Assembly (NCBI GenBank): GCA_002319915.1
Contig: DCFQ01000021.1
Location: 47,643 to 111,642, forward strand
Origin: Bacteroidales bacterium UBA1800
Lineage (GTDB): Bacteria; Bacteroidota; Bacteroidia; Bacteroidales; VadinHA17
Length of the DNA stretch: 64,000 nt
Direction of reading: 5' to 3'
The notes under the pieces are model-generated. The model was not told the origin of the DNA. It saw nothing but the letters and a program-made list of their open reading frames with translations, and searched no databases. Made by a program: the position numbers and the translations under genes. How positions within the stretch are numbered: position 1 is the stretch's first letter; each line of letters begins with the position of its first letter. Shown here piece by piece: positions 1-64,000 of this stretch.

Positions 1-58
1 TCTGCTTTACCCTGAACTTCAACATTATTTCCTGTAATAAATTTTTTCAGTAATGGAA

Positions 59-1267
59 TCATCTTTGGGTTCTTATTTTATTTCCGGCGATGGCGTAGTA
101 CATAATGTAGAGGTAGGCTGGCAAACAAACACAATAAGCAACCTGATGAGAAGCCATGTCAGCAACATAACCAAACAGAAGCGGAAGGAAAGCTCCCCCG
201 ATTATCCCTGTTACAAGTAATGCAGATCCCATTTTTGTAAACTTGCCAAGATCAGCGATAGCAAGAGGCCATATCGCAGGCCACATTAATGCATTGGCTA
301 AGCCCAGGACTGCCACAAGATAGATTGATATCGTCACAGGCAACAAAAGTATCATGAGGGTGACCAGTACACCTGAGATTGTGCATAACAGTAAAGCGAC
401 ACTCTGACTTAAGTATTTCGGGATAAATAATACTCCTGAGGTATAACCCAGGACCATACCTGCTGATACTAGCCAGACATAATTATGGGGAGAAGGCAAA
501 TTCAGAATCGAAGCATAATCGTTTATTGTACCAAGAGCAATATATTCGACGCCCACATCAAAAAAAATAGCCACAGCTCCCAGAATAAGATGAGGGAATT
601 GAAAGATGTTTGTTTTCGATGCCGCATAAGATGAAACAACAGATGCCTGCTCATTTTCATCTTCACCAATAGCTTTTATTTCAGGCAGAGGCGTAAAGTA
701 ATAAATACCTGACATTACAGCCATAACACCTGATATAATATAGAAAGGCAGGATTGTGTCCTGAATATTGACATTCGAAAGATCCATGAAAACAGCGAGT
801 ATCAGTGAGGCAAAGGCAAAGAAAGTCTTACTACATATTCCCATGAGGGCAATACGGCTTGCTGCACTTTCGGGAGGACCGATGATTGTAACGTATGTAT
901 TAACAGCTCCGGTCAGCAAAGTTTGTCCCATTCCGCTGATGAACAGTGCCACGAGTAAAAGAGGGAAGCTTGTGATTCTGGCCGATGGGGCAATCAAATA
1001 AAAACCTGCTGCCATAATGAGAAAGGCAATAGCCATTCCTCCCTTGTAACCAACCTTCTTAATAATTGCTCCTGAAGGTACACCAAATACTGCAAAAGAC
1101 AGGAAGGTAGCTGTCATGACCAGGTAAGACATAGTAATTGAAATGTGAAAAGCTTCTTTTACGAAAGGAATGAAGAATGCATTTATTCCAAGGGCAAAAC
1201 CAAGCACTGCAAACATTGACCCGGTTAATATCATTGGAATCACTAAGGTTTTTCGTCCGGTGGTCAT
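59..1267 (-). CDS. MFS sugar:H+ symporter (FucP / glucose-galactose transporter-like)
   Basis: 402-aa ORF that is hydrophobic throughout, about 12 helices by eye. The N-terminal region (LGFALGINAFFIPFVKEAF, KKVGYKGG loop) resembles the FucP/GluP MFS subfamily from memory. It is the last visible gene of the minus-strand locus. Confidence 0.8.
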   Translation of the reverse strand: MTTGRKTLVIPMILTGSMFAVLGFALGINAFFIPFVKEAFHISITMSYLVMTATFLSFAVFGVPSGAIIKKVGYKGGMAIAFLIMAAGFYLIAPSARITSFPLLLVALFISGMGQTLLTGAVNTYVTIIGPPESAASRIALMGICSKTFFAFASLILAVFMDLSNVNIQDTILPFYIISGVMAVMSGIYYFTPLPEIKAIGEDENEQASVVSSYAASKTNIFQFPHLILGAVAIFFDVGVEYIALGTINDYASILNLPSPHNYVWLVSAGMVLGYTSGVLFIPKYLSQSVALLLCTISGVLVTLMILLLPVTISIYLVAVLGLANALMWPAIWPLAIADLGKFTKMGSALLVTGIIGGAFLPLLFGYVADMASHQVAYCVCLPAYLYIMYYAIAGNKIRTQR

Positions 1268-1326
1268 GATTTGGTTAAGATTTTAATTGGTAAAAACTTT
1301 AATTACAATAAGCAAATCAGTTGAAA

Positions 1327-2274
1327 CTAATTATCTGTGTTGATCTTATACTCAGTAATTATATTTACACTAAGCTCTTTACCAGGGGAAAGGATATCCG
1401 GGCAACCACCACAAGCCTCAATTTCCATAAAACCCGTAGGATCGCAATAAATGCTCAGCTTTATACCCTTTTCTGAAGGAATCTGGTCAGGCGGGGCATC
1501 AGCTATATCAATATATTTCTGCCCCGGAGGCAGAGTGCCTGTATACCTCTTTACCTTCAAATTGTCAAAATATTTGTATTCAATCCATGGCACATTTTCT
1601 CCCATGCCGAGTTGGAAACGAAAATAAGTATTGGTATTAACAATATATTTATCGTTTGATATACCACGCATGGACAAACTGGAGCTGTATAAATCACGAA
1701 TATCTTCTTCTGTCTTGTAAGGCATAATTACTTCACAACCTTTACCGGTATCTAACTGACATAATGACCAGGGAGCAAGCCTGAAATCTTTTATGAACAA
1801 CGTTTTTACCCCGATATATCTGATCATTTCTGTTACATTCTGTACGAGACAGTTCTCATTGTACTCTACTTCAATATGACGCTCAAATTCGCACGGGATA
1901 CCCAGCTGACGATTATTCACCAGATCTATTTCTGCCTTTATTACCGTTCTTTTTTCATTTTGTCCTGTGATTTCCCAGACAGCTCCTGTAATTTCCGGTG
2001 GCACTCTCCAGTTGCCTGTCGCATATTCATAGCCAAAACAGGTACCTTCAGGAGCAGGCCACAAAACATCGCCTCCGGGGTTCCGATATGCCGTCTTGTT
2101 ACTTTTGTTCAGTACGGATGAAGGAACAACCCTGTTAAGTACTTTATTATTCAAAACGGCAAAAAGTCTCCCTTCCATATCCAGGGCTGCTATAATGCCA
2201 TTTTCCAGGGTGCCGGTTAAGTTGGACCGACATTTAGCCTGATCTAACAACTCCAATAATTCCTGTCCTGTCAT
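1327..2274 (-). CDS. hypothetical protein, no signal peptide (possibly mutarotase-like/DUF; function unknown)
   Basis: 315-aa ORF packed tightly between the creatininase-like gene and the MFS gene. The motif NPGGDVLWPAPEG recalls uncharacterised carbohydrate-locus DUFs, but I cannot name the family securely. Confidence 0.5.
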   Translation of the reverse strand: MTGQELLELLDQAKCRSNLTGTLENGIIAALDMEGRLFAVLNNKVLNRVVPSSVLNKSNKTAYRNPGGDVLWPAPEGTCFGYEYATGNWRVPPEITGAVWEITGQNEKRTVIKAEIDLVNNRQLGIPCEFERHIEVEYNENCLVQNVTEMIRYIGVKTLFIKDFRLAPWSLCQLDTGKGCEVIMPYKTEEDIRDLYSSSLSMRGISNDKYIVNTNTYFRFQLGMGENVPWIEYKYFDNLKVKRYTGTLPPGQKYIDIADAPPDQIPSEKGIKLSIYCDPTGFMEIEACGGCPDILSPGKELSVNIITEYKINTDN

Positions 2275-2277
2275 AGT

Positions 2278-3018
2278 TTATATACCCATGGCTTTCTTCA
2301 TATCGCGAAGAATGACAGACATAGCTCGGTCGCCATAATCTTTTGAAGCATCTTTCGCACTCCTGGAGAACCAGTTTTTGTCAATAAAGCGTTTCATGTC
2401 AACACCCTCAGGGCAGAATGACATCATCAGTGATGTCTCCTGTTTACCAGCATGGTCAATTGGAAATTGAGCTTGTGCATCCGCACTCATAAACGGACAG
2501 ATGTGTATCCAGTTAAAGGGATCAGTACCAGTTTCAAGTTCATCGTAATAAGCAGATGAAGACTCATCTCCCCACCATCCATCACCGCGTTGGCGCTCAA
2601 TGAAGTCAAATATCTCCTGGCGTGCTGCAAGCTTAAAAGCTAGATCTGTAGGCATTCCATTTGAGAAGTTTTCACTCTGATGATGTACAAACACATAAAT
2701 ATTACGGAACCCAATGCGCAAAAGATTATAGAATAGCTGACGCGCAAATTGATTCAGCACCTCTGAATCAACATGTATACCGCCATTGTGTTCCGGAGCT
2801 GCAACAGCATAAGTTCCGGATCCATAATAAAAAGGCGGCATTATTACCAGTGGCATCTCTTTCTCCAGAAATTCCAGAGCTCTGACTACAAGCAGAGAAT
2901 CTACCCCGGGTGTGAGATGTTCACTATGATATTCAAGCACTCCCAAAGCCATGACTACCGGAGTGTTTTTATCAATCGCATCCCTGATCTGATCAGGGAA
3001 CATCAATTCATAATGCAT
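2278..3018 (-). CDS. creatininase-family amidohydrolase
   Basis: 246 aa. The N-terminal LGVLEYHSEHLTPGVDSLL matches the creatininase-family metal-binding motif (GxxEqHGpHLPlgtD). It lies 3 nt from the next gene. Confidence 0.7.
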   Translation of the reverse strand: MHYELMFPDQIRDAIDKNTPVVMALGVLEYHSEHLTPGVDSLLVVRALEFLEKEMPLVIMPPFYYGSGTYAVAAPEHNGGIHVDSEVLNQFARQLFYNLLRIGFRNIYVFVHHQSENFSNGMPTDLAFKLAARQEIFDFIERQRGDGWWGDESSSAYYDELETGTDPFNWIHICPFMSADAQAQFPIDHAGKQETSLMMSFCPEGVDMKRFIDKNWFSRSAKDASKDYGDRAMSVILRDMKKAMGI

Positions 3019-3081
3019 AATTATTTTTTTTCATCATTTTTAATGTGGTGCAGGTATTCGAAAGTGCCATCACTTCAGAGA

Positions 3082-4245
3082 TTAAATCTCAACGGTCTTC
3101 ATGAATTTTGAAGAGAGTTTCTCTACTCCGCCATTTTTTATCACTACACCATTTTCCCAGCGAAGTCCAAAATCTTTGTCATAAAAAAATGTATCAACTT
3201 GGAAAGTCATGTTTTCTTTTAATTCATAGTTTGATGTAGATTCCATCCATGGCTGTTCCACTTCCATCATCCCTATTGAGTGACATGGTCCATACAGCAT
3301 ATATTTTTCGAAACCACACGATTTTACCCAGACCTCATATTCCTTAACCACATCTCCGGCTGGTTTCCCAGCTTTCATCATGTCAATAGTCTTGAAATGC
3401 GCTTCCAGACCAAATTCAACAAGTGCTTTTTTATGTTTCGGTAACGGACCGATTGAAAAAGGAATTCCCACACTTGATGAATATCCGCCAACACGTGCAC
3501 CAATATTTAGTTGAATGACTTCATTCTTAATGATCTTGTTATTAGTAGGCCTTGAGATGGCATTATTTGTCGAAGGGCCACAGAAACAATACAGAGAATG
3601 TCCCTCGTATTCGCCTCCATGTTTATAAATCTCACCCTGGGCAATCCCAATGACTTGCAGTTCTGTCATTCCAGGTTTGATTTCATTGAGTATTGCTTCA
3701 ATAGCAAGTTCAGATATGTTGTATGCTTTTCGCATGCAATTAAGTTCATTTTCACTTTTTACAAACCGTAATGGTAGTAACGTCGAATCGGCTTTAATCA
3801 ATTCAACATCCGGAAACTGTTGTTTAATTGACATATAAACAGGAAGGGGAGTGATTGACCAGCTAACGATACCCAGCTTTTTTAATTTCCTTCCCGGAGT
3901 GTACTTTGCCACAATCTCTTTATAACTTTTAAAAGCCATTCCAGGGCATTCAGGTTCAGCAGATTCACGGTATTCAATCATCCTTTCAATATTTCTGAAG
4001 ACACTGCGATGAGCAGCATATATTTCACTTTCAGGCCCCACAAGGAGCACGGGGTCACCTTCGGCCGGAACGAATACACCTGAAGCCTCAAAAGTAGGCC
4101 AGTATTCACTAAGATACCTGACATTAGCCATGTCTGATTCGCTGGCATGAACGAGACATGCGTCTAATCCGGCTTCTTTTATTTTAGCTTGAAATTTTAG
4201 AAGACGATCTGTAAACTCTTGTTTTGGAATTGTAGTTGTGTTCAT
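3082..4245 (-). CDS. M24-family metallopeptidase (Xaa-Pro dipeptidase / creatinase-like)
   Basis: 387 aa with a creatinase/prolidase-type N-domain and a pita-bread C-domain (ELQVIG..., IQLNIGARVGGYSSSVG, HSIGMMEVEQP). Confidence 0.75.
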   Translation of the reverse strand: MNTTTIPKQEFTDRLLKFQAKIKEAGLDACLVHASESDMANVRYLSEYWPTFEASGVFVPAEGDPVLLVGPESEIYAAHRSVFRNIERMIEYRESAEPECPGMAFKSYKEIVAKYTPGRKLKKLGIVSWSITPLPVYMSIKQQFPDVELIKADSTLLPLRFVKSENELNCMRKAYNISELAIEAILNEIKPGMTELQVIGIAQGEIYKHGGEYEGHSLYCFCGPSTNNAISRPTNNKIIKNEVIQLNIGARVGGYSSSVGIPFSIGPLPKHKKALVEFGLEAHFKTIDMMKAGKPAGDVVKEYEVWVKSCGFEKYMLYGPCHSIGMMEVEQPWMESTSNYELKENMTFQVDTFFYDKDFGLRWENGVVIKNGGVEKLSSKFMKTVEI

Positions 4246-4284
4246 GATAAGTATAATTAATTGATTAAATATGATCTGATTTGC

Positions 4285-5778
4285 TTACATCTTCATAGAA
4301 ACCTTCAAAACATAACCGTGACTATTCGGTTTTGTCAAGGGTATGTTTACTTTAAGACCTTTTTCTTCAATTTTCCATAAAACTTCCTCATTAGATCCGA
4401 GCAATTCGATTGACTCGATGTTATTCTGTTCATCTTTCGTTAAATTGTTGAAGGATTTTATTAAAATATTCTGACTTTCAGGCCATTTTAAACTTGTAAT
4501 ATATATATTCTTGCCTTTTTTAGAGAACCAAAAATCACGTGGGGTGATATTCGCATTGAAACCTTCTTTTTCTCTTTTATCAGTTCCATTAATGAGAGCA
4601 AAAGTGGGTCCCTCATGACTGACAATCCAACACGATGTCCCATAAACAGATTCCCCATTGACACTCATCCATTTCCCGATTTCTTTTAAGCGTTCCCGAC
4701 TAGCCTCTGGAAATGTTCCATCAGCCATTGGACCAATATTTAAAAGGTAATTACCTCCTTTACTTGTAATCTCTGTAAGCCAATAGAGCAACTCCTCGAT
4801 CGATTTCCAATCCTGATCGTCACCTCTATACCCCCATGTGTTGTTCATTGTGCCAGGTGTTTCCCAATAAATTTTCCCCATCTTCGCTGTATTAATCGGA
4901 TCATCTTTCATTTCCTCTCCACTTAGTTTTTCAGGAATAATGTTATCTCCTGGGATCCAATAATCGCCGAAGTTATTGCCTATCCTACTATTGTCCAGGA
5001 TAGTTGGCTGAAGTTCATAAACCATTTTGTAAACTTCAAAGCTTTGTTGGCGTGTAATCTTCATTGGCATATCATGCCATAATTCCTGAAGGCCTGGAAA
5101 TTTAGTGAGCAACTCTCGTAACTGAGGTTTATATTTTTTTTCAAAATATTCTGTAAATGAAACAGGGGAGGGATCCCACGTATTTGCCCAATATTGATAT
5201 GATTTATCTTCCTCAGGATGCTTATTCTCATAATCTATGACTCCTCCATTACCCCCATCCATCCAATCTAGATAATTAAAGTATATTGAAAAACTTAATC
5301 CATATTTCTTACATGCCTGGTACAATTCTGCAATTGGATCACGTTTGAACTTAGTCATATCCACGATATCGTACTTTGTTTCTTTTGAATTATACATTGC
5401 AAAACCATCAGCATGTTTTGGCATTGCAACTATATATTGCATCCCCGCCATTTTTGCTGCCTTAACCCATTCATCAGCGCTAAAATGAATTGGATTAAAT
5501 TGTTTACATATTTTTATATACTCACTTCGCGGAATTTCCCCATAACGCATGATACATTCACCTATACCCTTTATATTATTACCCTTCCAATAACCACCCA
5601 AGCTCGAATAGACACCAAAATGGATGAACATTCCAAATTTTGCTTCATTGAATTTTTCCAGTGATTGAATTTTTGATTGATGCATCTTATCCCATTCTAT
5701 CGTTAAACTATCTTGCCCAGATATACAATTACAGATTAACATAATGGAAGTAGCTGTAATGATTGACATTTTTTTCAT
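4285..5778 (-). CDS. alpha-L-fucosidase, GH29, secreted
   Basis: 497 aa with a signal peptide. It carries GH29 hallmarks: KFGMFIHFGVYS and AMPKHADGFAMYNS (the HDGF-type motif). Confidence 0.85.
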   Translation of the reverse strand: MKKMSIITATSIMLICNCISGQDSLTIEWDKMHQSKIQSLEKFNEAKFGMFIHFGVYSSLGGYWKGNNIKGIGECIMRYGEIPRSEYIKICKQFNPIHFSADEWVKAAKMAGMQYIVAMPKHADGFAMYNSKETKYDIVDMTKFKRDPIAELYQACKKYGLSFSIYFNYLDWMDGGNGGVIDYENKHPEEDKSYQYWANTWDPSPVSFTEYFEKKYKPQLRELLTKFPGLQELWHDMPMKITRQQSFEVYKMVYELQPTILDNSRIGNNFGDYWIPGDNIIPEKLSGEEMKDDPINTAKMGKIYWETPGTMNNTWGYRGDDQDWKSIEELLYWLTEITSKGGNYLLNIGPMADGTFPEASRERLKEIGKWMSVNGESVYGTSCWIVSHEGPTFALINGTDKREKEGFNANITPRDFWFSKKGKNIYITSLKWPESQNILIKSFNNLTKDEQNNIESIELLGSNEEVLWKIEEKGLKVNIPLTKPNSHGYVLKVSMKM

Positions 5779-6265
5779 AATTAGACTTTACTTATTTTTA
5801 ATAATTACGGCAATTCATTTTAGTCTACAATACTTACCATACCCTATTCTTATCATATTGTTACTTTAGTGGTAAGCTATAATTAATGCAAGAGGCGTCA
5901 TTATTAAAGGGGTAAAAATTTTTAAAGAGTTCCAATTTTTATAGATAAAGAAAATAAGTCAAGTTTCCCCTTTAATTCTCAGATAATGATGTAATTTACT
6001 CGATAGTACTACTATTGATTTTTTTGTTACCTTCATTTCATAGTAAACTTTTTTATAAACGATTACTTACAACTACAGTATTAATTATTGTCGAGCCATA
6101 AAATGGAGATAAATAACTTATGATGTTATTGGCTATCTTAAATCTGATCTTAACATAAGCAGGGTTTTGAAACAAGAACTTAATAGTACTCTTTGTTTTA
6201 CAGGTATGCTTAGTGGCAATACTTATCAATGCTTCGTGACTTCTCTAAAAGGAGTATAATAATCC

Positions 6266-7834
6266 TTATATCATAGCTCCATCTTTTCGCAAAATATCCT
6301 GTAATGTTTTTATATTCAAATTCCTGGGGCTCAGATTTTGGCTGGCTGCTAAAGCAGCGGCCGTTCCTGCCGCTTGCCCCATAGCCATACAAGAAGGCAT
6401 CATACGGGCCGACGCCTGAGCTTCATGTGTAGATGAGAAACAGCGACCCGCAATAAGTAAATTGTCAACATTAGCAGGAAGAAGACATCGAAATGGAATA
6501 TCATATGAAACACCTGGGGTCATTTTTCCTATTCCAACAAAAGTCTTTTGCTTTTCACCTGGAATAACTGGGTGGATATCAATAAAGCAAGCATAGCGAC
6601 TTATAGCGTCACCAAATTTATTTCCTTTCAATACATCTTCTATATTAAGAGTATAATCGCCAGTGATTCGACGCGACTCACGTACACCTAAGAGAGGAGC
6701 TGTAGCAGCTAAGAAGGACTTCTCAAAACCCGGTATAAATTTTTTATAAAACCTAAGGCTTTGCAATATCTGTTTCCTTGCATCTATAACTGCCTGGCTT
6801 AAATCCTCTACTTTAGTCCCATTTAAACCACTTACATGATTGATGTTGAAGAAAAGCTGTTCTTCACGGATGGAAAATGTACCATAATCTGGAGATAAAA
6901 AACTTTGTCCTATATGGCTAGGAATCTTTTCTCCATTTACTGCTGCATCCTGTTTGAGCTTTTCCCAATTCTGACTAATAAATTTAATTGCCTTATCCGT
7001 ATCGGTGTTAACCACCTGGTATAAAAGAGAGAAAGGTTGAGTCAAACCATCTTCCTCTCTTCCTATCTTAAAAGACGCCCCTGCTGCCACAGCAATATCC
7101 CCATCACCAGTTGAATCAATAATCACTTTCGCCAAGATGGCCATACGCCCGGATTTTGTTTCAATGATCAGACCATTACGTTTTTTGTTTTTAGGTAAAA
7201 TTCCGACACAATATGAATGAAATAGTACTTTAACACCGGCTTCCTCAACCATATTATCCAGAACAAACTTCATTGCTTCTGGATCAAATGCGGTCCAGTA
7301 ATTTTCATTATCTGTAGGCGGACAAGGAATTGCCTGTATTGCTGCATTCATTGAGACCAGGCGCTGAAAAATCTCCCATGGGATTCCTCCAAGTATAATC
7401 TTTTGCTGATCATGCATCGGACCCATGTGGTTCATCAAACCACTTGTGGACATACCTCCTAGGCAATACTCGTATTCCAATAGAATAGTTTTAGCCCCAT
7501 TCCTTGCTGCTGAGATTGCCGCTGCGACTCCTGCTGGTCCCCCACCACAAACAACAACATCCACTTCATCATAGACAGGAATTTCTTTTGATGGTTCAAT
7601 CAACATTTTTGTGTTAGGTTTTTTGTTCACTTCGTGGTTAGAGGTGCTCCTTGGCGTTGAGTTTACCAAACTAGTGGGGATGACTGTTAATCCAGCCGTA
7701 GCGGATAAAACATTTTTCAAGAAACCACGCCTTGTTATTCCGTGGATTAACTTTTTGCTATTCTTAAACATTGAATTCCTATTTAGTTGATATCCATCTA
7801 TATGAGGCATCTTTAATAATTCTATCTTTTTCAT
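6266..7834 (-). CDS. FAD-dependent oxidoreductase with twin-arginine (TAT) signal, copy 1
   Basis: 522 aa. It has a TRRGFLKNVLSATAGL TAT leader and the dinucleotide-binding motif VDVVVCGGGPAGVAAA. It is a close paralog of 8057..9613. Confidence 0.8.
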   Translation of the reverse strand: MKKIELLKMPHIDGYQLNRNSMFKNSKKLIHGITRRGFLKNVLSATAGLTVIPTSLVNSTPRSTSNHEVNKKPNTKMLIEPSKEIPVYDEVDVVVCGGGPAGVAAAISAARNGAKTILLEYEYCLGGMSTSGLMNHMGPMHDQQKIILGGIPWEIFQRLVSMNAAIQAIPCPPTDNENYWTAFDPEAMKFVLDNMVEEAGVKVLFHSYCVGILPKNKKRNGLIIETKSGRMAILAKVIIDSTGDGDIAVAAGASFKIGREEDGLTQPFSLLYQVVNTDTDKAIKFISQNWEKLKQDAAVNGEKIPSHIGQSFLSPDYGTFSIREEQLFFNINHVSGLNGTKVEDLSQAVIDARKQILQSLRFYKKFIPGFEKSFLAATAPLLGVRESRRITGDYTLNIEDVLKGNKFGDAISRYACFIDIHPVIPGEKQKTFVGIGKMTPGVSYDIPFRCLLPANVDNLLIAGRCFSSTHEAQASARMMPSCMAMGQAAGTAAALAASQNLSPRNLNIKTLQDILRKDGAMI

Positions 7835-7853
7835 AATTTCTTTACTTTTGGAA

Positions 7854-7926
7854 TTAATATCCTGGATTTTGTCTAAGATTTGGATTAATATCCTTTTCAG
7901 ACTGCGGAATAGGCGATAAATAACCT
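7854..7926 (-). pseudogene. relic of a susD 3' end (last ~23 codons plus stop)
   Basis: The minus strand reads YLSPIPQSEKDINPNLRQNPGY*, against the intact SusD tail YLWPIPQTERDINPNLTQNPGY* at 9730..9798. The DNA aligns without gaps (ttaatatcctggattttgt...). Confidence 0.85.
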
Positions 7927-8056
7927 CTTTTATAAACGATTACTTACATCTACAGTATTAATTATTGTTGAGCCATAATATTGAGATAGATAACTTATGA
8001 TGTTATGGGCAATCTTAAATCTGATCTTAACATAAGCAGGATTTTGAATCAAAAAC

Positions 8057-9613
8057 TTATATCATTGCTCCATCTTTTCGTAAACTATTCTGTAAAGTTT
8101 TTATATTCAAATTCCGGGGGCTCAGATTTTGACTGGTTGCTAAAGCAGCGGCCGTTCCTGCAGCTTGTCCCATAGCCATACAAGATGGCATCATACGAGC
8201 AGAGGCTAAGGCCTCGTGAGTAGCGGAGAAGCAACGACCTGCGACGATAAAATTATCAACATTTTTAGGCAAAAGACATCGATAGGGGATATCATAAGAT
8301 GTACCAGGTTCTCTCTTGCCGATTCCAGCATATGTTTTTGACTTTTCACCAGCTACAACCGTATGGATGTCAACCCAGCAAGCATACCGACTAATGACAT
8401 CATCGTACTTTTTTGCCCCCATTACATCTTCTATAGAAAGAGTATAATCACCAACAATCCGACGGGTTTCGCGGACACCCAACATGGCCGCTGTGGCAGC
8501 AATGAAGGATTTTTCAAATCCAGGTATATATTTTTTTGAAAAATTTATACCTTGCCAAATCTGTTTTCTCGCTTCTACCACTGCCTTGCTCAAATCTTCT
8601 ACTTTAGTTCCATCCAATCCATAAGCATGGGCAAGGTTGTAATAATGCTGTTCATCACGGATAGCAAAGGTACCATAGCCAGGGCCTAAAAATCCGTGGC
8701 CTATATAATTTGGGAATTTTTCACCGTTTGCATTAGCAGTCAGTTTGAGTTCCTCCAAATGTTTGCTTATAAATTGAACTACTTTATCCCGATCGGTATT
8801 AACTACTTGGAACAATAATGACATATTCTGAGTTAAGCCATCCTCAACTCTTCCCTTCTCATATGATGCTCCTGCCGCAACAGCCATATCTCCATCCCCC
8901 GTAGCATCAATTATAACTTTTGCCAATACAGCTAACCGTCCAGATTTGCTTTCAATTATTAAACCACTGCGTTTACTCTTCGTCGGTATAATCCCCACAC
9001 CATAACAATGGAAAAGCACTTTGACACCCGCTTCTGCAACCATCTCATCTAGAACAAACTTCATTGCTTCCGGATCGAAGGCTGGCCAATAATTTTCAAT
9101 ATCTGTAGGGGGACAAGGAATTGCCTGTTTTGCTGCATTCATTGAGACCAGGCGCTGAAAAATTTCCCAAGGAATTCCTCCGAGAATTATCTTCTTTTCG
9201 TCATGCATAGGTCCCATATGGTTCATAGAACCACTAGTTGCCATCCCCCCCAAACAGTACTCATATTCAATAAGTAGGGTCTTTGCTCCATTTCTTGAGG
9301 CGCTTATTGCAGCAGCAGCGCCCGCAGGACCCCCGCCGCACACAACCACATCGACTTCATCAAAGATTGGAACTTTTTTTGACGGTTCAATTAGGATCAA
9401 CGTGGATTGATTTTTATCTTCTTTGGGGTTCCAGGAGGACAAAATGGAAGTAGAAGACGCACCAGTAGGGGCGAGTGCTAATCCTGCGGTTATTGAAAAA
9501 GCGTTTTTCACGAATTCACGCCTTTTTGTTTTGCTACAGTTGTTGGAAACTGGACTTGTCTTTCGTGAGTCAATAATGGTACGCTTTAGTTTGCTGAATT
9601 TATTAGTCTTCAT
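8057..9613 (-). CDS. FAD-dependent oxidoreductase with TAT-like signal, copy 2
   Basis: 518 aa with a KRREFVKNAFSITAGLALAP leader and VDVVVCGGGPAGAAAA. It is collinear with copy 1 and nearly identical at the C-terminus (RMMPSCMAMGQAAGTAAALA.SQNLSPRNLNIKTLQ). Confidence 0.8.
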   Translation of the reverse strand: MKTNKFSKLKRTIIDSRKTSPVSNNCSKTKRREFVKNAFSITAGLALAPTGASSTSILSSWNPKEDKNQSTLILIEPSKKVPIFDEVDVVVCGGGPAGAAAAISASRNGAKTLLIEYEYCLGGMATSGSMNHMGPMHDEKKIILGGIPWEIFQRLVSMNAAKQAIPCPPTDIENYWPAFDPEAMKFVLDEMVAEAGVKVLFHCYGVGIIPTKSKRSGLIIESKSGRLAVLAKVIIDATGDGDMAVAAGASYEKGRVEDGLTQNMSLLFQVVNTDRDKVVQFISKHLEELKLTANANGEKFPNYIGHGFLGPGYGTFAIRDEQHYYNLAHAYGLDGTKVEDLSKAVVEARKQIWQGINFSKKYIPGFEKSFIAATAAMLGVRETRRIVGDYTLSIEDVMGAKKYDDVISRYACWVDIHTVVAGEKSKTYAGIGKREPGTSYDIPYRCLLPKNVDNFIVAGRCFSATHEALASARMMPSCMAMGQAAGTAAALATSQNLSPRNLNIKTLQNSLRKDGAMI

Positions 9614-9729
9614 AACTTATAATTATTAAATAATCATTACTTTGAATTCACTTAGAATAACCCAAAAAGCAAATCAATTCAATGTTAATCTATAGCAAAG
9701 ACCCTCTTGTTGAATTATACTTTATATAT

Positions 9730-18563: not shown

Positions 18564-18843
18564 AAAGTTTTAGAACATTAATTAAACAAATGGTTAACAA
18601 ATAGATTTATGAATAGTTTATTACCCTTGCAATTTTGTTTTTGTCCTATTCTGAAAACCAAATTTACCCCCAAATAAATTCCTGATCGGTTTTCAGGATT
18701 CAATATTTCCAAAAGCTAAGGCTAAATTAATAAATTATTCTTCACGCTTTCCGGTGCCTTGTTGAATTTTACCAAAACAGGAAAACCTTTGACGAAAGCC
18801 CCGGTTCTGTTACATGAACAGTGATCTGGGCGGGTTAAAAGGC

Positions 18844-19557
18844 TTATGCTTTATTGAACAAAATGAACATCAGGGCGGCAATTGCCGCACCTGCCAAAGG
18901 CCCCAGGACAGGTACCCATGAATAAGCCCAGTCGCTGTTGCGCTTCCCGGGGATAGGAAGAAAGAAGTGCATAATCCTCGGACCCAGGTCACGGGCGGGA
19001 TTGATTGCATACCCTGTTGGACCTCCCAGTGAAAGTCCTATACCAAGGACGACCAGGGCCACAGGCAGTGCATTAAGGGCGCCGAGCCCGACATCGGGCT
19101 TGGCCATGTACAGGACGGCAAGTGCGAGAACATATGTCCCGATTATCTCCGTAATGACATTGTACCAATAGCTCCTGATATTCGGGGCTGTACAGAACAC
19201 GCCGAGCTTTGCATCGGCATCATCTGTGGCATCAAAATGTTTCTTGTAAGCCAGCCACACAAGGAACGCGCCGAACATTGCCCCCAGCAGCTGTGCACTG
19301 ATATAGACCGGCATCAGCGAAACGGGGAATTTGTTTGCAATGACAAGTGCCAGTGTCACTGCCGGGTTAAGATGTGCCCCGCTGAAGGGTGCTGCGATCA
19401 GCACACCCGTGAATACCCCGACTGCCCACCCGAAGGTGACAACGATCCAGCCGCTGTTATTTCCCTTTGTCTTGTTCAAAAGGACATTTGAAACCACGCC
19501 ACCTCCAAAAACGATAATGATAGCGGTGCCAAAGAATTCTGCGAAAAACGGACTCAT
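18844..19557 (-). CDS. glpF: aquaglyceroporin (MIP family glycerol uptake facilitator)
   Basis: Two NPA boxes (SGAHLNPAVT, YAINPARDLGPR). It is adjacent to glpK. Confidence 0.9.
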   Translation of the reverse strand: MSPFFAEFFGTAIIIVFGGGVVSNVLLNKTKGNNSGWIVVTFGWAVGVFTGVLIAAPFSGAHLNPAVTLALVIANKFPVSLMPVYISAQLLGAMFGAFLVWLAYKKHFDATDDADAKLGVFCTAPNIRSYWYNVITEIIGTYVLALAVLYMAKPDVGLGALNALPVALVVLGIGLSLGGPTGYAINPARDLGPRIMHFFLPIPGKRNSDWAYSWVPVLGPLAGAAIAALMFILFNKA

Positions 19558-19610
19558 GTTTGCTTAGTTTATAGGATATTCAGTTTCTAATAGATGTTGT
19601 TTCTTATAGT

Positions 19611-19650
19611 TGCTGGCAGGCGTATGGCGTCAGGCATCAGGTATCAGGAA
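19611..19650. repeat. solo heptad-periodic intergenic arm (CAGG every 7 nt)
   Basis: tggcagg cgtatgg cgtcagg catcagg tatcagg, located between glpK and glpF. Confidence 0.6.
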
Positions 19651-19674
19651 GAAAATGTTAATTAATTAACAACC

Positions 19675-21171
19675 TCAGTCTCCTCCCGAAGCCCAGACCT
19701 CAACACTGCGGATCGCACGATCCCATCCCCTGATATAGCTTTTCCTTGTGTCATCCGGCATCTTTGGATTGAATATCCGGTCGATCTGCCACTGCTTCCT
19801 AATCTCCTCGGTGCCATTCCAGTATTTCACGGCGATCCCGGCAAGATATGCTGCCCCGAGGGCGGTCGTTTCGGTAATCTTTGGCCGTACCACATTGGCA
19901 TTGAGGAGGTCGGACTGGAACTGCATCAGGCTGTTATTTACAGTTGCCCCTCCGTCAACGCGCAGCTCCTTTATTTCTATCCCCGAGTCCTTCTCCATTG
20001 CCTTCAGCACCTCGAGTGTCTGGAAGGCGATGCTGTCGAGGGCTGCCCTGGCTATATGGGAAGCCGTGGTCCCCCTGGTGAGGCCGACAATTGTGCCCCT
20101 TGCATGCTGGTTCCAGTGCGGCGCACCTAACCCTGCAAATGCCGGTACGAAGTAGACTCCCTCGCTGTCCTTTACTTTTGAGGCAAGTGCCTCGACATCA
20201 GCAGAACCCGCGATAACTCCCAGGCCGTCCCTGAGCCACTGGACTACCGCCCCGGCAATAAAAATACTGCCTTCAAGAGCATACCGTGTTTCATTGCCGA
20301 TACGCCAGCCTACGGTTGTGAGGAGATTGCTCCGGGACCTGATAGGCTTGTCGCCGATATTCATCATCATGAAACAGCCGGTGCCATACGTATTCTTGAC
20401 CATTCCCGGCTCGGTGCACATCTGCCCGAAAAGTGCAGCCTGCTGGTCCCCTGCAATTCCCGATATCGGGATGTCGGTGGCAAACTGTCCTACCGTACTC
20501 CCGTAAATGTCGCTCGATGACCTTACCAATGGGAGCATTGCAGCCGGGATCTTGAATATATCCAGCAGCTCTTCATCCCATTTAAGGGTATTTATATTGA
20601 ACAGCATCGTTCTCGATGCATTGGAGACATCCGTTATATGAAGCTCCCCGTTCGTCAGGTTCCAGATAAGCCATGAATCGACGGTCCCGAAAGCAAGCTG
20701 CCCTTTCTCCGCAAGCTTCCTTGCGTATTTGACGTTGTCGAGGATCCAGCGGATCTTTGTTGCCGAAAAATATGCGTCAATTATCAGCCCTGTTTTTTCC
20801 CGGATCTTGTCAGCCAGGCCATCGGCCTTCAGCCTGTCGCAGAATTCCGCCGTCCGCCTGTCCTGCCACACGATCGCGTTGCAAATCGGTTTGCCGGTGA
20901 TCCTGTCCCACACCACGGTTGTCTCCCTCTGGTTGGTGATCCCGATTGCAGTGATATCCGAGCTGCTCAGCCCTGCCTTTGCAATCGCCTCGGAGGCAAC
21001 TGCCGACTGGGTCGACCAGATCTCTTCAGCATTGTGCTCGACCCATCCCGGCTGGGGATAGATCTGGGTGAACTCCCGCTGGGAGGATGAGAATGGCAGA
21101 CCATCACGGTTAAAAACGATTGCGCGTGAACTTGTGGTTCCCTGGTCGAGGGCAAGGATAAAATCTTTCAT
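19675..21171 (-). CDS. glpK: glycerol kinase
   Basis: 498 aa. The N-terminus [16 protein letters not shown] and the FGGY-family layout are unmistakable. Confidence 0.95.
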
Positions 21172-21192
21172 ATTCTGTTATATTGAATTTTG

Positions 21193-22752
21193 TTACAGGT
21201 ATTTTTCAGCCAGAAGTGTGTAATCCCGCACCTGCTGTTCCTCCCAGCCGTTCCCGTACCCGAGCTCTTTCGCCATGATTTTTGCAACAATAGGGGCCAT
21301 TGCGATACTGCTCCCCGCATTCAGGAAGAGCGCCCTGGTCCTTCTCGAGAGCACGTCCTCCACTGTCAGCGGCATTTCATTGCGGCATATACAGACGATC
21401 TCCGCCCTGGTATAGGGAAGGTTCGGAACGAGTTGTTCCCCAAGCCCGTGATCGCCGCTTATCAATTTTTCGATCTCCGCAGCCCCTGACCCGTAAATCC
21501 TGAGCCTCATATCCTTCAGCCCTGGATCGGCAGAGCCAAGCTTCAATTCGCTGGTCACGCATCCCTTCTTCTCAAGCACTCCTGCCCTGATTGCCCTGTC
21601 GATCGTTTCTTCAGCCATGCGCCTGTAAGAGGTCCATTTACCGCCGATTATAGATAGCAGCCCCGAACGGGAAAGGGTTATTTTATGCCTTCGTGAGACT
21701 TCTTTTGTGGCCCCGGGGTTGTCAGGATTTGCTGCAAGGGGCCTCAATCCGGCGAATATGCTGAGGACATCTTCCCTTTCAGGGGGTCTTGTAAGATACT
21801 TTGCAGCAGTCCTCAGGATGAAGTCAATCTCTTCATCGAGGGCCCTTGGCTCAAGGGAAACCTCATCCACGGGAGTGTCGGTAGTCCCGACAACAACCTC
21901 TCCGTACCAGGGTATGGCAAACAGGACACGGCCGTCCTCTGTCTTCGGGATCATGATCGCTGATCCGCTGTCGAGGAACGACCTGTCAATCACGATATGG
22001 ACGCCCTGGCTGGGACGTATAGTCGGTCTTGATCCGGGATCATCCATCCTGTGGATCTCATCTGCAAAGACGCCCGTGGCATTAATCACGATCCGTGACT
22101 TCAGGTCGTAATCAGAATCCGCTATCAGATCGTGAACTTTCACCCCGGTTATCCTGCCATTCCCATCCTTCAGAAAACCGTATGCCCTGAAATAGTTCAA
22201 TACGATTCCACCTTGAGCTATGCAAGCCTCCGCAAGCGCCATTGCCATCCTCGAATCGTCAAACTGCCCGTCGTGGTAAACAATTCCGCCTTTCAATCCC
22301 TTCGTTTTCAGGTGGGGCAGCCTTTCGGCAGTTTTACCCCGGCTAAGGAAATAAGATCGTCCCAGGGAGAGCCTTCCCGCCAGCAGGTCATAGAATTTGA
22401 GTCCCACAGTATAAAGGATCACGTCCCATATGGTGTAAACAGGGATCACAAATTCCTGGTTTGCCGTCAGATGTGGAGCATTCCTGAGGATCAGGCCGCG
22501 TTCGTGGAGGGCCTCTTTAACAAGCAATATATCTCCCTGCGCCAGGTACCTGACTCCGCCATGGACCAGCTTTGTGCTTCTTGAAGAGGTTCCCTTGGCA
22601 AAATCAGACTGCTCGAAAAGGAGTGTCTTGTATCCCCTTGTAACCGAATCGAGTGCCACACCGAGACCGGTGGCGCCCCCGCCGATCACAATAACATCCC
22701 ACTGGTTGTTCAGGTTTTTCCGGAGGGTCTGGATCAGGTCATTCCGGTTCAT
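21193..22752 (-). CDS. glpD: FAD-dependent glycerol-3-phosphate dehydrogenase
   Basis: DVIVIGGGATGLGVALD dinucleotide fold and GlpD/GlpA-like length and order. The start is set at the internal MNRNDL (22752), because the ORF-track start adds 21 unlikely residues. Confidence 0.9.
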   Translation of the reverse strand: MNRNDLIQTLRKNLNNQWDVIVIGGGATGLGVALDSVTRGYKTLLFEQSDFAKGTSSRSTKLVHGGVRYLAQGDILLVKEALHERGLILRNAPHLTANQEFVIPVYTIWDVILYTVGLKFYDLLAGRLSLGRSYFLSRGKTAERLPHLKTKGLKGGIVYHDGQFDDSRMAMALAEACIAQGGIVLNYFRAYGFLKDGNGRITGVKVHDLIADSDYDLKSRIVINATGVFADEIHRMDDPGSRPTIRPSQGVHIVIDRSFLDSGSAIMIPKTEDGRVLFAIPWYGEVVVGTTDTPVDEVSLEPRALDEEIDFILRTAAKYLTRPPEREDVLSIFAGLRPLAANPDNPGATKEVSRRHKITLSRSGLLSIIGGKWTSYRRMAEETIDRAIRAGVLEKKGCVTSELKLGSADPGLKDMRLRIYGSGAAEIEKLISGDHGLGEQLVPNLPYTRAEIVCICRNEMPLTVEDVLSRRTRALFLNAGSSIAMAPIVAKIMAKELGYGNGWEEQQVRDYTLLAEKYL

Positions 22753-22989
22753 AAAAAATATCCGGCTTATTATCGTGTAATAATGATACGAAGAAAATTT
22801 CAGAGAATAATACAAGAGTCCGTAAAAGTTTCTTTGTAATTCAATTAAAACCCGGTTTCATGCTTATTCATTATTAGATAATCATTCTCCACTGATAATC
22901 ATTCTCTTCTGATAACCAGAACTTTTTATCCGTGATTATTATAAGAACCTCCCGGTTTTTTTAACTTTATACCAATTAATGATCTGACC

Positions 22990-23571
22990 ATGAAAAAAAT
23001 CTGTCTCGCTGCATGCACCATTCTCATTTCCTTTTTTCACTCATTCGCCCAGGATAAATCAACTGCACTATTGCTGATCGATATACAGAATTTTTACTTC
23101 CCGGGTGGGAAATCTGAACTGGTCCAGCCTGGGATGGCTGCTGGAAATGCCGCAAAATTGCTTGCCTGGTTCAGGAATAACCAACTGACAGTGATACATG
23201 TCCGTCACAATGCGGAACCGGGCGGTGAAATTAATGATGCCGTTAAACCCCTTCCGGACGAAAAGGTAATCTCCAAGGATGCGGTAAACTGCTTTATCGG
23301 AACTGACCTCCTGGAATATCTGAAAGCTTCAAAAATCAGTACTCTGGTTATCTGTGGAATGCAGACACACATGTGTGTTGAAGCCGCAACAAGGGCAGCG
23401 AGCGATCTCGGCTTCAAGTGTATCCTGATCCGGGATGCGTGCACGACAAAGGATCTGAAATTCGGGGATAAGCTCATTAGGGCAGAAGATGTCCACAATT
23501 CAACTCTCAGCACTTTAAAAAGTTACGCCACCATTCAAACTACCGGGGAGTTGCTGGAACACAAACAATAA
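22990..23571 (+). CDS. secreted cysteine hydrolase (isochorismatase family)
   Basis: 193 aa with a signal peptide. Motifs are ALLLIDIQNFYF and LVICGMQTHMCVEAATRAA (catalytic Cys context). Confidence 0.8.
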   Translation: MKKICLAACTILISFFHSFAQDKSTALLLIDIQNFYFPGGKSELVQPGMAAGNAAKLLAWFRNNQLTVIHVRHNAEPGGEINDAVKPLPDEKVISKDAVNCFIGTDLLEYLKASKISTLVICGMQTHMCVEAATRAASDLGFKCILIRDACTTKDLKFGDKLIRAEDVHNSTLSTLKSYATIQTTGELLEHKQ

Positions 23572-23665
23572 CCCGGGCGGCCAGTTGTCGCCGCATAAAT
23601 AGGTCCCAGCGCAGGTCAGCAACCCGTCTGCCCCGACACTGAAGGTGAAAATAACACGGAGCCGC
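23572..23665 (-). pseudogene. relic fragment of a lactonase (beta-propeller) paralog
   Basis: The minus strand reads PRLRVIFTFSVGADGLLTCAGTYLCGDNWPPG, against TIVTFSVGADGLLTYAGTNSCGGNWPRN in the intact gene (DNA 26,775-26,860). Roughly three-quarters of bases match by eye. It is truncated on both sides and has an upstream in-frame stop. Confidence 0.75.
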
Positions 23666-23686
23666 GGTAGTCGCTATCGGGAATGA

Positions 23687-24949
23687 TCAAAACTTATATC
23701 CAAAAATCAGGAAATGTCTTAGCGTGGGCGATGTTAAGCCCGGAGAATTAGCCATTCCGTCTGCTCTTTCAATTCGGAATTCAGCAGAGAAGTTCTTTAA
23801 TCCCAAACCCAACCCGACAATAAATCCTCTTTCCCAGCTCCTTGGGGAACGAACTGCCGGATACTCTGAAATATTAGTTACCGAGTATACGTGATCCTCA
23901 ACTTTCATATAATTGACCTTTGCGACAGAAATACCGTTTGACATCCCCCCGTCTGCAAACAGATAAATGCCTTTAATGGGATATTTATACTTTACAAGAG
24001 TATTTAACTTGACATACGAAAAGCCAATTGAACTATATTTAGTGATAAACATATTGATATCATAATCATCTCTGTACAGGGCTCTGGTTCTGTAAGAAAT
24101 GAAGGCCAGTTCGCATTGGAAGGATAATCTGTCCCGTGTTCTTGGAAAAACAACATTGGAGAAACCTCCGAATGTAAAATTATATGATGATGGGAAATCA
24201 ACGGATGAGAGGGGCACGAAATAGTCAACCCCGGTAAATCTTAGTTTTGTCTGGGACATGCCTGCCAACAACCCGAATTCCCAAATAAAACCTTCTTTTT
24301 TGGGTTGATATGAAATTTCCTTATCTGTATCCTTATAGTATTCGTTGAAAAGTCCTGTCAAATCCTTTATCCCGTATTTTGTCAAGTATATCTTCTTCTG
24401 AATAAGGGGATAATCCTGAAGATACACGATCAATTGGCCTTTATACTGTTCGCTTGTTTTTACAAACATTGCGCCATCCACATTCTGCAGGTATTTTTTA
24501 AAAACAAGTGTTACAAAGGCCCCGTCTTGATTAATAAAAAAGTGCTCTTTCCGGTTCCTGTCCTTAAGGTAGTAAAGGCTTTTCGGCCCTTTGATCAGAA
24601 CCCGCAAGAAAACAATATCCGTCCTGTTCTGGGGCTCAGCCGATTCAATCAACTCGGTTTCCCTGAACGGGCTTTCATCAACTGTAACGGTACCGCTTAC
24701 ATAATCTTCCCCGTCAACACTAAATCCTTTTAAAGTGGCCGGGGTATAGTCAGTCCTCAGGCCGGCAGCGGATTTAAAAGCTATTTTGTCGGGAGTTTTG
24801 TCCCAGTTTCTGTAGTCAATAAACCCATTTATTGTATCCTCCTGAATATCTATTACATAACCCGTTTTAAAATTTGACTGTGAATAGGACCGATCCGGAT
24901 ATAAAAGGATAATAATAAAAATACCTGTTAAGAAATTAATACTTTTCAT
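23687..24949 (-). CDS. hypothetical secreted protein, C-terminal half beta-barrel-like (paralog A)
   Basis: 420 aa with a signal peptide. It is AT-rich. The N-terminal motif SNFKTGYVIDIQEDTINGFIDY is shared with the neighbouring gene. It ends FGYKF. Confidence 0.55.
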   Translation of the reverse strand: MKSINFLTGIFIIILLYPDRSYSQSNFKTGYVIDIQEDTINGFIDYRNWDKTPDKIAFKSAAGLRTDYTPATLKGFSVDGEDYVSGTVTVDESPFRETELIESAEPQNRTDIVFLRVLIKGPKSLYYLKDRNRKEHFFINQDGAFVTLVFKKYLQNVDGAMFVKTSEQYKGQLIVYLQDYPLIQKKIYLTKYGIKDLTGLFNEYYKDTDKEISYQPKKEGFIWEFGLLAGMSQTKLRFTGVDYFVPLSSVDFPSSYNFTFGGFSNVVFPRTRDRLSFQCELAFISYRTRALYRDDYDINMFITKYSSIGFSYVKLNTLVKYKYPIKGIYLFADGGMSNGISVAKVNYMKVEDHVYSVTNISEYPAVRSPRSWERGFIVGLGLGLKNFSAEFRIERADGMANSPGLTSPTLRHFLIFGYKF

Positions 24950-24962
24950 CTTTGTCTATGCT

Positions 24963-26129
24963 TTAATTAATATTGAACCCGGCACCAAAACTCAGAACTT
25001 CAGTAAAAATCGTAGTGGGATTGTATTCCATTTTGTTTCTAAGGAACAGATAATGATTCTTATTCAGGTTATATTTTAATCCAAGGTCTGCGGAAAGGCA
25101 AAAATCATATATTTTATAACCATACTGGTAAACATCGATGCGCACATCTGATAGAAAATCAGTAATTTGCCAATAGCTTTTCGGATAAAACTGGGAATTG
25201 TAACTTAAAGCGAGGTAAGGCTGAAATCTCTTTCCCGGGAAAGTGTATTCCGCACCAAAGGGAATTTGAATGGTATTTACAAATGATTCAAATCTGGTTA
25301 CCGCATTTTGGGTCAGGAGCTCAGGGGGAAAATCGTGATGAAAATACTGTTGGTAATAGGCTATCCCTGTGTAAAAGCTCCATACGGAATGAATTCTGAA
25401 GGGAAGGAACCTGACATTAACCGCATAATACCGGCCTGAAGCCCTAAGTGTGGATTCTCTTACATCCCTGTCCCATGAATTGTAATAACCGATGTATGGC
25501 TCCAGTACAATTTTTATTTTTGTTGAATGTGTGAAATCAATACAATCCTGCGATTTACATACATTGTTATGATATTCTTTTGAAATTCTGATTAAGGGTT
25601 CATAGCCGAAGCTTACCTTTTCCACATCTTTTAATGTCTCCGGACTATCCTTAAAGAGCGTCTTAAGCATTCCCACATAACTGTTCGATCTTTGCTCAAA
25701 GACTTTATCGTTCAGGGTTACCTGGATTTGGTTATTTGTTAAGGGATATAGGACACCGTCTCTATAAATAAAATAATATTCATCGCCAGAATCTATATAA
25801 TAAAAAAGGTCCACTATACCCTTGATAAGGTATTCAAGGAAAACGGATCTCTTTGCGCCGTTGATTTCAATCTGACGCGAAACGTAGAATTTGTAATTTT
25901 CTATACGGTAACCATAAATATCTCCAGGGAGGAAAAGTTTCCGTTCATCACTCTTATCTCCCTTGAATTCACATGATTTGCTGTTCCTGACATTCGATTT
26001 AAGGTTAATAGCACCATGAATTGTATCAAGATTATTTGTGACTATATAACCAGGACGGAAATCGTTCTGACCAAAACATTCTGCTGATATTAAAACAATC
26101 AGAGTGGGAAAAAATAAGAACGATTTCAT
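24963..26129 (-). CDS. hypothetical secreted protein, barrel-like (paralog B)
   Basis: 388 aa with a signal peptide. NDFRPGYIVTNNLDTIHGAINL parallels paralog A. It is AT-rich. Confidence 0.55.
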   Translation of the reverse strand: MKSFLFFPTLIVLISAECFGQNDFRPGYIVTNNLDTIHGAINLKSNVRNSKSCEFKGDKSDERKLFLPGDIYGYRIENYKFYVSRQIEINGAKRSVFLEYLIKGIVDLFYYIDSGDEYYFIYRDGVLYPLTNNQIQVTLNDKVFEQRSNSYVGMLKTLFKDSPETLKDVEKVSFGYEPLIRISKEYHNNVCKSQDCIDFTHSTKIKIVLEPYIGYYNSWDRDVRESTLRASGRYYAVNVRFLPFRIHSVWSFYTGIAYYQQYFHHDFPPELLTQNAVTRFESFVNTIQIPFGAEYTFPGKRFQPYLALSYNSQFYPKSYWQITDFLSDVRIDVYQYGYKIYDFCLSADLGLKYNLNKNHYLFLRNKMEYNPTTIFTEVLSFGAGFNIN

Positions 26130-26434
26130 GATTCGGACTTATAAATGGTCGTCAGATAGAAGATATATTGATGAAAAAAACGAGTCATAATCTTATTCAA
26201 TTTTGGGCAGGCAGTAGTCAGGCCACGATTCCTTTCTTAAGATAGAATTCAAATATGCAGTCTCTTAAGGATGTTTACTATGGTTGCCGGTTAAATTATA
26301 ACTCCCATTTTCAGCAATTAGTATCATTTGACAGGTGTTTTCCACCAATGTTATACTTACCTCTGCGACGTCATTAACCTCTCATATTCCCAGAGAAGGT
26401 GGATAATCAGTACAGTATTGGAGGAAAGAAATTT

Positions 26435-26522
26435 TTAACCGCAAAGGACACCAGGATGGCTCAAAGTACGCCAGGGCTGAATGCTGTTTTTACATCCTTG
26501 CGGGCTTTGCGTAATTCCGGTT
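26435..26522. repeat. intergenic imperfect-palindrome element (TTAACCGCAAAG type)
   Basis: ttaaccgcaaaggacacc ... ccttgcgggctttgcgtaattccggtt. The arms are of the same family as 27754 and 30488. Confidence 0.6.
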
Positions 26523-26610
26523 GCTCCCGGAAGTCTGACGGACGGCACTTTGTTTCTTGTTACTTCGAGATTTCTGTGATTGCTGCGATCCTTCCGGAAA
26601 AGGGTAAGGA

Positions 26611-27732
26611 TCACTTCGATTTATAAATCTTCAGGCAGACAGGCTTCCGTGAAATAGTGCTTGATACGAGAGTCGAAGGAAGGCCGGTTTTTTCATCGAT
26701 CCTGAAGACAGCAATATTGTCAGACCGCTCATTCCCGACGAGCAGAAACCTTCCGGCCGGATCGATTGTGAAATTCCTCGGCCAGTTGCCACCGCATGAA
26801 TTGGTTCCTGCATAGGTCAGCAACCCGTCCGCTCCGACGCTGAAGGTGACGATAGTATTCTCCCCCCTGTTCGAACCGTAAAGGAATTTCCCGTCTTTTC
26901 CGAAATGAATGTCGGCACAGGCATTTTCCCCCTTGTATTCCGGCTTCAGCGTGGAAACCGTCTGCAAAAGATCCAGCCCGCCGTCACCCTTAACATTAAA
27001 GACCATTATTGTCGATCCGAGCTCGTTTATAAGATATAACTTCGATCCGTCAGCATTAAAGGTAAAATGCCTGGGCCCTGATCCATCGGCTACCCTGGTA
27101 ATGGCTGCGGACGGCTTTAATAGACTGCCGGTTGAACTGTCGAAATCATATGACGTTACGGTGTTGAGCCCCAGATCGGAAACATACACTTTCCCCCCGG
27201 CAGGATCGCTTAGGATCATATGGGCATGTGATGATTCGGGATTTACCCTGTCGTACAGGATAGTATCGGTTATCGCTCGCGCTACGCCATCCTTGTCCAG
27301 ACCGGCAACGGCAACTGAACCGGTGGGATAATTCGCCACGAGGAGGTGGCTGCTGTCGTGCGATATTGAAACAAAGCATGGCCCGCCGAAGGGGATGCTC
27401 ATTTCCGAGAGCTTCTCCAGGTTGTCACCCGTTTCCTTTATTGTTGTCAGGCCGCCGCCTGGGGCGCCCCTGAATTCCATCACTTCATCAATGACATAAA
27501 ACACTCTTTGCTCCGGGGAAAAGCAGAAATATGAAGGATTGGGGCCGGCATCGACCTGTGATACCGGTTTCAGGGAGCCGTCTTTTGGATTGAAGGTAAA
27601 TGACGAGAATCCTTTATCTCCCTCTTTGTCGGTATAGCCTCCGACATAGAGACGATAATTGCCAGTTCCGCAAGAAGGAAAAACCAGAACAAGAAATATC
27701 AGGATCACAGTTAATTGTATGAGCTTTTTCAT
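26611..27732 (-). CDS. lactonase, 7-bladed beta-propeller (6-phosphogluconolactonase-like), lipoprotein
   Basis: 373 aa with lipobox VFPSCGTG. It has repeated blade motifs (GPNPSYFCFSP, HAHMILSDPAGGKVYVSDLG, GSGPRHFTFNADGSKLYLINE). Confidence 0.8.
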   Translation of the reverse strand: MKKLIQLTVILIFLVLVFPSCGTGNYRLYVGGYTDKEGDKGFSSFTFNPKDGSLKPVSQVDAGPNPSYFCFSPEQRVFYVIDEVMEFRGAPGGGLTTIKETGDNLEKLSEMSIPFGGPCFVSISHDSSHLLVANYPTGSVAVAGLDKDGVARAITDTILYDRVNPESSHAHMILSDPAGGKVYVSDLGLNTVTSYDFDSSTGSLLKPSAAITRVADGSGPRHFTFNADGSKLYLINELGSTIMVFNVKGDGGLDLLQTVSTLKPEYKGENACADIHFGKDGKFLYGSNRGENTIVTFSVGADGLLTYAGTNSCGGNWPRNFTIDPAGRFLLVGNERSDNIAVFRIDEKTGLPSTLVSSTISRKPVCLKIYKSK

Positions 27733-27753
27733 ACTGAGTTTTTTTTAAATCCA

Positions 27754-27869
27754 TTAACCGCAAAGGACGCAAAGTCCCTTAATCCCTTGTAGCAGACGCA
27801 AATCTCCATTTTGGGGATAGGAGCCAGACTTTGCGGTCTTTGCGCAAATTTTGGGGTCTTTGCGGTTAA
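27754..27869. repeat. intergenic hairpin element with TTAACCGCAAAG terminal inverted repeats
   Basis: Left end ttaaccgcaaaggacgcaaagtc; right end gactttgcggtctttgcg...tctttgcggttaa. It fills the gap between the lactonase start and the TIM-barrel gene stop. Confidence 0.75.
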
Positions 27870-27887
27870 AAAGAAATGTTTTTTAAC

Positions 27888-28835
27888 TTACAATTCAAAA
27901 TCATCACACTCCCTGTATGCCTGAATGACCCTTGCTTCGGCCTCTTTTGTGTTGCCTCCGCTTACGCCATGCTCCATGCATATCACGCCGTCATACTTCA
28001 GGTCATAGATAAACTTGAAGACATTTTTGTAATTGATCTCGCCGGTGGTAGGCTCGTCGCGCCCGGGATTATCCCCGCAGTGAAAGGCTGCGATCTCGCT
28101 CCAGGCTGCCTCGATATTCGGTATCAGGTTCCCTTCGGTGATCTGCTGATGATAAATGTCCTCAACGATCTTGCACGACGGCCTGTTTACAGCCCTGCAA
28201 ATCGAATATGCCTGCGGGATCCCGTTCAGGAAGAGCCCGGGATGATCGTGCAGTGTATTCAATGGTTCCAGGACGATGGTCATCCCACCCGCCTCTGCAA
28301 TGTCGCAGCAATACCTGAGGTTGTCTATCACATTTGCTGTCTGGAAGTCACGGTGGAGGTTCTCATCATATCTCCCTGGGACCATAAGAGCGAGCTTTGC
28401 CCCGGTCCTTTTGCACACCTCTACTCCCTCGTTTACCTTCTTGATCAGCATCTCGCGAACCTCGGGCTTGTTGAGCACAAATGATGTGACACCGAAATCG
28501 GCATACAGCACGAACGGTCCGAAATCCATTCCGAGGTTCCTGAGCCCGTCAGTAAGCTTTACCTGGTCGGCTGCCGGCCTGTTCATCAGCCCGTTGTCGA
28601 ACATGGCCCTGAAGCCCATGTCGTGGCAGAATTTTATATTATCGAGGATGTTATTCCCTGCATGGTTATGGAACATGCCGAATCCCGGTGCATATTTCAG
28701 CTTGAACGGCGTCGCGGCATCTTTTTCTTTGAGCGGCGCTGCAGATGCCCGCTGCCCGAAAAAAGCAGGAGCCGCCATTACGGCTGCTCCTGCTGCTGAT
28801 GCCTTTTTTATGAAATTCCTTCTGGAAGTCATCAT
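27888..28835 (-). CDS. xylose-isomerase-like TIM-barrel protein (sugar phosphate isomerase/epimerase family) with TAT signal
   Basis: TAT leader SRRNFIKKASAAGAAVMAAP. The TIM-barrel AP-endonuclease-2-type pattern is present (LEPLN, HCGDNPGR). The start is set at MMTSRRNF (28835), downstream of the upstream gene's stop. Confidence 0.8.
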   Translation of the reverse strand: MMTSRRNFIKKASAAGAAVMAAPAFFGQRASAAPLKEKDAATPFKLKYAPGFGMFHNHAGNNILDNIKFCHDMGFRAMFDNGLMNRPAADQVKLTDGLRNLGMDFGPFVLYADFGVTSFVLNKPEVREMLIKKVNEGVEVCKRTGAKLALMVPGRYDENLHRDFQTANVIDNLRYCCDIAEAGGMTIVLEPLNTLHDHPGLFLNGIPQAYSICRAVNRPSCKIVEDIYHQQITEGNLIPNIEAAWSEIAAFHCGDNPGRDEPTTGEINYKNVFKFIYDLKYDGVICMEHGVSGGNTKEAEARVIQAYRECDDFEL

Positions 28836-28860
28836 AAAGCTATCCTTTAATATTATGGTT

Positions 28861-30213
28861 TCAATCCTGGGAGCCGGGCACATAAGCCAGACCCGGAAGC
28901 GGTACTTCCTTGGGAACGTCTACCGGGCCGAATGCAAACACCTTCGGGCCGAGTTTCAGGTCGGAATTCATCATTTCCTCGAAGGTGGTCTCTTTCCCTG
29001 TGTAGGCTGATATGCGTCCCATAATGGCAACCATTGTCGAGATGGCGGTGTTTTCGAGCTCATTGAACGGCTTGCCGGTGCGGATCGATGTAACCAGGTC
29101 GATATGTTCCTGAACATAAGGATCAACGCTTACATCCTCGGTCGGTTTCCCGTCCTTGTCGAGCGGATAGGCATATTTCCACACCTCAGCTCCTTTAAGG
29201 TCGAGGATAGTGTTCCTGCAATTGGTCGAGCCCTTGATACCCTGGAGCCTTTCCGAAACATTGTTCACGCATCCGTTTATCTGGCGGCACATGCTGTGAA
29301 CGTGGGTCCCGTCCTCGAATGTAAAATCGACGCTGAAATTATCGTACTGATCGCCGGTCACCCTGCGAAGACGCGAGCCGAAGGCGACTGCCTTCACGGG
29401 ATGAGTGCCCTTGAACCAGTTAAGTACATCGAGGTTGTGAACATGCTGCTCCACAATGTGGTCTCCGGAGAGCCACGACCAGTTCACCCAGTTACGGATC
29501 ATCCATTCCATTTCGCTCCAGGTCGGCTGGTTATCGCGGTGCCACAGCTTTCCACCGTTCCACCATACGTTCCCGCCTACCAGGTCACCGATCAGCCCCT
29601 GCTGGACCTGCTGCCAGTTGGCAACATAATCGCGCTGGTGACGGCGCTGGGTCCCGGTAACGATGCTGAGCTCCATTCCCTGGGCCTTCTTGGCAGTTGC
29701 CATTACCGATCTTGCTCCCGTGGGATCAACTGCGACCGGCTTTTCTGAGAAGATATGCTTCTTGGCCTGCACTGCGGCAGCCAGATGCTCGGGACGGAAG
29801 AACGGAGGGGTGGCCAGGATTACAATGTCAACCCCCGAATCAAGGACCTTCTGGTATGCATCGAAACCGACGAAGCAATTCTCAACCGGGACATCCTGTC
29901 CTTTCTCTTTCTTGATCTCTGCCCTGCAATTGTCGACCCTGTCCTGGAAGGTATCCCCAAGTGCGGTAATCTGAAGATTGGGCCCTGCACTCAGGAAATT
30001 TATTGCAGCACCTGTACCGCGGCCGCCACAACCGATAACCCCTGCCTTAAGAACCGGCCCGTCGGGAGCCTGGTCCTGGAAGCCCGGAACCGCAACGACT
30101 TTTTTCGTTTCCCTTGCACAACTTGTGATAATTGTCGGCGCGATGACGCCTGCTACCCCAACCGTAGCTGCTTTGCCAAGAAAATTACGCCTTGAAATGC
30201 TTGATTTTTTCAT
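28861..30213 (-). CDS. Gfo/Idh/MocA-family NAD(P)-dependent oxidoreductase with TAT signal
   Basis: 450 aa with a SRRNFLGKAATVGVAG leader and a Rossmann motif GVIGCGGRGTGAA. This is the typical periplasmic glycoside/sugar dehydrogenase architecture. Confidence 0.85.
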   Translation of the reverse strand: MKKSSISRRNFLGKAATVGVAGVIAPTIITSCARETKKVVAVPGFQDQAPDGPVLKAGVIGCGGRGTGAAINFLSAGPNLQITALGDTFQDRVDNCRAEIKKEKGQDVPVENCFVGFDAYQKVLDSGVDIVILATPPFFRPEHLAAAVQAKKHIFSEKPVAVDPTGARSVMATAKKAQGMELSIVTGTQRRHQRDYVANWQQVQQGLIGDLVGGNVWWNGGKLWHRDNQPTWSEMEWMIRNWVNWSWLSGDHIVEQHVHNLDVLNWFKGTHPVKAVAFGSRLRRVTGDQYDNFSVDFTFEDGTHVHSMCRQINGCVNNVSERLQGIKGSTNCRNTILDLKGAEVWKYAYPLDKDGKPTEDVSVDPYVQEHIDLVTSIRTGKPFNELENTAISTMVAIMGRISAYTGKETTFEEMMNSDLKLGPKVFAFGPVDVPKEVPLPGLAYVPGSQD

Positions 30214-30487
30214 ATCAGGTAAAGATTAAAATGTGTTTTAAATGAATTGTAAATCAATGAAAGAGATTTAATCAAATGTAAATATAGAGATTTAAATATC
30301 CAACGATTCGGGAGCTTTTAAACAATTTTAACGATCGTTATTTCACCTAGAAAAGAAATTACCCCACACAGCTTGATCTGCTTTATGTACACATTTCATA
30401 GTTAGAGGGAAAAGCCATTTAAGTGAAAACACCTTTGAAAGGGTAGGATTTAATTAAGATTGGTCTGTGTCGTGGGAAAAGCATTAT

Positions 30488-30592
30488 TTAACCGCAAAGA
30501 GCGCAGTGAAGGTGCAAAGTGCGCAAAGGCAAATTGCTTAATATCTATTCTTTGCGAACTCTGCGAAGTAACTTTGCGAACTTAGCGGTTAA
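30488..30592. repeat. intergenic hairpin element with TTAACCGC terminal inverted repeats and 10-11-nt phased GCAAAG modules
   Basis: ttaaccgcaaagagcgcagtgaaggtgcaaagtgcgcaaagg / ctttgcgaactctgcgaagtaactttgcgaacttagcggttaa, with a loop of about 20 nt. Confidence 0.75.
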
Positions 30593-30760
30593 TTGATTTC
30601 AACTTTGTCCGCACACCCAAAATTTTCCACGCTAAAACCTGCTCCTCAGAGGCAATATTGGGCCTCTGTGTACTCTATGTAACAAATAATCCCTTTTACT
30701 AAAAGTCATTCAGGCATCCCTTTATAAAAAAAGTTACATTTGCCTTAAATCAATCCATTA

Positions 30761-32236
30761 TTGGCAAAGTCACTTAAATATACTTCGTTTATTATCATCC
30801 TGTTTACCTGCCTCCCTTCGTGCACACCCGGGCCCGGGACAAGCTTCTCCGATGCAGGCAGGGGGCCCGTTCTGGACCCAGATTATACCGGTATCACCAT
30901 CCCGTTCAACATTGCTCCCCTTAATTTCATCGTCAGGGAAAAGGGGACGGCTTATGAGGTAAAGATCACTGCCGGTTCTGAAACTCTCTATGAGATCAGG
31001 AGCGGGTCCGGGATCATCCGGATCCCCGAGAGAGCATGGAAAAATACTCTCGCAAAGCATAAGGGAGAGCTCCTGAATATGGAAGTTTTTGTAAAGGAAG
31101 GTAAAGGTAAATGGCTCAGATATGCGACCGTGACTGATACAATCTCAGGTGATCCCATAGATAAATATCTCACTTACAGGATCCTCTATCCCGGCTATGA
31201 AAGCTGGAAAGAGATCTCGATCAGGCAGCGTGATCTCGAATCATTCAGGGAACGGCCGCTGATCGAGAACAGCATTGCAGATCAGAACTGCATCAATTGC
31301 CATTCATTCAACGACCGGACAGGCTCATTCCTTGTCCACATCAGGGGGAGCCTGGGGGGGACCCTGTTCTATGATGGGAAAACCCTTCAAAAAATAAATC
31401 TCAAAACAAAGGAGATGAAGAACGGAGCTGTTTATCCCCGCTGGCATCCCTCCGGGAAATTTGTGGCTTTTTCATCCAACAGGATAATCCAGCAGTTCCA
31501 TTCGGCTCTGCCGAAAAAGGTAGAGGTGAGCGATCTCGAATCCTCACTGATGTTGTACAACGTGGGAGGAAACAGCATATCGGATATTGATCTGACGGGA
31601 TCAGGAGAGTCAATGGATACCTATCCCGAATGGTCTCCCGACGGGAAATGGCTCTATTTCTGCAGGGCAAAGAAACCCGGGATACCCTTCGAATACAACA
31701 AGGTGCATTACGACCTGTACAGGGCCTCATTCGACAGTTCAAGACTTGAATTCGGGATCCCCGAAATGGTCTATAACGCCTCAGGAGCGGAGAAGAGCGT
31801 TTCATTCCCACGCCTCTCCCCCGACGGCAGGCACCTGGTATTTACGCTACATAATTACGGTGTCTTTCCGGTCTGGCACAGGGAGGCGGATCTCTACAGC
31901 CTCGACCTTTCGACCATGAACACAACAAAAATGACGCTCAACAGCGATTTCACGGAAAGTTACCATTCCTGGTCGTCGGACAGCAAATGGCTGGTATTTA
32001 GCAGTAAACGCCTCGACGGGCTTACTGCAAGGCTGTTTATTGCCCATATAGACAGCGGCGGAAACTCCGGCAAGCCATTCATTCTGCCACAGCACGATCC
32101 CCGGTTCTATTCCCGGTTTATTAAGACATATAACCTGCCCGAACTGTCAGTGACCAGGATCGGCATCAATCCGGGCAAATTTAGAAAGGCCATGGTTTCC
32201 AGGGCTCTCCCGGCATTGTGGGGGAACAAAAACTGA
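30761..32236 (+). CDS. lipoprotein with one CxxCH heme-binding motif and PD40 (TolB-like) beta-propeller repeats
   Basis: 491 aa with a TTG start and lipobox LPSCTPG. It has CINCH, then repeated YPRWHPSGKFVAFSS / YPEWSPDGKWLYF / FPRLSPDGRHLVF / SWSSDSKWLVFSS. Confidence 0.65.
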   Translation: MAKSLKYTSFIIILFTCLPSCTPGPGTSFSDAGRGPVLDPDYTGITIPFNIAPLNFIVREKGTAYEVKITAGSETLYEIRSGSGIIRIPERAWKNTLAKHKGELLNMEVFVKEGKGKWLRYATVTDTISGDPIDKYLTYRILYPGYESWKEISIRQRDLESFRERPLIENSIADQNCINCHSFNDRTGSFLVHIRGSLGGTLFYDGKTLQKINLKTKEMKNGAVYPRWHPSGKFVAFSSNRIIQQFHSALPKKVEVSDLESSLMLYNVGGNSISDIDLTGSGESMDTYPEWSPDGKWLYFCRAKKPGIPFEYNKVHYDLYRASFDSSRLEFGIPEMVYNASGAEKSVSFPRLSPDGRHLVFTLHNYGVFPVWHREADLYSLDLSTMNTTKMTLNSDFTESYHSWSSDSKWLVFSSKRLDGLTARLFIAHIDSGGNSGKPFILPQHDPRFYSRFIKTYNLPELSVTRIGINPGKFRKAMVSRALPALWGNKN

Positions 32237-34026
32237 CGATTATGAGTGATCAGTTAAACAAAGACGTTCATGCCGGCAGGATCTCCCTGGATATTACCAG
32301 GCATCTTCCTTATATCCTGTTGTTTGCAGGGTCATTTGTTTATTTTGCATTCATAGCTGACTACATTTGCTTTTACCAGGAGAAATTGTCGCTCTTTGTC
32401 CTTTCGGGCTATTATTTGGCCGATCACCTCAAACAGCCGGGCCTTCCGCTTGTCTGGGCAGGAAGGTTCATTACATCATTTTTTTACTACCCGGCACTGG
32501 GGGGAGCGATCATTTCACTGGTGATATGCTCCGCGGCCCTGCTGATTTCAGGTATAAACAGGCATCTTTCAGGACCTGGCAGGAATGTAGTGCCCATCCT
32601 GGGAGCCCTGGGCATATTCTTTTTATCCACAGATTATCATTTCCTGCTGTACAACAGCCTTGGGATCCTGTTTCAGCTTCTTGCATTTTATCTCCTGATC
32701 AGGCAATTGAAAGGGTGGCTCCCGGTAGTGGCATTTCCCCTTATCTATTTTCTGACAGGAAGCTTCGCCTGGCTGTTCTTCATTCTATATACCCTATGGG
32801 TAATAGCTTATTCTCTCAGACAAAGCTGGTATAAGCCGGCCGCATTATTATTGCTTGCGCTGGCAATGATTTATGTTTCCAAAGAATATATTTTCTTCCA
32901 AACGGGCGCATCCCTCCTGCTTTTCCCGCTTTCAAAGGCTGATACGGGAGGGCAGTATATCCCGTTGCTTGCACTTTCCGGATTGATATCGCTTGTCCCG
33001 CTATTTTCCAGGATCACTTTCGCATGTCCGCTCTCTCCAAAAGTGCCGGCGATCCTGAGGAGGAGCGCGTTGATTCTGTTGTTCCCGGCTCTCCTCACCG
33101 CCATTCCCCTTTTACGTTTCGACAGGAAGGACTACCAGTTCTTCAGGGTCGAAAAGTTGTTTTTTGAGGGCAGGTACAGGGATGTTACTTCATACCTTGA
33201 AAAAAATCCTTCTGCCAACAGGCTCACTATTTACCTGAACAATATTTCATTGTCCGAGACCGGCAGGCTTAATGACATGCTTTTCCGGTTCAGGCAGGAC
33301 CCTGAAGGGAAAACACTCTTCCTCAACTGGGATATGAAGAGTGAAGTTCTCAGGGTAGGCGGCTATTTTTATTATACCACTGGAATGATCAATGAAGCCG
33401 TCAGGTGGGCTTATGAAAACATGGTGATGGAAGGGCTCACTCCCGAGGGGCTGAAAATGCTAGTCAAATGCGAGCTCATCAACGGGGACTACCCTGTGGC
33501 TTCAAAGTATGTTTCACTCCTGGGGAAAACGTTGTTTTACAGGCGCGAGGCTGACAAGTACTCAAGATTTCTATACAATGACTCCGCTGTGGAGGCTGAT
33601 CCTGATCTCGGCCCAAGGAGGAGGTCGAAAGTGACCCATGATTTTTTCACACTTACAGGCGATCCATTCGCGAACATAGAAATGGCACTTTCGTCAGGCT
33701 CGATGAACAGGAGAGCTTTTGAGTACAAGCTCGCTTACCTGTTGATAAAGAAAGATCATAAAGGCATAACCGAAGCACTTTCAAAGCTTCCCGCTTATGG
33801 ATTCAATAGAATGCCCATTCATCTTGAAGAGGCAGCCACGGTTTATGGCAGGATCCGTTCACCGGAAATAGCTGCCGGCACTCTGCAGGTAAGCAAGGAT
33901 ACGGAAATAAGGTTTGACGGGTTAATGCAGATCATTAAGAATTACGGCAATGATCCCAGGGCTGCTGAACCGTATTTAAGAAAACAGTACGCGGGCACAT
34001 TCTGGTACTGGGTGTTCTACAGATAG
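32218..34026 (+). CDS. polytopic membrane protein with C-terminal soluble helical (TPR-like) domain
   Basis: 602 aa. The first ~290 aa are strongly hydrophobic (about 8-9 helices) and the remainder is soluble. It overlaps the upstream gene by 19 nt. It may belong to a Bacteroidota DUF family, which I cannot verify. Confidence 0.6.
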   Translation: MGEQKLTIMSDQLNKDVHAGRISLDITRHLPYILLFAGSFVYFAFIADYICFYQEKLSLFVLSGYYLADHLKQPGLPLVWAGRFITSFFYYPALGGAIISLVICSAALLISGINRHLSGPGRNVVPILGALGIFFLSTDYHFLLYNSLGILFQLLAFYLLIRQLKGWLPVVAFPLIYFLTGSFAWLFFILYTLWVIAYSLRQSWYKPAALLLLALAMIYVSKEYIFFQTGASLLLFPLSKADTGGQYIPLLALSGLISLVPLFSRITFACPLSPKVPAILRRSALILLFPALLTAIPLLRFDRKDYQFFRVEKLFFEGRYRDVTSYLEKNPSANRLTIYLNNISLSETGRLNDMLFRFRQDPEGKTLFLNWDMKSEVLRVGGYFYYTTGMINEAVRWAYENMVMEGLTPEGLKMLVKCELINGDYPVASKYVSLLGKTLFYRREADKYSRFLYNDSAVEADPDLGPRRRSKVTHDFFTLTGDPFANIEMALSSGSMNRRAFEYKLAYLLIKKDHKGITEALSKLPAYGFNRMPIHLEEAATVYGRIRSPEIAAGTLQVSKDTEIRFDGLMQIIKNYGNDPRAAEPYLRKQYAGTFWYWVFYR

Positions 34027-34174
34027 TACGCCCCCAAACCCCCTAAAGGGGGCTTTCTCTAATTGCTTAAACTTACTTTTACGCTACTATTGTTAGCTGC
34101 TTAACCGCCCTTCATGGGGCATCATTGTGCACGGTTCAAGCCCCACTTCAGGGGGGATGGGGGGCCATTCTGAG

Positions 34175-34207
34175 ACACAGAGGAGTCACGGAGGAGGCAC
34201 GGAGGGC
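34175..34207. repeat. solo arm of CACAGAGG/CACGGAGG 11-nt phased modules
   Basis: acacagaggagtcacggaggaggcacggaggg. Confidence 0.6.
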
Positions 34208-34210
34208 AAT

Positions 34211-34243
34211 AAAAAGAGCCGGCCCAACCGGACCGGCTCCTTT
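34211..34243. terminator. bidirectional hairpin terminator between convergent genes
   Basis: Stem gagccgg/ccggctc (34216-34222 / 34233-34239), flanked by an A-run upstream and a T-rich run downstream. Confidence 0.55.
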
Positions 34244-34264
34244 AATTAACTTAAATTATTAACG

Positions 34265-36133
34265 CTAGTAACCCGGGTTCTGGACCAACAGGGTATTCTT
34301 ATTCATTTCATCCCTCATGATCGGGAAGAAATAGCATTTGTTGTTCCAGGCCCTGGCATCGTTTCCAAAGACCTCCTTCGAATAGACGGGATCGCCCCAG
34401 GTAGAACCATCAGGCTGGCGGTAGTTTGTGACCGTCTGTGAAGTAATGTACTTCACCTCTACCCTGTGGGTTTGCTTGTAGGCATCCCCTCCGATCACCC
34501 AGCGGCGGACATCCCAGAAGCGGTGGCTCTCGAAAGCGAGCTCGATCCGGCGTTCGTGCCTGACGGCAGTGCGCAGCTCTGCCTGGCTAAGTCCGGCCGC
34601 AATAGGCGGCTGGCCTGCCCTTGTACGGATCATATTGATCTTTTCTGTGGCATCGGCAAGGTTCCCGGCATCCCCAATCTCTATGCAGGCTTCAGCATAG
34701 CTGAGAAGCACTTCGGCATAGCGCATGTGGCGGAAGGGAACATCCTGCTTGACATACTGCGGGTCGATTGCAGGGTTCATGAACTTACGCATGTAATATC
34801 CGGTATAACCGCCGTTCCAGTCTTCGATCGGGCCCTGACGCGTATCGACGCCCGGGATCTGCTGGCTTGTCCCATCAGCTTTGAAGACATGACCAACCTG
34901 GAGCCTGTCCCACGGGTCGATACCCTGGACATCGGTCGGACGTTTCCTCCACCCCACACCCTCATAAAGGATCGATGAGTAGAAGCGAGCATCACGATTG
35001 GTGTACGGACTTGCCTTTTCAGCAGGGTTGGTCCAGTCGAATGCCGATCCATCCTTCATTTCATATTCATCAACCAGCTCACCGATCGGGGTGTTGTTGC
35101 CCCAGTTGTGGTAGCCGTTTGGTCCGGAATAGAGAGCAGGATTATAATCCGACCAGCTCTGCCCCGATTTCGGGGTGAAGTACTGGAGAAGGATATCTTC
35201 ATTCTCATACCCGTATGAGAGGAAGTAATCGACAAAGTTCTGTGCCACTGAATCTCCCGGTGCGGGTGTGGGCTTGTAGAGGTCGTAGATGCCAAGATCC
35301 ATGACTGCCTTTTCAGCTGCTTTTGCAGCAGCCCAGCGATCGGTCTGGCTTCCGCCGGTATAACCGAGCAGTTCCGGGTTTCCGAAACCGGAGGCATAGG
35401 TCGAGATGCTGGCGCTTGTGTGCAGGTCGCTGGCAGCATAAAGAAGCGTCCTTGCTTTCAAAGTAAGGGCGGCTCCCTTGGTCGCGCGGCCAAGGTCTTT
35501 CCCGCTAAAGGTCTCGGGAAGCAGCGTTGCGGCTGTGTCGAGCTGACCAACAATGTAGTTGACGCACTCTTCATAGGTATTCCTGGCAATGCTGTAATCT
35601 TCATTTAGACCATAAGGCTTGGCGATGAGAGGAACGCCGCCGTAAAGTGCCACGAGATAGTGATAATTGTATGCCCTGAGGAAATAAACTTCACCAGTCA
35701 TGCGATCCCTGGTGGCATCATCCGGCCAGGGTATCTCACTGAGGTGCTTGAAGAACAGGTTGCATTTTCTCACGTTCTTGTAAAGCGGAGCCCACTGGAA
35801 ATGGTAAGTATCCATGGTCGGGTCGGGTAATCCCCAGTTATATGACCATCCCATGAGGTCATCCTGTGTCATGAGGCTCTTGTTGAAGTTTGTGGCTCCC
35901 CAGTCGGGAGTGAACATTGATTCATCCACGTAGTCGGCAAGCCTTTCAATTGCATAAGGCCATCCCAGAGCATTCTGGTAGATGTCGGATATAAATGTTG
36001 AAACAAGACTCGGGTCCTGCCAGACATCCGCATCAGAATATGCTCCCAGTGGTTTTGTGTTGAGATAATCCTTGCATGATGAAGCTATCCCCGTCAGGAA
36101 AACAACGCTAAGTATATATAATATCTTTTTCAT
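34265..36133 (-). CDS. susD: SusD/RagB-family lipoprotein
   Basis: Lipobox IASSCKD after the internal start MKKILYIL (36133). The tail is FFPIMRDEMNKNTLLVQNPGY. It lies directly downstream of SusC. Confidence 0.9.
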   Translation of the reverse strand: MKKILYILSVVFLTGIASSCKDYLNTKPLGAYSDADVWQDPSLVSTFISDIYQNALGWPYAIERLADYVDESMFTPDWGATNFNKSLMTQDDLMGWSYNWGLPDPTMDTYHFQWAPLYKNVRKCNLFFKHLSEIPWPDDATRDRMTGEVYFLRAYNYHYLVALYGGVPLIAKPYGLNEDYSIARNTYEECVNYIVGQLDTAATLLPETFSGKDLGRATKGAALTLKARTLLYAASDLHTSASISTYASGFGNPELLGYTGGSQTDRWAAAKAAEKAVMDLGIYDLYKPTPAPGDSVAQNFVDYFLSYGYENEDILLQYFTPKSGQSWSDYNPALYSGPNGYHNWGNNTPIGELVDEYEMKDGSAFDWTNPAEKASPYTNRDARFYSSILYEGVGWRKRPTDVQGIDPWDRLQVGHVFKADGTSQQIPGVDTRQGPIEDWNGGYTGYYMRKFMNPAIDPQYVKQDVPFRHMRYAEVLLSYAEACIEIGDAGNLADATEKINMIRTRAGQPPIAAGLSQAELRTAVRHERRIELAFESHRFWDVRRWVIGGDAYKQTHRVEVKYITSQTVTNYRQPDGSTWGDPVYSKEVFGNDARAWNNKCYFFPIMRDEMNKNTLLVQNPGY

Positions 36134-36146
36134 AATGCGCAGGTTT

Positions 36147-39100
36147 TTAGAATGACAAAACAAGTCCAAGGTTAGCAACTCTCTGAAGAGGATAATCCGT
36201 CCCGGCATTCAGTTCAGGGTCGATGAGTTTCATCTTGCTGAATGTCAAAAGGTTCAAGCCGCTTGCATAAACGCGGAGCTTTGAGATACCCAGTTTGGAA
36301 TTGACCGTTGCGGGAAGGGTGTAACCAATTTCGAGTGATTTCAGACGTACATAGTTAGTCGAGAAATACCAGAATGTGTTACCCTGGCTCCTCCAGTACT
36401 CATTATCACGGTTCCATGCGCGAGGCAGATTGGTATTGGTGTTCTCGGGGGTCCACCTGTTGTCGGAATAGTACGTGTAGAAGTTCCCGATCTCACCCGA
36501 TTCAGGATTAATCTGGACCTGTGCACCGAAAGCACCCTGGAACAACAGGCTGAGGTCGAACTGCTTGTAACCGAGGTTGGCATTGAGCCCTGTGATGAAT
36601 CTCGGCATATTATTCCTGCTGTCGCGAACCCTGTCGAGTCCGTCGATCGTTCCGCTGTTGTCGACATCCTTGAAGATGATATCACCGGGACGTGCATTAG
36701 CCCAGTGGGGATAAGCGTCGAGTGAAGCCTCATCCTGGAAGATGCCCGTTGCAACATAGTTCAGCCCTGCACCCATTGGTTTACCCTGGGCCTTCTGGTA
36801 TTCGGGAATACCCGGGGTGTCGAATGTGAAATCGATCTTGTTCCTTGCATAGCTTCCGTTGAGTGACACGTCGTAGAACAGGTCGCCGGCGTTGTTCCTG
36901 TAAGTTATCTGGAACTCGAAGCCCCTGTTTGAAACCTTCCCGATGTTCTGCGGAGGAAGGGTCATACCTGTGCTTTCAGGAACAATTGCAGATGCCTGCC
37001 AGAGGATGCCTGAACGAAGGTTATAGAACACGTCGGCATCGATGGTGAGCTTGCTCTTCAGCATGGTTGCGTTGAAACCAAGGTTGTACTGGTTTGCCAC
37101 TTCCCATGTCACATCCGGGTTGGGAACCACGTTTTCAAGCAGCCTCTTGTTGTTGATCGACTTGCCGAAAACGTATGGCTGGCTGTCGAAGCTGTAGGTT
37201 GACAGGAATTGGTATTCTTTCAGCTGATCATTATAATAGATCCTGTCGTTACCGGTCTGACCCCATGATGCACGGAGCTTGAAGTCGTCGAAGATTGTCA
37301 GATTATCCTTGAAGAAGCTTTCGTCAGAGAGACGCCATCCCAGTGATACGCCCGGGAAGAAACCGTAGTTCTTGCCCGGTTTGAACATATAGGATCCGTC
37401 GTACCTCATCACAACCTCAACCAGGTACTTCCTGCTGTAGTCATAGTTGAAACGGCCGAAGTAGCTGAACCTTGCATTCTGGTCAGCCCAGCCGTTATTT
37501 GTCATGTACTCGTCATATGCTCCTGCAAAAAGCTGCGGGATAAGGTCGGTGACATAGTTTTTCCTGAATGCGTTCATGTAATCATTAAGACCCGATTGTG
37601 CCTCAATACCGGCCATGATCTTAATGTTATGAACAGTCCCGAATGTATTTTCGTAGGTAGCAAAAGCGTTGAACGTGGTCTTGTTGCCATCCTGCGTGTT
37701 TTGGGTAAGCTGTGCGGCATCAAATCCTCTCTTGCCTTTTGTTAGTTCAGGCAGGCTATTTTCACCGTAGGTAACGCCATCCCATGAATAGAGGTACCAT
37801 GGCTTATCAAACACCTTTTCGAACTTGAATATCTTGTCATATGAAGCGTTAGCCTGAACTGACAGACCTTTCACCCACGGGAGCTTGACATTCAGTCTCA
37901 CGTTTGATTCCATGACGTACCTGCGGTCATGGTCGAAACCTGTTTGATCAGTGCAGATCACCACTGGGTTATCGCCATACTCGATATCAGGCCCCGGCAA
38001 GCCGTTTGGCCAGTAGGCCGGCATATTGGGTTTTCCCCTCATTATCATACGGAAGATCGAACCTGCGCTTCTGGTCGGAAAGTTCCTGTTTTCCTGGCGG
38101 CCTGAAACGTCGAAGGAAATATCAATATTCTTCGAGATCTTTCCGTCGATGTTGGTCCTGAAATCGTACTGCCTGAAGCTGGTAGCACTGTGTTTATAAT
38201 ATGCATCTTCGTACTTTGTTCCGAGTGAAAGGAAATACTTCATGTTTTCAGTACCTCCTGAAATTGAAACATTCTGGTAATTCTGTGCTGACCAGTTCTT
38301 GAAGGTCTCGCCGAACCAGTCGGTGTTGGGGTGACCCCATGGATCCGAACCATCCTTGTATTTCTGGATATCCGAATCGGAATATTTCTGGTTACGCCCA
38401 CCGCCCGTATTTGCATAATATGCAATTTCATTCAGCATGGTTGCGTAGGTAGCAGCGTCAGCCATTTTGGGGATAACGGTCGGCTGGTTGAAACCGGTGC
38501 TCAGGTTAAGGGTGATTGAAGGCTTCCCTACCCGGCCGCGTTTCGTTGTAACAAGGATAACACCATTGGCAGCCTGTGTTCCATAGATAGCTGCAGATGC
38601 GTCCTTGAGAACAGTGAATGATTCGATGTCGCTCGGATCGAGGCGGTCGAGGGAACGGTGAGGAATTCCGTCAACAACAATGAGGGGAGAGTTATCACCC
38701 AGCGTGTTGGCGCCTCGGATTGTGATGGTAGCTGCATCATATCCTGGCTCACCGCTCTTCTGGATGGAGGTGATACCCGGAATACGGCCGATGAGGCTGT
38801 TTGTGAGGTTCGTCACCGGTGACTGCTTGAGAGTCTCTCCGTTAACGGCACTTACGGAACCGGTCAGCGAGGCTTTCTTTGTCGTACCGTAACCGGTAAC
38901 CACAACCTCTTCGAGTCCCTTTACTTCGCTTACCATGTGCACATCAGCAATCGTCCTGCCGTCGAGGGGGACTTCAGCTGTTACATACCCGATGAATGAA
39001 AAGATAAGTGTTGCATTCCTGTCATTCACCATGATAGAATATTTCCCTTCCACATCAGCAATGGCACCCAGGGATGTACCTTTGACAACGATGTTCACAC

Positions 39101-39314
39101 CGGGCATGGCATCGCCGGTTGAACCATCTGTTATCTTACCGGACACCCTGATCTGCTGCTGCTCGTCAGCAGAAGGATTTCCTGATGCAAGTGCATTGGC
39201 GGGTAGCACCAATCCACAACCCAGCAGGAAGATCGTAATTTTCACCGCCAGCATTAGCCTGCGAAAATTACCATTTGGCTCTGAGGGCCAAATACTACAG
39301 GTAGTTTTTTTCAT
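36147..39314 (-). CDS. susC: SusC-type TonB-dependent transporter (no STN domain)
   Basis: 1055 aa with a carboxypeptidase-regulatory-like domain (VSGKITDGSTGDAMPGVNIVVKGT), a plug (TonB-box region VVVTGYGT) and a barrel ending LSF. Confidence 0.9.
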   Translation of the reverse strand: MKKTTCSIWPSEPNGNFRRLMLAVKITIFLLGCGLVLPANALASGNPSADEQQQIRVSGKITDGSTGDAMPGVNIVVKGTSLGAIADVEGKYSIMVNDRNATLIFSFIGYVTAEVPLDGRTIADVHMVSEVKGLEEVVVTGYGTTKKASLTGSVSAVNGETLKQSPVTNLTNSLIGRIPGITSIQKSGEPGYDAATITIRGANTLGDNSPLIVVDGIPHRSLDRLDPSDIESFTVLKDASAAIYGTQAANGVILVTTKRGRVGKPSITLNLSTGFNQPTVIPKMADAATYATMLNEIAYYANTGGGRNQKYSDSDIQKYKDGSDPWGHPNTDWFGETFKNWSAQNYQNVSISGGTENMKYFLSLGTKYEDAYYKHSATSFRQYDFRTNIDGKISKNIDISFDVSGRQENRNFPTRSAGSIFRMIMRGKPNMPAYWPNGLPGPDIEYGDNPVVICTDQTGFDHDRRYVMESNVRLNVKLPWVKGLSVQANASYDKIFKFEKVFDKPWYLYSWDGVTYGENSLPELTKGKRGFDAAQLTQNTQDGNKTTFNAFATYENTFGTVHNIKIMAGIEAQSGLNDYMNAFRKNYVTDLIPQLFAGAYDEYMTNNGWADQNARFSYFGRFNYDYSRKYLVEVVMRYDGSYMFKPGKNYGFFPGVSLGWRLSDESFFKDNLTIFDDFKLRASWGQTGNDRIYYNDQLKEYQFLSTYSFDSQPYVFGKSINNKRLLENVVPNPDVTWEVANQYNLGFNATMLKSKLTIDADVFYNLRSGILWQASAIVPESTGMTLPPQNIGKVSNRGFEFQITYRNNAGDLFYDVSLNGSYARNKIDFTFDTPGIPEYQKAQGKPMGAGLNYVATGIFQDEASLDAYPHWANARPGDIIFKDVDNSGTIDGLDRVRDSRNNMPRFITGLNANLGYKQFDLSLLFQGAFGAQVQINPESGEIGNFYTYYSDNRWTPENTNTNLPRAWNRDNEYWRSQGNTFWYFSTNYVRLKSLEIGYTLPATVNSKLGISKLRVYASGLNLLTFSKMKLIDPELNAGTDYPLQRVANLGLVLSF

Positions 39315-39865
39315 ACTGTCAAGTTGTTAGTTAATAATTCAGGTTGGGTAAAATAAATAAGCATAATATATTGATTAACAATAAAACACGACCCTGACGC
39401 CCCGCAGGTTTACGCCAGGGCACGGGTCACTTATACTGTTTTAAGTGTTAAGGATTAACTTTTACTGATTTCTGATTTGAAACGAAAATGCGATAGGTTT
39501 CTCATTGGGTTAGGGGCAGTTGGGTTAGTTTTAAAATTCAGGTCCAAAAACACCGCCGGATCATTTCATCCGGTTTTCAAAGGCAAACTTACTTGGTTAG
39601 TGGTCAGGTCACATTCTGTAGTGAACAAAATACTTATCGTAAATTTATAAAAATTAAAAGTGTAAAAACTACACTTATTAACTTAATAATTTACTTTTCT
39701 ATCTTTTTTTTCTTTAGAACTATATAACTATTTTCAGATCAGGGTATTGGGTATTTAAACTTGCTTCCGTAAAACGAAACAATATAATCAACTTGTTTAA
39801 CAAAAACAAGATTTTATCAAATTTTAACCATCCCGGGGACCCTGGCTAGGGGTCTTTCCAGGGCA

Positions 39866-41395
39866 TTATTGCACCGTATTCCCGGTCTTCACGTCAAAGT
39901 CGCACACAACCCTGAACCCAACATTGAAACAGTCGGAGTACCACCATATGCTTTTTGGCATCTGGGGATCCGTCTTCAGCCAGGCATCCGTTTTTGTATA
40001 ATCCCTTGCTGCACACCTGACGAGCCCTGCAGGATTCATAAAGGTCCCGCCCCTGATAACATGCTCCTTTCCAGATGCCGGGCCGGCAGGGTCCCTGAGC
40101 GTCCCTGCAGGATATTTTGAATAGGCTTCCGGATCGTACCAGTCGGAGCAGAATTCAGCGACATTTCCAAGCATGTTCTTCAACCCGAAAGGATTGGCCT
40201 TCACAAAATCGGGAAGTTCGGTCTTCGTCGGACTGTTGTCCTTGTAAACAACATATGAATTGATTTCCGTAGTGTCGTTTTTCGAGAACCTGGCCCGGAA
40301 CCCGGTCCTTTCAAATTTATTCGGATCTCCCGGGAAGAAGTACGGTGTGCTTGTCCCGCCCCTGGCGGCGTATTCCCACTCAGCTTCCGTTGGCAGCCTG
40401 TAGGTCTTGCCCGACACCTGTGAAAGCCATTTGCAGTAAACTTCGGCCGCATGGTATGAATAGGATATTGCTGGCCTTTTGCCCAGCCCCCAACCCTGGT
40501 CGGGCTGTCCGTACGGAGGTGTGGCACCCGAAATGGCATCCACCCCGGCAGCCTGCTCTCTCTTTCTCACTCCTTCGGTATCGCTCGAGCGGCCTTCGGT
40601 GGATGTCTGGACATAGAATGCCAGGTATTCGTCCCATGAGAGCTCGATCTCGGCCATGAAGAACTGCTTTATTTCAACATCCCGCTGTGGTCCCTCATCT
40701 GCCTTTCTGAACGGTTCATTCTCCGGGCTTCCCATTTTGAATGTTCCGCCAGGGATGGCGATCATATTGAAGCTGATTGATGAACCGGGGATTTTCTCCG
40801 TAAAATTCTTAAATTCCGTGACTTTTGCGGGTTCCTTGTATATTTCCTTCGGTGCAGAGGAAGCGCTTCCGAAGGTCTTGTTGCTGCCATGGGTATATCC
40901 CGGGATAAGGTGTCCGGCATTGAGATGGCAGTTTATGCAATTAAGGTCGGGAGTCTTTTTCTGTTCCGTGTAATAAAGGTGAGCATCCTCCCCCTCCTTG
41001 CTGAGCTTTGCCGGGAACAGATTCTCGTGGCACTTGATACAGCTCGATTCATATGTATAGACGCGGGCCAGTTCAAGCCTCTTCCTGTCCTCCCATTTGA
41101 AAGAAGCCGAATCTTTGGTCCAGTAGCTCCAAAGGTCGCGGAGACCTGTCTTTGCCTTGGCAAAAAGATATCCCTTGCCTTTGGGCGGAAGGTGGCATTC
41201 TGTACAGCTTACCCTGTATCCTGACTGCGTATCATAATGGACGGATTTCTTCCAGGACGCGTCAGCCTGCGGATGAATATGGCAGGACACACAGTATGCT
41301 GATGTCGAGGTTTTACTGATGGCAAAGTTTGCGCCCAGTATAACCAGGGAGCCGGCGATCAACCCCGGGAGGAACCATAAGAGAAACTTCTTCAT
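39866..41395 (-). CDS. fusion protein: membrane-anchored NapC/NirT-type tetraheme cytochrome c + FGE/SUMF1-type domain
   Basis: 509 aa with an N-terminal TM helix and four CxxCH motifs (CVSCH, CTECH, CIKCH, CINCH). The C-terminal half carries SUMF1 hallmarks (YRLPTEAEWEYAARGG, GNVAEFCSDWY, VIRGGTF). Confidence 0.8.
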   Translation of the reverse strand: MKKFLLWFLPGLIAGSLVILGANFAISKTSTSAYCVSCHIHPQADASWKKSVHYDTQSGYRVSCTECHLPPKGKGYLFAKAKTGLRDLWSYWTKDSASFKWEDRKRLELARVYTYESSCIKCHENLFPAKLSKEGEDAHLYYTEQKKTPDLNCINCHLNAGHLIPGYTHGSNKTFGSASSAPKEIYKEPAKVTEFKNFTEKIPGSSISFNMIAIPGGTFKMGSPENEPFRKADEGPQRDVEIKQFFMAEIELSWDEYLAFYVQTSTEGRSSDTEGVRKREQAAGVDAISGATPPYGQPDQGWGLGKRPAISYSYHAAEVYCKWLSQVSGKTYRLPTEAEWEYAARGGTSTPYFFPGDPNKFERTGFRARFSKNDTTEINSYVVYKDNSPTKTELPDFVKANPFGLKNMLGNVAEFCSDWYDPEAYSKYPAGTLRDPAGPASGKEHVIRGGTFMNPAGLVRCAARDYTKTDAWLKTDPQMPKSIWWYSDCFNVGFRVVCDFDVKTGNTVQ

Positions 41396-41467
41396 AGATT
41401 ATAAAAATGCTGGCGTCAAGATAGAAAATTATCCCAAATCACAAAAACTATCGGAAGGATTAAATTG

Positions 41468-41541
41468 CTGCTGGTTGCCTGTTCCTTGTTGCTTGTTGTT
41501 CTGCCTTAACCTGCAACCAGTAACCAGTAACCAGCAACCAA
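41468..41541. repeat. heptad-periodic hairpin element (GGTTGC... / CAACCAG TAACCAG TAACCAG CAACCA)
   Basis: Left arm ctgctggttgcctgttccttgttgcttgttg; right arm ctgcaaccagtaaccagtaaccagcaaccaa. Confidence 0.65.
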
Positions 41542-41560
41542 TTATCCAGCAACTAACTCT

Positions 41561-41615
41561 TCCTGTTATATTCATCAAAAAAGTCATTCCCCTTGTCATC
41601 GGTGAGAATGAAACA
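41561..41615 (-). pseudogene. duplicated relic of the fumarase 3' end
   Basis: The minus strand reads [17 protein letters not shown], against the true C-terminus [17 protein letters not shown] at 41701..41755. About 43 of 47 nt are identical in the core. Confidence 0.8.
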
Positions 41616-41638
41616 GGAAAGGTTCATGCTGCAACCGG

Positions 41639-41700
41639 GCGTCAGGCGAAAGGCGTCAGGTGCCAGGCTGTCTGAAACCTGAAGCCTGAAACCTGAAACC
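41639..41700. repeat. heptad-periodic element (GTCAGGC... / CTGAAAC CTGAAGC CTGAAAC CTGAAAC)
   Basis: gcgtcaggcgaaaggcgtcaggtgccaggc tgt ctgaaacctgaagcctgaaacctgaaacc. It abuts the fumarase stop codon. Confidence 0.65.
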
Positions 41701-43311
41701 TTATTTATTATATTCATCAAAGAAGTCATTCCCCTTGTCATCGGTAAGGATGAATGCCGCCATATTCTCGACCCGGATCTTCCTAACCGCTTCCATTCCA
41801 AGGTCTTCAAAATCTACAAGCTCAACGGATTTTATATTCTCAGCCGCCAGGATTGCAGCCGGGCCCCCGATCGATCCGAGGTAGAATCCCCCGTGTTTTT
41901 TGCATGCTTCGATCACCTGCCTGCTGCGGTTTCCCTTTGCGACCATCACCAGCGATCCACCCAGGCTCTGGAAGAGATCCACATATGTATCCATCCTTCC
42001 GGCTGTTGTGGGGCCAAAGCTTCCCGAAGCCATTCCTTCCGGGGTCTTTGCCGGGCCGGCATAGTAAACCGGGTGATCCTTAAAGTACCCCGGCATCAGG
42101 CTGCCCTCATCAAGCAGCTTTTTTATCCTTGCGTGGGCGATATCACGGGCAACAATCAGTGTCCCCTTCAGATTAAGCCTCGTTTTTACGGGGTACTTTG
42201 AAAGCTGGGCCAGGATCTCCTTCATCGGCCTGTCGAGGTCAACCTCCACTGCCGGGGCCAGTTCGGGAGCCTTCCGGGGCATGAACCGTGCGGGGTTGTG
42301 CTCGAGCTCTTCCAGGAAGATCCCTTTACCGTTGATCCGTGCCTTAATATTCCTGTCAGCGCTGCAGCTTACGCCCAGCCCCACCGGGCAGGAGGCTGCA
42401 TGCCTGGGCAGCCTGATCACCCTTACATCATGGACAAAATATTTCCCGCCGAACTGGGCCCCCACGCCATATTCATGGCAGATCGTTTCAATCTTCTTTT
42501 CCCATTCCAGGTCGCGGAAAGCCCTTCCGCTTTCATTTCCTGAGGTTGGCAGGCCATCAAGGTAACCGGCAGAAGCTTCTTTTACCGTTTTCAGTGTCGC
42601 TTCTGCCGAAGTTCCCCCTATAACCAGTGCGAGATGGTACGGGGGACAGGCTGAAGTTCCTAATTCTTTGATCTTTTCCTTTACAAACTTTACCATCGCT
42701 TCTTCATTCAGGAGCGATTTATTCTGCTGAAAAAGGAAGGTCTTGTTTGCGGATCCTCCGCCCTTCGTAATGAAAAGAAACTCATAAGAGTCCCCTTCGC
42801 TGGAATAAATGTCGATCTGTGCCGGCAGGTTGGTCGCCGAGTTCTTTTCATCGAACATCGAAAACGGCACAATCTGGGAATACCTCAGGTTCTTTTCGCG
42901 GAAAGTCTCATAGATTCCTTTTGAAAGGTGCTGCGCATCGTTGACGCCAGTCCACACTCCCTCCCCTTTCCTGCCGATCACGATTGCCGTTCCGGTATCC
43001 TGGCACCATGGCAGCTTGCCTTCAGCGGAAATGACTGAATTCTTAAGCATGACGTAAGCCACAAAACGATCGTTATCAGTCGCTTCCGGGTCGCTCAGGA
43101 TAGCAGAAAGCTTTTCGAGATGGGATGTCCTGAGGAAGAAGGAGATTTCCGAGACTGCAGTTCCCGCCAGGAGTTCCAGTCCCCTGGGGTCGACCTTAAG
43201 GATCTTCCTGCCACCGGCTTCGATTATCTCGACAAAATCGTCGGTGAGGAGCCTGTACATCGTGGTGTCCTCTCCCTTCTGAAAGGGTTTTTCGTAAATA
43301 AATTGTGCCAT
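41701..43311 (-). CDS. fumA: class I (Fe-S) fumarate hydratase
   Basis: 536 aa as a single polypeptide with alpha and beta domains. It has the typical class I layout ([12 protein letters not shown]..., GGTSAE..., C-terminal domain GPTTAGRMD). Confidence 0.9.
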
Positions 43312-43750
43312 GGCTGTTGTTATTTTATTAACAGATGAATTTCCGGAATAAGGGCTTTCTCAAATATACTAACAAAAGGAAAGATTATTAGTGAGCAATG
43401 TCATGAATGCAGCAATCTGGGTGTCAGTTTGTCCCCCGTCCTTCCAAAAGATAGGACTTTAACCCCGTTCATGAAGTGGGTGGTATATGGTAAGTTTCCC
43501 CCCGCAGAGCTCAGTTCCTTTTGCCCAATACTCACGAAGGTTCGTGGAAACTGACGGAATCAACCACCCCGTCCGGTATTATCTATGGTAATGAATTGAT
43601 CATCTTAGTGTTCCGGACACCCCTCCTTCAAAAGGAGGGGAAATGATATATTATAGACATTCAGTTATTAACAGAAACATTAAATGCTTCACGGGCTTTT
43701 CTTCTTTACAATTAGATGTGTATAAAGTGGACCTAAGGTGATGGGGCCTT

Positions 43751-44593
43751 TTACGCTATTTCTGAAAACCCGAACTTCTCCCTGGCCCGGATACCCTTGG
43801 GGGTCATGTGAAGAGTACAGCATTCGACAGCCTCATCGTGCTGAAATACCAGGATATAGTTGTTTTCCAGGGCTTCCCTCAGCAGCCGGCCCTTCTCCGT
43901 GATAGTTTTAAGCGACTCGATATCATAGCTCATATTCCAGAGCAGCGGGATGTGTGCAACGCTTGGGATAAGATCGCCTGTGTATACAATGGTTTTCGTG
44001 TTATAACTGATGACCGGGATCATGAGCCCCGGAGTGTGGCCGTTGCAGATCCTGACCGAAAACCCTTCAAAAAGTTCGCAATCACCTTCGACCAGATTCA
44101 GACCGGGATACCCGGCAATCGGCTTGATATTGTCTGCAGGATATGAATCCTCTTCGCGCGGATTGCCTGCCAGCGCCCATTCAAGCTGCGACCGCGTCAC
44201 ATGGATGACCGCATTCGGGAAGGCAGGCTTGTACCCTGGAGACCCAGTGCTCCTGTTGAAAGCCCCGCCGCAGTGGTCGGCATGGAGATGGGTCAGGACT
44301 ACATCTGTGATATCTCCCGGGGAATAGCCGCGGCTCCTCAATCCTTCAAAGAGGCCCTCCCCTCCGTGTATGTAAGTATACCTGAAAAATCTCTCGTCCT
44401 GCTTGCTGCCCCAGCCTGTATCCACGAGGATGACATGATCCCCTGTCTCCACAACCAGCGATCTGAGCGGGAGTGTGATCAGGTTGTTCTCGTCGGCAGG
44501 GTACACCCTCGACCACATGGCTTTGGGGATCACCCCGAACATTGCCCCGCCGTCGACCTTGAAGTTTGCTATATTGAACATACTCAGCTTCAT
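43751..44593 (-). CDS. MBL-fold metallo-hydrolase
   Basis: 280 aa with an HLHADHCGG metal-binding motif. Confidence 0.8.
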   Translation of the reverse strand: MKLSMFNIANFKVDGGAMFGVIPKAMWSRVYPADENNLITLPLRSLVVETGDHVILVDTGWGSKQDERFFRYTYIHGGEGLFEGLRSRGYSPGDITDVVLTHLHADHCGGAFNRSTGSPGYKPAFPNAVIHVTRSQLEWALAGNPREEDSYPADNIKPIAGYPGLNLVEGDCELFEGFSVRICNGHTPGLMIPVISYNTKTIVYTGDLIPSVAHIPLLWNMSYDIESLKTITEKGRLLREALENNYILVFQHDEAVECCTLHMTPKGIRAREKFGFSEIA

Positions 44594-44608
44594 ATCACAG
44601 AGTATAAT

Positions 44609-45787
44609 TTACTTTCCTTTTTTGCTCGTCAACTGTGCCATAATTCTCATCAGCAGACGGATCATCTGGTACGACAGCCAGCCACTGAACTGGGTGAACC
44701 AGGTCTTTCGCCTCAGGTAATCCTCGAATGTCACCTGCCTGCAATCTTTCCTGATTATTTTCATAAGGATTTTTTCGAACCTTTCCGTGAAACCTGCATC
44801 CTCCACTTCCACATTCATCTCAACGCTCCCGTAATCGCTCACGTGGTTAAGATTGTAGCTTCCGATGGTGCACCACTTGCCATCAACGGTTGCGATCTTA
44901 GCATGAAGGTTTGAGGGCAGGTATTCATAGATCCTTATGTTATTCCTGAGGATGTAATCGTACAGGAATCCCGTTGCCCTTTTAAAAATGGGGGCATCTG
45001 ATTCGGCGGCCAGGACGATCCTTATATCAACCCCTCTTGAGCTCGCTATCCTCAGGAGCTTTCGTTCAAGCCGGCCGGGCAGGAAATAACTTGCAAATAT
45101 TATCATCCGGTCCTGTGAATGCTTGAAAGCCGACCTGTAGCTTTTCAGGATCTCGATCTTGTTGCGGTACCAGTTGTTCTGGATGACCCTCAAGCTGATA
45201 TTGTTTTCATAGAGTCTGACATTATGGACCATCTCAGCCGACCTTTCGGTTTTTGGCAGCAAAGGCTTGTTCCACAGCTTTTTCAATATGCTGTTCACAT
45301 GCACGCATTCAGGGCCTTTTATCAGGACCGCGAAATCAAGCCAGGCCTTCTTCCCGGAGGTTCCGTGATACCTGTCGGCGAAGTTCATGCCTCCGATTAT
45401 GGCAACCTCCCCGTCGGCAAGGAGTACCTTGTGATGAAGCCTCAGGCTGAGCTGGAATCCTTTCGTTGTGAAATTCGGTGAGAAGAACCTGAACAAGATC
45501 CCGGCATTCTCGATCCTCGTGACCAGTTCGCCGGAAAGGTATTTCGTACCGTAAGCGTCGAGGAGAAGGTATACCCTCACGCCTCTTGCGGCGGCCCTTA
45601 TGAGGGCATCGATTATTCTCAGCCCGGTCTCATCTTCGTCGACGATATATGTCTGCAGATGGATGAAGTGCCTTGCATGGTCGATCAATTCAATGTTGGC
45701 GGCAAAGAACGGCTCACCGCTCTGAAGGAGCTCAACAAAGTGTCCTTCAGAATAATCATGTACGGTGCGTCTTCTGATCCTTGCCAT
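44609..45787 (-). CDS. phospholipase D-family protein (ClsB-like cardiolipin/phospholipid synthase)
   Basis: 392 aa with two HKD motifs (HHKVLLADGEVAIIGGMN; LHAKIATVDGKWCTIGSYN). Confidence 0.8.
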   Translation of the reverse strand: MARIRRRTVHDYSEGHFVELLQSGEPFFAANIELIDHARHFIHLQTYIVDEDETGLRIIDALIRAAARGVRVYLLLDAYGTKYLSGELVTRIENAGILFRFFSPNFTTKGFQLSLRLHHKVLLADGEVAIIGGMNFADRYHGTSGKKAWLDFAVLIKGPECVHVNSILKKLWNKPLLPKTERSAEMVHNVRLYENNISLRVIQNNWYRNKIEILKSYRSAFKHSQDRMIIFASYFLPGRLERKLLRIASSRGVDIRIVLAAESDAPIFKRATGFLYDYILRNNIRIYEYLPSNLHAKIATVDGKWCTIGSYNLNHVSDYGSVEMNVEVEDAGFTERFEKILMKIIRKDCRQVTFEDYLRRKTWFTQFSGWLSYQMIRLLMRIMAQLTSKKGK

Positions 45788-45876
45788 CCGGGAAGAATAA
45801 TATTACAAATATAAAACTTTAGGCAATGTATCTGATTGATCTTTACATACAATGCTGAAGTAAAAACTGACACTGA

Positions 45877-45894
45877 TCCCGATAGCTATCTGGA
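45877..45894. repeat. degenerate copy of the 18-bp palindrome TCCCGATAGCTATCGGGA
   Basis: tcccgatagctatctgga (1 mismatch), followed by cgcggaggatcacaggg modules. Confidence 0.6.
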
Positions 45895-46041
45895 CGCGGA
45901 GGATCACAGGGTATCATGGAGAGCCCTAAACATAACTCCATGTTAATCTGTGACTTCTCAGCGCAACCTCGTGTAACAATAGTCGTCCCATCCGATTTTA
46001 ACAGAAAAAGCTTACCTTCGAATTTTAAAAACCCGAAACAA

Positions 46042-46905
46042 ATGACAAGAAGAAACATGATTGGCGGGCTTGCAGGCGCTGCTGCGTTCTCTGCTGCCAA
46101 ACCCATCGGTTCCCTTGCAGGGATCGTTGAACCTCAAACAAGCCTTAAGGGGAATATCCACCATTCCGTCAGCCAATGGTGTTATTCCGACATCCCGTTG
46201 GAGGAATTTGCCAGAGCATGCAAGGAAATGGGACTGGAATCCATTGAGCTCCTGAACGAAAAAGACTGGGCAACAGTTGCAAAGGCAGGGTTGAAATGTG
46301 CCGTAGGCTATGCCACCGACTGGGGTATCCCCAAAGGTTTCAACAGGATTGAGAACCATGACAAGCTCATCAAGGATTTCGAGGCCATGATCCCCAAAGC
46401 TGCAGCAGCAGGGGTTCCCAACCTGATCTGCTTTTCCGGCAACAGGGAAGGCCAGGATGATAATGTCGGGCTGATCAATTGCGCCGCCGGATTGCGGAAG
46501 CTCATGCCATCCGCTGAAAAATACGGGGTTACCATCATCATGGAATTGCTGAACAGCTACGGGCATAAGGATTACCAGTGCGATAAATCATCATGGGGTG
46601 CGGCGCTGTGTGAAATGGTGGGATCGGACCGGTTCAAGCTCCTGTACGACATTTACCACATGCAGATCATGGAGGGGAATATCATCGAGCATATTACTGA
46701 TTACGCAAAATATATCGGGCATATTCACACCGGCGGGGGACCCGGCCGTAACGAGATCGACGAAACACAGGAGCTCAATTACCCCGCAATCATGAAGGCC
46801 CTGCTTAAGACCGGGTACAAGGGATATGTCGGACAGGAATTCGTTCCCTCCCAGGCAGACAAGCTTGCCTCGCTGAAAAAGTGCATCCTGATCTGCGATG
46901 TTTAG
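46042..46905 (+). CDS. xylose-isomerase-like TIM-barrel protein (hydroxypyruvate-isomerase-like) with TAT signal
   Basis: The start is set at MTRRNMIGGLAGAAAFSAA. The family pattern is IMELLN..., YDIYHMQIMEG, HIHTGG. Confidence 0.8.
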   Translation: MTRRNMIGGLAGAAAFSAAKPIGSLAGIVEPQTSLKGNIHHSVSQWCYSDIPLEEFARACKEMGLESIELLNEKDWATVAKAGLKCAVGYATDWGIPKGFNRIENHDKLIKDFEAMIPKAAAAGVPNLICFSGNREGQDDNVGLINCAAGLRKLMPSAEKYGVTIIMELLNSYGHKDYQCDKSSWGAALCEMVGSDRFKLLYDIYHMQIMEGNIIEHITDYAKYIGHIHTGGGPGRNEIDETQELNYPAIMKALLKTGYKGYVGQEFVPSQADKLASLKKCILICDV

Positions 46906-48270
46906 ATGAGAGTACATTTTATTGCGATCGGCGGTGCGGTGATGCATAACCTGGCCATTGCACTGCAGGAAAAAGGTTATAATGTCACAGGTTCTGACGA
47001 TGAGATCTTCGAGCCGTCGCGCTCGCGTCTTGCATCTCACGGCTTGCTACCTCCGGAACCCGGATGGCATCCCGGAAGAGTGACCCCCGACATTGACACT
47101 GTGATCCTGGGGATGCATGCCAGGCAGGATAATCCTGAACTCGGAAGAGCCCTCGAACTCGGCTTAAGGATTATGTCGTTCCCCGAATTCATATATGATC
47201 AGACCAGGAACAAGAAGCGGATCGTGGTGGCCGGAAGCCACGGCAAAACAACAACCACGGCAATGATAATGCATGTGCTCAGGAACCTTGGGATCAGGTT
47301 CGATTACATGGTTGGTTCGCAGATCGACGGATTCGATAATATGGTCGGACTGTCAGATGATTCCGAAATAGCTGTTCTCGAGGGGGATGAGTATCTCACC
47401 TCTGCCCTCGACAGGAGGCCCAAGTTCCACCTTTACATGCCCGACATTGCAATCCTTAACGGGATCGCCTGGGACCATATGAATGTTTTCCCCACATTCA
47501 GCAACTATATCGAACAGTTCAGGATATTCATTTCAAAGATCACCCCGGGGGGCAGCCTGATCTATTATGCTGATGACCCTGAAGTGAATAAGCTTGCCCT
47601 GGAGGCGGAAGGTGATATAAGGAAGATCCCGTACCGGGTTCATGGCTATTTCCAGAACAAGACCGGCTTCTATGCCGCCACCCTCGACAGGACCGTCAGG
47701 GTAAAAGTTTTCGGGGAGCACAATATGCAGAACTTGTCGGCCGCGAAGGAAGCGTGCCTGGCAGTTGGGGTCACGGTGGATGATTTCTATTCATCGGCCG
47801 GCAGCTTTGAAGGAACCGCCAGGCGGCTGCAGCTGATCGCAGAGAACAGCTCCGGTGCCGCCTATCTCGATTTTGCCCATTCTCCTTCAAAGGTAAAGGC
47901 GACTGTCGATGCCACAGCATCGAGGTATCCCGGAAGGAAAATAGTTGCCTGCCTTGAGTTGCATACCTATTCAAGCCTTAACCGCAGCTTCCTCTCAAAT
48001 TACCGGGGAACACTCGACAGCGCTTCAATATCATATATTTATTTCAATCCCAGGCAATTTGAACTAAAGAAGCTTGAGCCATTCACGAAAGAGAGTGTCT
48101 CCGAAGCTTTCGGAGGGAAGAACCTGAAAGTATTTGATGATTCGGCGGAAATGTTCTCCGACATGAAAAGCAGGAGGATCCAGGCGCCAGTGTTCCTTTT
48201 CATGAGCTCCGGCGATTATGACGGCACCGACATTAAAGCACTGGCATCGGAATTGCTTTGTAACAAATAG
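46906..48270 (+). CDS. mpl: Mur-ligase family protein, Mpl-like (UDP-MurNAc:tripeptide ligase)
   Basis: 454 aa. The N-terminus is HFIAIGGAVMHNLAIAL..GYNVTGSDD and the P-loop is GSHGKTTTTAM. The Mpl versus MurC assignment is from N-terminal resemblance only. Confidence 0.65.
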   Translation: MRVHFIAIGGAVMHNLAIALQEKGYNVTGSDDEIFEPSRSRLASHGLLPPEPGWHPGRVTPDIDTVILGMHARQDNPELGRALELGLRIMSFPEFIYDQTRNKKRIVVAGSHGKTTTTAMIMHVLRNLGIRFDYMVGSQIDGFDNMVGLSDDSEIAVLEGDEYLTSALDRRPKFHLYMPDIAILNGIAWDHMNVFPTFSNYIEQFRIFISKITPGGSLIYYADDPEVNKLALEAEGDIRKIPYRVHGYFQNKTGFYAATLDRTVRVKVFGEHNMQNLSAAKEACLAVGVTVDDFYSSAGSFEGTARRLQLIAENSSGAAYLDFAHSPSKVKATVDATASRYPGRKIVACLELHTYSSLNRSFLSNYRGTLDSASISYIYFNPRQFELKKLEPFTKESVSEAFGGKNLKVFDDSAEMFSDMKSRRIQAPVFLFMSSGDYDGTDIKALASELLCNK

Positions 48271-48285
48271 GGCCCTTGTGCGTTT

Positions 48286-48313
48286 TACGGCTATAGGCTC
48301 ACAGGCTGGCGTG
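48286..48313. repeat. solo heptad-periodic arm (GGCT every 7 nt)
   Basis: tacggct ataggct cacaggc tggcgtg. Confidence 0.45.
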
Positions 48314-48363
48314 TTTTATTGCAGCCGGGAAAGATTCGCAAACTTTAATTACTGACAATCGAC

Positions 48364-48834
48364 ATGAAGAAACTGATTTTAGCCATTATCCTTGTGGTCA
48401 CACTCAGCCAGTTCTCGCAGGCACAGGATTATAAGACCAGCCTGGGGCTCAGGGGTGGGCTGCCCGTGGGACTGACTGTAAAACATTTCCTCAGCGACAA
48501 GTATGCGCTTGAAGGAATACTCGGAAGCCGCTGGGGCGGATTCGAGGTAGCCGGGTTATACGAAGTTGAGCAATGGACGGGCCAGTATCCTGCCCTTAAC
48601 TGGTACTGGGGGGCAGGTGCTCACCTCGGCACATGGTCGCAGGGTTACAATCCGAGGATAGCAGCAGCATACAATGGTGCAGTAATAGGCATCGACGGGG
48701 TGATAGGGATCGAATACACATTTGATGAACTCCCGCTCAACCTTTCACTCGATCTCATGCCGGCCATCAACATTATCGGATTTACCGGCTGGGGCGGAAT
48801 AAACGGGGCCTTATCAATAAGATATGTTTTTTGA
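48364..48834 (+). CDS. small outer-membrane beta-barrel protein
   Basis: 156 aa with signal peptide SQFSQAQD, Gly/aromatic strand pattern and a C-terminal F. Confidence 0.6.
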   Translation: MKKLILAIILVVTLSQFSQAQDYKTSLGLRGGLPVGLTVKHFLSDKYALEGILGSRWGGFEVAGLYEVEQWTGQYPALNWYWGAGAHLGTWSQGYNPRIAAAYNGAVIGIDGVIGIEYTFDELPLNLSLDLMPAINIIGFTGWGGINGALSIRYVF

Positions 48835-48900
48835 GAAAATATTTTGCAGATATAAAAAAACATCGTTTCTTTGCATCCGCATTTAAAAAGTTCTTTAAAC

Positions 48901-48975
48901 GGTCCATTCGTCTAGTGGTTAGGACGTCAGGTTTTCATCCTGGTAACAGGGGTTCGATTCCCCTATGGACTACCA
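48901..48975 (+). tRNA. tRNA-Glu (anticodon UUC), CCA encoded
   Basis: Cloverleaf folded by hand: acceptor GGTCCAT/ATGGACT, anticodon loop TT-TTC-AT, T-arm AGGGG-TTCGATT-CCCCT. Confidence 0.9.
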
Positions 48976-49007
48976 AAAATATTACGGAAATAATTAATTA
49001 ATCAGGA

Positions 49008-49262
49008 ATGGCAAACCATAAGTCGTCGGAGAAGCGCATCAGGCAGATAAAAACTAAGAAGGAAAGCAACAAGTATTATGCAAAAACCATGCGTAATGCT
49101 CTCAAGACTATCAGAACAAATACTAACAAGGAAGAAGCTACAGCGCTTCTACCCAAGATGAATTCAATGCTCGACAAGCTGGCAAAGAAGAACATCATCC
49201 ATAAGAACAAGGCTTCAAACCTTAAGTCTTCGCTGGTTAAGCATGTCGACGGCCTGAAATAG
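49008..49262 (+). CDS. rpsT: 30S ribosomal protein S20
   Basis: 84 aa. MANHKSSEKRIRQ... is the canonical S20 N-terminus. Confidence 0.95.
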   Translation: MANHKSSEKRIRQIKTKKESNKYYAKTMRNALKTIRTNTNKEEATALLPKMNSMLDKLAKKNIIHKNKASNLKSSLVKHVDGLK

Positions 49263-49285
49263 GGCTGTATAACAAATTATATTCC

Positions 49286-49311
49286 AAGGGCTCCTGAACG
49301 GGGCCTTTTTT
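49286..49311 (+). terminator. rho-independent terminator after rpsT
   Basis: aagggctcc-tgaac-ggggcctt stem (2 G.U pairs) followed by a T-run. Confidence 0.65.
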
Positions 49312-49378
49312 GTATCATGCCCCCTGATCCCTGGTTTACTAACCAAGAGCGTAATTTCTGACTTTGTACATCGAACCA

Positions 49379-49545
49379 GCCTTTGTGCAACTTTGAGCTG
49401 CACTTTGTGTACCTTTGTGTTTCAAACAATTACCTGCAACCACAAAGGTTCACTAAGGTCCCGATAGCTATCGGGATCACAAAGGTAACCAAAGCAACTG
49501 CATTACGGAATTGCAATTCTGTGCCTCCTCCGTGCTCTCTGTGTA
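49379..49545. repeat. composite intergenic element: CTTTGTG/CACAAAG hairpin + 18-bp perfect palindrome + CTCCGTG/CTCTGTG arm
   Basis: ctttgtgcaactttgagctgcactttgtgtacctttgtg ... cacaaaggttcactaagg; TCCCGATAGCTATCGGGA at 49459-49476; gtgcctcctccgtgctctctgtgt at the 3' end. Confidence 0.75.
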
Positions 49546-49588
49546 ACTTTTTATTCTTAACTTTATCCTGATTCATCTCTCTCGCTGC

Positions 49589-50272
49589 ATGTCACTTAAA
49601 ATCACAGACTGGGCTGTTGAGGACAGACCCAGGGAAAAACTGATCGCCAAAGGTATGTCGAGCCTCAGCGATGCCGAATTACTGGCAATCCTCATCAGCT
49701 CGGGCACAAGGAACAAATCGGCTGTCGATCTTGGAAGGGAGCTTCTGGGGCTGGCAGGGAACAACCTTAATTCGCTTGGAAAGCTCTCGGTCGCCGAACT
49801 GAGAAAGATCCGCGGAATCGGCCCGGCGCGGGCTGTCATAATCTCAGCCGCTCTTGAGCTCGGCCGACGCAGGAAACTCGCTGAACTTCCCGAGGTAAGC
49901 CAGATCAAATGTTCAAGGGATGTGGCTGATATTTTCCAGCCGGTGCTCTCCGATCTTGCCCATGAGGAGTTCTGGGTCCTCTTCCTCAACAGGTCGAACA
50001 GGGTGACCGGAAAGATGAAGATCAGCCAGGGCGGAGTGAGCGGAACCGTTACGGATGTGAGGATCATAATGAAACAGGCTGTTGAGTTCCTGGCCTCCGG
50101 CATCATCGTCTGCCATAACCATCCTTCAGGCAACCTGAATCCGAGTGAGTCTGACTCGAAGATCACCCACAAGATCCGTGAGGCAGGGAATCTCCTGGAT
50201 ATTCAGCTCCTCGACCATATCATCATTTCCGGGATGGATTACTTCAGCTTCGCTGATAACGGGATGATCTGA
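49589..50272 (+). CDS. radC: RadC-family JAB-domain protein
   Basis: 227 aa with an N-terminal HhH region (RPREKL...LSDAELLAILI.SG) and the JAMM motif HNHPSG. Confidence 0.9.
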   Translation: MSLKITDWAVEDRPREKLIAKGMSSLSDAELLAILISSGTRNKSAVDLGRELLGLAGNNLNSLGKLSVAELRKIRGIGPARAVIISAALELGRRRKLAELPEVSQIKCSRDVADIFQPVLSDLAHEEFWVLFLNRSNRVTGKMKISQGGVSGTVTDVRIIMKQAVEFLASGIIVCHNHPSGNLNPSESDSKITHKIREAGNLLDIQLLDHIIISGMDYFSFADNGMI

Positions 50273-50282
50273 GTTGGAAAAG

Positions 50283-50372
50283 GGTCACACAGAGGCTCCG
50301 GAGGAGGCACAGAGTGGCACAGAGATTCAGTGCTCTCCGTGTCTTCTCCGTGTCCCGATAGCTATCGGGATC
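50283..50372. repeat. CACAGAG/CGGAGG hairpin element ending in the 18-bp perfect palindrome
   Basis: cacacagaggctccggaggaggcacagagtggcacagag / tgctctccgtgtcttctccgtg; TCCCGATAGCTATCGGGA at 50353-50370. It overlaps the last ~15 codons of folK. Confidence 0.75.
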
Positions 50373-50863
50373 GGTGTAATAAAATTCCTCACTTCGCTCT
50401 TATCCCTGCACTCTTCCAGTAACTCAGAAAATGTCCGGTTCAATACAGGGTGCATTTCCCCGGGGATCAGATCGCACAACGGGACCAGGACAAACCTTCT
50501 TTCCTGGATGAGAGGATGAGGAACCACAAGCTGCGGCTGGTCAATTACCATGTTGCCATAAAGTAATATGTCGATATCGATGGTCCTGGAGGAATAGCGC
50601 TCGCTTCCCCTCACCCTGCCGAGTTCCGTCTCGATACCCTGGAGTGTTTCGAGCAATTCCTCCGGTACCTGCCGGCAGATTGCCTTTGCGACCATATTCA
50701 GGAACCTTGCACTGCTCTCAAATCCCCATGGCTCCGTTTCATAGATCTTTGATACTGCAGCAATTTCTCCCGTAACGGAACCGATCCGCTCAAGAGCCCT
50801 CCTGAGATTATCCTCCCTGTTACCCAGGTTTGAACCAAGACCGAGAAATACTTCTGCCTCCAT
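50327..50863 (-). CDS. folK: 2-amino-4-hydroxy-6-hydroxymethyldihydropteridine diphosphokinase (HPPK)
   Basis: GLGSNLGNRE, YETEPWG, DIDILLYG, PHPLIQERRFVLVPLCDL. The C-terminal ~15 aa (ITPIPIAIGTRRRHGEH) are encoded by the repeat element. Confidence 0.9.
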   Translation of the reverse strand: MEAEVFLGLGSNLGNREDNLRRALERIGSVTGEIAAVSKIYETEPWGFESSARFLNMVAKAICRQVPEELLETLQGIETELGRVRGSERYSSRTIDIDILLYGNMVIDQPQLVVPHPLIQERRFVLVPLCDLIPGEMHPVLNRTFSELLEECRDKSEVRNFITPIPIAIGTRRRHGEH

Positions 50864-50963
50864 GAAACCAAACTTTTGATAAAATTATTAATTCTTTTCC
50901 TCAACAATTTAATCACTTTGTTTTTTATATATTTAAAACCCATTAAATTAAAGCATTCCCGAA

Positions 50964-52733
50964 ATGAAAGATTTCCTTAAATACACGCTCGCCACAATAG
51001 TAGGAATTATCCTGGCCACGATCCTTTTTTTCGTCATATTGCTTTTTACCCTCAGTGCAGCAGTTGCATCGGGAGATAAGCCGGTGGCTGTCGCCGAGAA
51101 TTCCGTCCTTGTGCTTAAGGCAGGGGTCGAGATACCCGACCGAGCAAATCCGGGGCCATTTTCCGGCATCGATCTTCTTAACCTGGAACCTTCATCCATT
51201 GCGGGATTGAACGAGATCCTCGCCGATCTGAAGAAGGCAGAAACCGACAGCAGGATCAAAGGAGTGCTGATCGAGAACGGGCTTGCAACTTCCGGGTGGG
51301 CAACGGCGGAAGAGATCAGGGATGCGCTGACGGAATTCAGAAAGTCAGGCAAATTCGTCATAGCCTGGTCGGATTATGTTCTTTTACAGCAGGGATATTA
51401 TCTATCGACCGCAGCAGGCAAAATATATATCAGCCCTGAATCGACCGTTGATTTCAAGGGGCTCAGCGGCGATGTGCTCTTTTACAAGGGGGCGCTCGAC
51501 AAGCTGGGTGTGCAGGTACAGGTTACCAGGCACGGGAAATTCAAGGGTGCCGTGGAGCCATATATCCTCGACAGGCTCAGCAAGGAAAACGAAGAGCAGA
51601 TTAAAAGCTATGTCGGATCGATATGGGACCATGTGATTGAAAACATTTCCCTGTCGAGGAACCTTTCCCCTGAACGCCTTCGAAATATTGCGGACAGCCT
51701 CACTGCATATTCCGCAAAAGGGGCCTTCAGGAACAGGCTTGTCGACGGACTGATCTACAGGGATGCCCTTATCGACAGCCTCAAAACCCTTTCCGGGTTG
51801 AAAACAGACGACAAGCTTAACCTTGTGCCTATGACTAAATATACCAGGGTGCCTGATCCTAAAAGAATGGTCTCGGCAAGAAACAAGATTGCCGTGATCT
51901 TTGCCCAGGGAACTATTGTAATGGGAAAGGGAAATGAGACCAATATCGGGGGAAACTCATACGCTGAGCTTATCAGGAAGCAGAGGAAGGACTCCTCCAT
52001 TAAAGCCATTGTGCTAAGGGTCAATTCACCCGGCGGCAATGCCATCGCATCTGACATTATCTGGCGTGAAGTGGAGCTGACTGCGAAAGAAAAGCCTGTC
52101 GTCATATCCATGGGGAACTATGCCGCTTCGGGGGGTTATTATATAGCAGCCCCCGGAACGACTATAATCGCAGACCCCACAACAATTACGGGTTCGATAG
52201 GTGTCTTCGGATTGCTTCCCAACACTGCAGATCTATTTAACAAGAAGCTCGGTATTTCGACACAGGCGGTGAACACTAACAAGAACTCAGATTTCCCCTC
52301 AGTTTACAGGCCGATGACGGGTTACGAAAAGGATGTCATGCAGATCAATATTGATAACTTTTACAGCAGCTTCATTAACAAGGTTGCAGCAGGAAGGAAG
52401 CTATCACCGGCAAGGGTCGACAGCATCGCCCAGGGAAGGGTATGGAGCGCCCCCAAAGCCCTGGAGATAGGGCTGGTTGACAAGATTGGCGGGCTAGACT
52501 CTGCCGTGGCCGAAGCCGCGAGGCTCGCCGGCATCCGGACATATTCACTCAGGGAGCTCCCTGTCCCTGAAGATCCCTACACAAGGTTGATATCAATGCT
52601 CAGCAACGAGGTCAGAATGCGAATCCTGAACAATCATCTTGGTGAATACAGGAATGTCGTTGAGGAACTGCAGAATCTTGAAGAGCTTTCCGGGGTCCAG
52701 GCAAGGATGCCATATTTCATTGAAGTTCACTAA
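50964..52733 (+). CDS. sppA: signal peptide peptidase SppA, 67K type
   Basis: 589 aa with an N-terminal TM helix and two ClpP/crotonase-like halves (VLRVNSPGGNAIASD, MGNYAASGGYYIA). Confidence 0.9.
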   Translation: MKDFLKYTLATIVGIILATILFFVILLFTLSAAVASGDKPVAVAENSVLVLKAGVEIPDRANPGPFSGIDLLNLEPSSIAGLNEILADLKKAETDSRIKGVLIENGLATSGWATAEEIRDALTEFRKSGKFVIAWSDYVLLQQGYYLSTAAGKIYISPESTVDFKGLSGDVLFYKGALDKLGVQVQVTRHGKFKGAVEPYILDRLSKENEEQIKSYVGSIWDHVIENISLSRNLSPERLRNIADSLTAYSAKGAFRNRLVDGLIYRDALIDSLKTLSGLKTDDKLNLVPMTKYTRVPDPKRMVSARNKIAVIFAQGTIVMGKGNETNIGGNSYAELIRKQRKDSSIKAIVLRVNSPGGNAIASDIIWREVELTAKEKPVVISMGNYAASGGYYIAAPGTTIIADPTTITGSIGVFGLLPNTADLFNKKLGISTQAVNTNKNSDFPSVYRPMTGYEKDVMQINIDNFYSSFINKVAAGRKLSPARVDSIAQGRVWSAPKALEIGLVDKIGGLDSAVAEAARLAGIRTYSLRELPVPEDPYTRLISMLSNEVRMRILNNHLGEYRNVVEELQNLEELSGVQARMPYFIEVH

Positions 52734-52736
52734 GAC

Positions 52737-53828
52737 ATGGCTAACGGAAGACTCTGGCCGCTTTACCCCTTCTCCATCGTCTACAGGCTGATTACCGACA
52801 TCAGGAATATTCTCTACGATACCGGTATCCTTCATTCAGTGAAATTTGAAATACCTGTGATCTGCATCGGGAATATCACTGTGGGCGGAACCGGCAAAAC
52901 ACCGCACACGGAGTACATCGCCGGCCTGCTGAAAGATGAATTCCACACCGCCGTTCTGAGCAGAGGATATGGGAGAAAGACCAGGGGGTATCTCGAGGTG
53001 GGCAGTGATAGTGCTGCAAACGCTTCCGGCGATGAGCCCCTACAGGTCGCCCTCAGTTTCCCGGATGTCCTTGTGGCGGTCGACGGCGACAGGGTCCACG
53101 GGGTGAATAATATCCGGAGCAGACATCCTGAGACCGGAGTTATTCTGCTTGACGATGCATTTCAGCACCGGAGGATAAGGGCAGGGTTGACAATCCTTCT
53201 CACCGATTATAACCGGCTGATGACAAGGGATTTCATTCTCCCTTTCGGGCGTTTGCGTGAAAAACGGGCAAATGCAGCCAGGGCTAATATAATAATCGTC
53301 ACAAAATGCCCCCCGGATATGGGAAGAGCAGAAATGGAAAAGCTGCAACACGAACTGAATACCTGTCCTCAACAGGAGCTTTTCTTCACAACCCTGACGT
53401 ATTCCTGTCCAAAACCGGTATATCCCGGTAATTCAAGGGAGCTGAGCCTGGCGGAGGATGCATCGGGGAAGCAGGGTGCAGTCCTTGTTACAGGAATCGC
53501 TTCCCCCGGACCATTAAAGCTCTATCTTCAGAAATATTTCGGGGAGATATCACATATCGGTTTCCCTGATCACCATTATTACAGCCCCGGGGACATTAAG
53601 AGAATATCTGTTGCCTTCAAAAACCTGAAATCTCCCGGGAAACTGATCCTTACAACTGCGAAGGATGCGGTCAGGTTAAGGGAATTTGCTAATATTGCCC
53701 CCGAAATAAAGGAAGCTTTTTTCTATGTGCCCGTAAGCGTGATCTTTCTGGGCGGCGGGAAACAGGAATTTGACAACATCATTTACACTTATGCTGGAAA
53801 AAGTAATAAAAACCACCCAGTTCCTTAA
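52737..53828 (+). CDS. lpxK: tetraacyldisaccharide 4'-kinase
   Basis: 363 aa with the P-loop GNITVGGTGKTP and SRGYGRK. Confidence 0.9.
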   Translation: MANGRLWPLYPFSIVYRLITDIRNILYDTGILHSVKFEIPVICIGNITVGGTGKTPHTEYIAGLLKDEFHTAVLSRGYGRKTRGYLEVGSDSAANASGDEPLQVALSFPDVLVAVDGDRVHGVNNIRSRHPETGVILLDDAFQHRRIRAGLTILLTDYNRLMTRDFILPFGRLREKRANAARANIIIVTKCPPDMGRAEMEKLQHELNTCPQQELFFTTLTYSCPKPVYPGNSRELSLAEDASGKQGAVLVTGIASPGPLKLYLQKYFGEISHIGFPDHHYYSPGDIKRISVAFKNLKSPGKLILTTAKDAVRLREFANIAPEIKEAFFYVPVSVIFLGGGKQEFDNIIYTYAGKSNKNHPVP

Positions 53829-54600
53829 ATCTAACGGGATAATCGATCCGGTTGCCGGGATTGTCCTGGGGACAGGCCTTGGCGGGCTTGCCGCAAAAAT
53901 TGAGAACCCTCTCATAATCGATTACAGGGATATTCCGAATTTTCCGGTTTCCACAGTCGAAGGGCATGAGGGCAGGCTCATCTACGGCGATTTCGGGGGA
54001 AGGAAGATAGTTGCCATGAAAGGGAGGTTCCATTACTATGAAGGATACTCCCCGGAACAGATAGCACTTCCTGTCAGGGTCCTGAAATACCTGGGAATCA
54101 AATCGTTGTTCCTTTCGAATGCAGCCGGGGGTGTGAATCCGTCTTTTGAGATTGGGGACATTATGATCATCACCGATCATATAAACCTTATGCCAAATCC
54201 CCTTGCCGGGTCAAATGATGAAAGGATCGGCCCTCGTTTCCCGGATATGAGTGCATCATACGATATAAACCTGATAAACAAGGCGATCGAAATTGCCGGG
54301 CAGAATGGGATAAGAGTCCGCAAGGGAGTTTACCTCGGTACCACGGGACCAACATTCGAGACGCCTGCAGAGTATAGGTACTTCAGGGTCATCGGTGCGG
54401 ATTCGGTCGGGATGTCGACGGTGCCGGAGGTGATCGTCGCACGCCACATGGGTCTTTCTTGCTTTGCCGTAAGCATCATAACTGACCTGGGAGTGGAGGG
54501 GAAGATCGAGTACACCACCCACAGGTCGGTCCAGGCCGAAGCTGCAAAGGCAGAGGCCCGGATGACGGTGATAATGACGGGGCTTATATCATCGTTGTGA
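53791..54600 (+). CDS. purine nucleoside phosphorylase (trimeric PNP family)
   Basis: GIVLGTGLGGL, STVEGHEGRL, GRFHYYEGY, GMSTVPEV. The start is set at MLEKVIK and overlaps the lpxK end. Confidence 0.85.
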   Translation: MLEKVIKTTQFLKSNGIIDPVAGIVLGTGLGGLAAKIENPLIIDYRDIPNFPVSTVEGHEGRLIYGDFGGRKIVAMKGRFHYYEGYSPEQIALPVRVLKYLGIKSLFLSNAAGGVNPSFEIGDIMIITDHINLMPNPLAGSNDERIGPRFPDMSASYDINLINKAIEIAGQNGIRVRKGVYLGTTGPTFETPAEYRYFRVIGADSVGMSTVPEVIVARHMGLSCFAVSIITDLGVEGKIEYTTHRSVQAEAAKAEARMTVIMTGLISSL

Positions 54601-54610
54601 CTCTTGTTTT

Positions 54611-55078
54611 TACTACAAAGGATCACAAAGTTCTCCACTAAGTCGCACTAAGGCTCATAGAACTACACGCTTAATTCCGGATTTCAAATGTTCAACGTTG
54701 AAATTAATTAAAAGCCCTAATCTGCATCCTGACAACTTCAAATAAGTTAGAATCTGGGCCAGGTGAATATCTGCTAACGCTTCTATTGATTTCACCTCAA
54801 CAATAATACTGTCTTCAACTAACAAATCCAGTCAATAGCCTGCTTCTAATCTGACAGATCTGCAAATTAACGGTAATGGAATTTGTTTGTTGACTTTAAC
54901 ACCTGAATGCTCTAATTCATAAAATAAACATTCAACATAAGCACTCTCCAATAGTCCTGGTCCCAGGGCAGAATGGATTCTAAATTAACAATCCAAAATA
55001 TTCTTAAACAGCTTTTCAATGTCCATATCAAAATTATTTTCTTTGTGCGACTTTGTGAGAACCTTAGTGACCCTTCAT
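54611..55078. mobile_element. hairpin-flanked cassette: ~37-nt imperfect inverted arms (CACAAAG/CACTAAG modules) enclosing a decayed GxxExxY ORF
   Basis: The left arm acaaaggatcacaaagttctccactaagtcgcactaagg is collinear with the reverse complement of the right arm (gaagggtcactaaggttctcacaaagtcgcacaaag). The interior is AT-rich. Mobility is inferred, not shown. Confidence 0.4.
54655..55074 (-). pseudogene. GxxExxY-family (PD-(D/E)XK nuclease-like) pseudogene
   Basis: The minus strand reads ...ENNFDMDIEKLFKNILDC*FRIHSALGPGLLESAYVECLFYELEHSGVKVNKQIPLPLICRSVRLEAGY*LDLLVEDSIIVEVKSIEALADIHLAQILTYLKLSGCRLGLLINFNVEHLKSGIKRVVL*. The in-frame stops are TAA (54985-54987) and TGA (54832-54834). Confidence 0.8.
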
Positions 55079-55108
55079 GGTAAATCTCAATTCCATGAAT
55101 TGAAGTTT

Positions 55109-57484
55109 CTAGTTCCTGATTACCGTACAAACCTTTTTCCAGTGGCGGGTTTTTCCCGTGTCGTCAAAAACCTTGATCAGCAGAACATATATCCCTGTTT
55201 CAACCAGCGACCCGTCATCAGCAGTACCATCCCATACAACCGACGCCTCGCTGCCAGCAAAAAGGTTATCTGTTAATTTTTTCACAATAGAACCGGTCTC
55301 ATCGAAGATCCACACCAACACCACATTCCCGTTCCCGATCAGTTTAATATCCAATACCAGAAAATCCTGGTTCCCGTCATTGTCAGGGGTTATGAAGGCA
55401 GAAGAGAAAACAACGGCATCATTCTCCACCGGTTTCTCGGAATAGACGGAATTCACGGCCCCGGGCGTTCCCCAACCGCATGACTCCGAAGCAGAGTGCC
55501 AGTACTCCCCGCATTCCGAGGAACTTTCCGGCCTGACCTTCTCCAGCGAAATTCCTTCATTATCCTTCAGCAGCGGGAACTGAAGCTTCTCCGAATAGAC
55601 AATCTCATCTATCACGTCAAGCTTCCTGCCGAGCAGGATCAGGTGGCCATTGTCATCCGGCATAGATGGCAAAGACGGGATCTGGAAGATCCAGTCGCCG
55701 TCTCCTGAAAAAAACCTGCTGATCACACTTTTCCTGTCGGTGGTGATCGCATACAGTGCCCCCGGGAGGATGCACCTGTGTTCTGCCGACAGTGCGACCG
55801 TCGCCGAGGTATCCCCGGTTTCCTGGTTTACAGATGCCAGGCGCAGGCCGGCTGCATCAATGATCTTGCCGGAACAGTTTGCCAGTTCAATGAAATCGGG
55901 TTCACCCGGCAGCGGGTTGAAGAGGAGCTCATTGAACCGGAGATCCCCCCTGGCCGGGGGAACCGGCATGCCGAAACCAAAACAGTCCCGGTCAGCCGGG
56001 TTGCCCGAAAAGTCCTTCACCCCTGTCCCAAGGCAAACCTGGTATATTTTGCCGGTATTGAAGGCGCCTGTCGTTGTGATCTCAAATTCCCTGAACAGCC
56101 TGTCCACGACTTGAATGCCATTGATGCTCGGGTTTCCGATATTCACCTCATCCTGCCTGGCGGGAAGGCCTGTCACTGTTTCGGATAATCTAAGGGTGAC
56201 CGTGACCGAATCTTCAGGAAAGACATTTTCAATTCCCCTGAACGAAAAGTCGGGGTTATACCCCCGGACCGAGCTGACCCTCCCTGGGGTTCCGCCTTCA
56301 GCTGTCTTTGAGGCTTTCCAGTTCTCCCCACCCGAGAATGGCAGCCCGTTATTGATGATCTCGAGCGACCATCCTCCCTCAGCTTTCAGATCATCATTGT
56401 ACCAGTCTGATGAATACTCGATGCCGTCGATAAGCTTCCCGTGACCATCAAGGAGGGCCAGGACCCTGCCTCCGTCGGTAAGCGCAGGGAATGACCCGAA
56501 ACCTGCAACCGCTCCCCAGCTTCTGAAAAGGGCCGTATCGGAAGCCTGGCACAGGATCATGTACTGACCGGCCCTGAGGGTGACTCCTGGAAACGGGTAC
56601 TCCTGCGACTGGGTTGCCAGGTGCCAGCTGCCCAGGGGGATGTCAGACTTTGAAGCATTGAATATCTCCAGGTACTCCTTCCCGGGAAGAGAGACGGCTG
56701 GCTGGGGCCTGGCCATTATCTCGGAAAAAACTACATCCCCCGGAAATACCTCAGAGGTTTCCGGAGGGTCAGGGCCGTCACCGAAAAACCCGGTGATCTC
56801 AAGATCATCGAACCACAGGAGCCTGTCGCGAGAGGAGGTGTACCTGTAGGAAACTATGAACCAGCCTGCGTTTGTAAGCGAAGGATCATGATCCGAGGAT
56901 ATGCCCAGGGGGTTGCCATTGCTGTCATATACGGTCAGTGTCCAGTCGCCAGCAGCCGTCCTCATGATCTTTATGTTTGCCGGTTCTTCCGTGCCGATAT
57001 CCGTCTGCCAGTTTATCCGGCTTTTGACAACGGTTATGAACCGGCCCTGCTCCACCCTCCAGATCCTGAGAGTGTCGTCACTGCCGTCCTGGTTGACACC
57101 CACAGCGAATCCTGAAGGTTTTTCAACATTCTGAATGCTTCCGGCACCGATATCGGACATAAGATAAACGGTCCAGTTATTCGTGGAGGAGGGATCGGTC
57201 CCATACCTGAGGCGGAAGCTCCAGGTCGTAGTCCCCTGGCCGGGGCGAAGGTTCATCAGCGATAATCCTGCAAGGTCGAACCCGGCTTCGGGATTATCAA
57301 AGGAGTGATGCATGGAAAATGCGCCGGAAACTGGGCTGACATTGTCGGCATTCCAGCGGTTTTCCGGACTCTGGGTCCAGGGTGACAGGTCACCCGTCTC
57401 AAAGTCATCCATGATCTGGCCATATCCTGCTCTTTGCATCCACCAAAACAGGATATTTAAAGCCAGCAAAATAACTTTATTCAT
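55109..57484 (-). CDS. secreted protein with two lamin-tail (LTD) domains and a T9SS type-B C-terminal sorting domain
   Basis: 791 aa with a signal peptide. LTD-like segments are VVFSEIMARPQP...EYLEIFN and LRFNELLFNPLPGEPDFIELAN. The C-terminus ITPDNDGNQDFLVLDI...VWDGTADDGSLVETGIYVLLIKV matches the gliding/T9SS type-B pattern. Confidence 0.7.
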   Translation of the reverse strand: MNKVILLALNILFWWMQRAGYGQIMDDFETGDLSPWTQSPENRWNADNVSPVSGAFSMHHSFDNPEAGFDLAGLSLMNLRPGQGTTTWSFRLRYGTDPSSTNNWTVYLMSDIGAGSIQNVEKPSGFAVGVNQDGSDDTLRIWRVEQGRFITVVKSRINWQTDIGTEEPANIKIMRTAAGDWTLTVYDSNGNPLGISSDHDPSLTNAGWFIVSYRYTSSRDRLLWFDDLEITGFFGDGPDPPETSEVFPGDVVFSEIMARPQPAVSLPGKEYLEIFNASKSDIPLGSWHLATQSQEYPFPGVTLRAGQYMILCQASDTALFRSWGAVAGFGSFPALTDGGRVLALLDGHGKLIDGIEYSSDWYNDDLKAEGGWSLEIINNGLPFSGGENWKASKTAEGGTPGRVSSVRGYNPDFSFRGIENVFPEDSVTVTLRLSETVTGLPARQDEVNIGNPSINGIQVVDRLFREFEITTTGAFNTGKIYQVCLGTGVKDFSGNPADRDCFGFGMPVPPARGDLRFNELLFNPLPGEPDFIELANCSGKIIDAAGLRLASVNQETGDTSATVALSAEHRCILPGALYAITTDRKSVISRFFSGDGDWIFQIPSLPSMPDDNGHLILLGRKLDVIDEIVYSEKLQFPLLKDNEGISLEKVRPESSSECGEYWHSASESCGWGTPGAVNSVYSEKPVENDAVVFSSAFITPDNDGNQDFLVLDIKLIGNGNVVLVWIFDETGSIVKKLTDNLFAGSEASVVWDGTADDGSLVETGIYVLLIKVFDDTGKTRHWKKVCTVIRN

Positions 57485-57510
57485 GCAGCGGGACAGAAAG
57501 AAAAAAAAGT

Positions 57511-57518
57511 TACTTTTG
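57511..57518 (+). promoter_or_regulatory. candidate Bacteroidota -7 promoter box (TAnnTTTG) for asd
   Basis: TACTTTTG lies 58 nt upstream of the asd ATG. No clear -33 TTTG partner was seen. Confidence 0.25.
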
Positions 57519-57575
57519 ACTTCTTAAAACTGAAAGTAAATTTAAGTAATTACTTTAATCTTAACAAATTAAATC

Positions 57576-58565
57576 ATGAAAATTGCGGTTGTTGGTGCGA
57601 CCGGGCTGGTCGGCCGGACAATGATCAAGGTTCTTGAAGAAAGGAATTTCCCCGTTACCGAGCTTATCCCTGCAGCATCTGAGAATTCCGTCGGGAAGGA
57701 GATCCTGTTCAAAGGGAAGGGTGTGAAGGTAAGAAGCGTCACGGATACGGTAAATGCAAAGCCTGTTTTCGCGATATTTTCGGCGGGGGCATCCGTTTCG
57801 AAAGAATGGGCGCCTGCCTTCGCCGCGAACGGGACCGTGGTGGTGGATAACTCTTCAGCCTGGAGGATGGATATAAATGTCCCTCTCGTTGTCCCTGAGA
57901 TCAACAGCCATGCAATAAGGAAGGGAGACAGGATCATTGCAAATCCCAACTGCTCGACGATCCAGATGGTAATGGCACTCGCACCGCTTCACAGGAAGTA
58001 CAGGATCAGGCGCCTTGTGATCGCAACATACCAGTCGGTGACTGGCACCGGTGTGAAAGCCGTAAAGCAGATGGAGAATGAACGCGCAGGTATAAAAGGT
58101 GAAATGGCCTACGCCCACCCTATCGACATGAACTGCTTTCCCCACGGAGGAACATTCCAGACCGATGGCTATACCACCGAGGAACAGAAGCTTATCGATG
58201 AAACCCGCAAGATACTCGAAGACCCCACGATCATGGTAACTGCAACAGTAGTGAGGATCCCCGTGGTGGGAGGCCATTCCGAAGCTGTGAACGCCGAGTT
58301 TGAAAATGACTTCGATATGGACGAGGTACGGTCGCTTATCGCCGGATTCCCGGGGAACGTGGTGTATGATAATCCAGCAGAGGCAAAATACCCGATGCCG
58401 CTCATATCGTACAACAGGGATGAGGTGTTTGTCGGAAGAATAAGAAGGGACTTCTCAAGGGAGAAATGCCTCAACCTCTGGATCGTTTCTGATAACATCA
58501 GGAAAGGAGCTGCAACCAATGCCGTCCAGATCGCAGAGTACATGGCAGCGCACGATCTCTGTTAA
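57576..58565 (+). CDS. asd: aspartate-semialdehyde dehydrogenase
   Basis: 329 aa with MKIAVVGATGLVG and the active-site region IANPNCSTIQMV. Confidence 0.95.
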   Translation: MKIAVVGATGLVGRTMIKVLEERNFPVTELIPAASENSVGKEILFKGKGVKVRSVTDTVNAKPVFAIFSAGASVSKEWAPAFAANGTVVVDNSSAWRMDINVPLVVPEINSHAIRKGDRIIANPNCSTIQMVMALAPLHRKYRIRRLVIATYQSVTGTGVKAVKQMENERAGIKGEMAYAHPIDMNCFPHGGTFQTDGYTTEEQKLIDETRKILEDPTIMVTATVVRIPVVGGHSEAVNAEFENDFDMDEVRSLIAGFPGNVVYDNPAEAKYPMPLISYNRDEVFVGRIRRDFSREKCLNLWIVSDNIRKGAATNAVQIAEYMAAHDLC

Positions 58566-58570
58566 TAGTT

Positions 58571-58609
58571 CTCCGTGCCGCTCTGTGTCTGTCTCAGTGC
58601 TCTCCGTGT
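58571..58609. repeat. solo arm of CTCCGTG/CTCTGTG modules between convergent asd and hflX
   Basis: ctccgtgccgctctgtgtctgtctcagtgctctccgtgt. Confidence 0.6.
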
Positions 58610-58613
58610 ACCA

Positions 58614-59831
58614 TCAGGCAGGGGGTGTACTGGACGGCACATCAAACAAAAAATCATTAAATGGATACCTGGTTACGTGTATCCTCTTCACCTCCTCGTA
58701 GAGAAGCCTCCTGAACTCATCGAGGTTCTCCCTGGTGATTGCTGAGATGAAGATCGTCTTATGATGCTTGTCCGAGGCCATCCATGATCTCCTGAGGTCG
58801 TCGAGCGAATAGTTCTCCTTTTTCACGGGGGTCAGGTCATCCTCATCCTTTGCCGAATAAGTAAACGCGTCAATCTTGTTAAAGACAAGTATCATGGGTT
58901 TACCGGATGAACCAAGCTCCTTTAATGTCTCGTTGACAACACTGATCTGGTCTTCGAACCCGGCATGGGATATATCCACTACATGCAGTAGCAGATCCGA
59001 ATCCCTGACCTCGTCAAGGGTCGATTTGAACGATTCTACAAGATCATGGGGCAGCTTCCTGATAAAGCCCACTGTATCCGAAAGGAGGAATGGCAGGTTC
59101 CCTATGACCACTTTCCTTACAGTTGTATCGAGGGTGGCGAAGAGCTTGTTTTCGGCAAACACGTCCGATTTGCTCAGGAGGTTCATTATTGTCGACTTGC
59201 CGACGTTGGTATACCCGACAAGGGCCACCCTCACCATCTTCCCCCTGTTTTTGCGCTGGGTGGTCATCTGGATGTCGATCTTCTTCAGCTGGTCCTTGAG
59301 GAGGGAGATCCTGTCCCTGATAATTCTCCTGTCGGTCTCGATTTCCGTTTCGCCCGGGCCCCTCAACCCGATGCCTCCCCTCTGGCGCTCCAGGTGGGTC
59401 CACATCCTTGTAAGGCGAGGGAGCATGTACTGAAGCTGTGCAAGCTCGACCTGGGTTCTTGCATACGAGGTTCTTGCACGGGTGGCAAATATATCGAGTA
59501 TAAGGTTTGTCCGGTCGAGCACCCGGCAGCTAAGTGCATTCTCAATATTCCGAAGCTGGCTGGGGGAAAGCTCGTCATCGAAGATCGCCAGGTCGATCCC
59601 GTTTTCTGTCACGAAGCCGGCTATCTCTGAGATCTTCCCGGATCCCACAAAAGTCCGGGGATCCTGCATATCAAGTTTCTGGAGAAATGTTCTTACCGGC
59701 TCGGCGCCTGCGGTTTCAGCAAGGAATGCGAGTTCTGACAAGAAATCCCGCGCCTGGTCCTCTTCCTGCCCGGGGTAGACCAATCCAACCAGGATTGCCT
59801 TCTCTCCCCTTCTTTCAGTATTGATCATCAA
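58614..59831 (-). CDS. hflX: GTPase HflX
   Basis: 405 aa with an HflX N-domain, G1 GYTNVGKST, DTVGF and NKID. Confidence 0.9.
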   Translation of the reverse strand: MMINTERRGEKAILVGLVYPGQEEDQARDFLSELAFLAETAGAEPVRTFLQKLDMQDPRTFVGSGKISEIAGFVTENGIDLAIFDDELSPSQLRNIENALSCRVLDRTNLILDIFATRARTSYARTQVELAQLQYMLPRLTRMWTHLERQRGGIGLRGPGETEIETDRRIIRDRISLLKDQLKKIDIQMTTQRKNRGKMVRVALVGYTNVGKSTIMNLLSKSDVFAENKLFATLDTTVRKVVIGNLPFLLSDTVGFIRKLPHDLVESFKSTLDEVRDSDLLLHVVDISHAGFEDQISVVNETLKELGSSGKPMILVFNKIDAFTYSAKDEDDLTPVKKENYSLDDLRRSWMASDKHHKTIFISAITRENLDEFRRLLYEEVKRIHVTRYPFNDFLFDVPSSTPPA

Positions 59832-59840
59832 ATACTCTGT

Positions 59841-59927
59841 GTTACCGGTTGCCTGTTTCCGGTGATGGTGTGATCCGGTCCTGCAGTAAACTGATGATCA
59901 TCTGCCAACCGGCAACCGGCAACCCGG
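59841..59927. repeat. heptad-periodic hairpin element (CCGGTTG... / CAACCGG CAACCGG CAACCC)
   Basis: gttaccggttgcctgtttccggt ... gccaaccggcaaccggcaacccgg. Confidence 0.65.
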
Positions 59928-59928
59928 G

Positions 59929-61101
59929 TTAATTAATAAATCTCCTGTTGTTCTGGACCGCCCCGTTTATGGCCTGCTTGAGCGATTCAGAGCATCTCAG
60001 CACCATTTCCTCATCTGAGGGGAATGGGACTACCTGGGTCTTTGTCTTTTCAAGCTGGTAAGCATTCAGGGCACCTGCATCGCCAATTGCACGTGCTGAA
60101 ACATTCTCAAATGCCGATCTTGCTCCGATTGGATCCTTCTTGACAACCTTATTCGGATTCATCTGAATGACCTCCACGGTTCCGTCGATCTGGCAGGCCT
60201 TGGTCTGGACGGTCTCGACAAGTGCGCACTGCAGGGTCTTATATTTCTTTGTCTTGATATCGTTGCCAGCCGTATCTTTCCTTACATTCCCGTTCTTATC
60301 AAGCTCATAGCTGTAACCGTCTTCCACCTGCCGTTTGATGACCGAATCCCGTTGCATAGACTGGTCAGGGGAAACCCCTATTGTTCTCACGACAACATTT
60401 TCATAGTAGTCGAACTGCGTATTTCCACCGAGGTCCTCTGTATGGTACTCGACCCATTCGCTGTTGAGCCTGGGCAGATCGATGGAAAGCAGGTCCTGTT
60501 CAAACTCCTTCGGGAACTGGATCGCCGAAGTATTCTGCAGGGTTATCAGGACCCTGCTCATGCCGCGGAATTTTGATTCCTCAATCCTGCTGTCGATACC
60601 CTCATAGTCTCCCACATATTCCTTTGCCCTGGCGAACTCATAAAAAGCCTGCCTGTACGAATCCTTGGTTCCGACTTTCATAAGCTCATTGCCATGGCCA
60701 AAATAGAAGTCAGCCGATTTCTTTTTCGCGGCGACCATTTCAGGCATATAGTCCATATACGGGTATTCAATGCTCTGACCATTAAGGTTAATCGGGGTAA
60801 CTGTGCGAACCATGCTCTGCCTGTCACTTAATCTCTTATTTATCAAATATATCTCATCCCAGTTTGCCGGTTTGCCTTCGAGTTTAAGGAACCTCAGCCT
60901 TTCATTGTCCTGATCATTGAGCAGCTTAAAGGACCTGTCGAGGACGGCAGCTTGTTTTGAATCGCGCGAATCCTTCCGCAATTGCCTTACCGCCTTATCG
61001 AGTGCAGCCTCGTAGTTCCCTTTCTCGAGCTGCTTTTTTGATGAACCGCATCCTGCAAGGATCATTGCCAGGATGAATAATAAAGAAACAAGCTTTTTCA
61101 T
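59929..61101 (-). CDS. hypothetical lipoprotein
   Basis: 390 aa with lipobox ILAGCGSS. No family was recognised. Confidence 0.55.
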   Translation of the reverse strand: MKKLVSLLFILAMILAGCGSSKKQLEKGNYEAALDKAVRQLRKDSRDSKQAAVLDRSFKLLNDQDNERLRFLKLEGKPANWDEIYLINKRLSDRQSMVRTVTPINLNGQSIEYPYMDYMPEMVAAKKKSADFYFGHGNELMKVGTKDSYRQAFYEFARAKEYVGDYEGIDSRIEESKFRGMSRVLITLQNTSAIQFPKEFEQDLLSIDLPRLNSEWVEYHTEDLGGNTQFDYYENVVVRTIGVSPDQSMQRDSVIKRQVEDGYSYELDKNGNVRKDTAGNDIKTKKYKTLQCALVETVQTKACQIDGTVEVIQMNPNKVVKKDPIGARSAFENVSARAIGDAGALNAYQLEKTKTQVVPFPSDEEMVLRCSESLKQAINGAVQNNRRFIN

Positions 61102-61185
61102 TTTAAGTTTTATTTATTCTCAGGTTAGATAAAATGTTATCCGTGTCAGTTATTTATAACTCACTAACCTCTTTATTATTATAGT

Positions 61186-62010
61186 TCAATAAATAAAACT
61201 TAAGGGTATCTGGAACCGGACCCTGACCGGCTGTCCCCTCTGGAGGCCTGGGGTCCATTTGGGAGATTCTGAAATAGCCTTGATCGCCTCACTATCGAGG
61301 ACCGGATCAACGCCTTTGATCACCATCACATTGCTGACGGTGCCGTCTTTTTCCACGATGAAAGTAAGGAATACGGTACCCCTTATCTTTTTATCAATTG
61401 CTTCCTTCGGATAATTTGTCCTTTTTGCCACCCAGTCGCGGAACTTTGAAAAATCTCCGCCTTTGAATGATGGCATTACCTCAACCTGGAAAAATGCCTC
61501 ATCGCTGTCCCCATTGCCTTCGCCTGAAAGCAGGTTGTCGCCGGTGCCGGTACCAATAATATCGATCTTGTCGTTGTCAGTTGAGGCAAGTACCTCATCA
61601 ACAGTTATCTGTGTCTGCTGAAGCGGATCCAGGCTGTCGACCACCACAGGCGGAACATATCTTACGCTCTCCTGGATCCTCTGTGCTGCCGGAGGAGGTG
61701 GCGTTGGCGGGACATAAACCTGCTCCGGTGGTGAGTTCAGGTTTTCCATCCTCACCTGGACGTAAGCTCTCCCTCCTGACATCACCCTGTCGGGCTTCCG
61801 GGAAAGAAGGAAGGGGATCCATACTGCCAGTGAAACCAGGACAATTGCGATCACCGTCCCGGTATTAAGTGTCGGGGCATATTTCTTCCTTAACTGATAT
61901 GCACCGTAATTCTTGTTGCGATTTTCAAATATGAGGTCGTCGAAATCTCCGATCACAGAAGATCCTTGATCACCAGTACCAGATACCTTATTGGCTTTCT
62001 TTGTTTTCAT
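61186..62010 (-). CDS. tonB: energy transducer TonB
   Basis: TM anchor, Pro-rich linker (VYVPPTPPPPAAQ) and a TonB C-terminal domain (VEVMPSFKGG...GTVFLTFIVEKDGTVSNV...PGLQRGQPVRV). The start is set at MKTKKANK. Confidence 0.85.
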   Translation of the reverse strand: MKTKKANKVSGTGDQGSSVIGDFDDLIFENRNKNYGAYQLRKKYAPTLNTGTVIAIVLVSLAVWIPFLLSRKPDRVMSGGRAYVQVRMENLNSPPEQVYVPPTPPPPAAQRIQESVRYVPPVVVDSLDPLQQTQITVDEVLASTDNDKIDIIGTGTGDNLLSGEGNGDSDEAFFQVEVMPSFKGGDFSKFRDWVAKRTNYPKEAIDKKIRGTVFLTFIVEKDGTVSNVMVIKGVDPVLDSEAIKAISESPKWTPGLQRGQPVRVRFQIPLSFIY

Positions 62011-62229
62011 TCTTAAAGGAATCTGCCAATCCAAAACCCTCCGACTCAACTTCCGATGTCAGGAATGTAAATGCCATGCCTGAAGCCTGACTATAATTGC
62101 TGATCCCGGCAAATTCCGCACAAAAATACTAATTCGGATTTTCCTCACAAAGCTTTCAACATGAGCATTTCGTTAAAGTTTCATAATTGACTATTTTTTC
62201 TTACATTTGAACCGCCCGAAGGGCAGCAC

Positions 62230-62303
62230 GGGGGTTTAGCTCAGTTGGCTAGAGCGTGTGACTGGCAGTCACAAGGTCAGGGGTTCGATTCCCCTAATCT
62301 CCA
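62230..62303 (+). tRNA. tRNA-Ala (anticodon GGC)
   Basis: Hand-folded cloverleaf of 74 nt, with the G3:U70 Ala identity pair and anticodon loop CT-GGC-AG. No CCA is encoded. Confidence 0.9.
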
Positions 62304-62328
62304 CCCGGATAACGTGCACAATAATACA

Positions 62329-62370
62329 AAATCCTGTAAACTTAAAATTCACAGGATTTTTTGTTTTTCC
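62329..62370 (+). terminator. rho-independent terminator after tRNA-Ala
   Basis: aatcctgt ... acaggatt stem followed by ttttttgttttt. Confidence 0.65.
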
Positions 62371-62513
62371 TCCTGTGCAAAAAATTCCCTTTAAATGTAT
62401 ATTCCCGGGTACCCGACAGTTGAACAAAAAAATAATAGTACAATTCCCATATCTCAGCCGGGATGCAGGCAACCTCAGGCAATTACGCTTTTGAGGTATC
62501 ATTGAACTAAATT

Positions 62514-64000
62514 TTAATTAGCCAATGTTTCCGGCAGAACCAGCTTAATAAAATGAACCTGGCCGGCCGCATCACTTGCCATGATGGTGCGCCCATCAGA
62601 TGCAACCGTACAGGAAAGAAACTGCCAGTCACCGGTGAAAGATGCCAGGAAACGGGAAGATGTCAAATCCCACAGGATAATCTTATTATTCCATGCACAT
62701 GAGACAATTCTACCATTGGCTGAAACGGCAAGGGCCCTGGCGGTTCTGACAGGGCTTTGCTTTGAGTGAATGGGGCCGCTGGAGGATGAAAAATCACAAA
62801 TGATTCTTTTGACATTATCACCATATGGAACCTTATCAAACATCAGATTCCAAATCCATTTGAGGTCGTTGGACAAAGTCCACGGGACAGCCTTTTCAAC
62901 GGGCTTCTTCCTGGCAGCTTTGAGTCCAGTGGCATTACCTTCAATTTCATGCAGCAGCTTGCCGGAAGCGACATCCCACACCATTAAGGTCTCATTGTCA
63001 GCAACAAACAGCACCTTTCCGTCAGTTGTCGTTGCCAGTCCCACTGAAGTGGATTTGATATGTTCATAGCCATTGCCACTGTGCAAGGTATGAAGCAGGT
63101 TACCTGAAACGCCATCCCAAACATTGACGGTATAATCAACTGATGCGGACACAATGCTCCCGTCAGAAGCCACCTTCACGGCAGCAATCACCCGCTGATG
63201 GGCAAGTTCTTTCATATGCCGGATGAATTTGCCGGAATCAGGATCGAGTATTCCAAGCTTTAAATTGAATTCTTTCGGATATGGACAGACCACCTTGCCA
63301 TCCATTGTCAGATCCAGGCAAAGGAGATTGGAATTGCCAAAGATTTTTATGTTTTGAAGAAGCCTGCCTGAAGAAATGTCCCAGACTTTTATAAAATCTT
63401 CATACCCGCCTGTCACAAGAGCCTTGTCATCAGGCGTGATAACAATTGCCTCGACGTTATCGGAGTTGCCTTCGAGGATGCCGAGCATTCTGCCGGAATC
63501 AAGGTCCCAGACCCTGAGGGTGTTGTCGGTGCCGCCTGACACTGCTTTATCGCTGCCTGTAACTGCCAGCGCATTTATAATACCACTAAAGCTTTCAGTG
63601 GCGGACTTTAGTTTAACGGGGGACAAATCCCAAACCCGCAGGGTATGATCCATGGATCCTGACACCAGGTGTCCATCCGAAGTCATTGCCAGGTCAAAAA
63701 TAAATCCGATACGGAATACTTGACTATTCAGGAGTTTTCCGCTAGCTATGTCCCAGATCATAAACTTATCATTCGATCCTGAAACGACTTTACCGTCGTG
63801 GGTTGCTGCAACTGCTGTGACCGAATCCTTATGGCCTCTCAAAGTGCGGAGCAACCTGCCGGAAGCAATATCCCAAATCCTGACTGTTTGATCATTTGAG
63901 GCTGATATTGCCTTGCCGTCCTGAGTTGCAACAACTTTAAAAATGATGCCCGTATGTCCTCTCAGGCGCCGAAGCAGTTCCCCTGTATCCGGATCCCAGA
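62514..64000 (-). CDS. WD40-repeat protein, 5'-truncated by window edge
   Basis: It has many WD repeats (LRGH...SGS.D.T..VWD). The frame stays open from 63855 to 64000 (WDPDTGELLRRLRGHTGIIFKVVATQDGKAISASNDQTVRIWDIASGR), so the ORF-track start at 63854 is not the real start. Confidence 0.8.
   Translation of the reverse strand, partial: WDPDTGELLRRLRGHTGIIFKVVATQDGKAISASNDQTVRIWDIASGRLLRTLRGHKDSVTAVAATHDGKVVSGSNDKFMIWDIASGKLLNSQVFRIGFIFDLAMTSDGHLVSGSMDHTLRVWDLSPVKLKSATESFSGIINALAVTGSDKAVSGGTDNTLRVWDLDSGRMLGILEGNSDNVEAIVITPDDKALVTGGYEDFIKVWDISSGRLLQNIKIFGNSNLLCLDLTMDGKVVCPYPKEFNLKLGILDPDSGKFIRHMKELAHQRVIAAVKVASDGSIVSASVDYTVNVWDGVSGNLLHTLHSGNGYEHIKSTSVGLATTTDGKVLFVADNETLMVWDVASGKLLHEIEGNATGLKAARKKPVEKAVPWTLSNDLKWIWNLMFDKVPYGDNVKRIICDFSSSSGPIHSKQSPVRTARALAVSANGRIVSCAWNNKIILWDLTSSRFLASFTGDWQFLSCTVASDGRTIMASDAAGQVHFIKLVLPETLAN

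Follow-up and report, generated by a model that had tools for sequence, protein, structure and literature searches.

GxxExxY proteins form a large family of small, uncharacterised nucleases, and no description was found in the literature of word arms bracketing their genes. The four-helix-bundle family PF05635 takes its name from ORFs in 23S rRNA intervening sequences (PMC10053308), and earlier work describes heptamer arrays from Bacteroidetes, Cyanobacteria and Beggiatoaceae (PMC4679880). The window analysed here, a stretch of 64,000 nt, comes from an uncultured Bacteroidales genome and contains both spaced-word arrays around a GxxExxY pseudogene and tandem heptad arrays.

Periodic intergenic repeats are a real feature of this DNA. 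With an array defined as a 7-mer occurring at least three times on one strand (at most one mismatch, spacing 7-13 nt), the 5,335 nt of backbone intergenic sequence hold 12 arrays where 0.8 are expected (largest simulated value 3), whereas array frequency is at chance level in backbone coding DNA (5 vs 3.4 expected) and in the intergenic (3 vs 1.1) and coding (1 vs 2.75) parts of the AT-rich locus. This AT-rich region is a sugar-utilisation locus. A strict four-word arm pattern (4x C[AG]CN[AG]AG, spacers 2-3, 3-6 and 2-3 nt, at most two substitutions) occurs eight times, always in backbone intergenic DNA, against a mean of 0.00 in 100 Markov simulations. Tandem Repeats Finder gives independent array calls at 19626, 34172, 41465, 41507, 41672, 50306, 50334 and 59906, and inverted arms were confirmed at 27754/27850, 30483/30575, 41461/41508, 49403/49438 and 59827/59907. 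Hairpin-type copies fold better than their shuffles (z = -2.7 to -5.3), and solo arms in the window fold no better than theirs. The original prediction had described arrays confined to backbone intergenic DNA, commoner than composition would give, occurring both as hairpins and as solo arms, and sharing an architecture rather than a sequence; all of this is borne out, window elements having only 14-16 nt in common, and the words assigned to 16 intervals were found in every one when each was read. A GGCT-phased array at 48286-48313 drew support from no test.

The arrays had been taken for a single family with a fixed period, but they fall into two classes with different rules, the 7-nt arrays being separate from the ~10-nt word arrays, and the spacing of the latter varies from 9 to 13 nt (patterns 9/11-13/9, 10/12/10 and 10/11/10). 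Helical phasing likewise survives for the spaced-word class (0/10/22/32 nt) and fails for the other. The spaced-word arrays, here class I, are the arms that flank GxxExxY genes in inverted orientation, and most of them now lack a gene. In each arm a fixed outer terminus is followed by four 7-nt C-R-C-N-R-A-G words with free spacers between them. A full module runs from a T-rich terminus with TTAAC, TTTAC or AACTTA through four words, a gene for a 123-aa GxxExxY PD-(D/E)XK nuclease and four reverse words to the reverse terminus, with the words always facing the centre. There are three types (CGCAAAG, CACAAAG and CACAGAG) of differing geometry, and all three are found in the window, as one module that keeps a pseudogene and about nine derivatives without a gene. 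The only gene-bearing module, whose arms corroborate the link made in the original prediction between GxxExxY genes and word-like flanks, comprises:

54611-54657, plus strand: left arm, CACAAAG type, TTTTTAC terminus then TACAAAG-GAT-CACAAAG-TTCTC-CACTAAG-TCG-CACTAAG, starting 10 nt past the stop codon of a purine-nucleoside-phosphorylase-like gene
54655-55038, minus strand: GxxExxY pseudogene (TIGR04256 / PF13366, PD-(D/E)XK nuclease) with two in-frame stop codons
55041-55079, minus strand: right arm, from its outer end TTTAC CATGAAG-GGT-CACTAAG-GTTCT-CACAAAG-TCG-CACAAAG, with an A-rich leader and then the pseudogene ATG on its inner side

The pseudogene matches the family profile with an E value of 5.9e-32 (110.5 bits, cut-off 35) and shares 76% identity with the intact orthologues that related genomes carry at this site. 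The gene-less class I copies are:

26435-26522, no strand: decayed CGCAAAG-type element (z = -1.3), left TTAAC-CGCAAAG intact, remaining words degenerate
27754-27869, no strand: CGCAAAG-type hairpin with both TTAAC/GTTAA termini (z = -3.3), two words left in the left arm and a complete right arm (27829-27864)
30488-30592, no strand: complete CGCAAAG-type hairpin in a divergent promoter region (z = -5.3), TTAAC and four words (30493-30528), 21-nt loop, four reverse words and GTTAA (30550-30587)
34172-34207, plus strand: CACAGAG/CACGGAG arm, three words, period 11
49381-49419, minus strand: CACAAAG-type solo arm, four words, inner side toward the S20 gene
49436-49494, plus strand: partial forward CACAAAG/CACTAAG arm
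49518-49545, minus strand: CACGGAG/CACAGAG-type solo arm, three words, upstream of radC
50283-50353, no strand: CACAGAG-type hairpin (z = -3.5) immediately past the radC stop codon, four-word forward arm (50288-50324), loop of 8 nt, short reverse arm with CTCCGTG x2
58571-58608, minus strand: CACGGAG/CACTGAG/CACAGAG solo arm, four words, no fold (z = -0.7)

The predicted TTAACCGC...GCGGTTAA termini are present at 27754-27869 and 30488-30592, but the third copy proposed to share them, 26435-26522, has lost its right terminus. Within 49436-49494 the words are interrupted by a 16-nt palindrome, CCCGATAGCTATCGGG (49460-49475). The reverse arm of 50283-50353 extends into the 3′ end of the folK ORF, and 58571-58608 fills the 48 nt between asd and hflX, two convergent genes. 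A separate GC-rich hairpin (about 34216-34243) adjoins the arm at 34172-34207.

Among 80 related Bacteroidales loci (all metagenome assemblies, with heuristic gene calls), 79 of 84 four-word arms are intergenic. Spacers are 2/3-6/2 in 17 of 17 CGCAAAG-type arms, 3/5/3 in the CACAAAG type and 3/4/3 in the CACAGAG type; termini are type-specific, and 88-92% of words match the type of their own arm. In an alignment of one orthologous gene-less hairpin, counted by hand, variation affects about 7 of the 56 word columns and about 12 of the 18 spacer columns: the words are conserved and the spacers drift. Spacer identity between the two arms of an element (0.34) is no higher than between unrelated arms (0.39), and the arms are not under selection for pairing.

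The same arrangement brackets GxxExxY genes in many bacterial phyla. In 80 diverse metagenome loci (GC 0.32-0.68), forward words reach 19.4 per kb upstream of the gene and reverse words 18.3 per kb downstream, against 1.0 per kb for forward words inside the ORF, about 1.8 per kb in far flanks and 1.2 per kb expected from composition; the same 7-nt word is kept throughout. Architecture, gene association, orientation and word conservation are established, as is co-variation of type with protein: the nearest-neighbour protein carries the same word type at 33 of 43 loci (11.4 expected, permutation p = 2e-4), several same-type examples being orthologues at one conserved site and hence not independent. 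CACAGAG arms with an AACTTA terminus accompany one protein subfamily (L124, L118), a pairing with which a prospective check of L334-L341 agreed; CGCAAAG arms with GTTAA accompany another (L114, L131, L120), and CACAAAG arms that of the window's own GxxExxY (L094, L021 and others). Protein identity is 74-76% within types and 50-66% between them, and N-terminal helix residues track word position 5. Word type follows GxxExxY subfamily, although such co-variation with clade is also expected from plain co-inheritance of a gene and its flanks.

The GxxExxY protein is under purifying selection (pN/pS 0.19), its divergence correlates with that of the host (r = 0.69), and its conserved positions include the catalytic E, D, ExK and QxxxY. 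Its structure model (pLDDT 96) is nearest to Cas4 and lambda exonuclease. Fused two-domain members exist, as would suit a protein that works as a dimer; a point against binding is that no separate DNA-binding domain is obvious in the 123-aa nuclease core. The four-helix-bundle family, for which we know of no catalytic activity, has the same layout, which argues for a shared role such as regulation or RNA handling and against nuclease-driven transposition.

The modules behave in part like genetic elements. One orthologous site holds a GxxExxY module in 11 species and a four-helix-bundle module in three, is empty in 11 (2-20 nt), and has other arrays in further species. Ignavibacteria-labelled contigs carry copies about 80% identical, with the same arms, at unrelated sites; tandem-duplicated modules occur (L088, L094, L173); and in L338 a CACAGAG module lies between the apparent two arms of a CGCAAAG element (TTAAC...GTTAA, downstream arm degenerate). 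Filled and empty sites and apparent nesting are established. No near-identical dispersed copies were seen, so recent copy-and-paste mobility is not supported, and no target-site duplication was identified. GxxExxY remnants are absent from 60 gene-less arms, which are therefore not simply decayed modules.

Class II consists of strict tandem 7-nt units, represented in the window by:

19611-19650, plus strand: solo heptad array, TCAGGNA x3-5, no fold (z = +1.1), between glpK and a glycerol-facilitator gene
41461-41544, no strand: heptad hairpin, (GGTTGCT-like)n, 10-nt loop, (CAACCAG / TAACCAG)n (z = -3.7)
41639-41700, no strand: CAGG-containing heptads (41639-41668) beside CTGAAAC x4 (41672-41700), partially complementary to each other (z = -3.9)
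59827-59937, no strand: heptad hairpin, CCGGTTG ... CAACCGG x3, 49-nt loop (z = -2.7)

Heptad hairpins related to the one at 59827-59937 lie ~10 kb downstream of radC in L010, L015 and L025, at the same offset as in the window. The association of four-helix-bundle genes with word-like flanks, also named in the original prediction, is confirmed, PF05635 genes being flanked by inverted GGATTKC heptads. Heptad arrays are nevertheless mostly gene-less: no gene family could be assigned to those in the window, and none of 117 (CGGATTK)3 arrays on viral contigs has a four-helix-bundle gene within 250 nt, as judged by a profile from one four-helix-bundle subfamily. By analogy, class II would follow a logic parallel to that of class I, and the window's arrays may be slippage-maintained tandem repeats.

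Several other explanations bear on these data. An unlikely one, modelled on the 23S rRNA intervening sequences that RNase III excises, holds that arms pair in read-through transcripts as a long stem enclosing a small ORF, that gene-less hairpins are stabiliser or processing stems in 3′-UTRs or between cistrons, and that any protein link is secondary. The origin of the PF05635 name, the folding of hairpin copies and the position of 27754-27869 between two genes of one minus-strand operon agree with it, as do modules that begin a few nt past host stop codons with no promoter room between arm and ATG, and an array density three times higher between convergent genes (2.9 per kb) than between tandem (0.96) or divergent (1.1) ones. 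However, arms of one element are no more complementary than unrelated arms at spacers (0.34 vs 0.39) or at word position 4 (0.46 vs 0.54), and their central spacers are often of unequal length; solo arms do not fold and are not biased in strand with respect to host mRNAs (24:20 downstream, 12:9 upstream of genes), and the RNase III or RNA-structure suggestion of the original prediction gains no support from these results. Some copies also lie in divergent promoter regions (30488-30592; L002 3117-3210), and a double-strand-specific RNase would not need the one 7-nt word that is conserved across phyla and GC contents of 0.32-0.68. Simple sequence repeats at gene ends, generated and made uniform by replication slippage, with no cognate factor and akin to long simple sequence repeats and to cyanobacterial heptanucleotide repeats, are unlikely as a general account. 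In related loci it is common to find strictly tandem 7-, 8-, 9- and 12-nt arrays built on many unrelated units, whole arms recur in higher-order tandem copies (L080, L064), and 8-nt arrays at the radC 3′ end of several species are uniform within an array and different between species, which is concerted evolution typical of slippage; heptad arrays are also widespread away from four-helix-bundle genes and already reported in several groups. Class I departs from this in that the same word with free spacers recurs at independent sites and in different phyla, always four to an arm, with type-specific termini and spacer lengths and facing inward around GxxExxY genes. Only for the class II arrays of the window is slippage still a serious candidate.

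Conventional MITEs, moved by an ordinary transposase encoded elsewhere and with the GxxExxY and four-helix-bundle genes as passenger cargo, would also give inverted termini, some of which end in TTAA, orthologous sites that are either filled or empty, and apparent nesting. Such an origin is very improbable: copies are not near-identical, target-site duplications were not seen, a transposase gene was noticed neither in the window nor beside the modules examined, and random cargo capture would not yield the tight co-variation of cargo and arm type across phyla. That the arrays are intrinsic (Rho-independent) terminators is hardly credible, even though many copies are hairpins just past stop codons. 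As the original prediction maintained, they are not simply terminators, since none matches a stem plus T-run; in the outer flanks a T-run precedes the stem and an A-run follows it, opposite to a terminator, solo arms and divergent-promoter copies exist, and the only terminator-like site adjoining an array (49286-49308) follows the S20 gene, to which it belongs, and lies upstream of and apart from the arrays.

With word conservation, spacer drift and the tracking of subfamily by type, protein-binding arrays, as originally suggested, are the best reading of the ~10-nt class, and we lean slightly towards class I serving a selfish or domesticated element of the REPIN/RAYT kind as its cognate protein-binding arrays, where binding, stoichiometry and any cleavage or mobility are what we infer. 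Each word would be a sequence-specific site for one subunit of the cognate GxxExxY protein, with a dimer on each word-spacer-word pair and two dimers per arm on one face of the duplex. The arm type would depend on spacer lengths, on the terminus and on word positions 2 and 5, each type being read by its own protein subfamily, and the nuclease may mobilise or maintain the arms or regulate itself through them. Gene-less hairpins and solo arms would be non-autonomous partners or relics persisting at gene ends, standing to GxxExxY as REPINs and REP singlets stand to RAYT transposases. The elements had been called unlike REP, and their sequence does differ between copies; their organisation nevertheless closely parallels REPIN/RAYT systems, with a gene between inverted units, many gene-less doublets and singlets, and vertical inheritance of the gene.

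The window carries SusC/SusD genes, a GldK-like gene, glpK/glpD, fumA, sppA, an S20 gene, radC and folK, and the genomes closest to it are metagenome assemblies of uncultured Bacteroidales, whose RadC proteins are 78–85% identical (85% being the nearest among the species representatives searched, a set outside which the window's own genome lies). Positions 1–19000 have a GC content of 0.32–0.44 and constitute a polysaccharide-utilisation locus, and the remainder (the backbone) has a GC content near 0.5. The genes of the AT-rich block (SusC/SusD, FecR, an alpha-L-fucosidase, two FAD oxidoreductases, an M24 peptidase and an MFS transporter) are all on the minus strand, and the block is without word arrays; its composition suggests that it was acquired horizontally.

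The words listed in the original prediction are present in all 16 of the 16 coordinate ranges, as read in the sequence at each. To count as an array, a 7-mer had to be present in three or more copies on one strand, with no more than one mismatch and a spacing of 7–13 nt.

Arrays observed and expected in four compartments of the window
Backbone intergenic (5,335 nt): 12 observed, 0.8 expected (simulated maximum 3)
Backbone coding: 5 observed, 3.4 expected
AT-rich intergenic: 3 observed, 1.1 expected
AT-rich coding: 1 observed, 2.75 expected

Eight arms match a four-word pattern, every one of them in backbone intergenic DNA of the window, with a mean of 0.00 in 100 simulations; this and the excess of backbone intergenic arrays (12 versus 0.8) agree with the prediction that the motifs exceed their chance frequency. 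The array positions are supported independently by Tandem Repeats Finder and an inverted-repeat finder, and in 80 related Bacteroidales 20-kb loci arrays occur at 1.17 per kb of intergenic DNA versus 0.195 per kb in ORFs. Rfam 15 matches in the window at gathering score are a tRNA-Glu and a tRNA-Ala only, with the arrays unmatched. Some details of the prediction need correction: the word period is not fixed and varies between 9 and 13 nt, the GGCT-phased variant at 48286–48313 is unsupported, and the termini said to be shared by three copies stand except at 26435–26522, where the right terminus is lost.

The arrays are of two classes, spaced words (class I) and strict tandem units (class II). 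A class I arm has at its outer end a T-rich terminus ending in TTAAC, TTTAC or AACTTA/TGTTA, followed by four C-[AG]-C-N-[AG]-A-G words reading from the outer end towards the loop or gene; 79 of the 84 four-word matches in the 80 related loci are intergenic. Three types are present in the clade, each with its own spacer lengths and with 88–92% of words uniform within an arm. In low-GC contigs each of the window's three arm types surrounds its own GxxExxY subfamily, and these arms match the gene-less copies of the window in terminus and spacer lengths.

Class I arm types: spacers between successive words, terminus, and GxxExxY loci surrounded in low-GC contigs
CGCAAAG type: spacers 2 / 3–6 / 2 nt (17 of 17 arms); terminus TTAAC; loci L114, L131 and L120
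CACAAAG type (with CACTAAG and CACGAAG): spacers 3 / 5 / 3 nt; terminus TTTAC or TTAAC; locus L094
CACAGAG type (with CACGGAG and CACTGAG): spacers 3 / 4 / 3 nt; terminus AACTTA or TGTTA; loci L124 and L118

Words are conserved over spacers. Spacers hold 0.1–0.4 bits of information and word position 4 is free, and in a gene-less CGCAAAG hairpin with orthologues in four species a count on the alignment gives ~7 variable columns out of 56 in words versus ~12 of 18 in spacers. The central spacer of CGCAAAG hairpins is often unequal in length between the two arms. With words starting at 0, 10, 22 and 32 nt, all four sites would lie on about the same face of B-DNA.

The arms at 54611–54657 and 55041–55079 closely enclose a minus-strand ORF (54655–55038) that is a member of the GxxExxY family by its match to TIGR04256 (E = 5.9e-32, 110.5 bits, cut-off 35). 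The reading frame is not intact, and since it contains two in-frame stop codons the ORF is a pseudogene. An intact 123-aa orthologue has the same arms at the same site in ten related species, between a convergent phosphorylase-like gene and a 791-aa gene; one such orthologue, P0001, matches PF13366 at 8.8e-40. The association is general, as was found by scanning metagenome contigs with a family-consensus query, which gave 80 diverse GxxExxY loci with a GC content of 0.32–0.68; words face inwards on both sides of the gene.

Words per kb around GxxExxY genes in the diverse loci
Forward words, 130 nt upstream: 19.4
Reverse words, 100 nt downstream: 18.3
Forward words inside the ORF: 1.0
Forward words, far flanks: about 1.8
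Expected from base composition: 1.2

At least three forward words lie upstream in 49 of 77 loci. The word-like flanks that the original prediction mentioned around GxxExxY genes are found both in the window (54611–55079) and among the 80 metagenome loci. Word positions 2 and 5 are found in all four combinations, and because each combination spans the whole GC range word type is not an effect of composition. Neighbouring bacterial genes are commonly co-oriented; the GxxExxY gene and its upstream neighbour, compared with read-through expression in view, are so in 44 of 56 cases, which is not clearly above the usual level.

Word type pairs with protein subfamily. The nearest-neighbour protein shares the word type in 33 of 43 loci versus 11.4 expected (permutation p = 2e-4); several same-type examples are orthologous and thus not independent. 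Protein identity is 74–76% within a word type and 50–66% between types. Three further proteins of the CACAGAG subfamily, looked up prospectively on Bacteroidales-labelled contigs, all have AACTTA-CACAGAG arms with 3/4/3 spacers; all three have a purE-like (AIRC-domain) gene upstream, at a single conserved site, and amount to about one extra independent case. Columns of the N-terminal helix track word position 5 with mutual information above the shuffle null: K/H/R and D accompany A, and E/Q/G and G accompany G (the co-varying alignment columns are 13, 14, 18 and 109; K8 and D12 in P0001 numbering). This co-variation may mark a specificity determinant, or may reflect phylogeny alone.

The orthologous convergent site was compared in 59 species and is polymorphic for the presence of modules. 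It holds a GxxExxY module in 11 of these and a four-helix-bundle module in three, and is empty in 11, in which 2–20 nt separate the two stop codons, so that filled and empty sites both occur among species. The remaining species have short intergenic regions, some with other gene-less arrays. Reduced forms include a 49-nt heptad mini-hairpin (loci L006 and L009) and a solo arm (L078), and in L021 a GxxExxY module lies beside a solo heptad arm. Contigs L082–L092, labelled by NCBI as Ignavibacteria or Ignavibacteriaceae, have at unrelated sites GxxExxY proteins that share ~80% identity with the window's type and are flanked by arms of the same CACNAAG kind; on the strength of those labels, this suggests transfer between phyla.

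Modules also appear to nest and are duplicated in tandem. In L338/L340 (1030–1740) a CACAGAG-type GxxExxY module apparently lies between the two arms of a CGCAAAG element, with TTAAC-CGCAAAG words upstream and a degenerate CTTTGCG-GTTAA end downstream; L336 and L118 also look nested, by the upstream words. The nested CACAGAG subfamily occupies the site downstream of the purE-like gene in several Bacteroidales contigs. Two GxxExxY genes are in tandem in L088 (2321–3212), with a similar arrangement in the downstream flank of L094, and three four-helix-bundle genes are in tandem in L173 (1501–2764). A 46-nt arm is present in three tandem copies in L080 (4944–5122), and L064 (10339–10777) has a further duplication. 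The tandem modules point to unequal recombination or end-to-end insertion.

Gene-less hairpins often have short loops (7–30 nt where measured, and 20–21 nt in most CGCAAAG copies). No GxxExxY coding remnant is present in any of 60 arms examined in gene-less elements, and because these hold no trace of an ORF the gene-less copies are not simple decay products. Purifying selection acts on the GxxExxY gene at the resident site (pN/pS 0.19), and the gene diverges in step with its host (r = 0.69), an evolution that resembles that of RAYT genes more closely than that of ordinary insertion sequences. The analysis is computational throughout, with heuristic gene calls in the related loci and related genomes that are all metagenome assemblies.

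The GxxExxY family comprises 17,449 clusters at 50% identity (E ≤ 0.001) in many phyla, and PF13366 is described as being of unknown function (PMC3424549). Its near-invariant residues are the catalytic E27, D67, E77-x-K79 and Q91-x-x-x-Y95, both in the orthologues and across the family. Fused members of ~275–295 aa contain two tandem domains (P0121–P0123, P0126, P0127 and others), a hint that the protein works as a dimer or a larger assembly. Sequence searches found no solved GxxExxY structure. A structure model from an alignment of diverse representatives has a pLDDT of 96.2 (a shallow alignment gave 56), and its nearest structural matches, all weak, are Cas4 SSO0001, lambda exonuclease and the AdnA nuclease domain; searches against PADLOC defence-system profiles gave only faint Cas4 similarity. 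The model is also weakly similar to XisH (PDB 2okf; fold search rank 17, probability 0.18). The distribution of XisH/XisI was noted to match that of heptamer repeats in the paper on TAACTGA repeats (PMC4679880), and the two likenesses may be coincidence.

The four-helix-bundle protein at the orthologous site (L013, L012 and L071) belongs to PF05635 and is related to PDB 2RLD. PF05635, a family with no known catalytic activity, is similar to the Avd proteins found in diversity-generating retroelements (PMC10053308). All of the independent PF05635 loci L173–L180 have GCGGATT or TCGGATT heptads upstream of the gene and their complements downstream. The link between word-like flanks and four-helix-bundle genes in the original prediction is correct.

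Class II arrays are strict tandem units of 7, 8, 9 or 12 nt with many unrelated sequences. Those of the window are recovered as tandem both by Tandem Repeats Finder (rows 19626, 41465, 41507, 41672 and 59906) and by the array test. Their units (CAACCAG, CAACCGG, CTGAAAC and xCAGG) all differ from the GGATTKC heptad of PF05635 loci, and do not match the described units CCCCAGT, TTGGTCA, CAACAGT and TAACTGA. At least 120 viral (IMG/VR) contigs carry (CGGATTK)3 (L214–L333; median GC 0.62) and 33 carry AACCAG heptads. No four-helix-bundle or GxxExxY gene was found within 250 nt of these, using a profile for one four-helix-bundle subfamily, and the window's heptads are therefore left unassigned to a gene family. 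Many of the viral (CGGATTK)3 runs are inside long ORFs, as called heuristically and unreliably at high GC. The parallel between class II arrays and four-helix-bundle modules, drawn by analogy, is only a lead.

An array with an 8-nt period (GTCTTGCR-like) fills the convergent radC-folK gap in many species (L010, L011, L014, L015, L018, L019, L020, L025 and L064; about 10687–10760 in locus coordinates). At this radC 3′ end the unit varies between species and is uniform within each array, which constitutes concerted evolution, a pattern typical of what slippage would produce. The window has a CACAGAG hairpin at the radC-folK site in place of the 8-nt array. Its radC gene is enclosed by outward-facing arrays (49518–50353), the upstream arm being reverse and the downstream arm forward, the opposite of the arrangement around a cargo gene; in L061 (9833–10760) radC lies between inverted TTACTGA and TAATCAG heptad arrays. 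Three copies of the 16-nt perfect palindrome CCCGATAGCTATCGGG are present in the window versus 0.00 expected, and all known copies are in intergenic DNA.

Sites of the 16-nt palindrome
49460–49475, window
50354–50369, window
45878–45893, window, one mismatch
585–600, locus L035
2273–2288, locus L068

Both perfect window copies are in contact with word arrays, the one lying within an arm at its central spacer and the other immediately following a hairpin, and the sequence looks like a separate small dispersed palindrome.

Terminators, RNA processing stems, pure slippage repeats and ordinary MITEs were weighed as readings of the arrays, which are densest between convergent genes.

Arrays per kb of intergenic DNA by orientation of the flanking genes
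Convergent: 2.9
Tandem: 0.96
Divergent: 1.1

None of the arrays is among 22 terminator-like sites (a GC-rich stem followed by a T-run) at 41000–60500; at their outer flanks a T-run precedes the stem and an A-run follows, and the terminator-like site following the S20 gene (49286–49308) is separate from them. Some copies (30488–30592; L002) are in divergent promoter regions and, with no array fitting the terminator pattern, the prediction that the arrays are not simply terminators holds. Promoter-like counts in a sigma-70 scan are at chance, and inspection by eye does not favour CTTTGNG words as Bacteroidetes −33/−7 promoters, the spacing being unsuitable and CACAGAG-type words being without TTTG. 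The hairpin-type copies fold (z = −2.7 to −5.3); solo arms do not. The spacers of the two arms of an element are no more alike than those of unrelated same-type arms (identity 0.34 vs 0.39), nor is word position 4 (0.46 vs 0.54), pairing is not raised at free positions, and solo arms have no strand bias relative to host genes. The lack of extra pairing and of strand bias and the retention of words over spacers count against selection acting on a stem itself, whether of RNA or DNA, and conservation of words without conservation of pairing argues for sequence-specific reading of each word.

Maintenance by slippage is the default reading for the window's class II arrays. An ordinary MITE family would account for the inverted termini; no target-site duplication is evident on comparing filled and empty orthologous sites, and there are no near-identical copies within the window, where elements share just 14–16 nt, which disfavours recent copy-and-paste. 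The reading that we prefer for class I is recognition by protein: the conservation of words, the free spacers and the co-variation of word type with protein suggest that GxxExxY is a putative binder of each word. One dimer would bind per word pair, the gene-less hairpins and solo arms would be partners in trans or relics of the protein, and the whole system would behave like REPIN/RAYT. GxxExxY elements fit the known pattern of dispersed repeats with a cognate flanked gene; there is a substantial chance that they are a new class of element. A broader joint reading, which we advance tentatively and consider somewhat improbable, is that GxxExxY genes and C-R-C-N-R-A-G arrays are an unrecognised, phylum-spanning class of self-propagating or domesticated DNA elements, in which a minimal Cas4/RecB-like nuclease would recognise four-word arrays at both gene ends and at hundreds of gene-less hairpins and cut or synapse them, with specificity set by two word positions and the N-terminal helix; PF05635 genes and heptads would be a parallel second class. 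If true, this would provide the first mechanism for the origin of heptanucleotide repeats and rRNA intervening sequences.

We found no description of the association between word arrays and GxxExxY genes in the literature searched. It ties a large family of unknown function (PF13366) to a searchable DNA signature, inward-facing C-R-C-N-R-A-G arrays of type-specific geometry, and makes the binding or cutting by the nuclease, its specificity and the mobility of arrays testable questions. It also explains conspicuous intergenic repeats of uncultured Bacteroidales otherwise taken for terminators or noise, and hints at a logic shared with four-helix-bundle (Avd-like) proteins, heptad repeats and rRNA intervening sequences. 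Word–protein pairs could have practical use if binding can be programmed by way of two word positions.

Several known systems share features with these elements. Multi-site binding arrays include Mu and Tn7 ends, omega repressor heptad operators, parC-type iterons and the spaced GAG triplets bound by TRAP. These have short identical sites of set spacing and orientation that are bound cooperatively by an oligomer, and spacers that carry no information, a trait that class I, as a candidate binding array, resembles; neither a minimal PD-(D/E)XK nuclease nor a four-helix bundle is in any of their families. The heptanucleotide tandem repeats of Cyanobacteria are known as STRR. Class II arrays are like the heptads of Cyanobacteria, Beggiatoaceae and Bacteroidetes in being intergenic, tandem, species-specific, sometimes in long runs and of no known function, but have other units and several inverted pairs, and class I differs from all tandem heptads in that its words are parted by free spacers. 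Heptamer repeats (TAACTGA, long simple sequence repeats) were reported from these phyla with no mechanism given (PMC4679880). Like 23S rRNA intervening sequences, the PF05635 modules (L013 and L173–L180) are insertion-like, with the ORF inside inverted repeats and in the hairpin loop; unlike them, they lie between protein-coding genes and have inverted repeats of tandem GGATTKC heptads. No location in a 23S rRNA helix was found, Rfam showing only two tRNAs in the window, which is without a PF05635 gene and has heptads of other sequence.

The closest parallel in organization is with REP/REPIN sequences and RAYT (Bertels and Rainey 2011, PMC3116915; bioRxiv 10.1101/2021.07.10.451892). The protein is a 123-aa PD-(D/E)XK nuclease (PF13366) rather than a Y1/HUH transposase, none of the ORFs examined matches an HUH protein, and the flanked genes are PF13366 or PF05635. 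Four 7-nt words with unconstrained spacers replace the 20–40-bp REP palindrome, window copies are not a near-identical population as in REPINs, and protein relatives (~80% identity) are also present in another phylum by NCBI labels. As in REPIN/RAYT systems, a small protein gene lies between inverted copies of a short repeat unit, gene-less hairpin doublets and singlets at gene ends far outnumber the gene, and within one genome different repeat types go with different protein subfamilies. The gene likewise sits at a conserved chromosomal site with mostly vertical inheritance and purifying selection, and both the doublets and singlets and the vertical single-site pattern were found here (11 species at one site; r = 0.69).

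Follow-up and report, generated by a model that had tools for sequence, protein, structure and literature searches.

A small gene of the GxxExxY nuclease family, a pair of inverted motif arrays (the arms) enclosing it, and gene-less versions of the same arms recur across many bacterial phyla; together they point to a nuclease-plus-repeat element that seems not to have been described before. One copy, with its gene dead, lies in the 64,000-nucleotide stretch of Bacteroidales DNA analysed here (the window). By analogy with REPIN-RAYT systems, the unit may be understood as a nuclease together with the repeats on which it acts, and the window copy as a dead relic. We regard this explanation as evenly poised between right and wrong; motif binding, cutting and mobility are inferred in it.

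The GxxExxY relic and its arms

A sequence-only reading of the window had held that the gap between a PNP gene and the gene of a type IX secretion (T9SS) protein is not empty, and that it encodes, on the minus strand, an AT-rich and nearly full-length GxxExxY protein broken by two nonsense codons. Each of these points was borne out. The gap measures 508 nt, with the PNP_UDP_1 gene on one side and the LTD + CHU_C gene on the other (Table 1), and the GC content of the cassette (gene plus arms) is about 35%, against about 50-57% in the flanks. From 55026 to 54655 the minus-strand frame translates as MDIEKLFKNILDC, a stop, FRIHSALGPGLLESAY...GY, a second stop, and LDLLVEDSIIVEVKS...NFNVEHLKSGIKRVVL followed by the final stop. 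With the internal stops masked as X, the check proposed in that reading, the translation matches TIGR04256 (GxxExxY) over profile positions 2-116 of 116 (137.2 bits, E 3e-40; cut-off 35 bits) and PF13366 (PDDEXK_3) over positions 2-117 of 117 (130.7 bits, E 4e-38; cut-off 22 bits). All the family motifs are kept: GPGLLESAY, the D in LDLLV, the E-x-K in VEVK, the Q-x-x-x-Y in AQILTY, and NFN. An alignment of 32 diverse GxxExxY members shows the columns of these motifs, E, D, ExK and QxxxY among them, either without variation or with 90% conservation or more. The C-terminal tail is of the short type (GIKRVVL). The closest intact protein (P0001), 83% identical to the pseudogene, comes from the same genomic site.

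Comparison with seven orthologues found sense codons at both stop positions, and the Arg displaced by the second stop, which the sequence-only reading had also named, is nearly invariant across the family. There is no frameshift; with its two in-frame stops, the window copy is nonetheless not an intact ORF. The same strain was assembled three times independently, each time from its own sequencing run (L171-L173), and these assemblies are identical to the window at 508 of 508 gap bases, with 99.94-99.99% identity over 8-14 kb. They carry both stops, which are therefore real and fixed. An alternative genetic code that reads through the stops was ruled out, because the adjacent PNP gene itself ends in TGA and the orthologues have sense codons at both positions.

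No inverted repeat found in the window is longer than that of the arms (54609-54652 and 55041-55084), which spans 44 nt with 75% complementarity. Each consists of four CAC-N-AAG modules spaced 10/12/10, and the two are inverted relative to each other, much as the sequence-only reading had described them from their CACAAAG and CACTAAG modules. On the plus strand, the stop-side arm reads TACAAAG (54614-54620), CACAAAG (54624-54630), CACTAAG (54636-54642) and CACTAAG (54646-54652); its outer end, TTTTTAC, starts 7 nt past the PNP stop codon. The start-side arm, again on the plus strand, reads CTTTGTG (55041-55047), CTTTGTG (55051-55057), CTTAGTG (55063-55069) and CTTCATG (55073-55079), with GGTAAA as its outer end. 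Read in the coding frame, the upstream arm yields a "leader", RVTKVLTKSHKE, whose suspected likeness to the leaders of other family members was confirmed by equivalents on mis-called longer homologues (TTKDTKVNTKFHK, NHQGAQRSHKG, NHKGTQRDAQRNTKE and PPRHQDTKE). Since most homologues begin at the Met equivalent to that of MDIEK (123 aa), we read the K/H/T- or R/A/E-rich leaders of many database proteins as annotation artefacts, that is, translated arms and not real peptides. A scan of the gap for promoter and terminator consensus sequences gave no signal above shuffled controls.

Table 1. Coordinates of the cassette, its neighbours and the gene-less elements in the window.
Feature	Position	Strand	Basis or remark
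Gene-less element, partly decayed, CGC subtype	26430..26515	none	arm profile E 1.9e-4
Gene-less element, CGC subtype	27750..27874	none	arm profile E 3.2e-5 and 1e-3
Gene-less element, CGC subtype	30483..30597	none	arm profile E 4.5e-7 and 3.2e-4
Two end-to-end arms, CAC subtype (that of the cassette)	49377..49484	none	arm profile E 1.3e-7 and 9.5e-3
Short gene-less element, CACAGAG x3 + CTCCGTG x2 (membership tentative)	50279..50352	none	weak arm profile match, E 0.048
PNP_UDP_1 gene	53770-54600		stop TGA 54598-54600
Arm adjoining the gene's stop codon	54604..54655	plus	inverted-repeat partner of 55041-55084; arm profile E 5.9e-7
GxxExxY / PDDEXK_3 pseudogene, 123 codons + stop	54655..55026	minus	profile matches and orthologue alignment
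In-frame TGA, codon 65	54832..54834	minus	orthologues: Arg (CGT/CGG/CGC/AGG)
In-frame TAA, codon 14	54985..54987	minus	orthologues: Ser/Ala (TCT/TCC/GCA)
Arm upstream of the start codon	55037..55089	minus	four modules; arm profile E 6e-6
LTD + CHU_C (type IX secretion signal) gene	55109-57484	minus

Arms in the GxxExxY family and gene-less elements

GxxExxY loci were sampled from at least eight phyla, among them Bacteroidota, Cyanobacteria, Chloroflexi and Planctomycetes, with Acidobacteria, Ignavibacteria, Gemmatimonadota and Proteobacteria as further groups. The arm profile matched 49 of 80 upstream and 46 of 78 downstream flanks (about 60%), against 1 of 142 control segments, and a significant inverted repeat joined the two flanks in 50 of 79 loci; roughly one fifth of the sampled genes have no recognisable arm. 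The family consensus is C[A/G]C-N-[A/G]AG, with mean module spacings of 9.73/11.83/9.87 and an average period of 10.48 bp, and the same 7-mer is found in groups as far apart as Alphaproteobacteria and Cyanobacteria. Phased-module flanks are also present around copies at unrelated sites (L003, L004). The sequence-only reading staked its case on such flanks around intact copies, and they were present at the site orthologues, at unrelated sites and in about 60% of the 80 loci. In 78 of these 80 the gene is lower in GC than its flanks, a mark of foreign or selfish DNA.

The association also holds in the other direction. Of the 31 arm pairs in 1.02 Mb with 150-2500 nt between them, 30 have a GxxExxY gene inside; the exception is made of two separate window elements, hence 30 of 30 true pairs. 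The remaining arm pairs (21 cases) have loops shorter than 65 nt, and at two loci (L039, L086) empty elements form tandem arrays. The richness of the window in several kinds of intergenic hairpins might have suggested that an ordinary pseudogene had merely come to lie among unrelated, generic intergenic repeats. That reading is already refuted by the frequency of arms in gene flanks relative to controls, by the exclusive pairing of arms around the GxxExxY gene and by the presence of arms at all site orthologues. A literature search on the arm sequences found no paper.

When an arm profile built from other genomes only was run on the window, it picked up the two arms of the cassette and, beyond these, five to six gene-less elements, of which the one at 50279 is weak and is assigned to the arm family only tentatively. 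Element 30483..30597 has the layout TTAAC-CGCAAAG x4, a 20-nt loop, and CTTTGCG x4-GTTAA. Element 27750..27874, flanked by two co-directional genes, has TTAAC-CGCAAAG x2, a loop of about 55 nt, and CTTTGCG x3-GTTAAAA; the partly decayed element 26430..26515 reads TTTTTAAC-CGCAAAG... and then CCTTGCGGGCTTTGCG. Element 49377..49484 runs CTTTGTG x4, a spacer, and CACAAAG/CACTAAG x3, with a palindrome, TCCCGATAGCTATCGGGA, interrupting the arm. Its topology is opposite to that of the cassette, and it is thus not an emptied cassette. Two hairpins (41461-41544 and 59827-59937) were excluded from the arm family, their modules being unrelated. The link that the sequence-only reading drew between the cassette and the ORF-less hairpins of the window consequently stands for the elements matched by the foreign-genome profile, with the arm-pair counts and the covariation of arm and protein subtypes in its support, and falls for the two excluded hairpins. 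The link is a statistical one. The window elements have their motifs in common and not their loops, and hence do not look like the products of a recent burst. The result explains where one class of intergenic hairpins, recurrent in the sampled Bacteroidota and Cyanobacteria loci, comes from.

Motif conservation and arm subtypes

In orthologues whose dS is saturated, 97% of the fixed motif positions are kept. Arm-to-arm complementarity in the same old orthologues amounts to 94% at fixed positions but falls to 40% at the N position and to 37% in the spacers. No G:U bias was detected among arm substitutions (116 sense-compatible and 124 antisense-compatible transitions, 388 transversions). Because the motif is conserved, the pairing is not, and a G:U bias is lacking, recognition of duplex DNA by a protein is favoured over an RNA stem.

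The latter possibility would make the cassette an RNA-level element comparable to the intervening sequences (IVS) of 23S rRNA. Its arms would pair in the transcript as a long interrupted stem which, cut by RNase III or closing off the mRNA, would excise the cassette from the read-through transcripts of its neighbours or insulate it from them, and the motifs would matter as pairing partners only. Indeed, when the 493-nt cassette RNA is folded to minimum free energy, its arms pair from end to end (z -4.6). The cassette also runs in the same direction as its upstream neighbour at 62 of 74 loci and as its downstream neighbour at 60 of 73, which fits co-transcription. Moreover, in some relatives a 23S_rRNA_IVP gene at the same site also lies between inverted module arms, and the Coxiella IVS has been described as selfish, ORF-bearing and excised by RNase III (PMC4990558). 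An RNA stem does not, however, explain why old orthologues keep the letters of the motif while losing complementarity at the N position and in the spacers, or why G:U-compatible substitutions are in excess on neither strand. Pairing alone does not require one 7-mer from Alphaproteobacteria to Cyanobacteria, and the 10.48-bp period matches B-DNA more closely than it does A-form RNA (about 11). Rfam returned no family, either for the whole window at gathering thresholds or, at permissive thresholds, for the cassette and five arm-rich loci. We consider an RNA-level element unlikely, without being able to set it aside.

Motif base 2 is constant (A or G) throughout any one cassette and tracks the end of the protein: a C-terminal tail R-x-[V/A]-N-[N/K]-L occurs in 16 of 20 G-type cassettes and in 0 of 41 A-type cassettes, counts that are not corrected for phylogeny. 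Covariation of arms and ORF, which the sequence-only reading had named as a test, is therefore observed with that reservation. The same phyla contain both A-type and G-type cassettes, which overall protein similarity hardly tells apart. The spacing class of the arms (9/11/9 or 10/12/10) shows no association with tail type. A recheck of tail against motif through the translated leaders of database proteins had only four N-x-L-tail proteins in its set.

The unit has two parts. One is a minimal RecB/Cas4-like PD-(D/E)XK nuclease of 123 aa, the GxxExxY protein; the other is a pair of ends, presumed to act in cis, each with four 7-bp motifs that are on average one B-DNA turn apart (10/12/10 bp) and are presumably recognition sites, the arrays being inverted, ending in T-rich-AAC/ACC and set directly against the gene. 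A mechanism can be proposed, although it rests on sequence and analogy. The arms would act as protein-binding sites on duplex DNA, with the enclosed nuclease as their presumed reader. Several protomers could line up along one face of each arm, and the two arms might then meet; cuts made at the ends or close to them would allow the unit, or its gene-less derivatives, to be copied or exchanged. Gene-less arm-loop-arm elements would be non-autonomous relatives, dependent in trans on an intact nuclease of the matching subtype. On this view the CGC-type empty elements at 26430, 27750 and 30483 would call for a paralogue with the N-x-L tail elsewhere in the genome, and the CAC-type junction at 49377 may have been orphaned by the pseudogene if there is no second short-tail copy. 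In the window the nuclease appears to have been lost recently through the two nonsense mutations, the arms remaining canonical in layout. The layout of the unit, the exclusive and family-wide tie between gene and arms, the conservation of motif over pairing, the covariation of arm and tail, the polymorphism of the site and the two stops are observed; that the nuclease binds the motifs, cuts there and so produces mobility is inferred.

In its broadest form the proposal would make GxxExxY and the C[A/G]C-N-[A/G]AG arrays an undescribed, cross-phylum PD-(D/E)XK counterpart of REPIN-RAYT, in which the nuclease reads the arrays and maintains or disperses itself and the hairpins. Four helically phased motifs would be read at each end, with the C-terminal tail discriminating base 2, and the hairpins of this motif type in Bacteroidota, Cyanobacteria and at least six other phyla would all belong to it. 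This joint claim is advanced tentatively, as one somewhat more apt to fail than to stand.

Inheritance at the site and comparison with known systems

All site orthologues (L001, L002, L168, L169, L091, L100, L102 and L112) have arms, and relatives carry the gene-plus-arms unit at this site with the gene intact. In the window's clade, GxxExxY has been kept at the one site under strong purifying selection (dN 0.08-0.2, dS saturated); as dS is saturated in most pairs of site orthologues, an omega well below 0.1 is all that can be stated. Such long selection at one site implies a function beyond self-propagation. By these comparisons the window unit has long resided in the PNP/T9SS-protein gap and has been inherited vertically there. 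Its behaviour in this clade is closer to that of a RAYT than to that of a fast-cycling selfish gene.

Vertical inheritance and purifying selection would equally suit a stationary repair or defence gene that benefits its host, with arms that are regulatory or structural sites for a host factor and gene-less hairpins that are independent intergenic repeats of the same host system, none of them mobile. Near absence from plasmids, absence from phages and a weak similarity to Cas4 also fit such a gene. We nevertheless find it improbable, given that the gene occurs with its arms at unrelated sites in different genomes and is almost always poorer in GC than its surroundings, that related genomes differ in its presence and in the occupant of the site, that arm subtype follows protein subtype and not host phylum, and that no defence-system model gave a significant match.

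The occupant of the site varies from relative to relative: GxxExxY, 23S_rRNA_IVP, DUF559, ORF6N, other hairpins, or nothing at all; decayed occupants are the window copy and, for the IVP type, L111. One convergent-gene gap can dock several miniature cassettes, each with its own arm type. In the one recent gain or loss that was examined, between L090 and L091, the flanks are about 95% identical and the whole cassette differs. The difference takes in the last four PNP codons, for which reason it looks as if homologous recombination had replaced one allele by another. Neither the young cassettes (L023, L038, L084, L085) nor the L090/L091 junctions showed a target-site duplication, and there was no clean empty-versus-filled junction at the cassettes examined. 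The sequence-only reading had spoken of a selfish hairpin-plus-nuclease element. The gene-arm unit is upheld family-wide; self-mobility remains an inference, against which the lack of target-site duplications counts, and vertical inheritance under strong purifying selection sets the window unit apart from a fast-cycling selfish gene.

PD-(D/E)XK homing endonucleases exist, I-Ssp6803I being an example, and homing would cast the gene-less elements as target sites: the nuclease would cut an empty element, repair from a filled copy, with the arms as homology, would insert the gene, and the window copy would stand at the degeneration stage of the cycle. Filled, empty, decayed and replaced states at one locus across relatives, and arms common to filled and empty elements, speak for such a cycle. 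It does not predict long-term purifying selection at one site, as seen in the window's clade. Arms of about 40 nt with interrupted identity are poor homology for recombinational repair, and the empty elements of the window are mostly CGC, the cassette CAC. Homing accordingly strikes us as a quite unlikely account.

The family is large (19,699 clusters at 50% identity with E <= 0.001 for PF13366 / TIGR04256), has no assigned function and has almost no literature; in the literature searched, no paper that mentions GxxExxY deals with its function. The predicted structure is confident (pLDDT 95.5). Its nearest solved folds, all weak, are Cas4 SSO0001 (4ic1, E 9e-3), AdnAB, lambda exonuclease and Hjc, and no solved structure was matched by sequence. 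Only PDDEXK_3 and GxxExxY were matched by the cassette protein, with no transposase domain. Profiles of defence systems and phage families gave only sub-threshold Cas4-core matches and one unknown PHROG. With 0 phage records and 8 plasmid records, the family does not travel on phages or plasmids. No experiment or structure bears on motif binding or cutting by GxxExxY, there is no separate DNA-binding domain, and the nearest folds are end-processing nucleases, not site-specific recombinases; these points count against the explanation that we favour, as do the pairing of the arms in the RNA fold, the genes that have no recognisable arm, the unlike loops of the window elements, the long purifying selection at one site, the signs of allelic replacement and the near absence from plasmids and absence from phages. 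If that explanation is true, a function would be assigned to about 20,000 50%-identity clusters still annotated as unknown. A gene-array unit whose subtype tracks a feature of the protein already turns "unknown function" into a concrete and cheap question of binding and cleavage.

The likeness to REPIN-RAYT lies in a small nuclease-type gene placed between inverted copies of a short repeat that is also scattered, gene-less, between genes (PMC3116915, PMC3337134, PMC5581495). It extends to vertical inheritance of the gene at a fixed site under purifying selection, to repeats that cluster end to end and to the matching of repeat subtype with protein subtype. The enzymes differ, GxxExxY being PD-(D/E)XK and RecB/Cas4-like and RAYT an IS200/IS605-like HUH/Y1 transposase, as do the repeats, four phased 7-bp motifs in one case and the self-complementary REP palindrome in the other. 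A genome may contain many GxxExxY paralogues; RAYTs are as a rule single-copy.

With the 23S rRNA IVS that carry an S23p / 23S_rRNA_IVP ORF (as in Coxiella burnetii, PMC4990558), the cassette shares a short AT-rich ORF, pairable inverted termini and the occurrence of ORF-less versions alongside filled ones, and at this very site some relatives have a PF05635 gene between inverted module arms. The motifs of these IVP arms (CGGATT, AACAAGG) are unlike those of GxxExxY and unlike each other. Unlike an IVS, the GxxExxY element lies between protein-coding genes and not in rRNA (the window contains none), its cargo is a nuclease and not a four-helix bundle, and what is conserved is motif identity, not pairing. 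Transposon ends with multiple binding sites are known from Tn7 (TnsB sites) and Mu (MuA sites). Transposons and MITEs resemble the cassette in having terminal inverted arrays of several protein-binding sites (putative in the cassette), short gene-less derivatives with the same ends and a preference for intergenic 3' ends of genes. Unlike them, the cassette lacks a DDE, serine or tyrosine recombinase; target-site duplications were not found, and the gene-less copies of the window are not near-identical to one another. Resemblance to the Cas4/RecB PD-(D/E)XK nucleases rests on the best, though weak, structural matches, on weak Cas4-core profile matches and on the E, D, ExK and QxxxY motifs; GxxExxY is half their size and is without the cysteines of an Fe-S cluster, and the gene calls inspected at a handful of GxxExxY loci showed no CRISPR context. 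Integron attC sites were rejected as a model, because the ORF lies inside the inverted repeat (outside it in integron cassettes), the arms have four modules, and only the AAC...GTT ends resemble R boxes (RYYYAAC / GTTRRRY).

An interrupted GxxExxY gene and its arms

The gap between the purine nucleoside phosphorylase (PNP) gene and the gene for a T9SS protein spans 508 nt and had been read, from the DNA alone, as encoding on its minus strand a GxxExxY-family protein broken by two nonsense codons. This was confirmed by the profile search suggested at the time: with the stops masked, the translation matches the NCBIfam GxxExxY model TIGR04256 (137 bits; cut-off 35) and the PDDEXK_3 model PF13366 (131 bits; cut-off 22) over their full length. 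Seven orthologues have Ser or Ala codons at codon 14 and, as had been stated for intact family members, Arg codons at codon 65. The whole gap is identical between the window and three same-strain assemblies from separate sequencing runs, so the stops are real and fixed. The pseudogene retains every family motif, and its dN against the closest orthologue does not exceed that between intact orthologues, suggesting that inactivation was recent. The cassette (pseudogene plus arms) has 35% GC against 50-57% in the flanks, in line with the AT-richness that had been noticed in the ORF.

The arms reported to bracket the gene are indeed inverted module arrays, forming an inverted repeat (44 nt, 75% complementary) longer than any other found in the window. 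Each comprises four 7-nt modules, CAC-N-AAG, with spacing 10/12/10. One starts 7 nt past the PNP stop codon and ends abutting the cassette gene's own stop codon; the other ends 14 nt 5' of its ATG. The latter translates as the leader RVTKVLTKSHKE, which had been likened to leaders on intact family members. The likeness stands, equivalent peptides being found on database proteins with longer N-termini (TKDTK, NHQDTK, HKGxQR, PPRHQDTKE); however, because most homologues are exactly 123 aa, we interpret these leaders as the product of start codons mis-called across the arm.

Features of the PNP/T9SS-protein gap and repeat elements elsewhere in the window
Feature	Position	Strand	Remarks
PNP gene (PF01048)	53770-54600		left neighbour of gap
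LTD + CHU_C type IX secretion signal gene	55109-57484	minus	convergent with PNP gene
GxxExxY pseudogene	55026->54655	minus	complete 123-codon protein, two in-frame stops, no frameshift
Nonsense codon TAA	54985-54987	minus	codon 14
Nonsense codon TGA	54832-54834	minus	codon 65
Gene-less element	30483-30597		complete arm-loop-arm; arm profile
Gene-less element	27750-27874		complete arm-loop-arm; arm profile
Gene-less element	26430-26515		partly decayed; arm profile
Gene-less element	49377-49484		two arms end to end; arm profile
Gene-less element	50279-50352		CACAGAG/CTCCGTG mini-element; weak arm profile match
Solo array	34172-34206		CACAGAG/CACGGAG; motif fit by eye only
Solo array	49518-49550		CTCCGTG/CTCTGTG; motif fit by eye only
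Solo array	58567-58611		CTCCGTG/CTCTGTG; motif fit by eye only
Palindrome TCCCGATAGCTATCGGGA	49459-49476, 50353-50370		exact
Palindrome TCCCGATAGCTATCGGGA	45877-45894		one mismatch
RadC-like gene	49589-50272		PF04002 + UPF0758_N

Gene-arm association across genomes

Comparison with intact copies upheld the proposed link between gene and arms. Phased-module arms are present on all those that relatives carry at this site (loci L001, L002, L168, L169, L091, L100, L102 and L112), and also on copies at other sites (L003, L004). The analysis was widened to 80 GxxExxY loci, drawn from a one-genome-per-species scan (Bacteroidota, Cyanobacteria, Chloroflexi, Planctomycetes, Acidobacteria, Ignavibacteria, Gemmatimonadota, Alpha- and Deltaproteobacteria, others). 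In 50 of 79 loci the 150-nt stretches to either side of the gene share a significant inverted repeat. The arm profile matches 49/80 upstream and 46/78 downstream flanks, as against 1 of 142 control segments lying 1.2 kb away. All the motifs are variants of C[A/G]C-N-[A/G]AG(G) (CACAAAGG, CGCAAAGG, CGCAGAGG, CACAGAGG or CACCAAGG), and in every case four modules, separated by short/long/short spacers, follow a T-rich-AAC/ACC end; mean spacings of 9.73/11.83/9.87 average 10.48 bp. Among adjacent arm pairs in 1.02 Mb of collected sequence, 30 of the 31 lying 150-2500 nt apart have a GxxExxY gene inside, the exception being formed by two unrelated elements of the window, and 21 further pairs have loops shorter than 65 nt. 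The arms therefore enclose a GxxExxY gene or nothing.

Motif base 2 is uniform, all A or all G, within any one cassette. A C-terminal tail, R-x-[V/A]-N-[N/K]-L, is encoded in 16 of 20 G-type cassettes and in none of 41 A-type, so that arms and ORF do co-vary, as the sequence-only reading had proposed checking, although without phylogenetic correction. The tail codons come just before the first downstream module, without overlapping it. Both types occur in Bacteroidota, Chloroflexi and Planctomycetes, and overall protein identity is just 1.6 points higher within types than between them. The uncorrected covariation supports one of two readings: the nuclease reads the motif directly, or gene and arms are inherited together as a unit across phyla. 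The predicted protein structure is confident (pLDDT 95.5); the closest solved folds (Cas4, AdnAB, lambda exonuclease, Hjc) are all weak matches, and no solved relative was found by sequence.

Arms can be amplified: the one beside the start codon stands in three tandem copies in L100 (1484-1683), and in L043 (2716-2955) the upstream arm and the gene's first codons are repeated three times. Many of the 50%-identity representatives carry two GxxExxY domains per predicted protein (P0121-P0125, P0129, P0133, P0134 and others; 266-295 aa); these may be true tandem fusions or adjacent cassettes read through their junction.

Nature of the arms and relation to known systems

In orthologues at the PNP/T9SS-protein site, synonymous sites are saturated at a dN of 0.08-0.2, from which we infer strong purifying selection on the protein; given this saturation, conserved non-coding letters must likewise be under selection. 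Fixed motif positions match CAC.AAG at 97%. It is physically possible that the arms form an RNA stem, the main rival explanation: the MFE fold pairs them (z -4.6), and most cassettes point the same way as their neighbours (62/74 and 60/73). Yet the motif is kept where complementarity is lost, arm-to-arm pairing being 94% at fixed positions, 40% at the N position and 37% in spacers. Nor are G:U-compatible transitions over-represented on either strand among arm mismatches at 58 loci (116 versus 124, with 388 transversions). Selection thus maintains the motif, not the helix, which, with the 10.5-bp period, favours reading the arms as putative protein-binding sites arrayed along one face of the DNA duplex.

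By analogy, the closest functional counterpart of the GxxExxY-arm unit would be REPIN-RAYT, a vertically inherited nuclease-type gene flanked by repeats that populate intergenic DNA (PMC3116915, PMC3337134, PMC5581495). The present unit fits the same description, its vertical inheritance being supported at this site, but its enzyme is PD-(D/E)XK and its repeat a phased motif array. Anatomically, the nearest analogue is the ORF-bearing 23S rRNA intervening sequence (PMC4990558), from which the unit differs in lying outside rRNA and in conserving motif identity, not pairing. The unit does not pass the tests that define a RAYT, an IVS, a classical transposon/MITE pair or an integron cassette. No description of the gene-arm unit was found in the searchable literature, and there was no Rfam match. 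The window copy is an inactivated member of an apparently undescribed nuclease-plus-repeat element. Within the limits of sequence data, the suggestion that ORF-less hairpins are its remnants or non-autonomous relatives is supported; that the nuclease would read helically phased motifs at both ends of the unit, with gene-less elements as its non-autonomous relatives, is an inference about as likely to prove right as wrong.

Turnover at the gap and other repeats

Several observations speak for mobility. The unit is found at unrelated sites from genome to genome, in 78 of 80 loci it has a lower GC than the DNA around it, and empty elements form tandem arrays in L039 and L086. The PNP/T9SS-protein gap is itself a hotspot: among relatives with 68-79% PNP identity it is empty (8-44 nt) or holds the GxxExxY cassette, a 23S_rRNA_IVP gene flanked by arms of CGGATT modules, a DUF559 gene bracketed by CCCCTCCCTGGAGGGG repeats, an ORF6N gene, solo arms or other hairpins, states that are interleaved on a PNP tree. 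Occupancy thus differs among relatives, a presence/absence comparison having been proposed as a check, and L090 and L091, with 94-96% identical flanking DNA, yet have a 65-nt hairpin and a 530-nt cassette, respectively. This last difference, however, also covers the final four codons of PNP, the pattern that allelic replacement through homologous recombination would produce. Simple transposition is further disfavoured by the lack of any target-site duplication at young cassettes or at the L090/L091 junctions, by a clade (the window, L168, L169, L002) retaining the gene at this site, and by the family's near absence from plasmids and absence from phages.

In L094 (1884-2434), L099 (1045-1484) and L111 (4304-4783; a decayed copy), a 23S_rRNA_IVP (PF05635) gene in the same gap lies between inverted arms of other short tandem modules (TTCGGATT), and in L063 (1150-1850) such a gene lies between arms of AACAAGGA x8 and TCCTTGTT x2; this is therefore a second cargo family with the "module-array arms" design. 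In L120 (2507-3337) and L092 (1341-1929) the occupant is a DUF559 (Vsr-like endonuclease) gene with tandem CCCCTCCCTGGAGGGG mini-hairpins on its flanks, or else a gene with an ORF6N domain. Several kinds of miniature cassette use the gap as a docking hotspot.

Within the window, an arm profile built only from other genomes matched both cassette arms and several gene-less elements (Table). Both the cassette and the 49377 junction belong to the CAC type, the three best gene-less elements to the CGC type. The tie between ORF-less hairpins and the nuclease cassette holds for the matched elements but not for the intergenic hairpins at 41461-41544 and 59827-59937. These were excluded, having no profile match and other phased modules (GGTTGC/GCAACC and CCGGTTGCC/GGCAACCGG), and may be the arm type of some other cargo family.

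The 18-nt perfect palindrome TCCCGATAGCTATCGGGA (two exact copies and one with a mismatch, against none expected by chance) has one copy within an arm, between two CACNAAG modules, and another adjoining a CTCCGTG arm; it appears to be a distinct, very small repeat targeting or riding on arm elements. A RadC-like gene lies between the 49518 array and the 50279 mini-element, repeats that look like neighbouring elements and not a RadC cassette. The four-module arrays at 34172 and 58567, with no partner arm nearby, stand at the 3' ends of convergent genes, and the former is followed by a GC-rich terminator-like hairpin.
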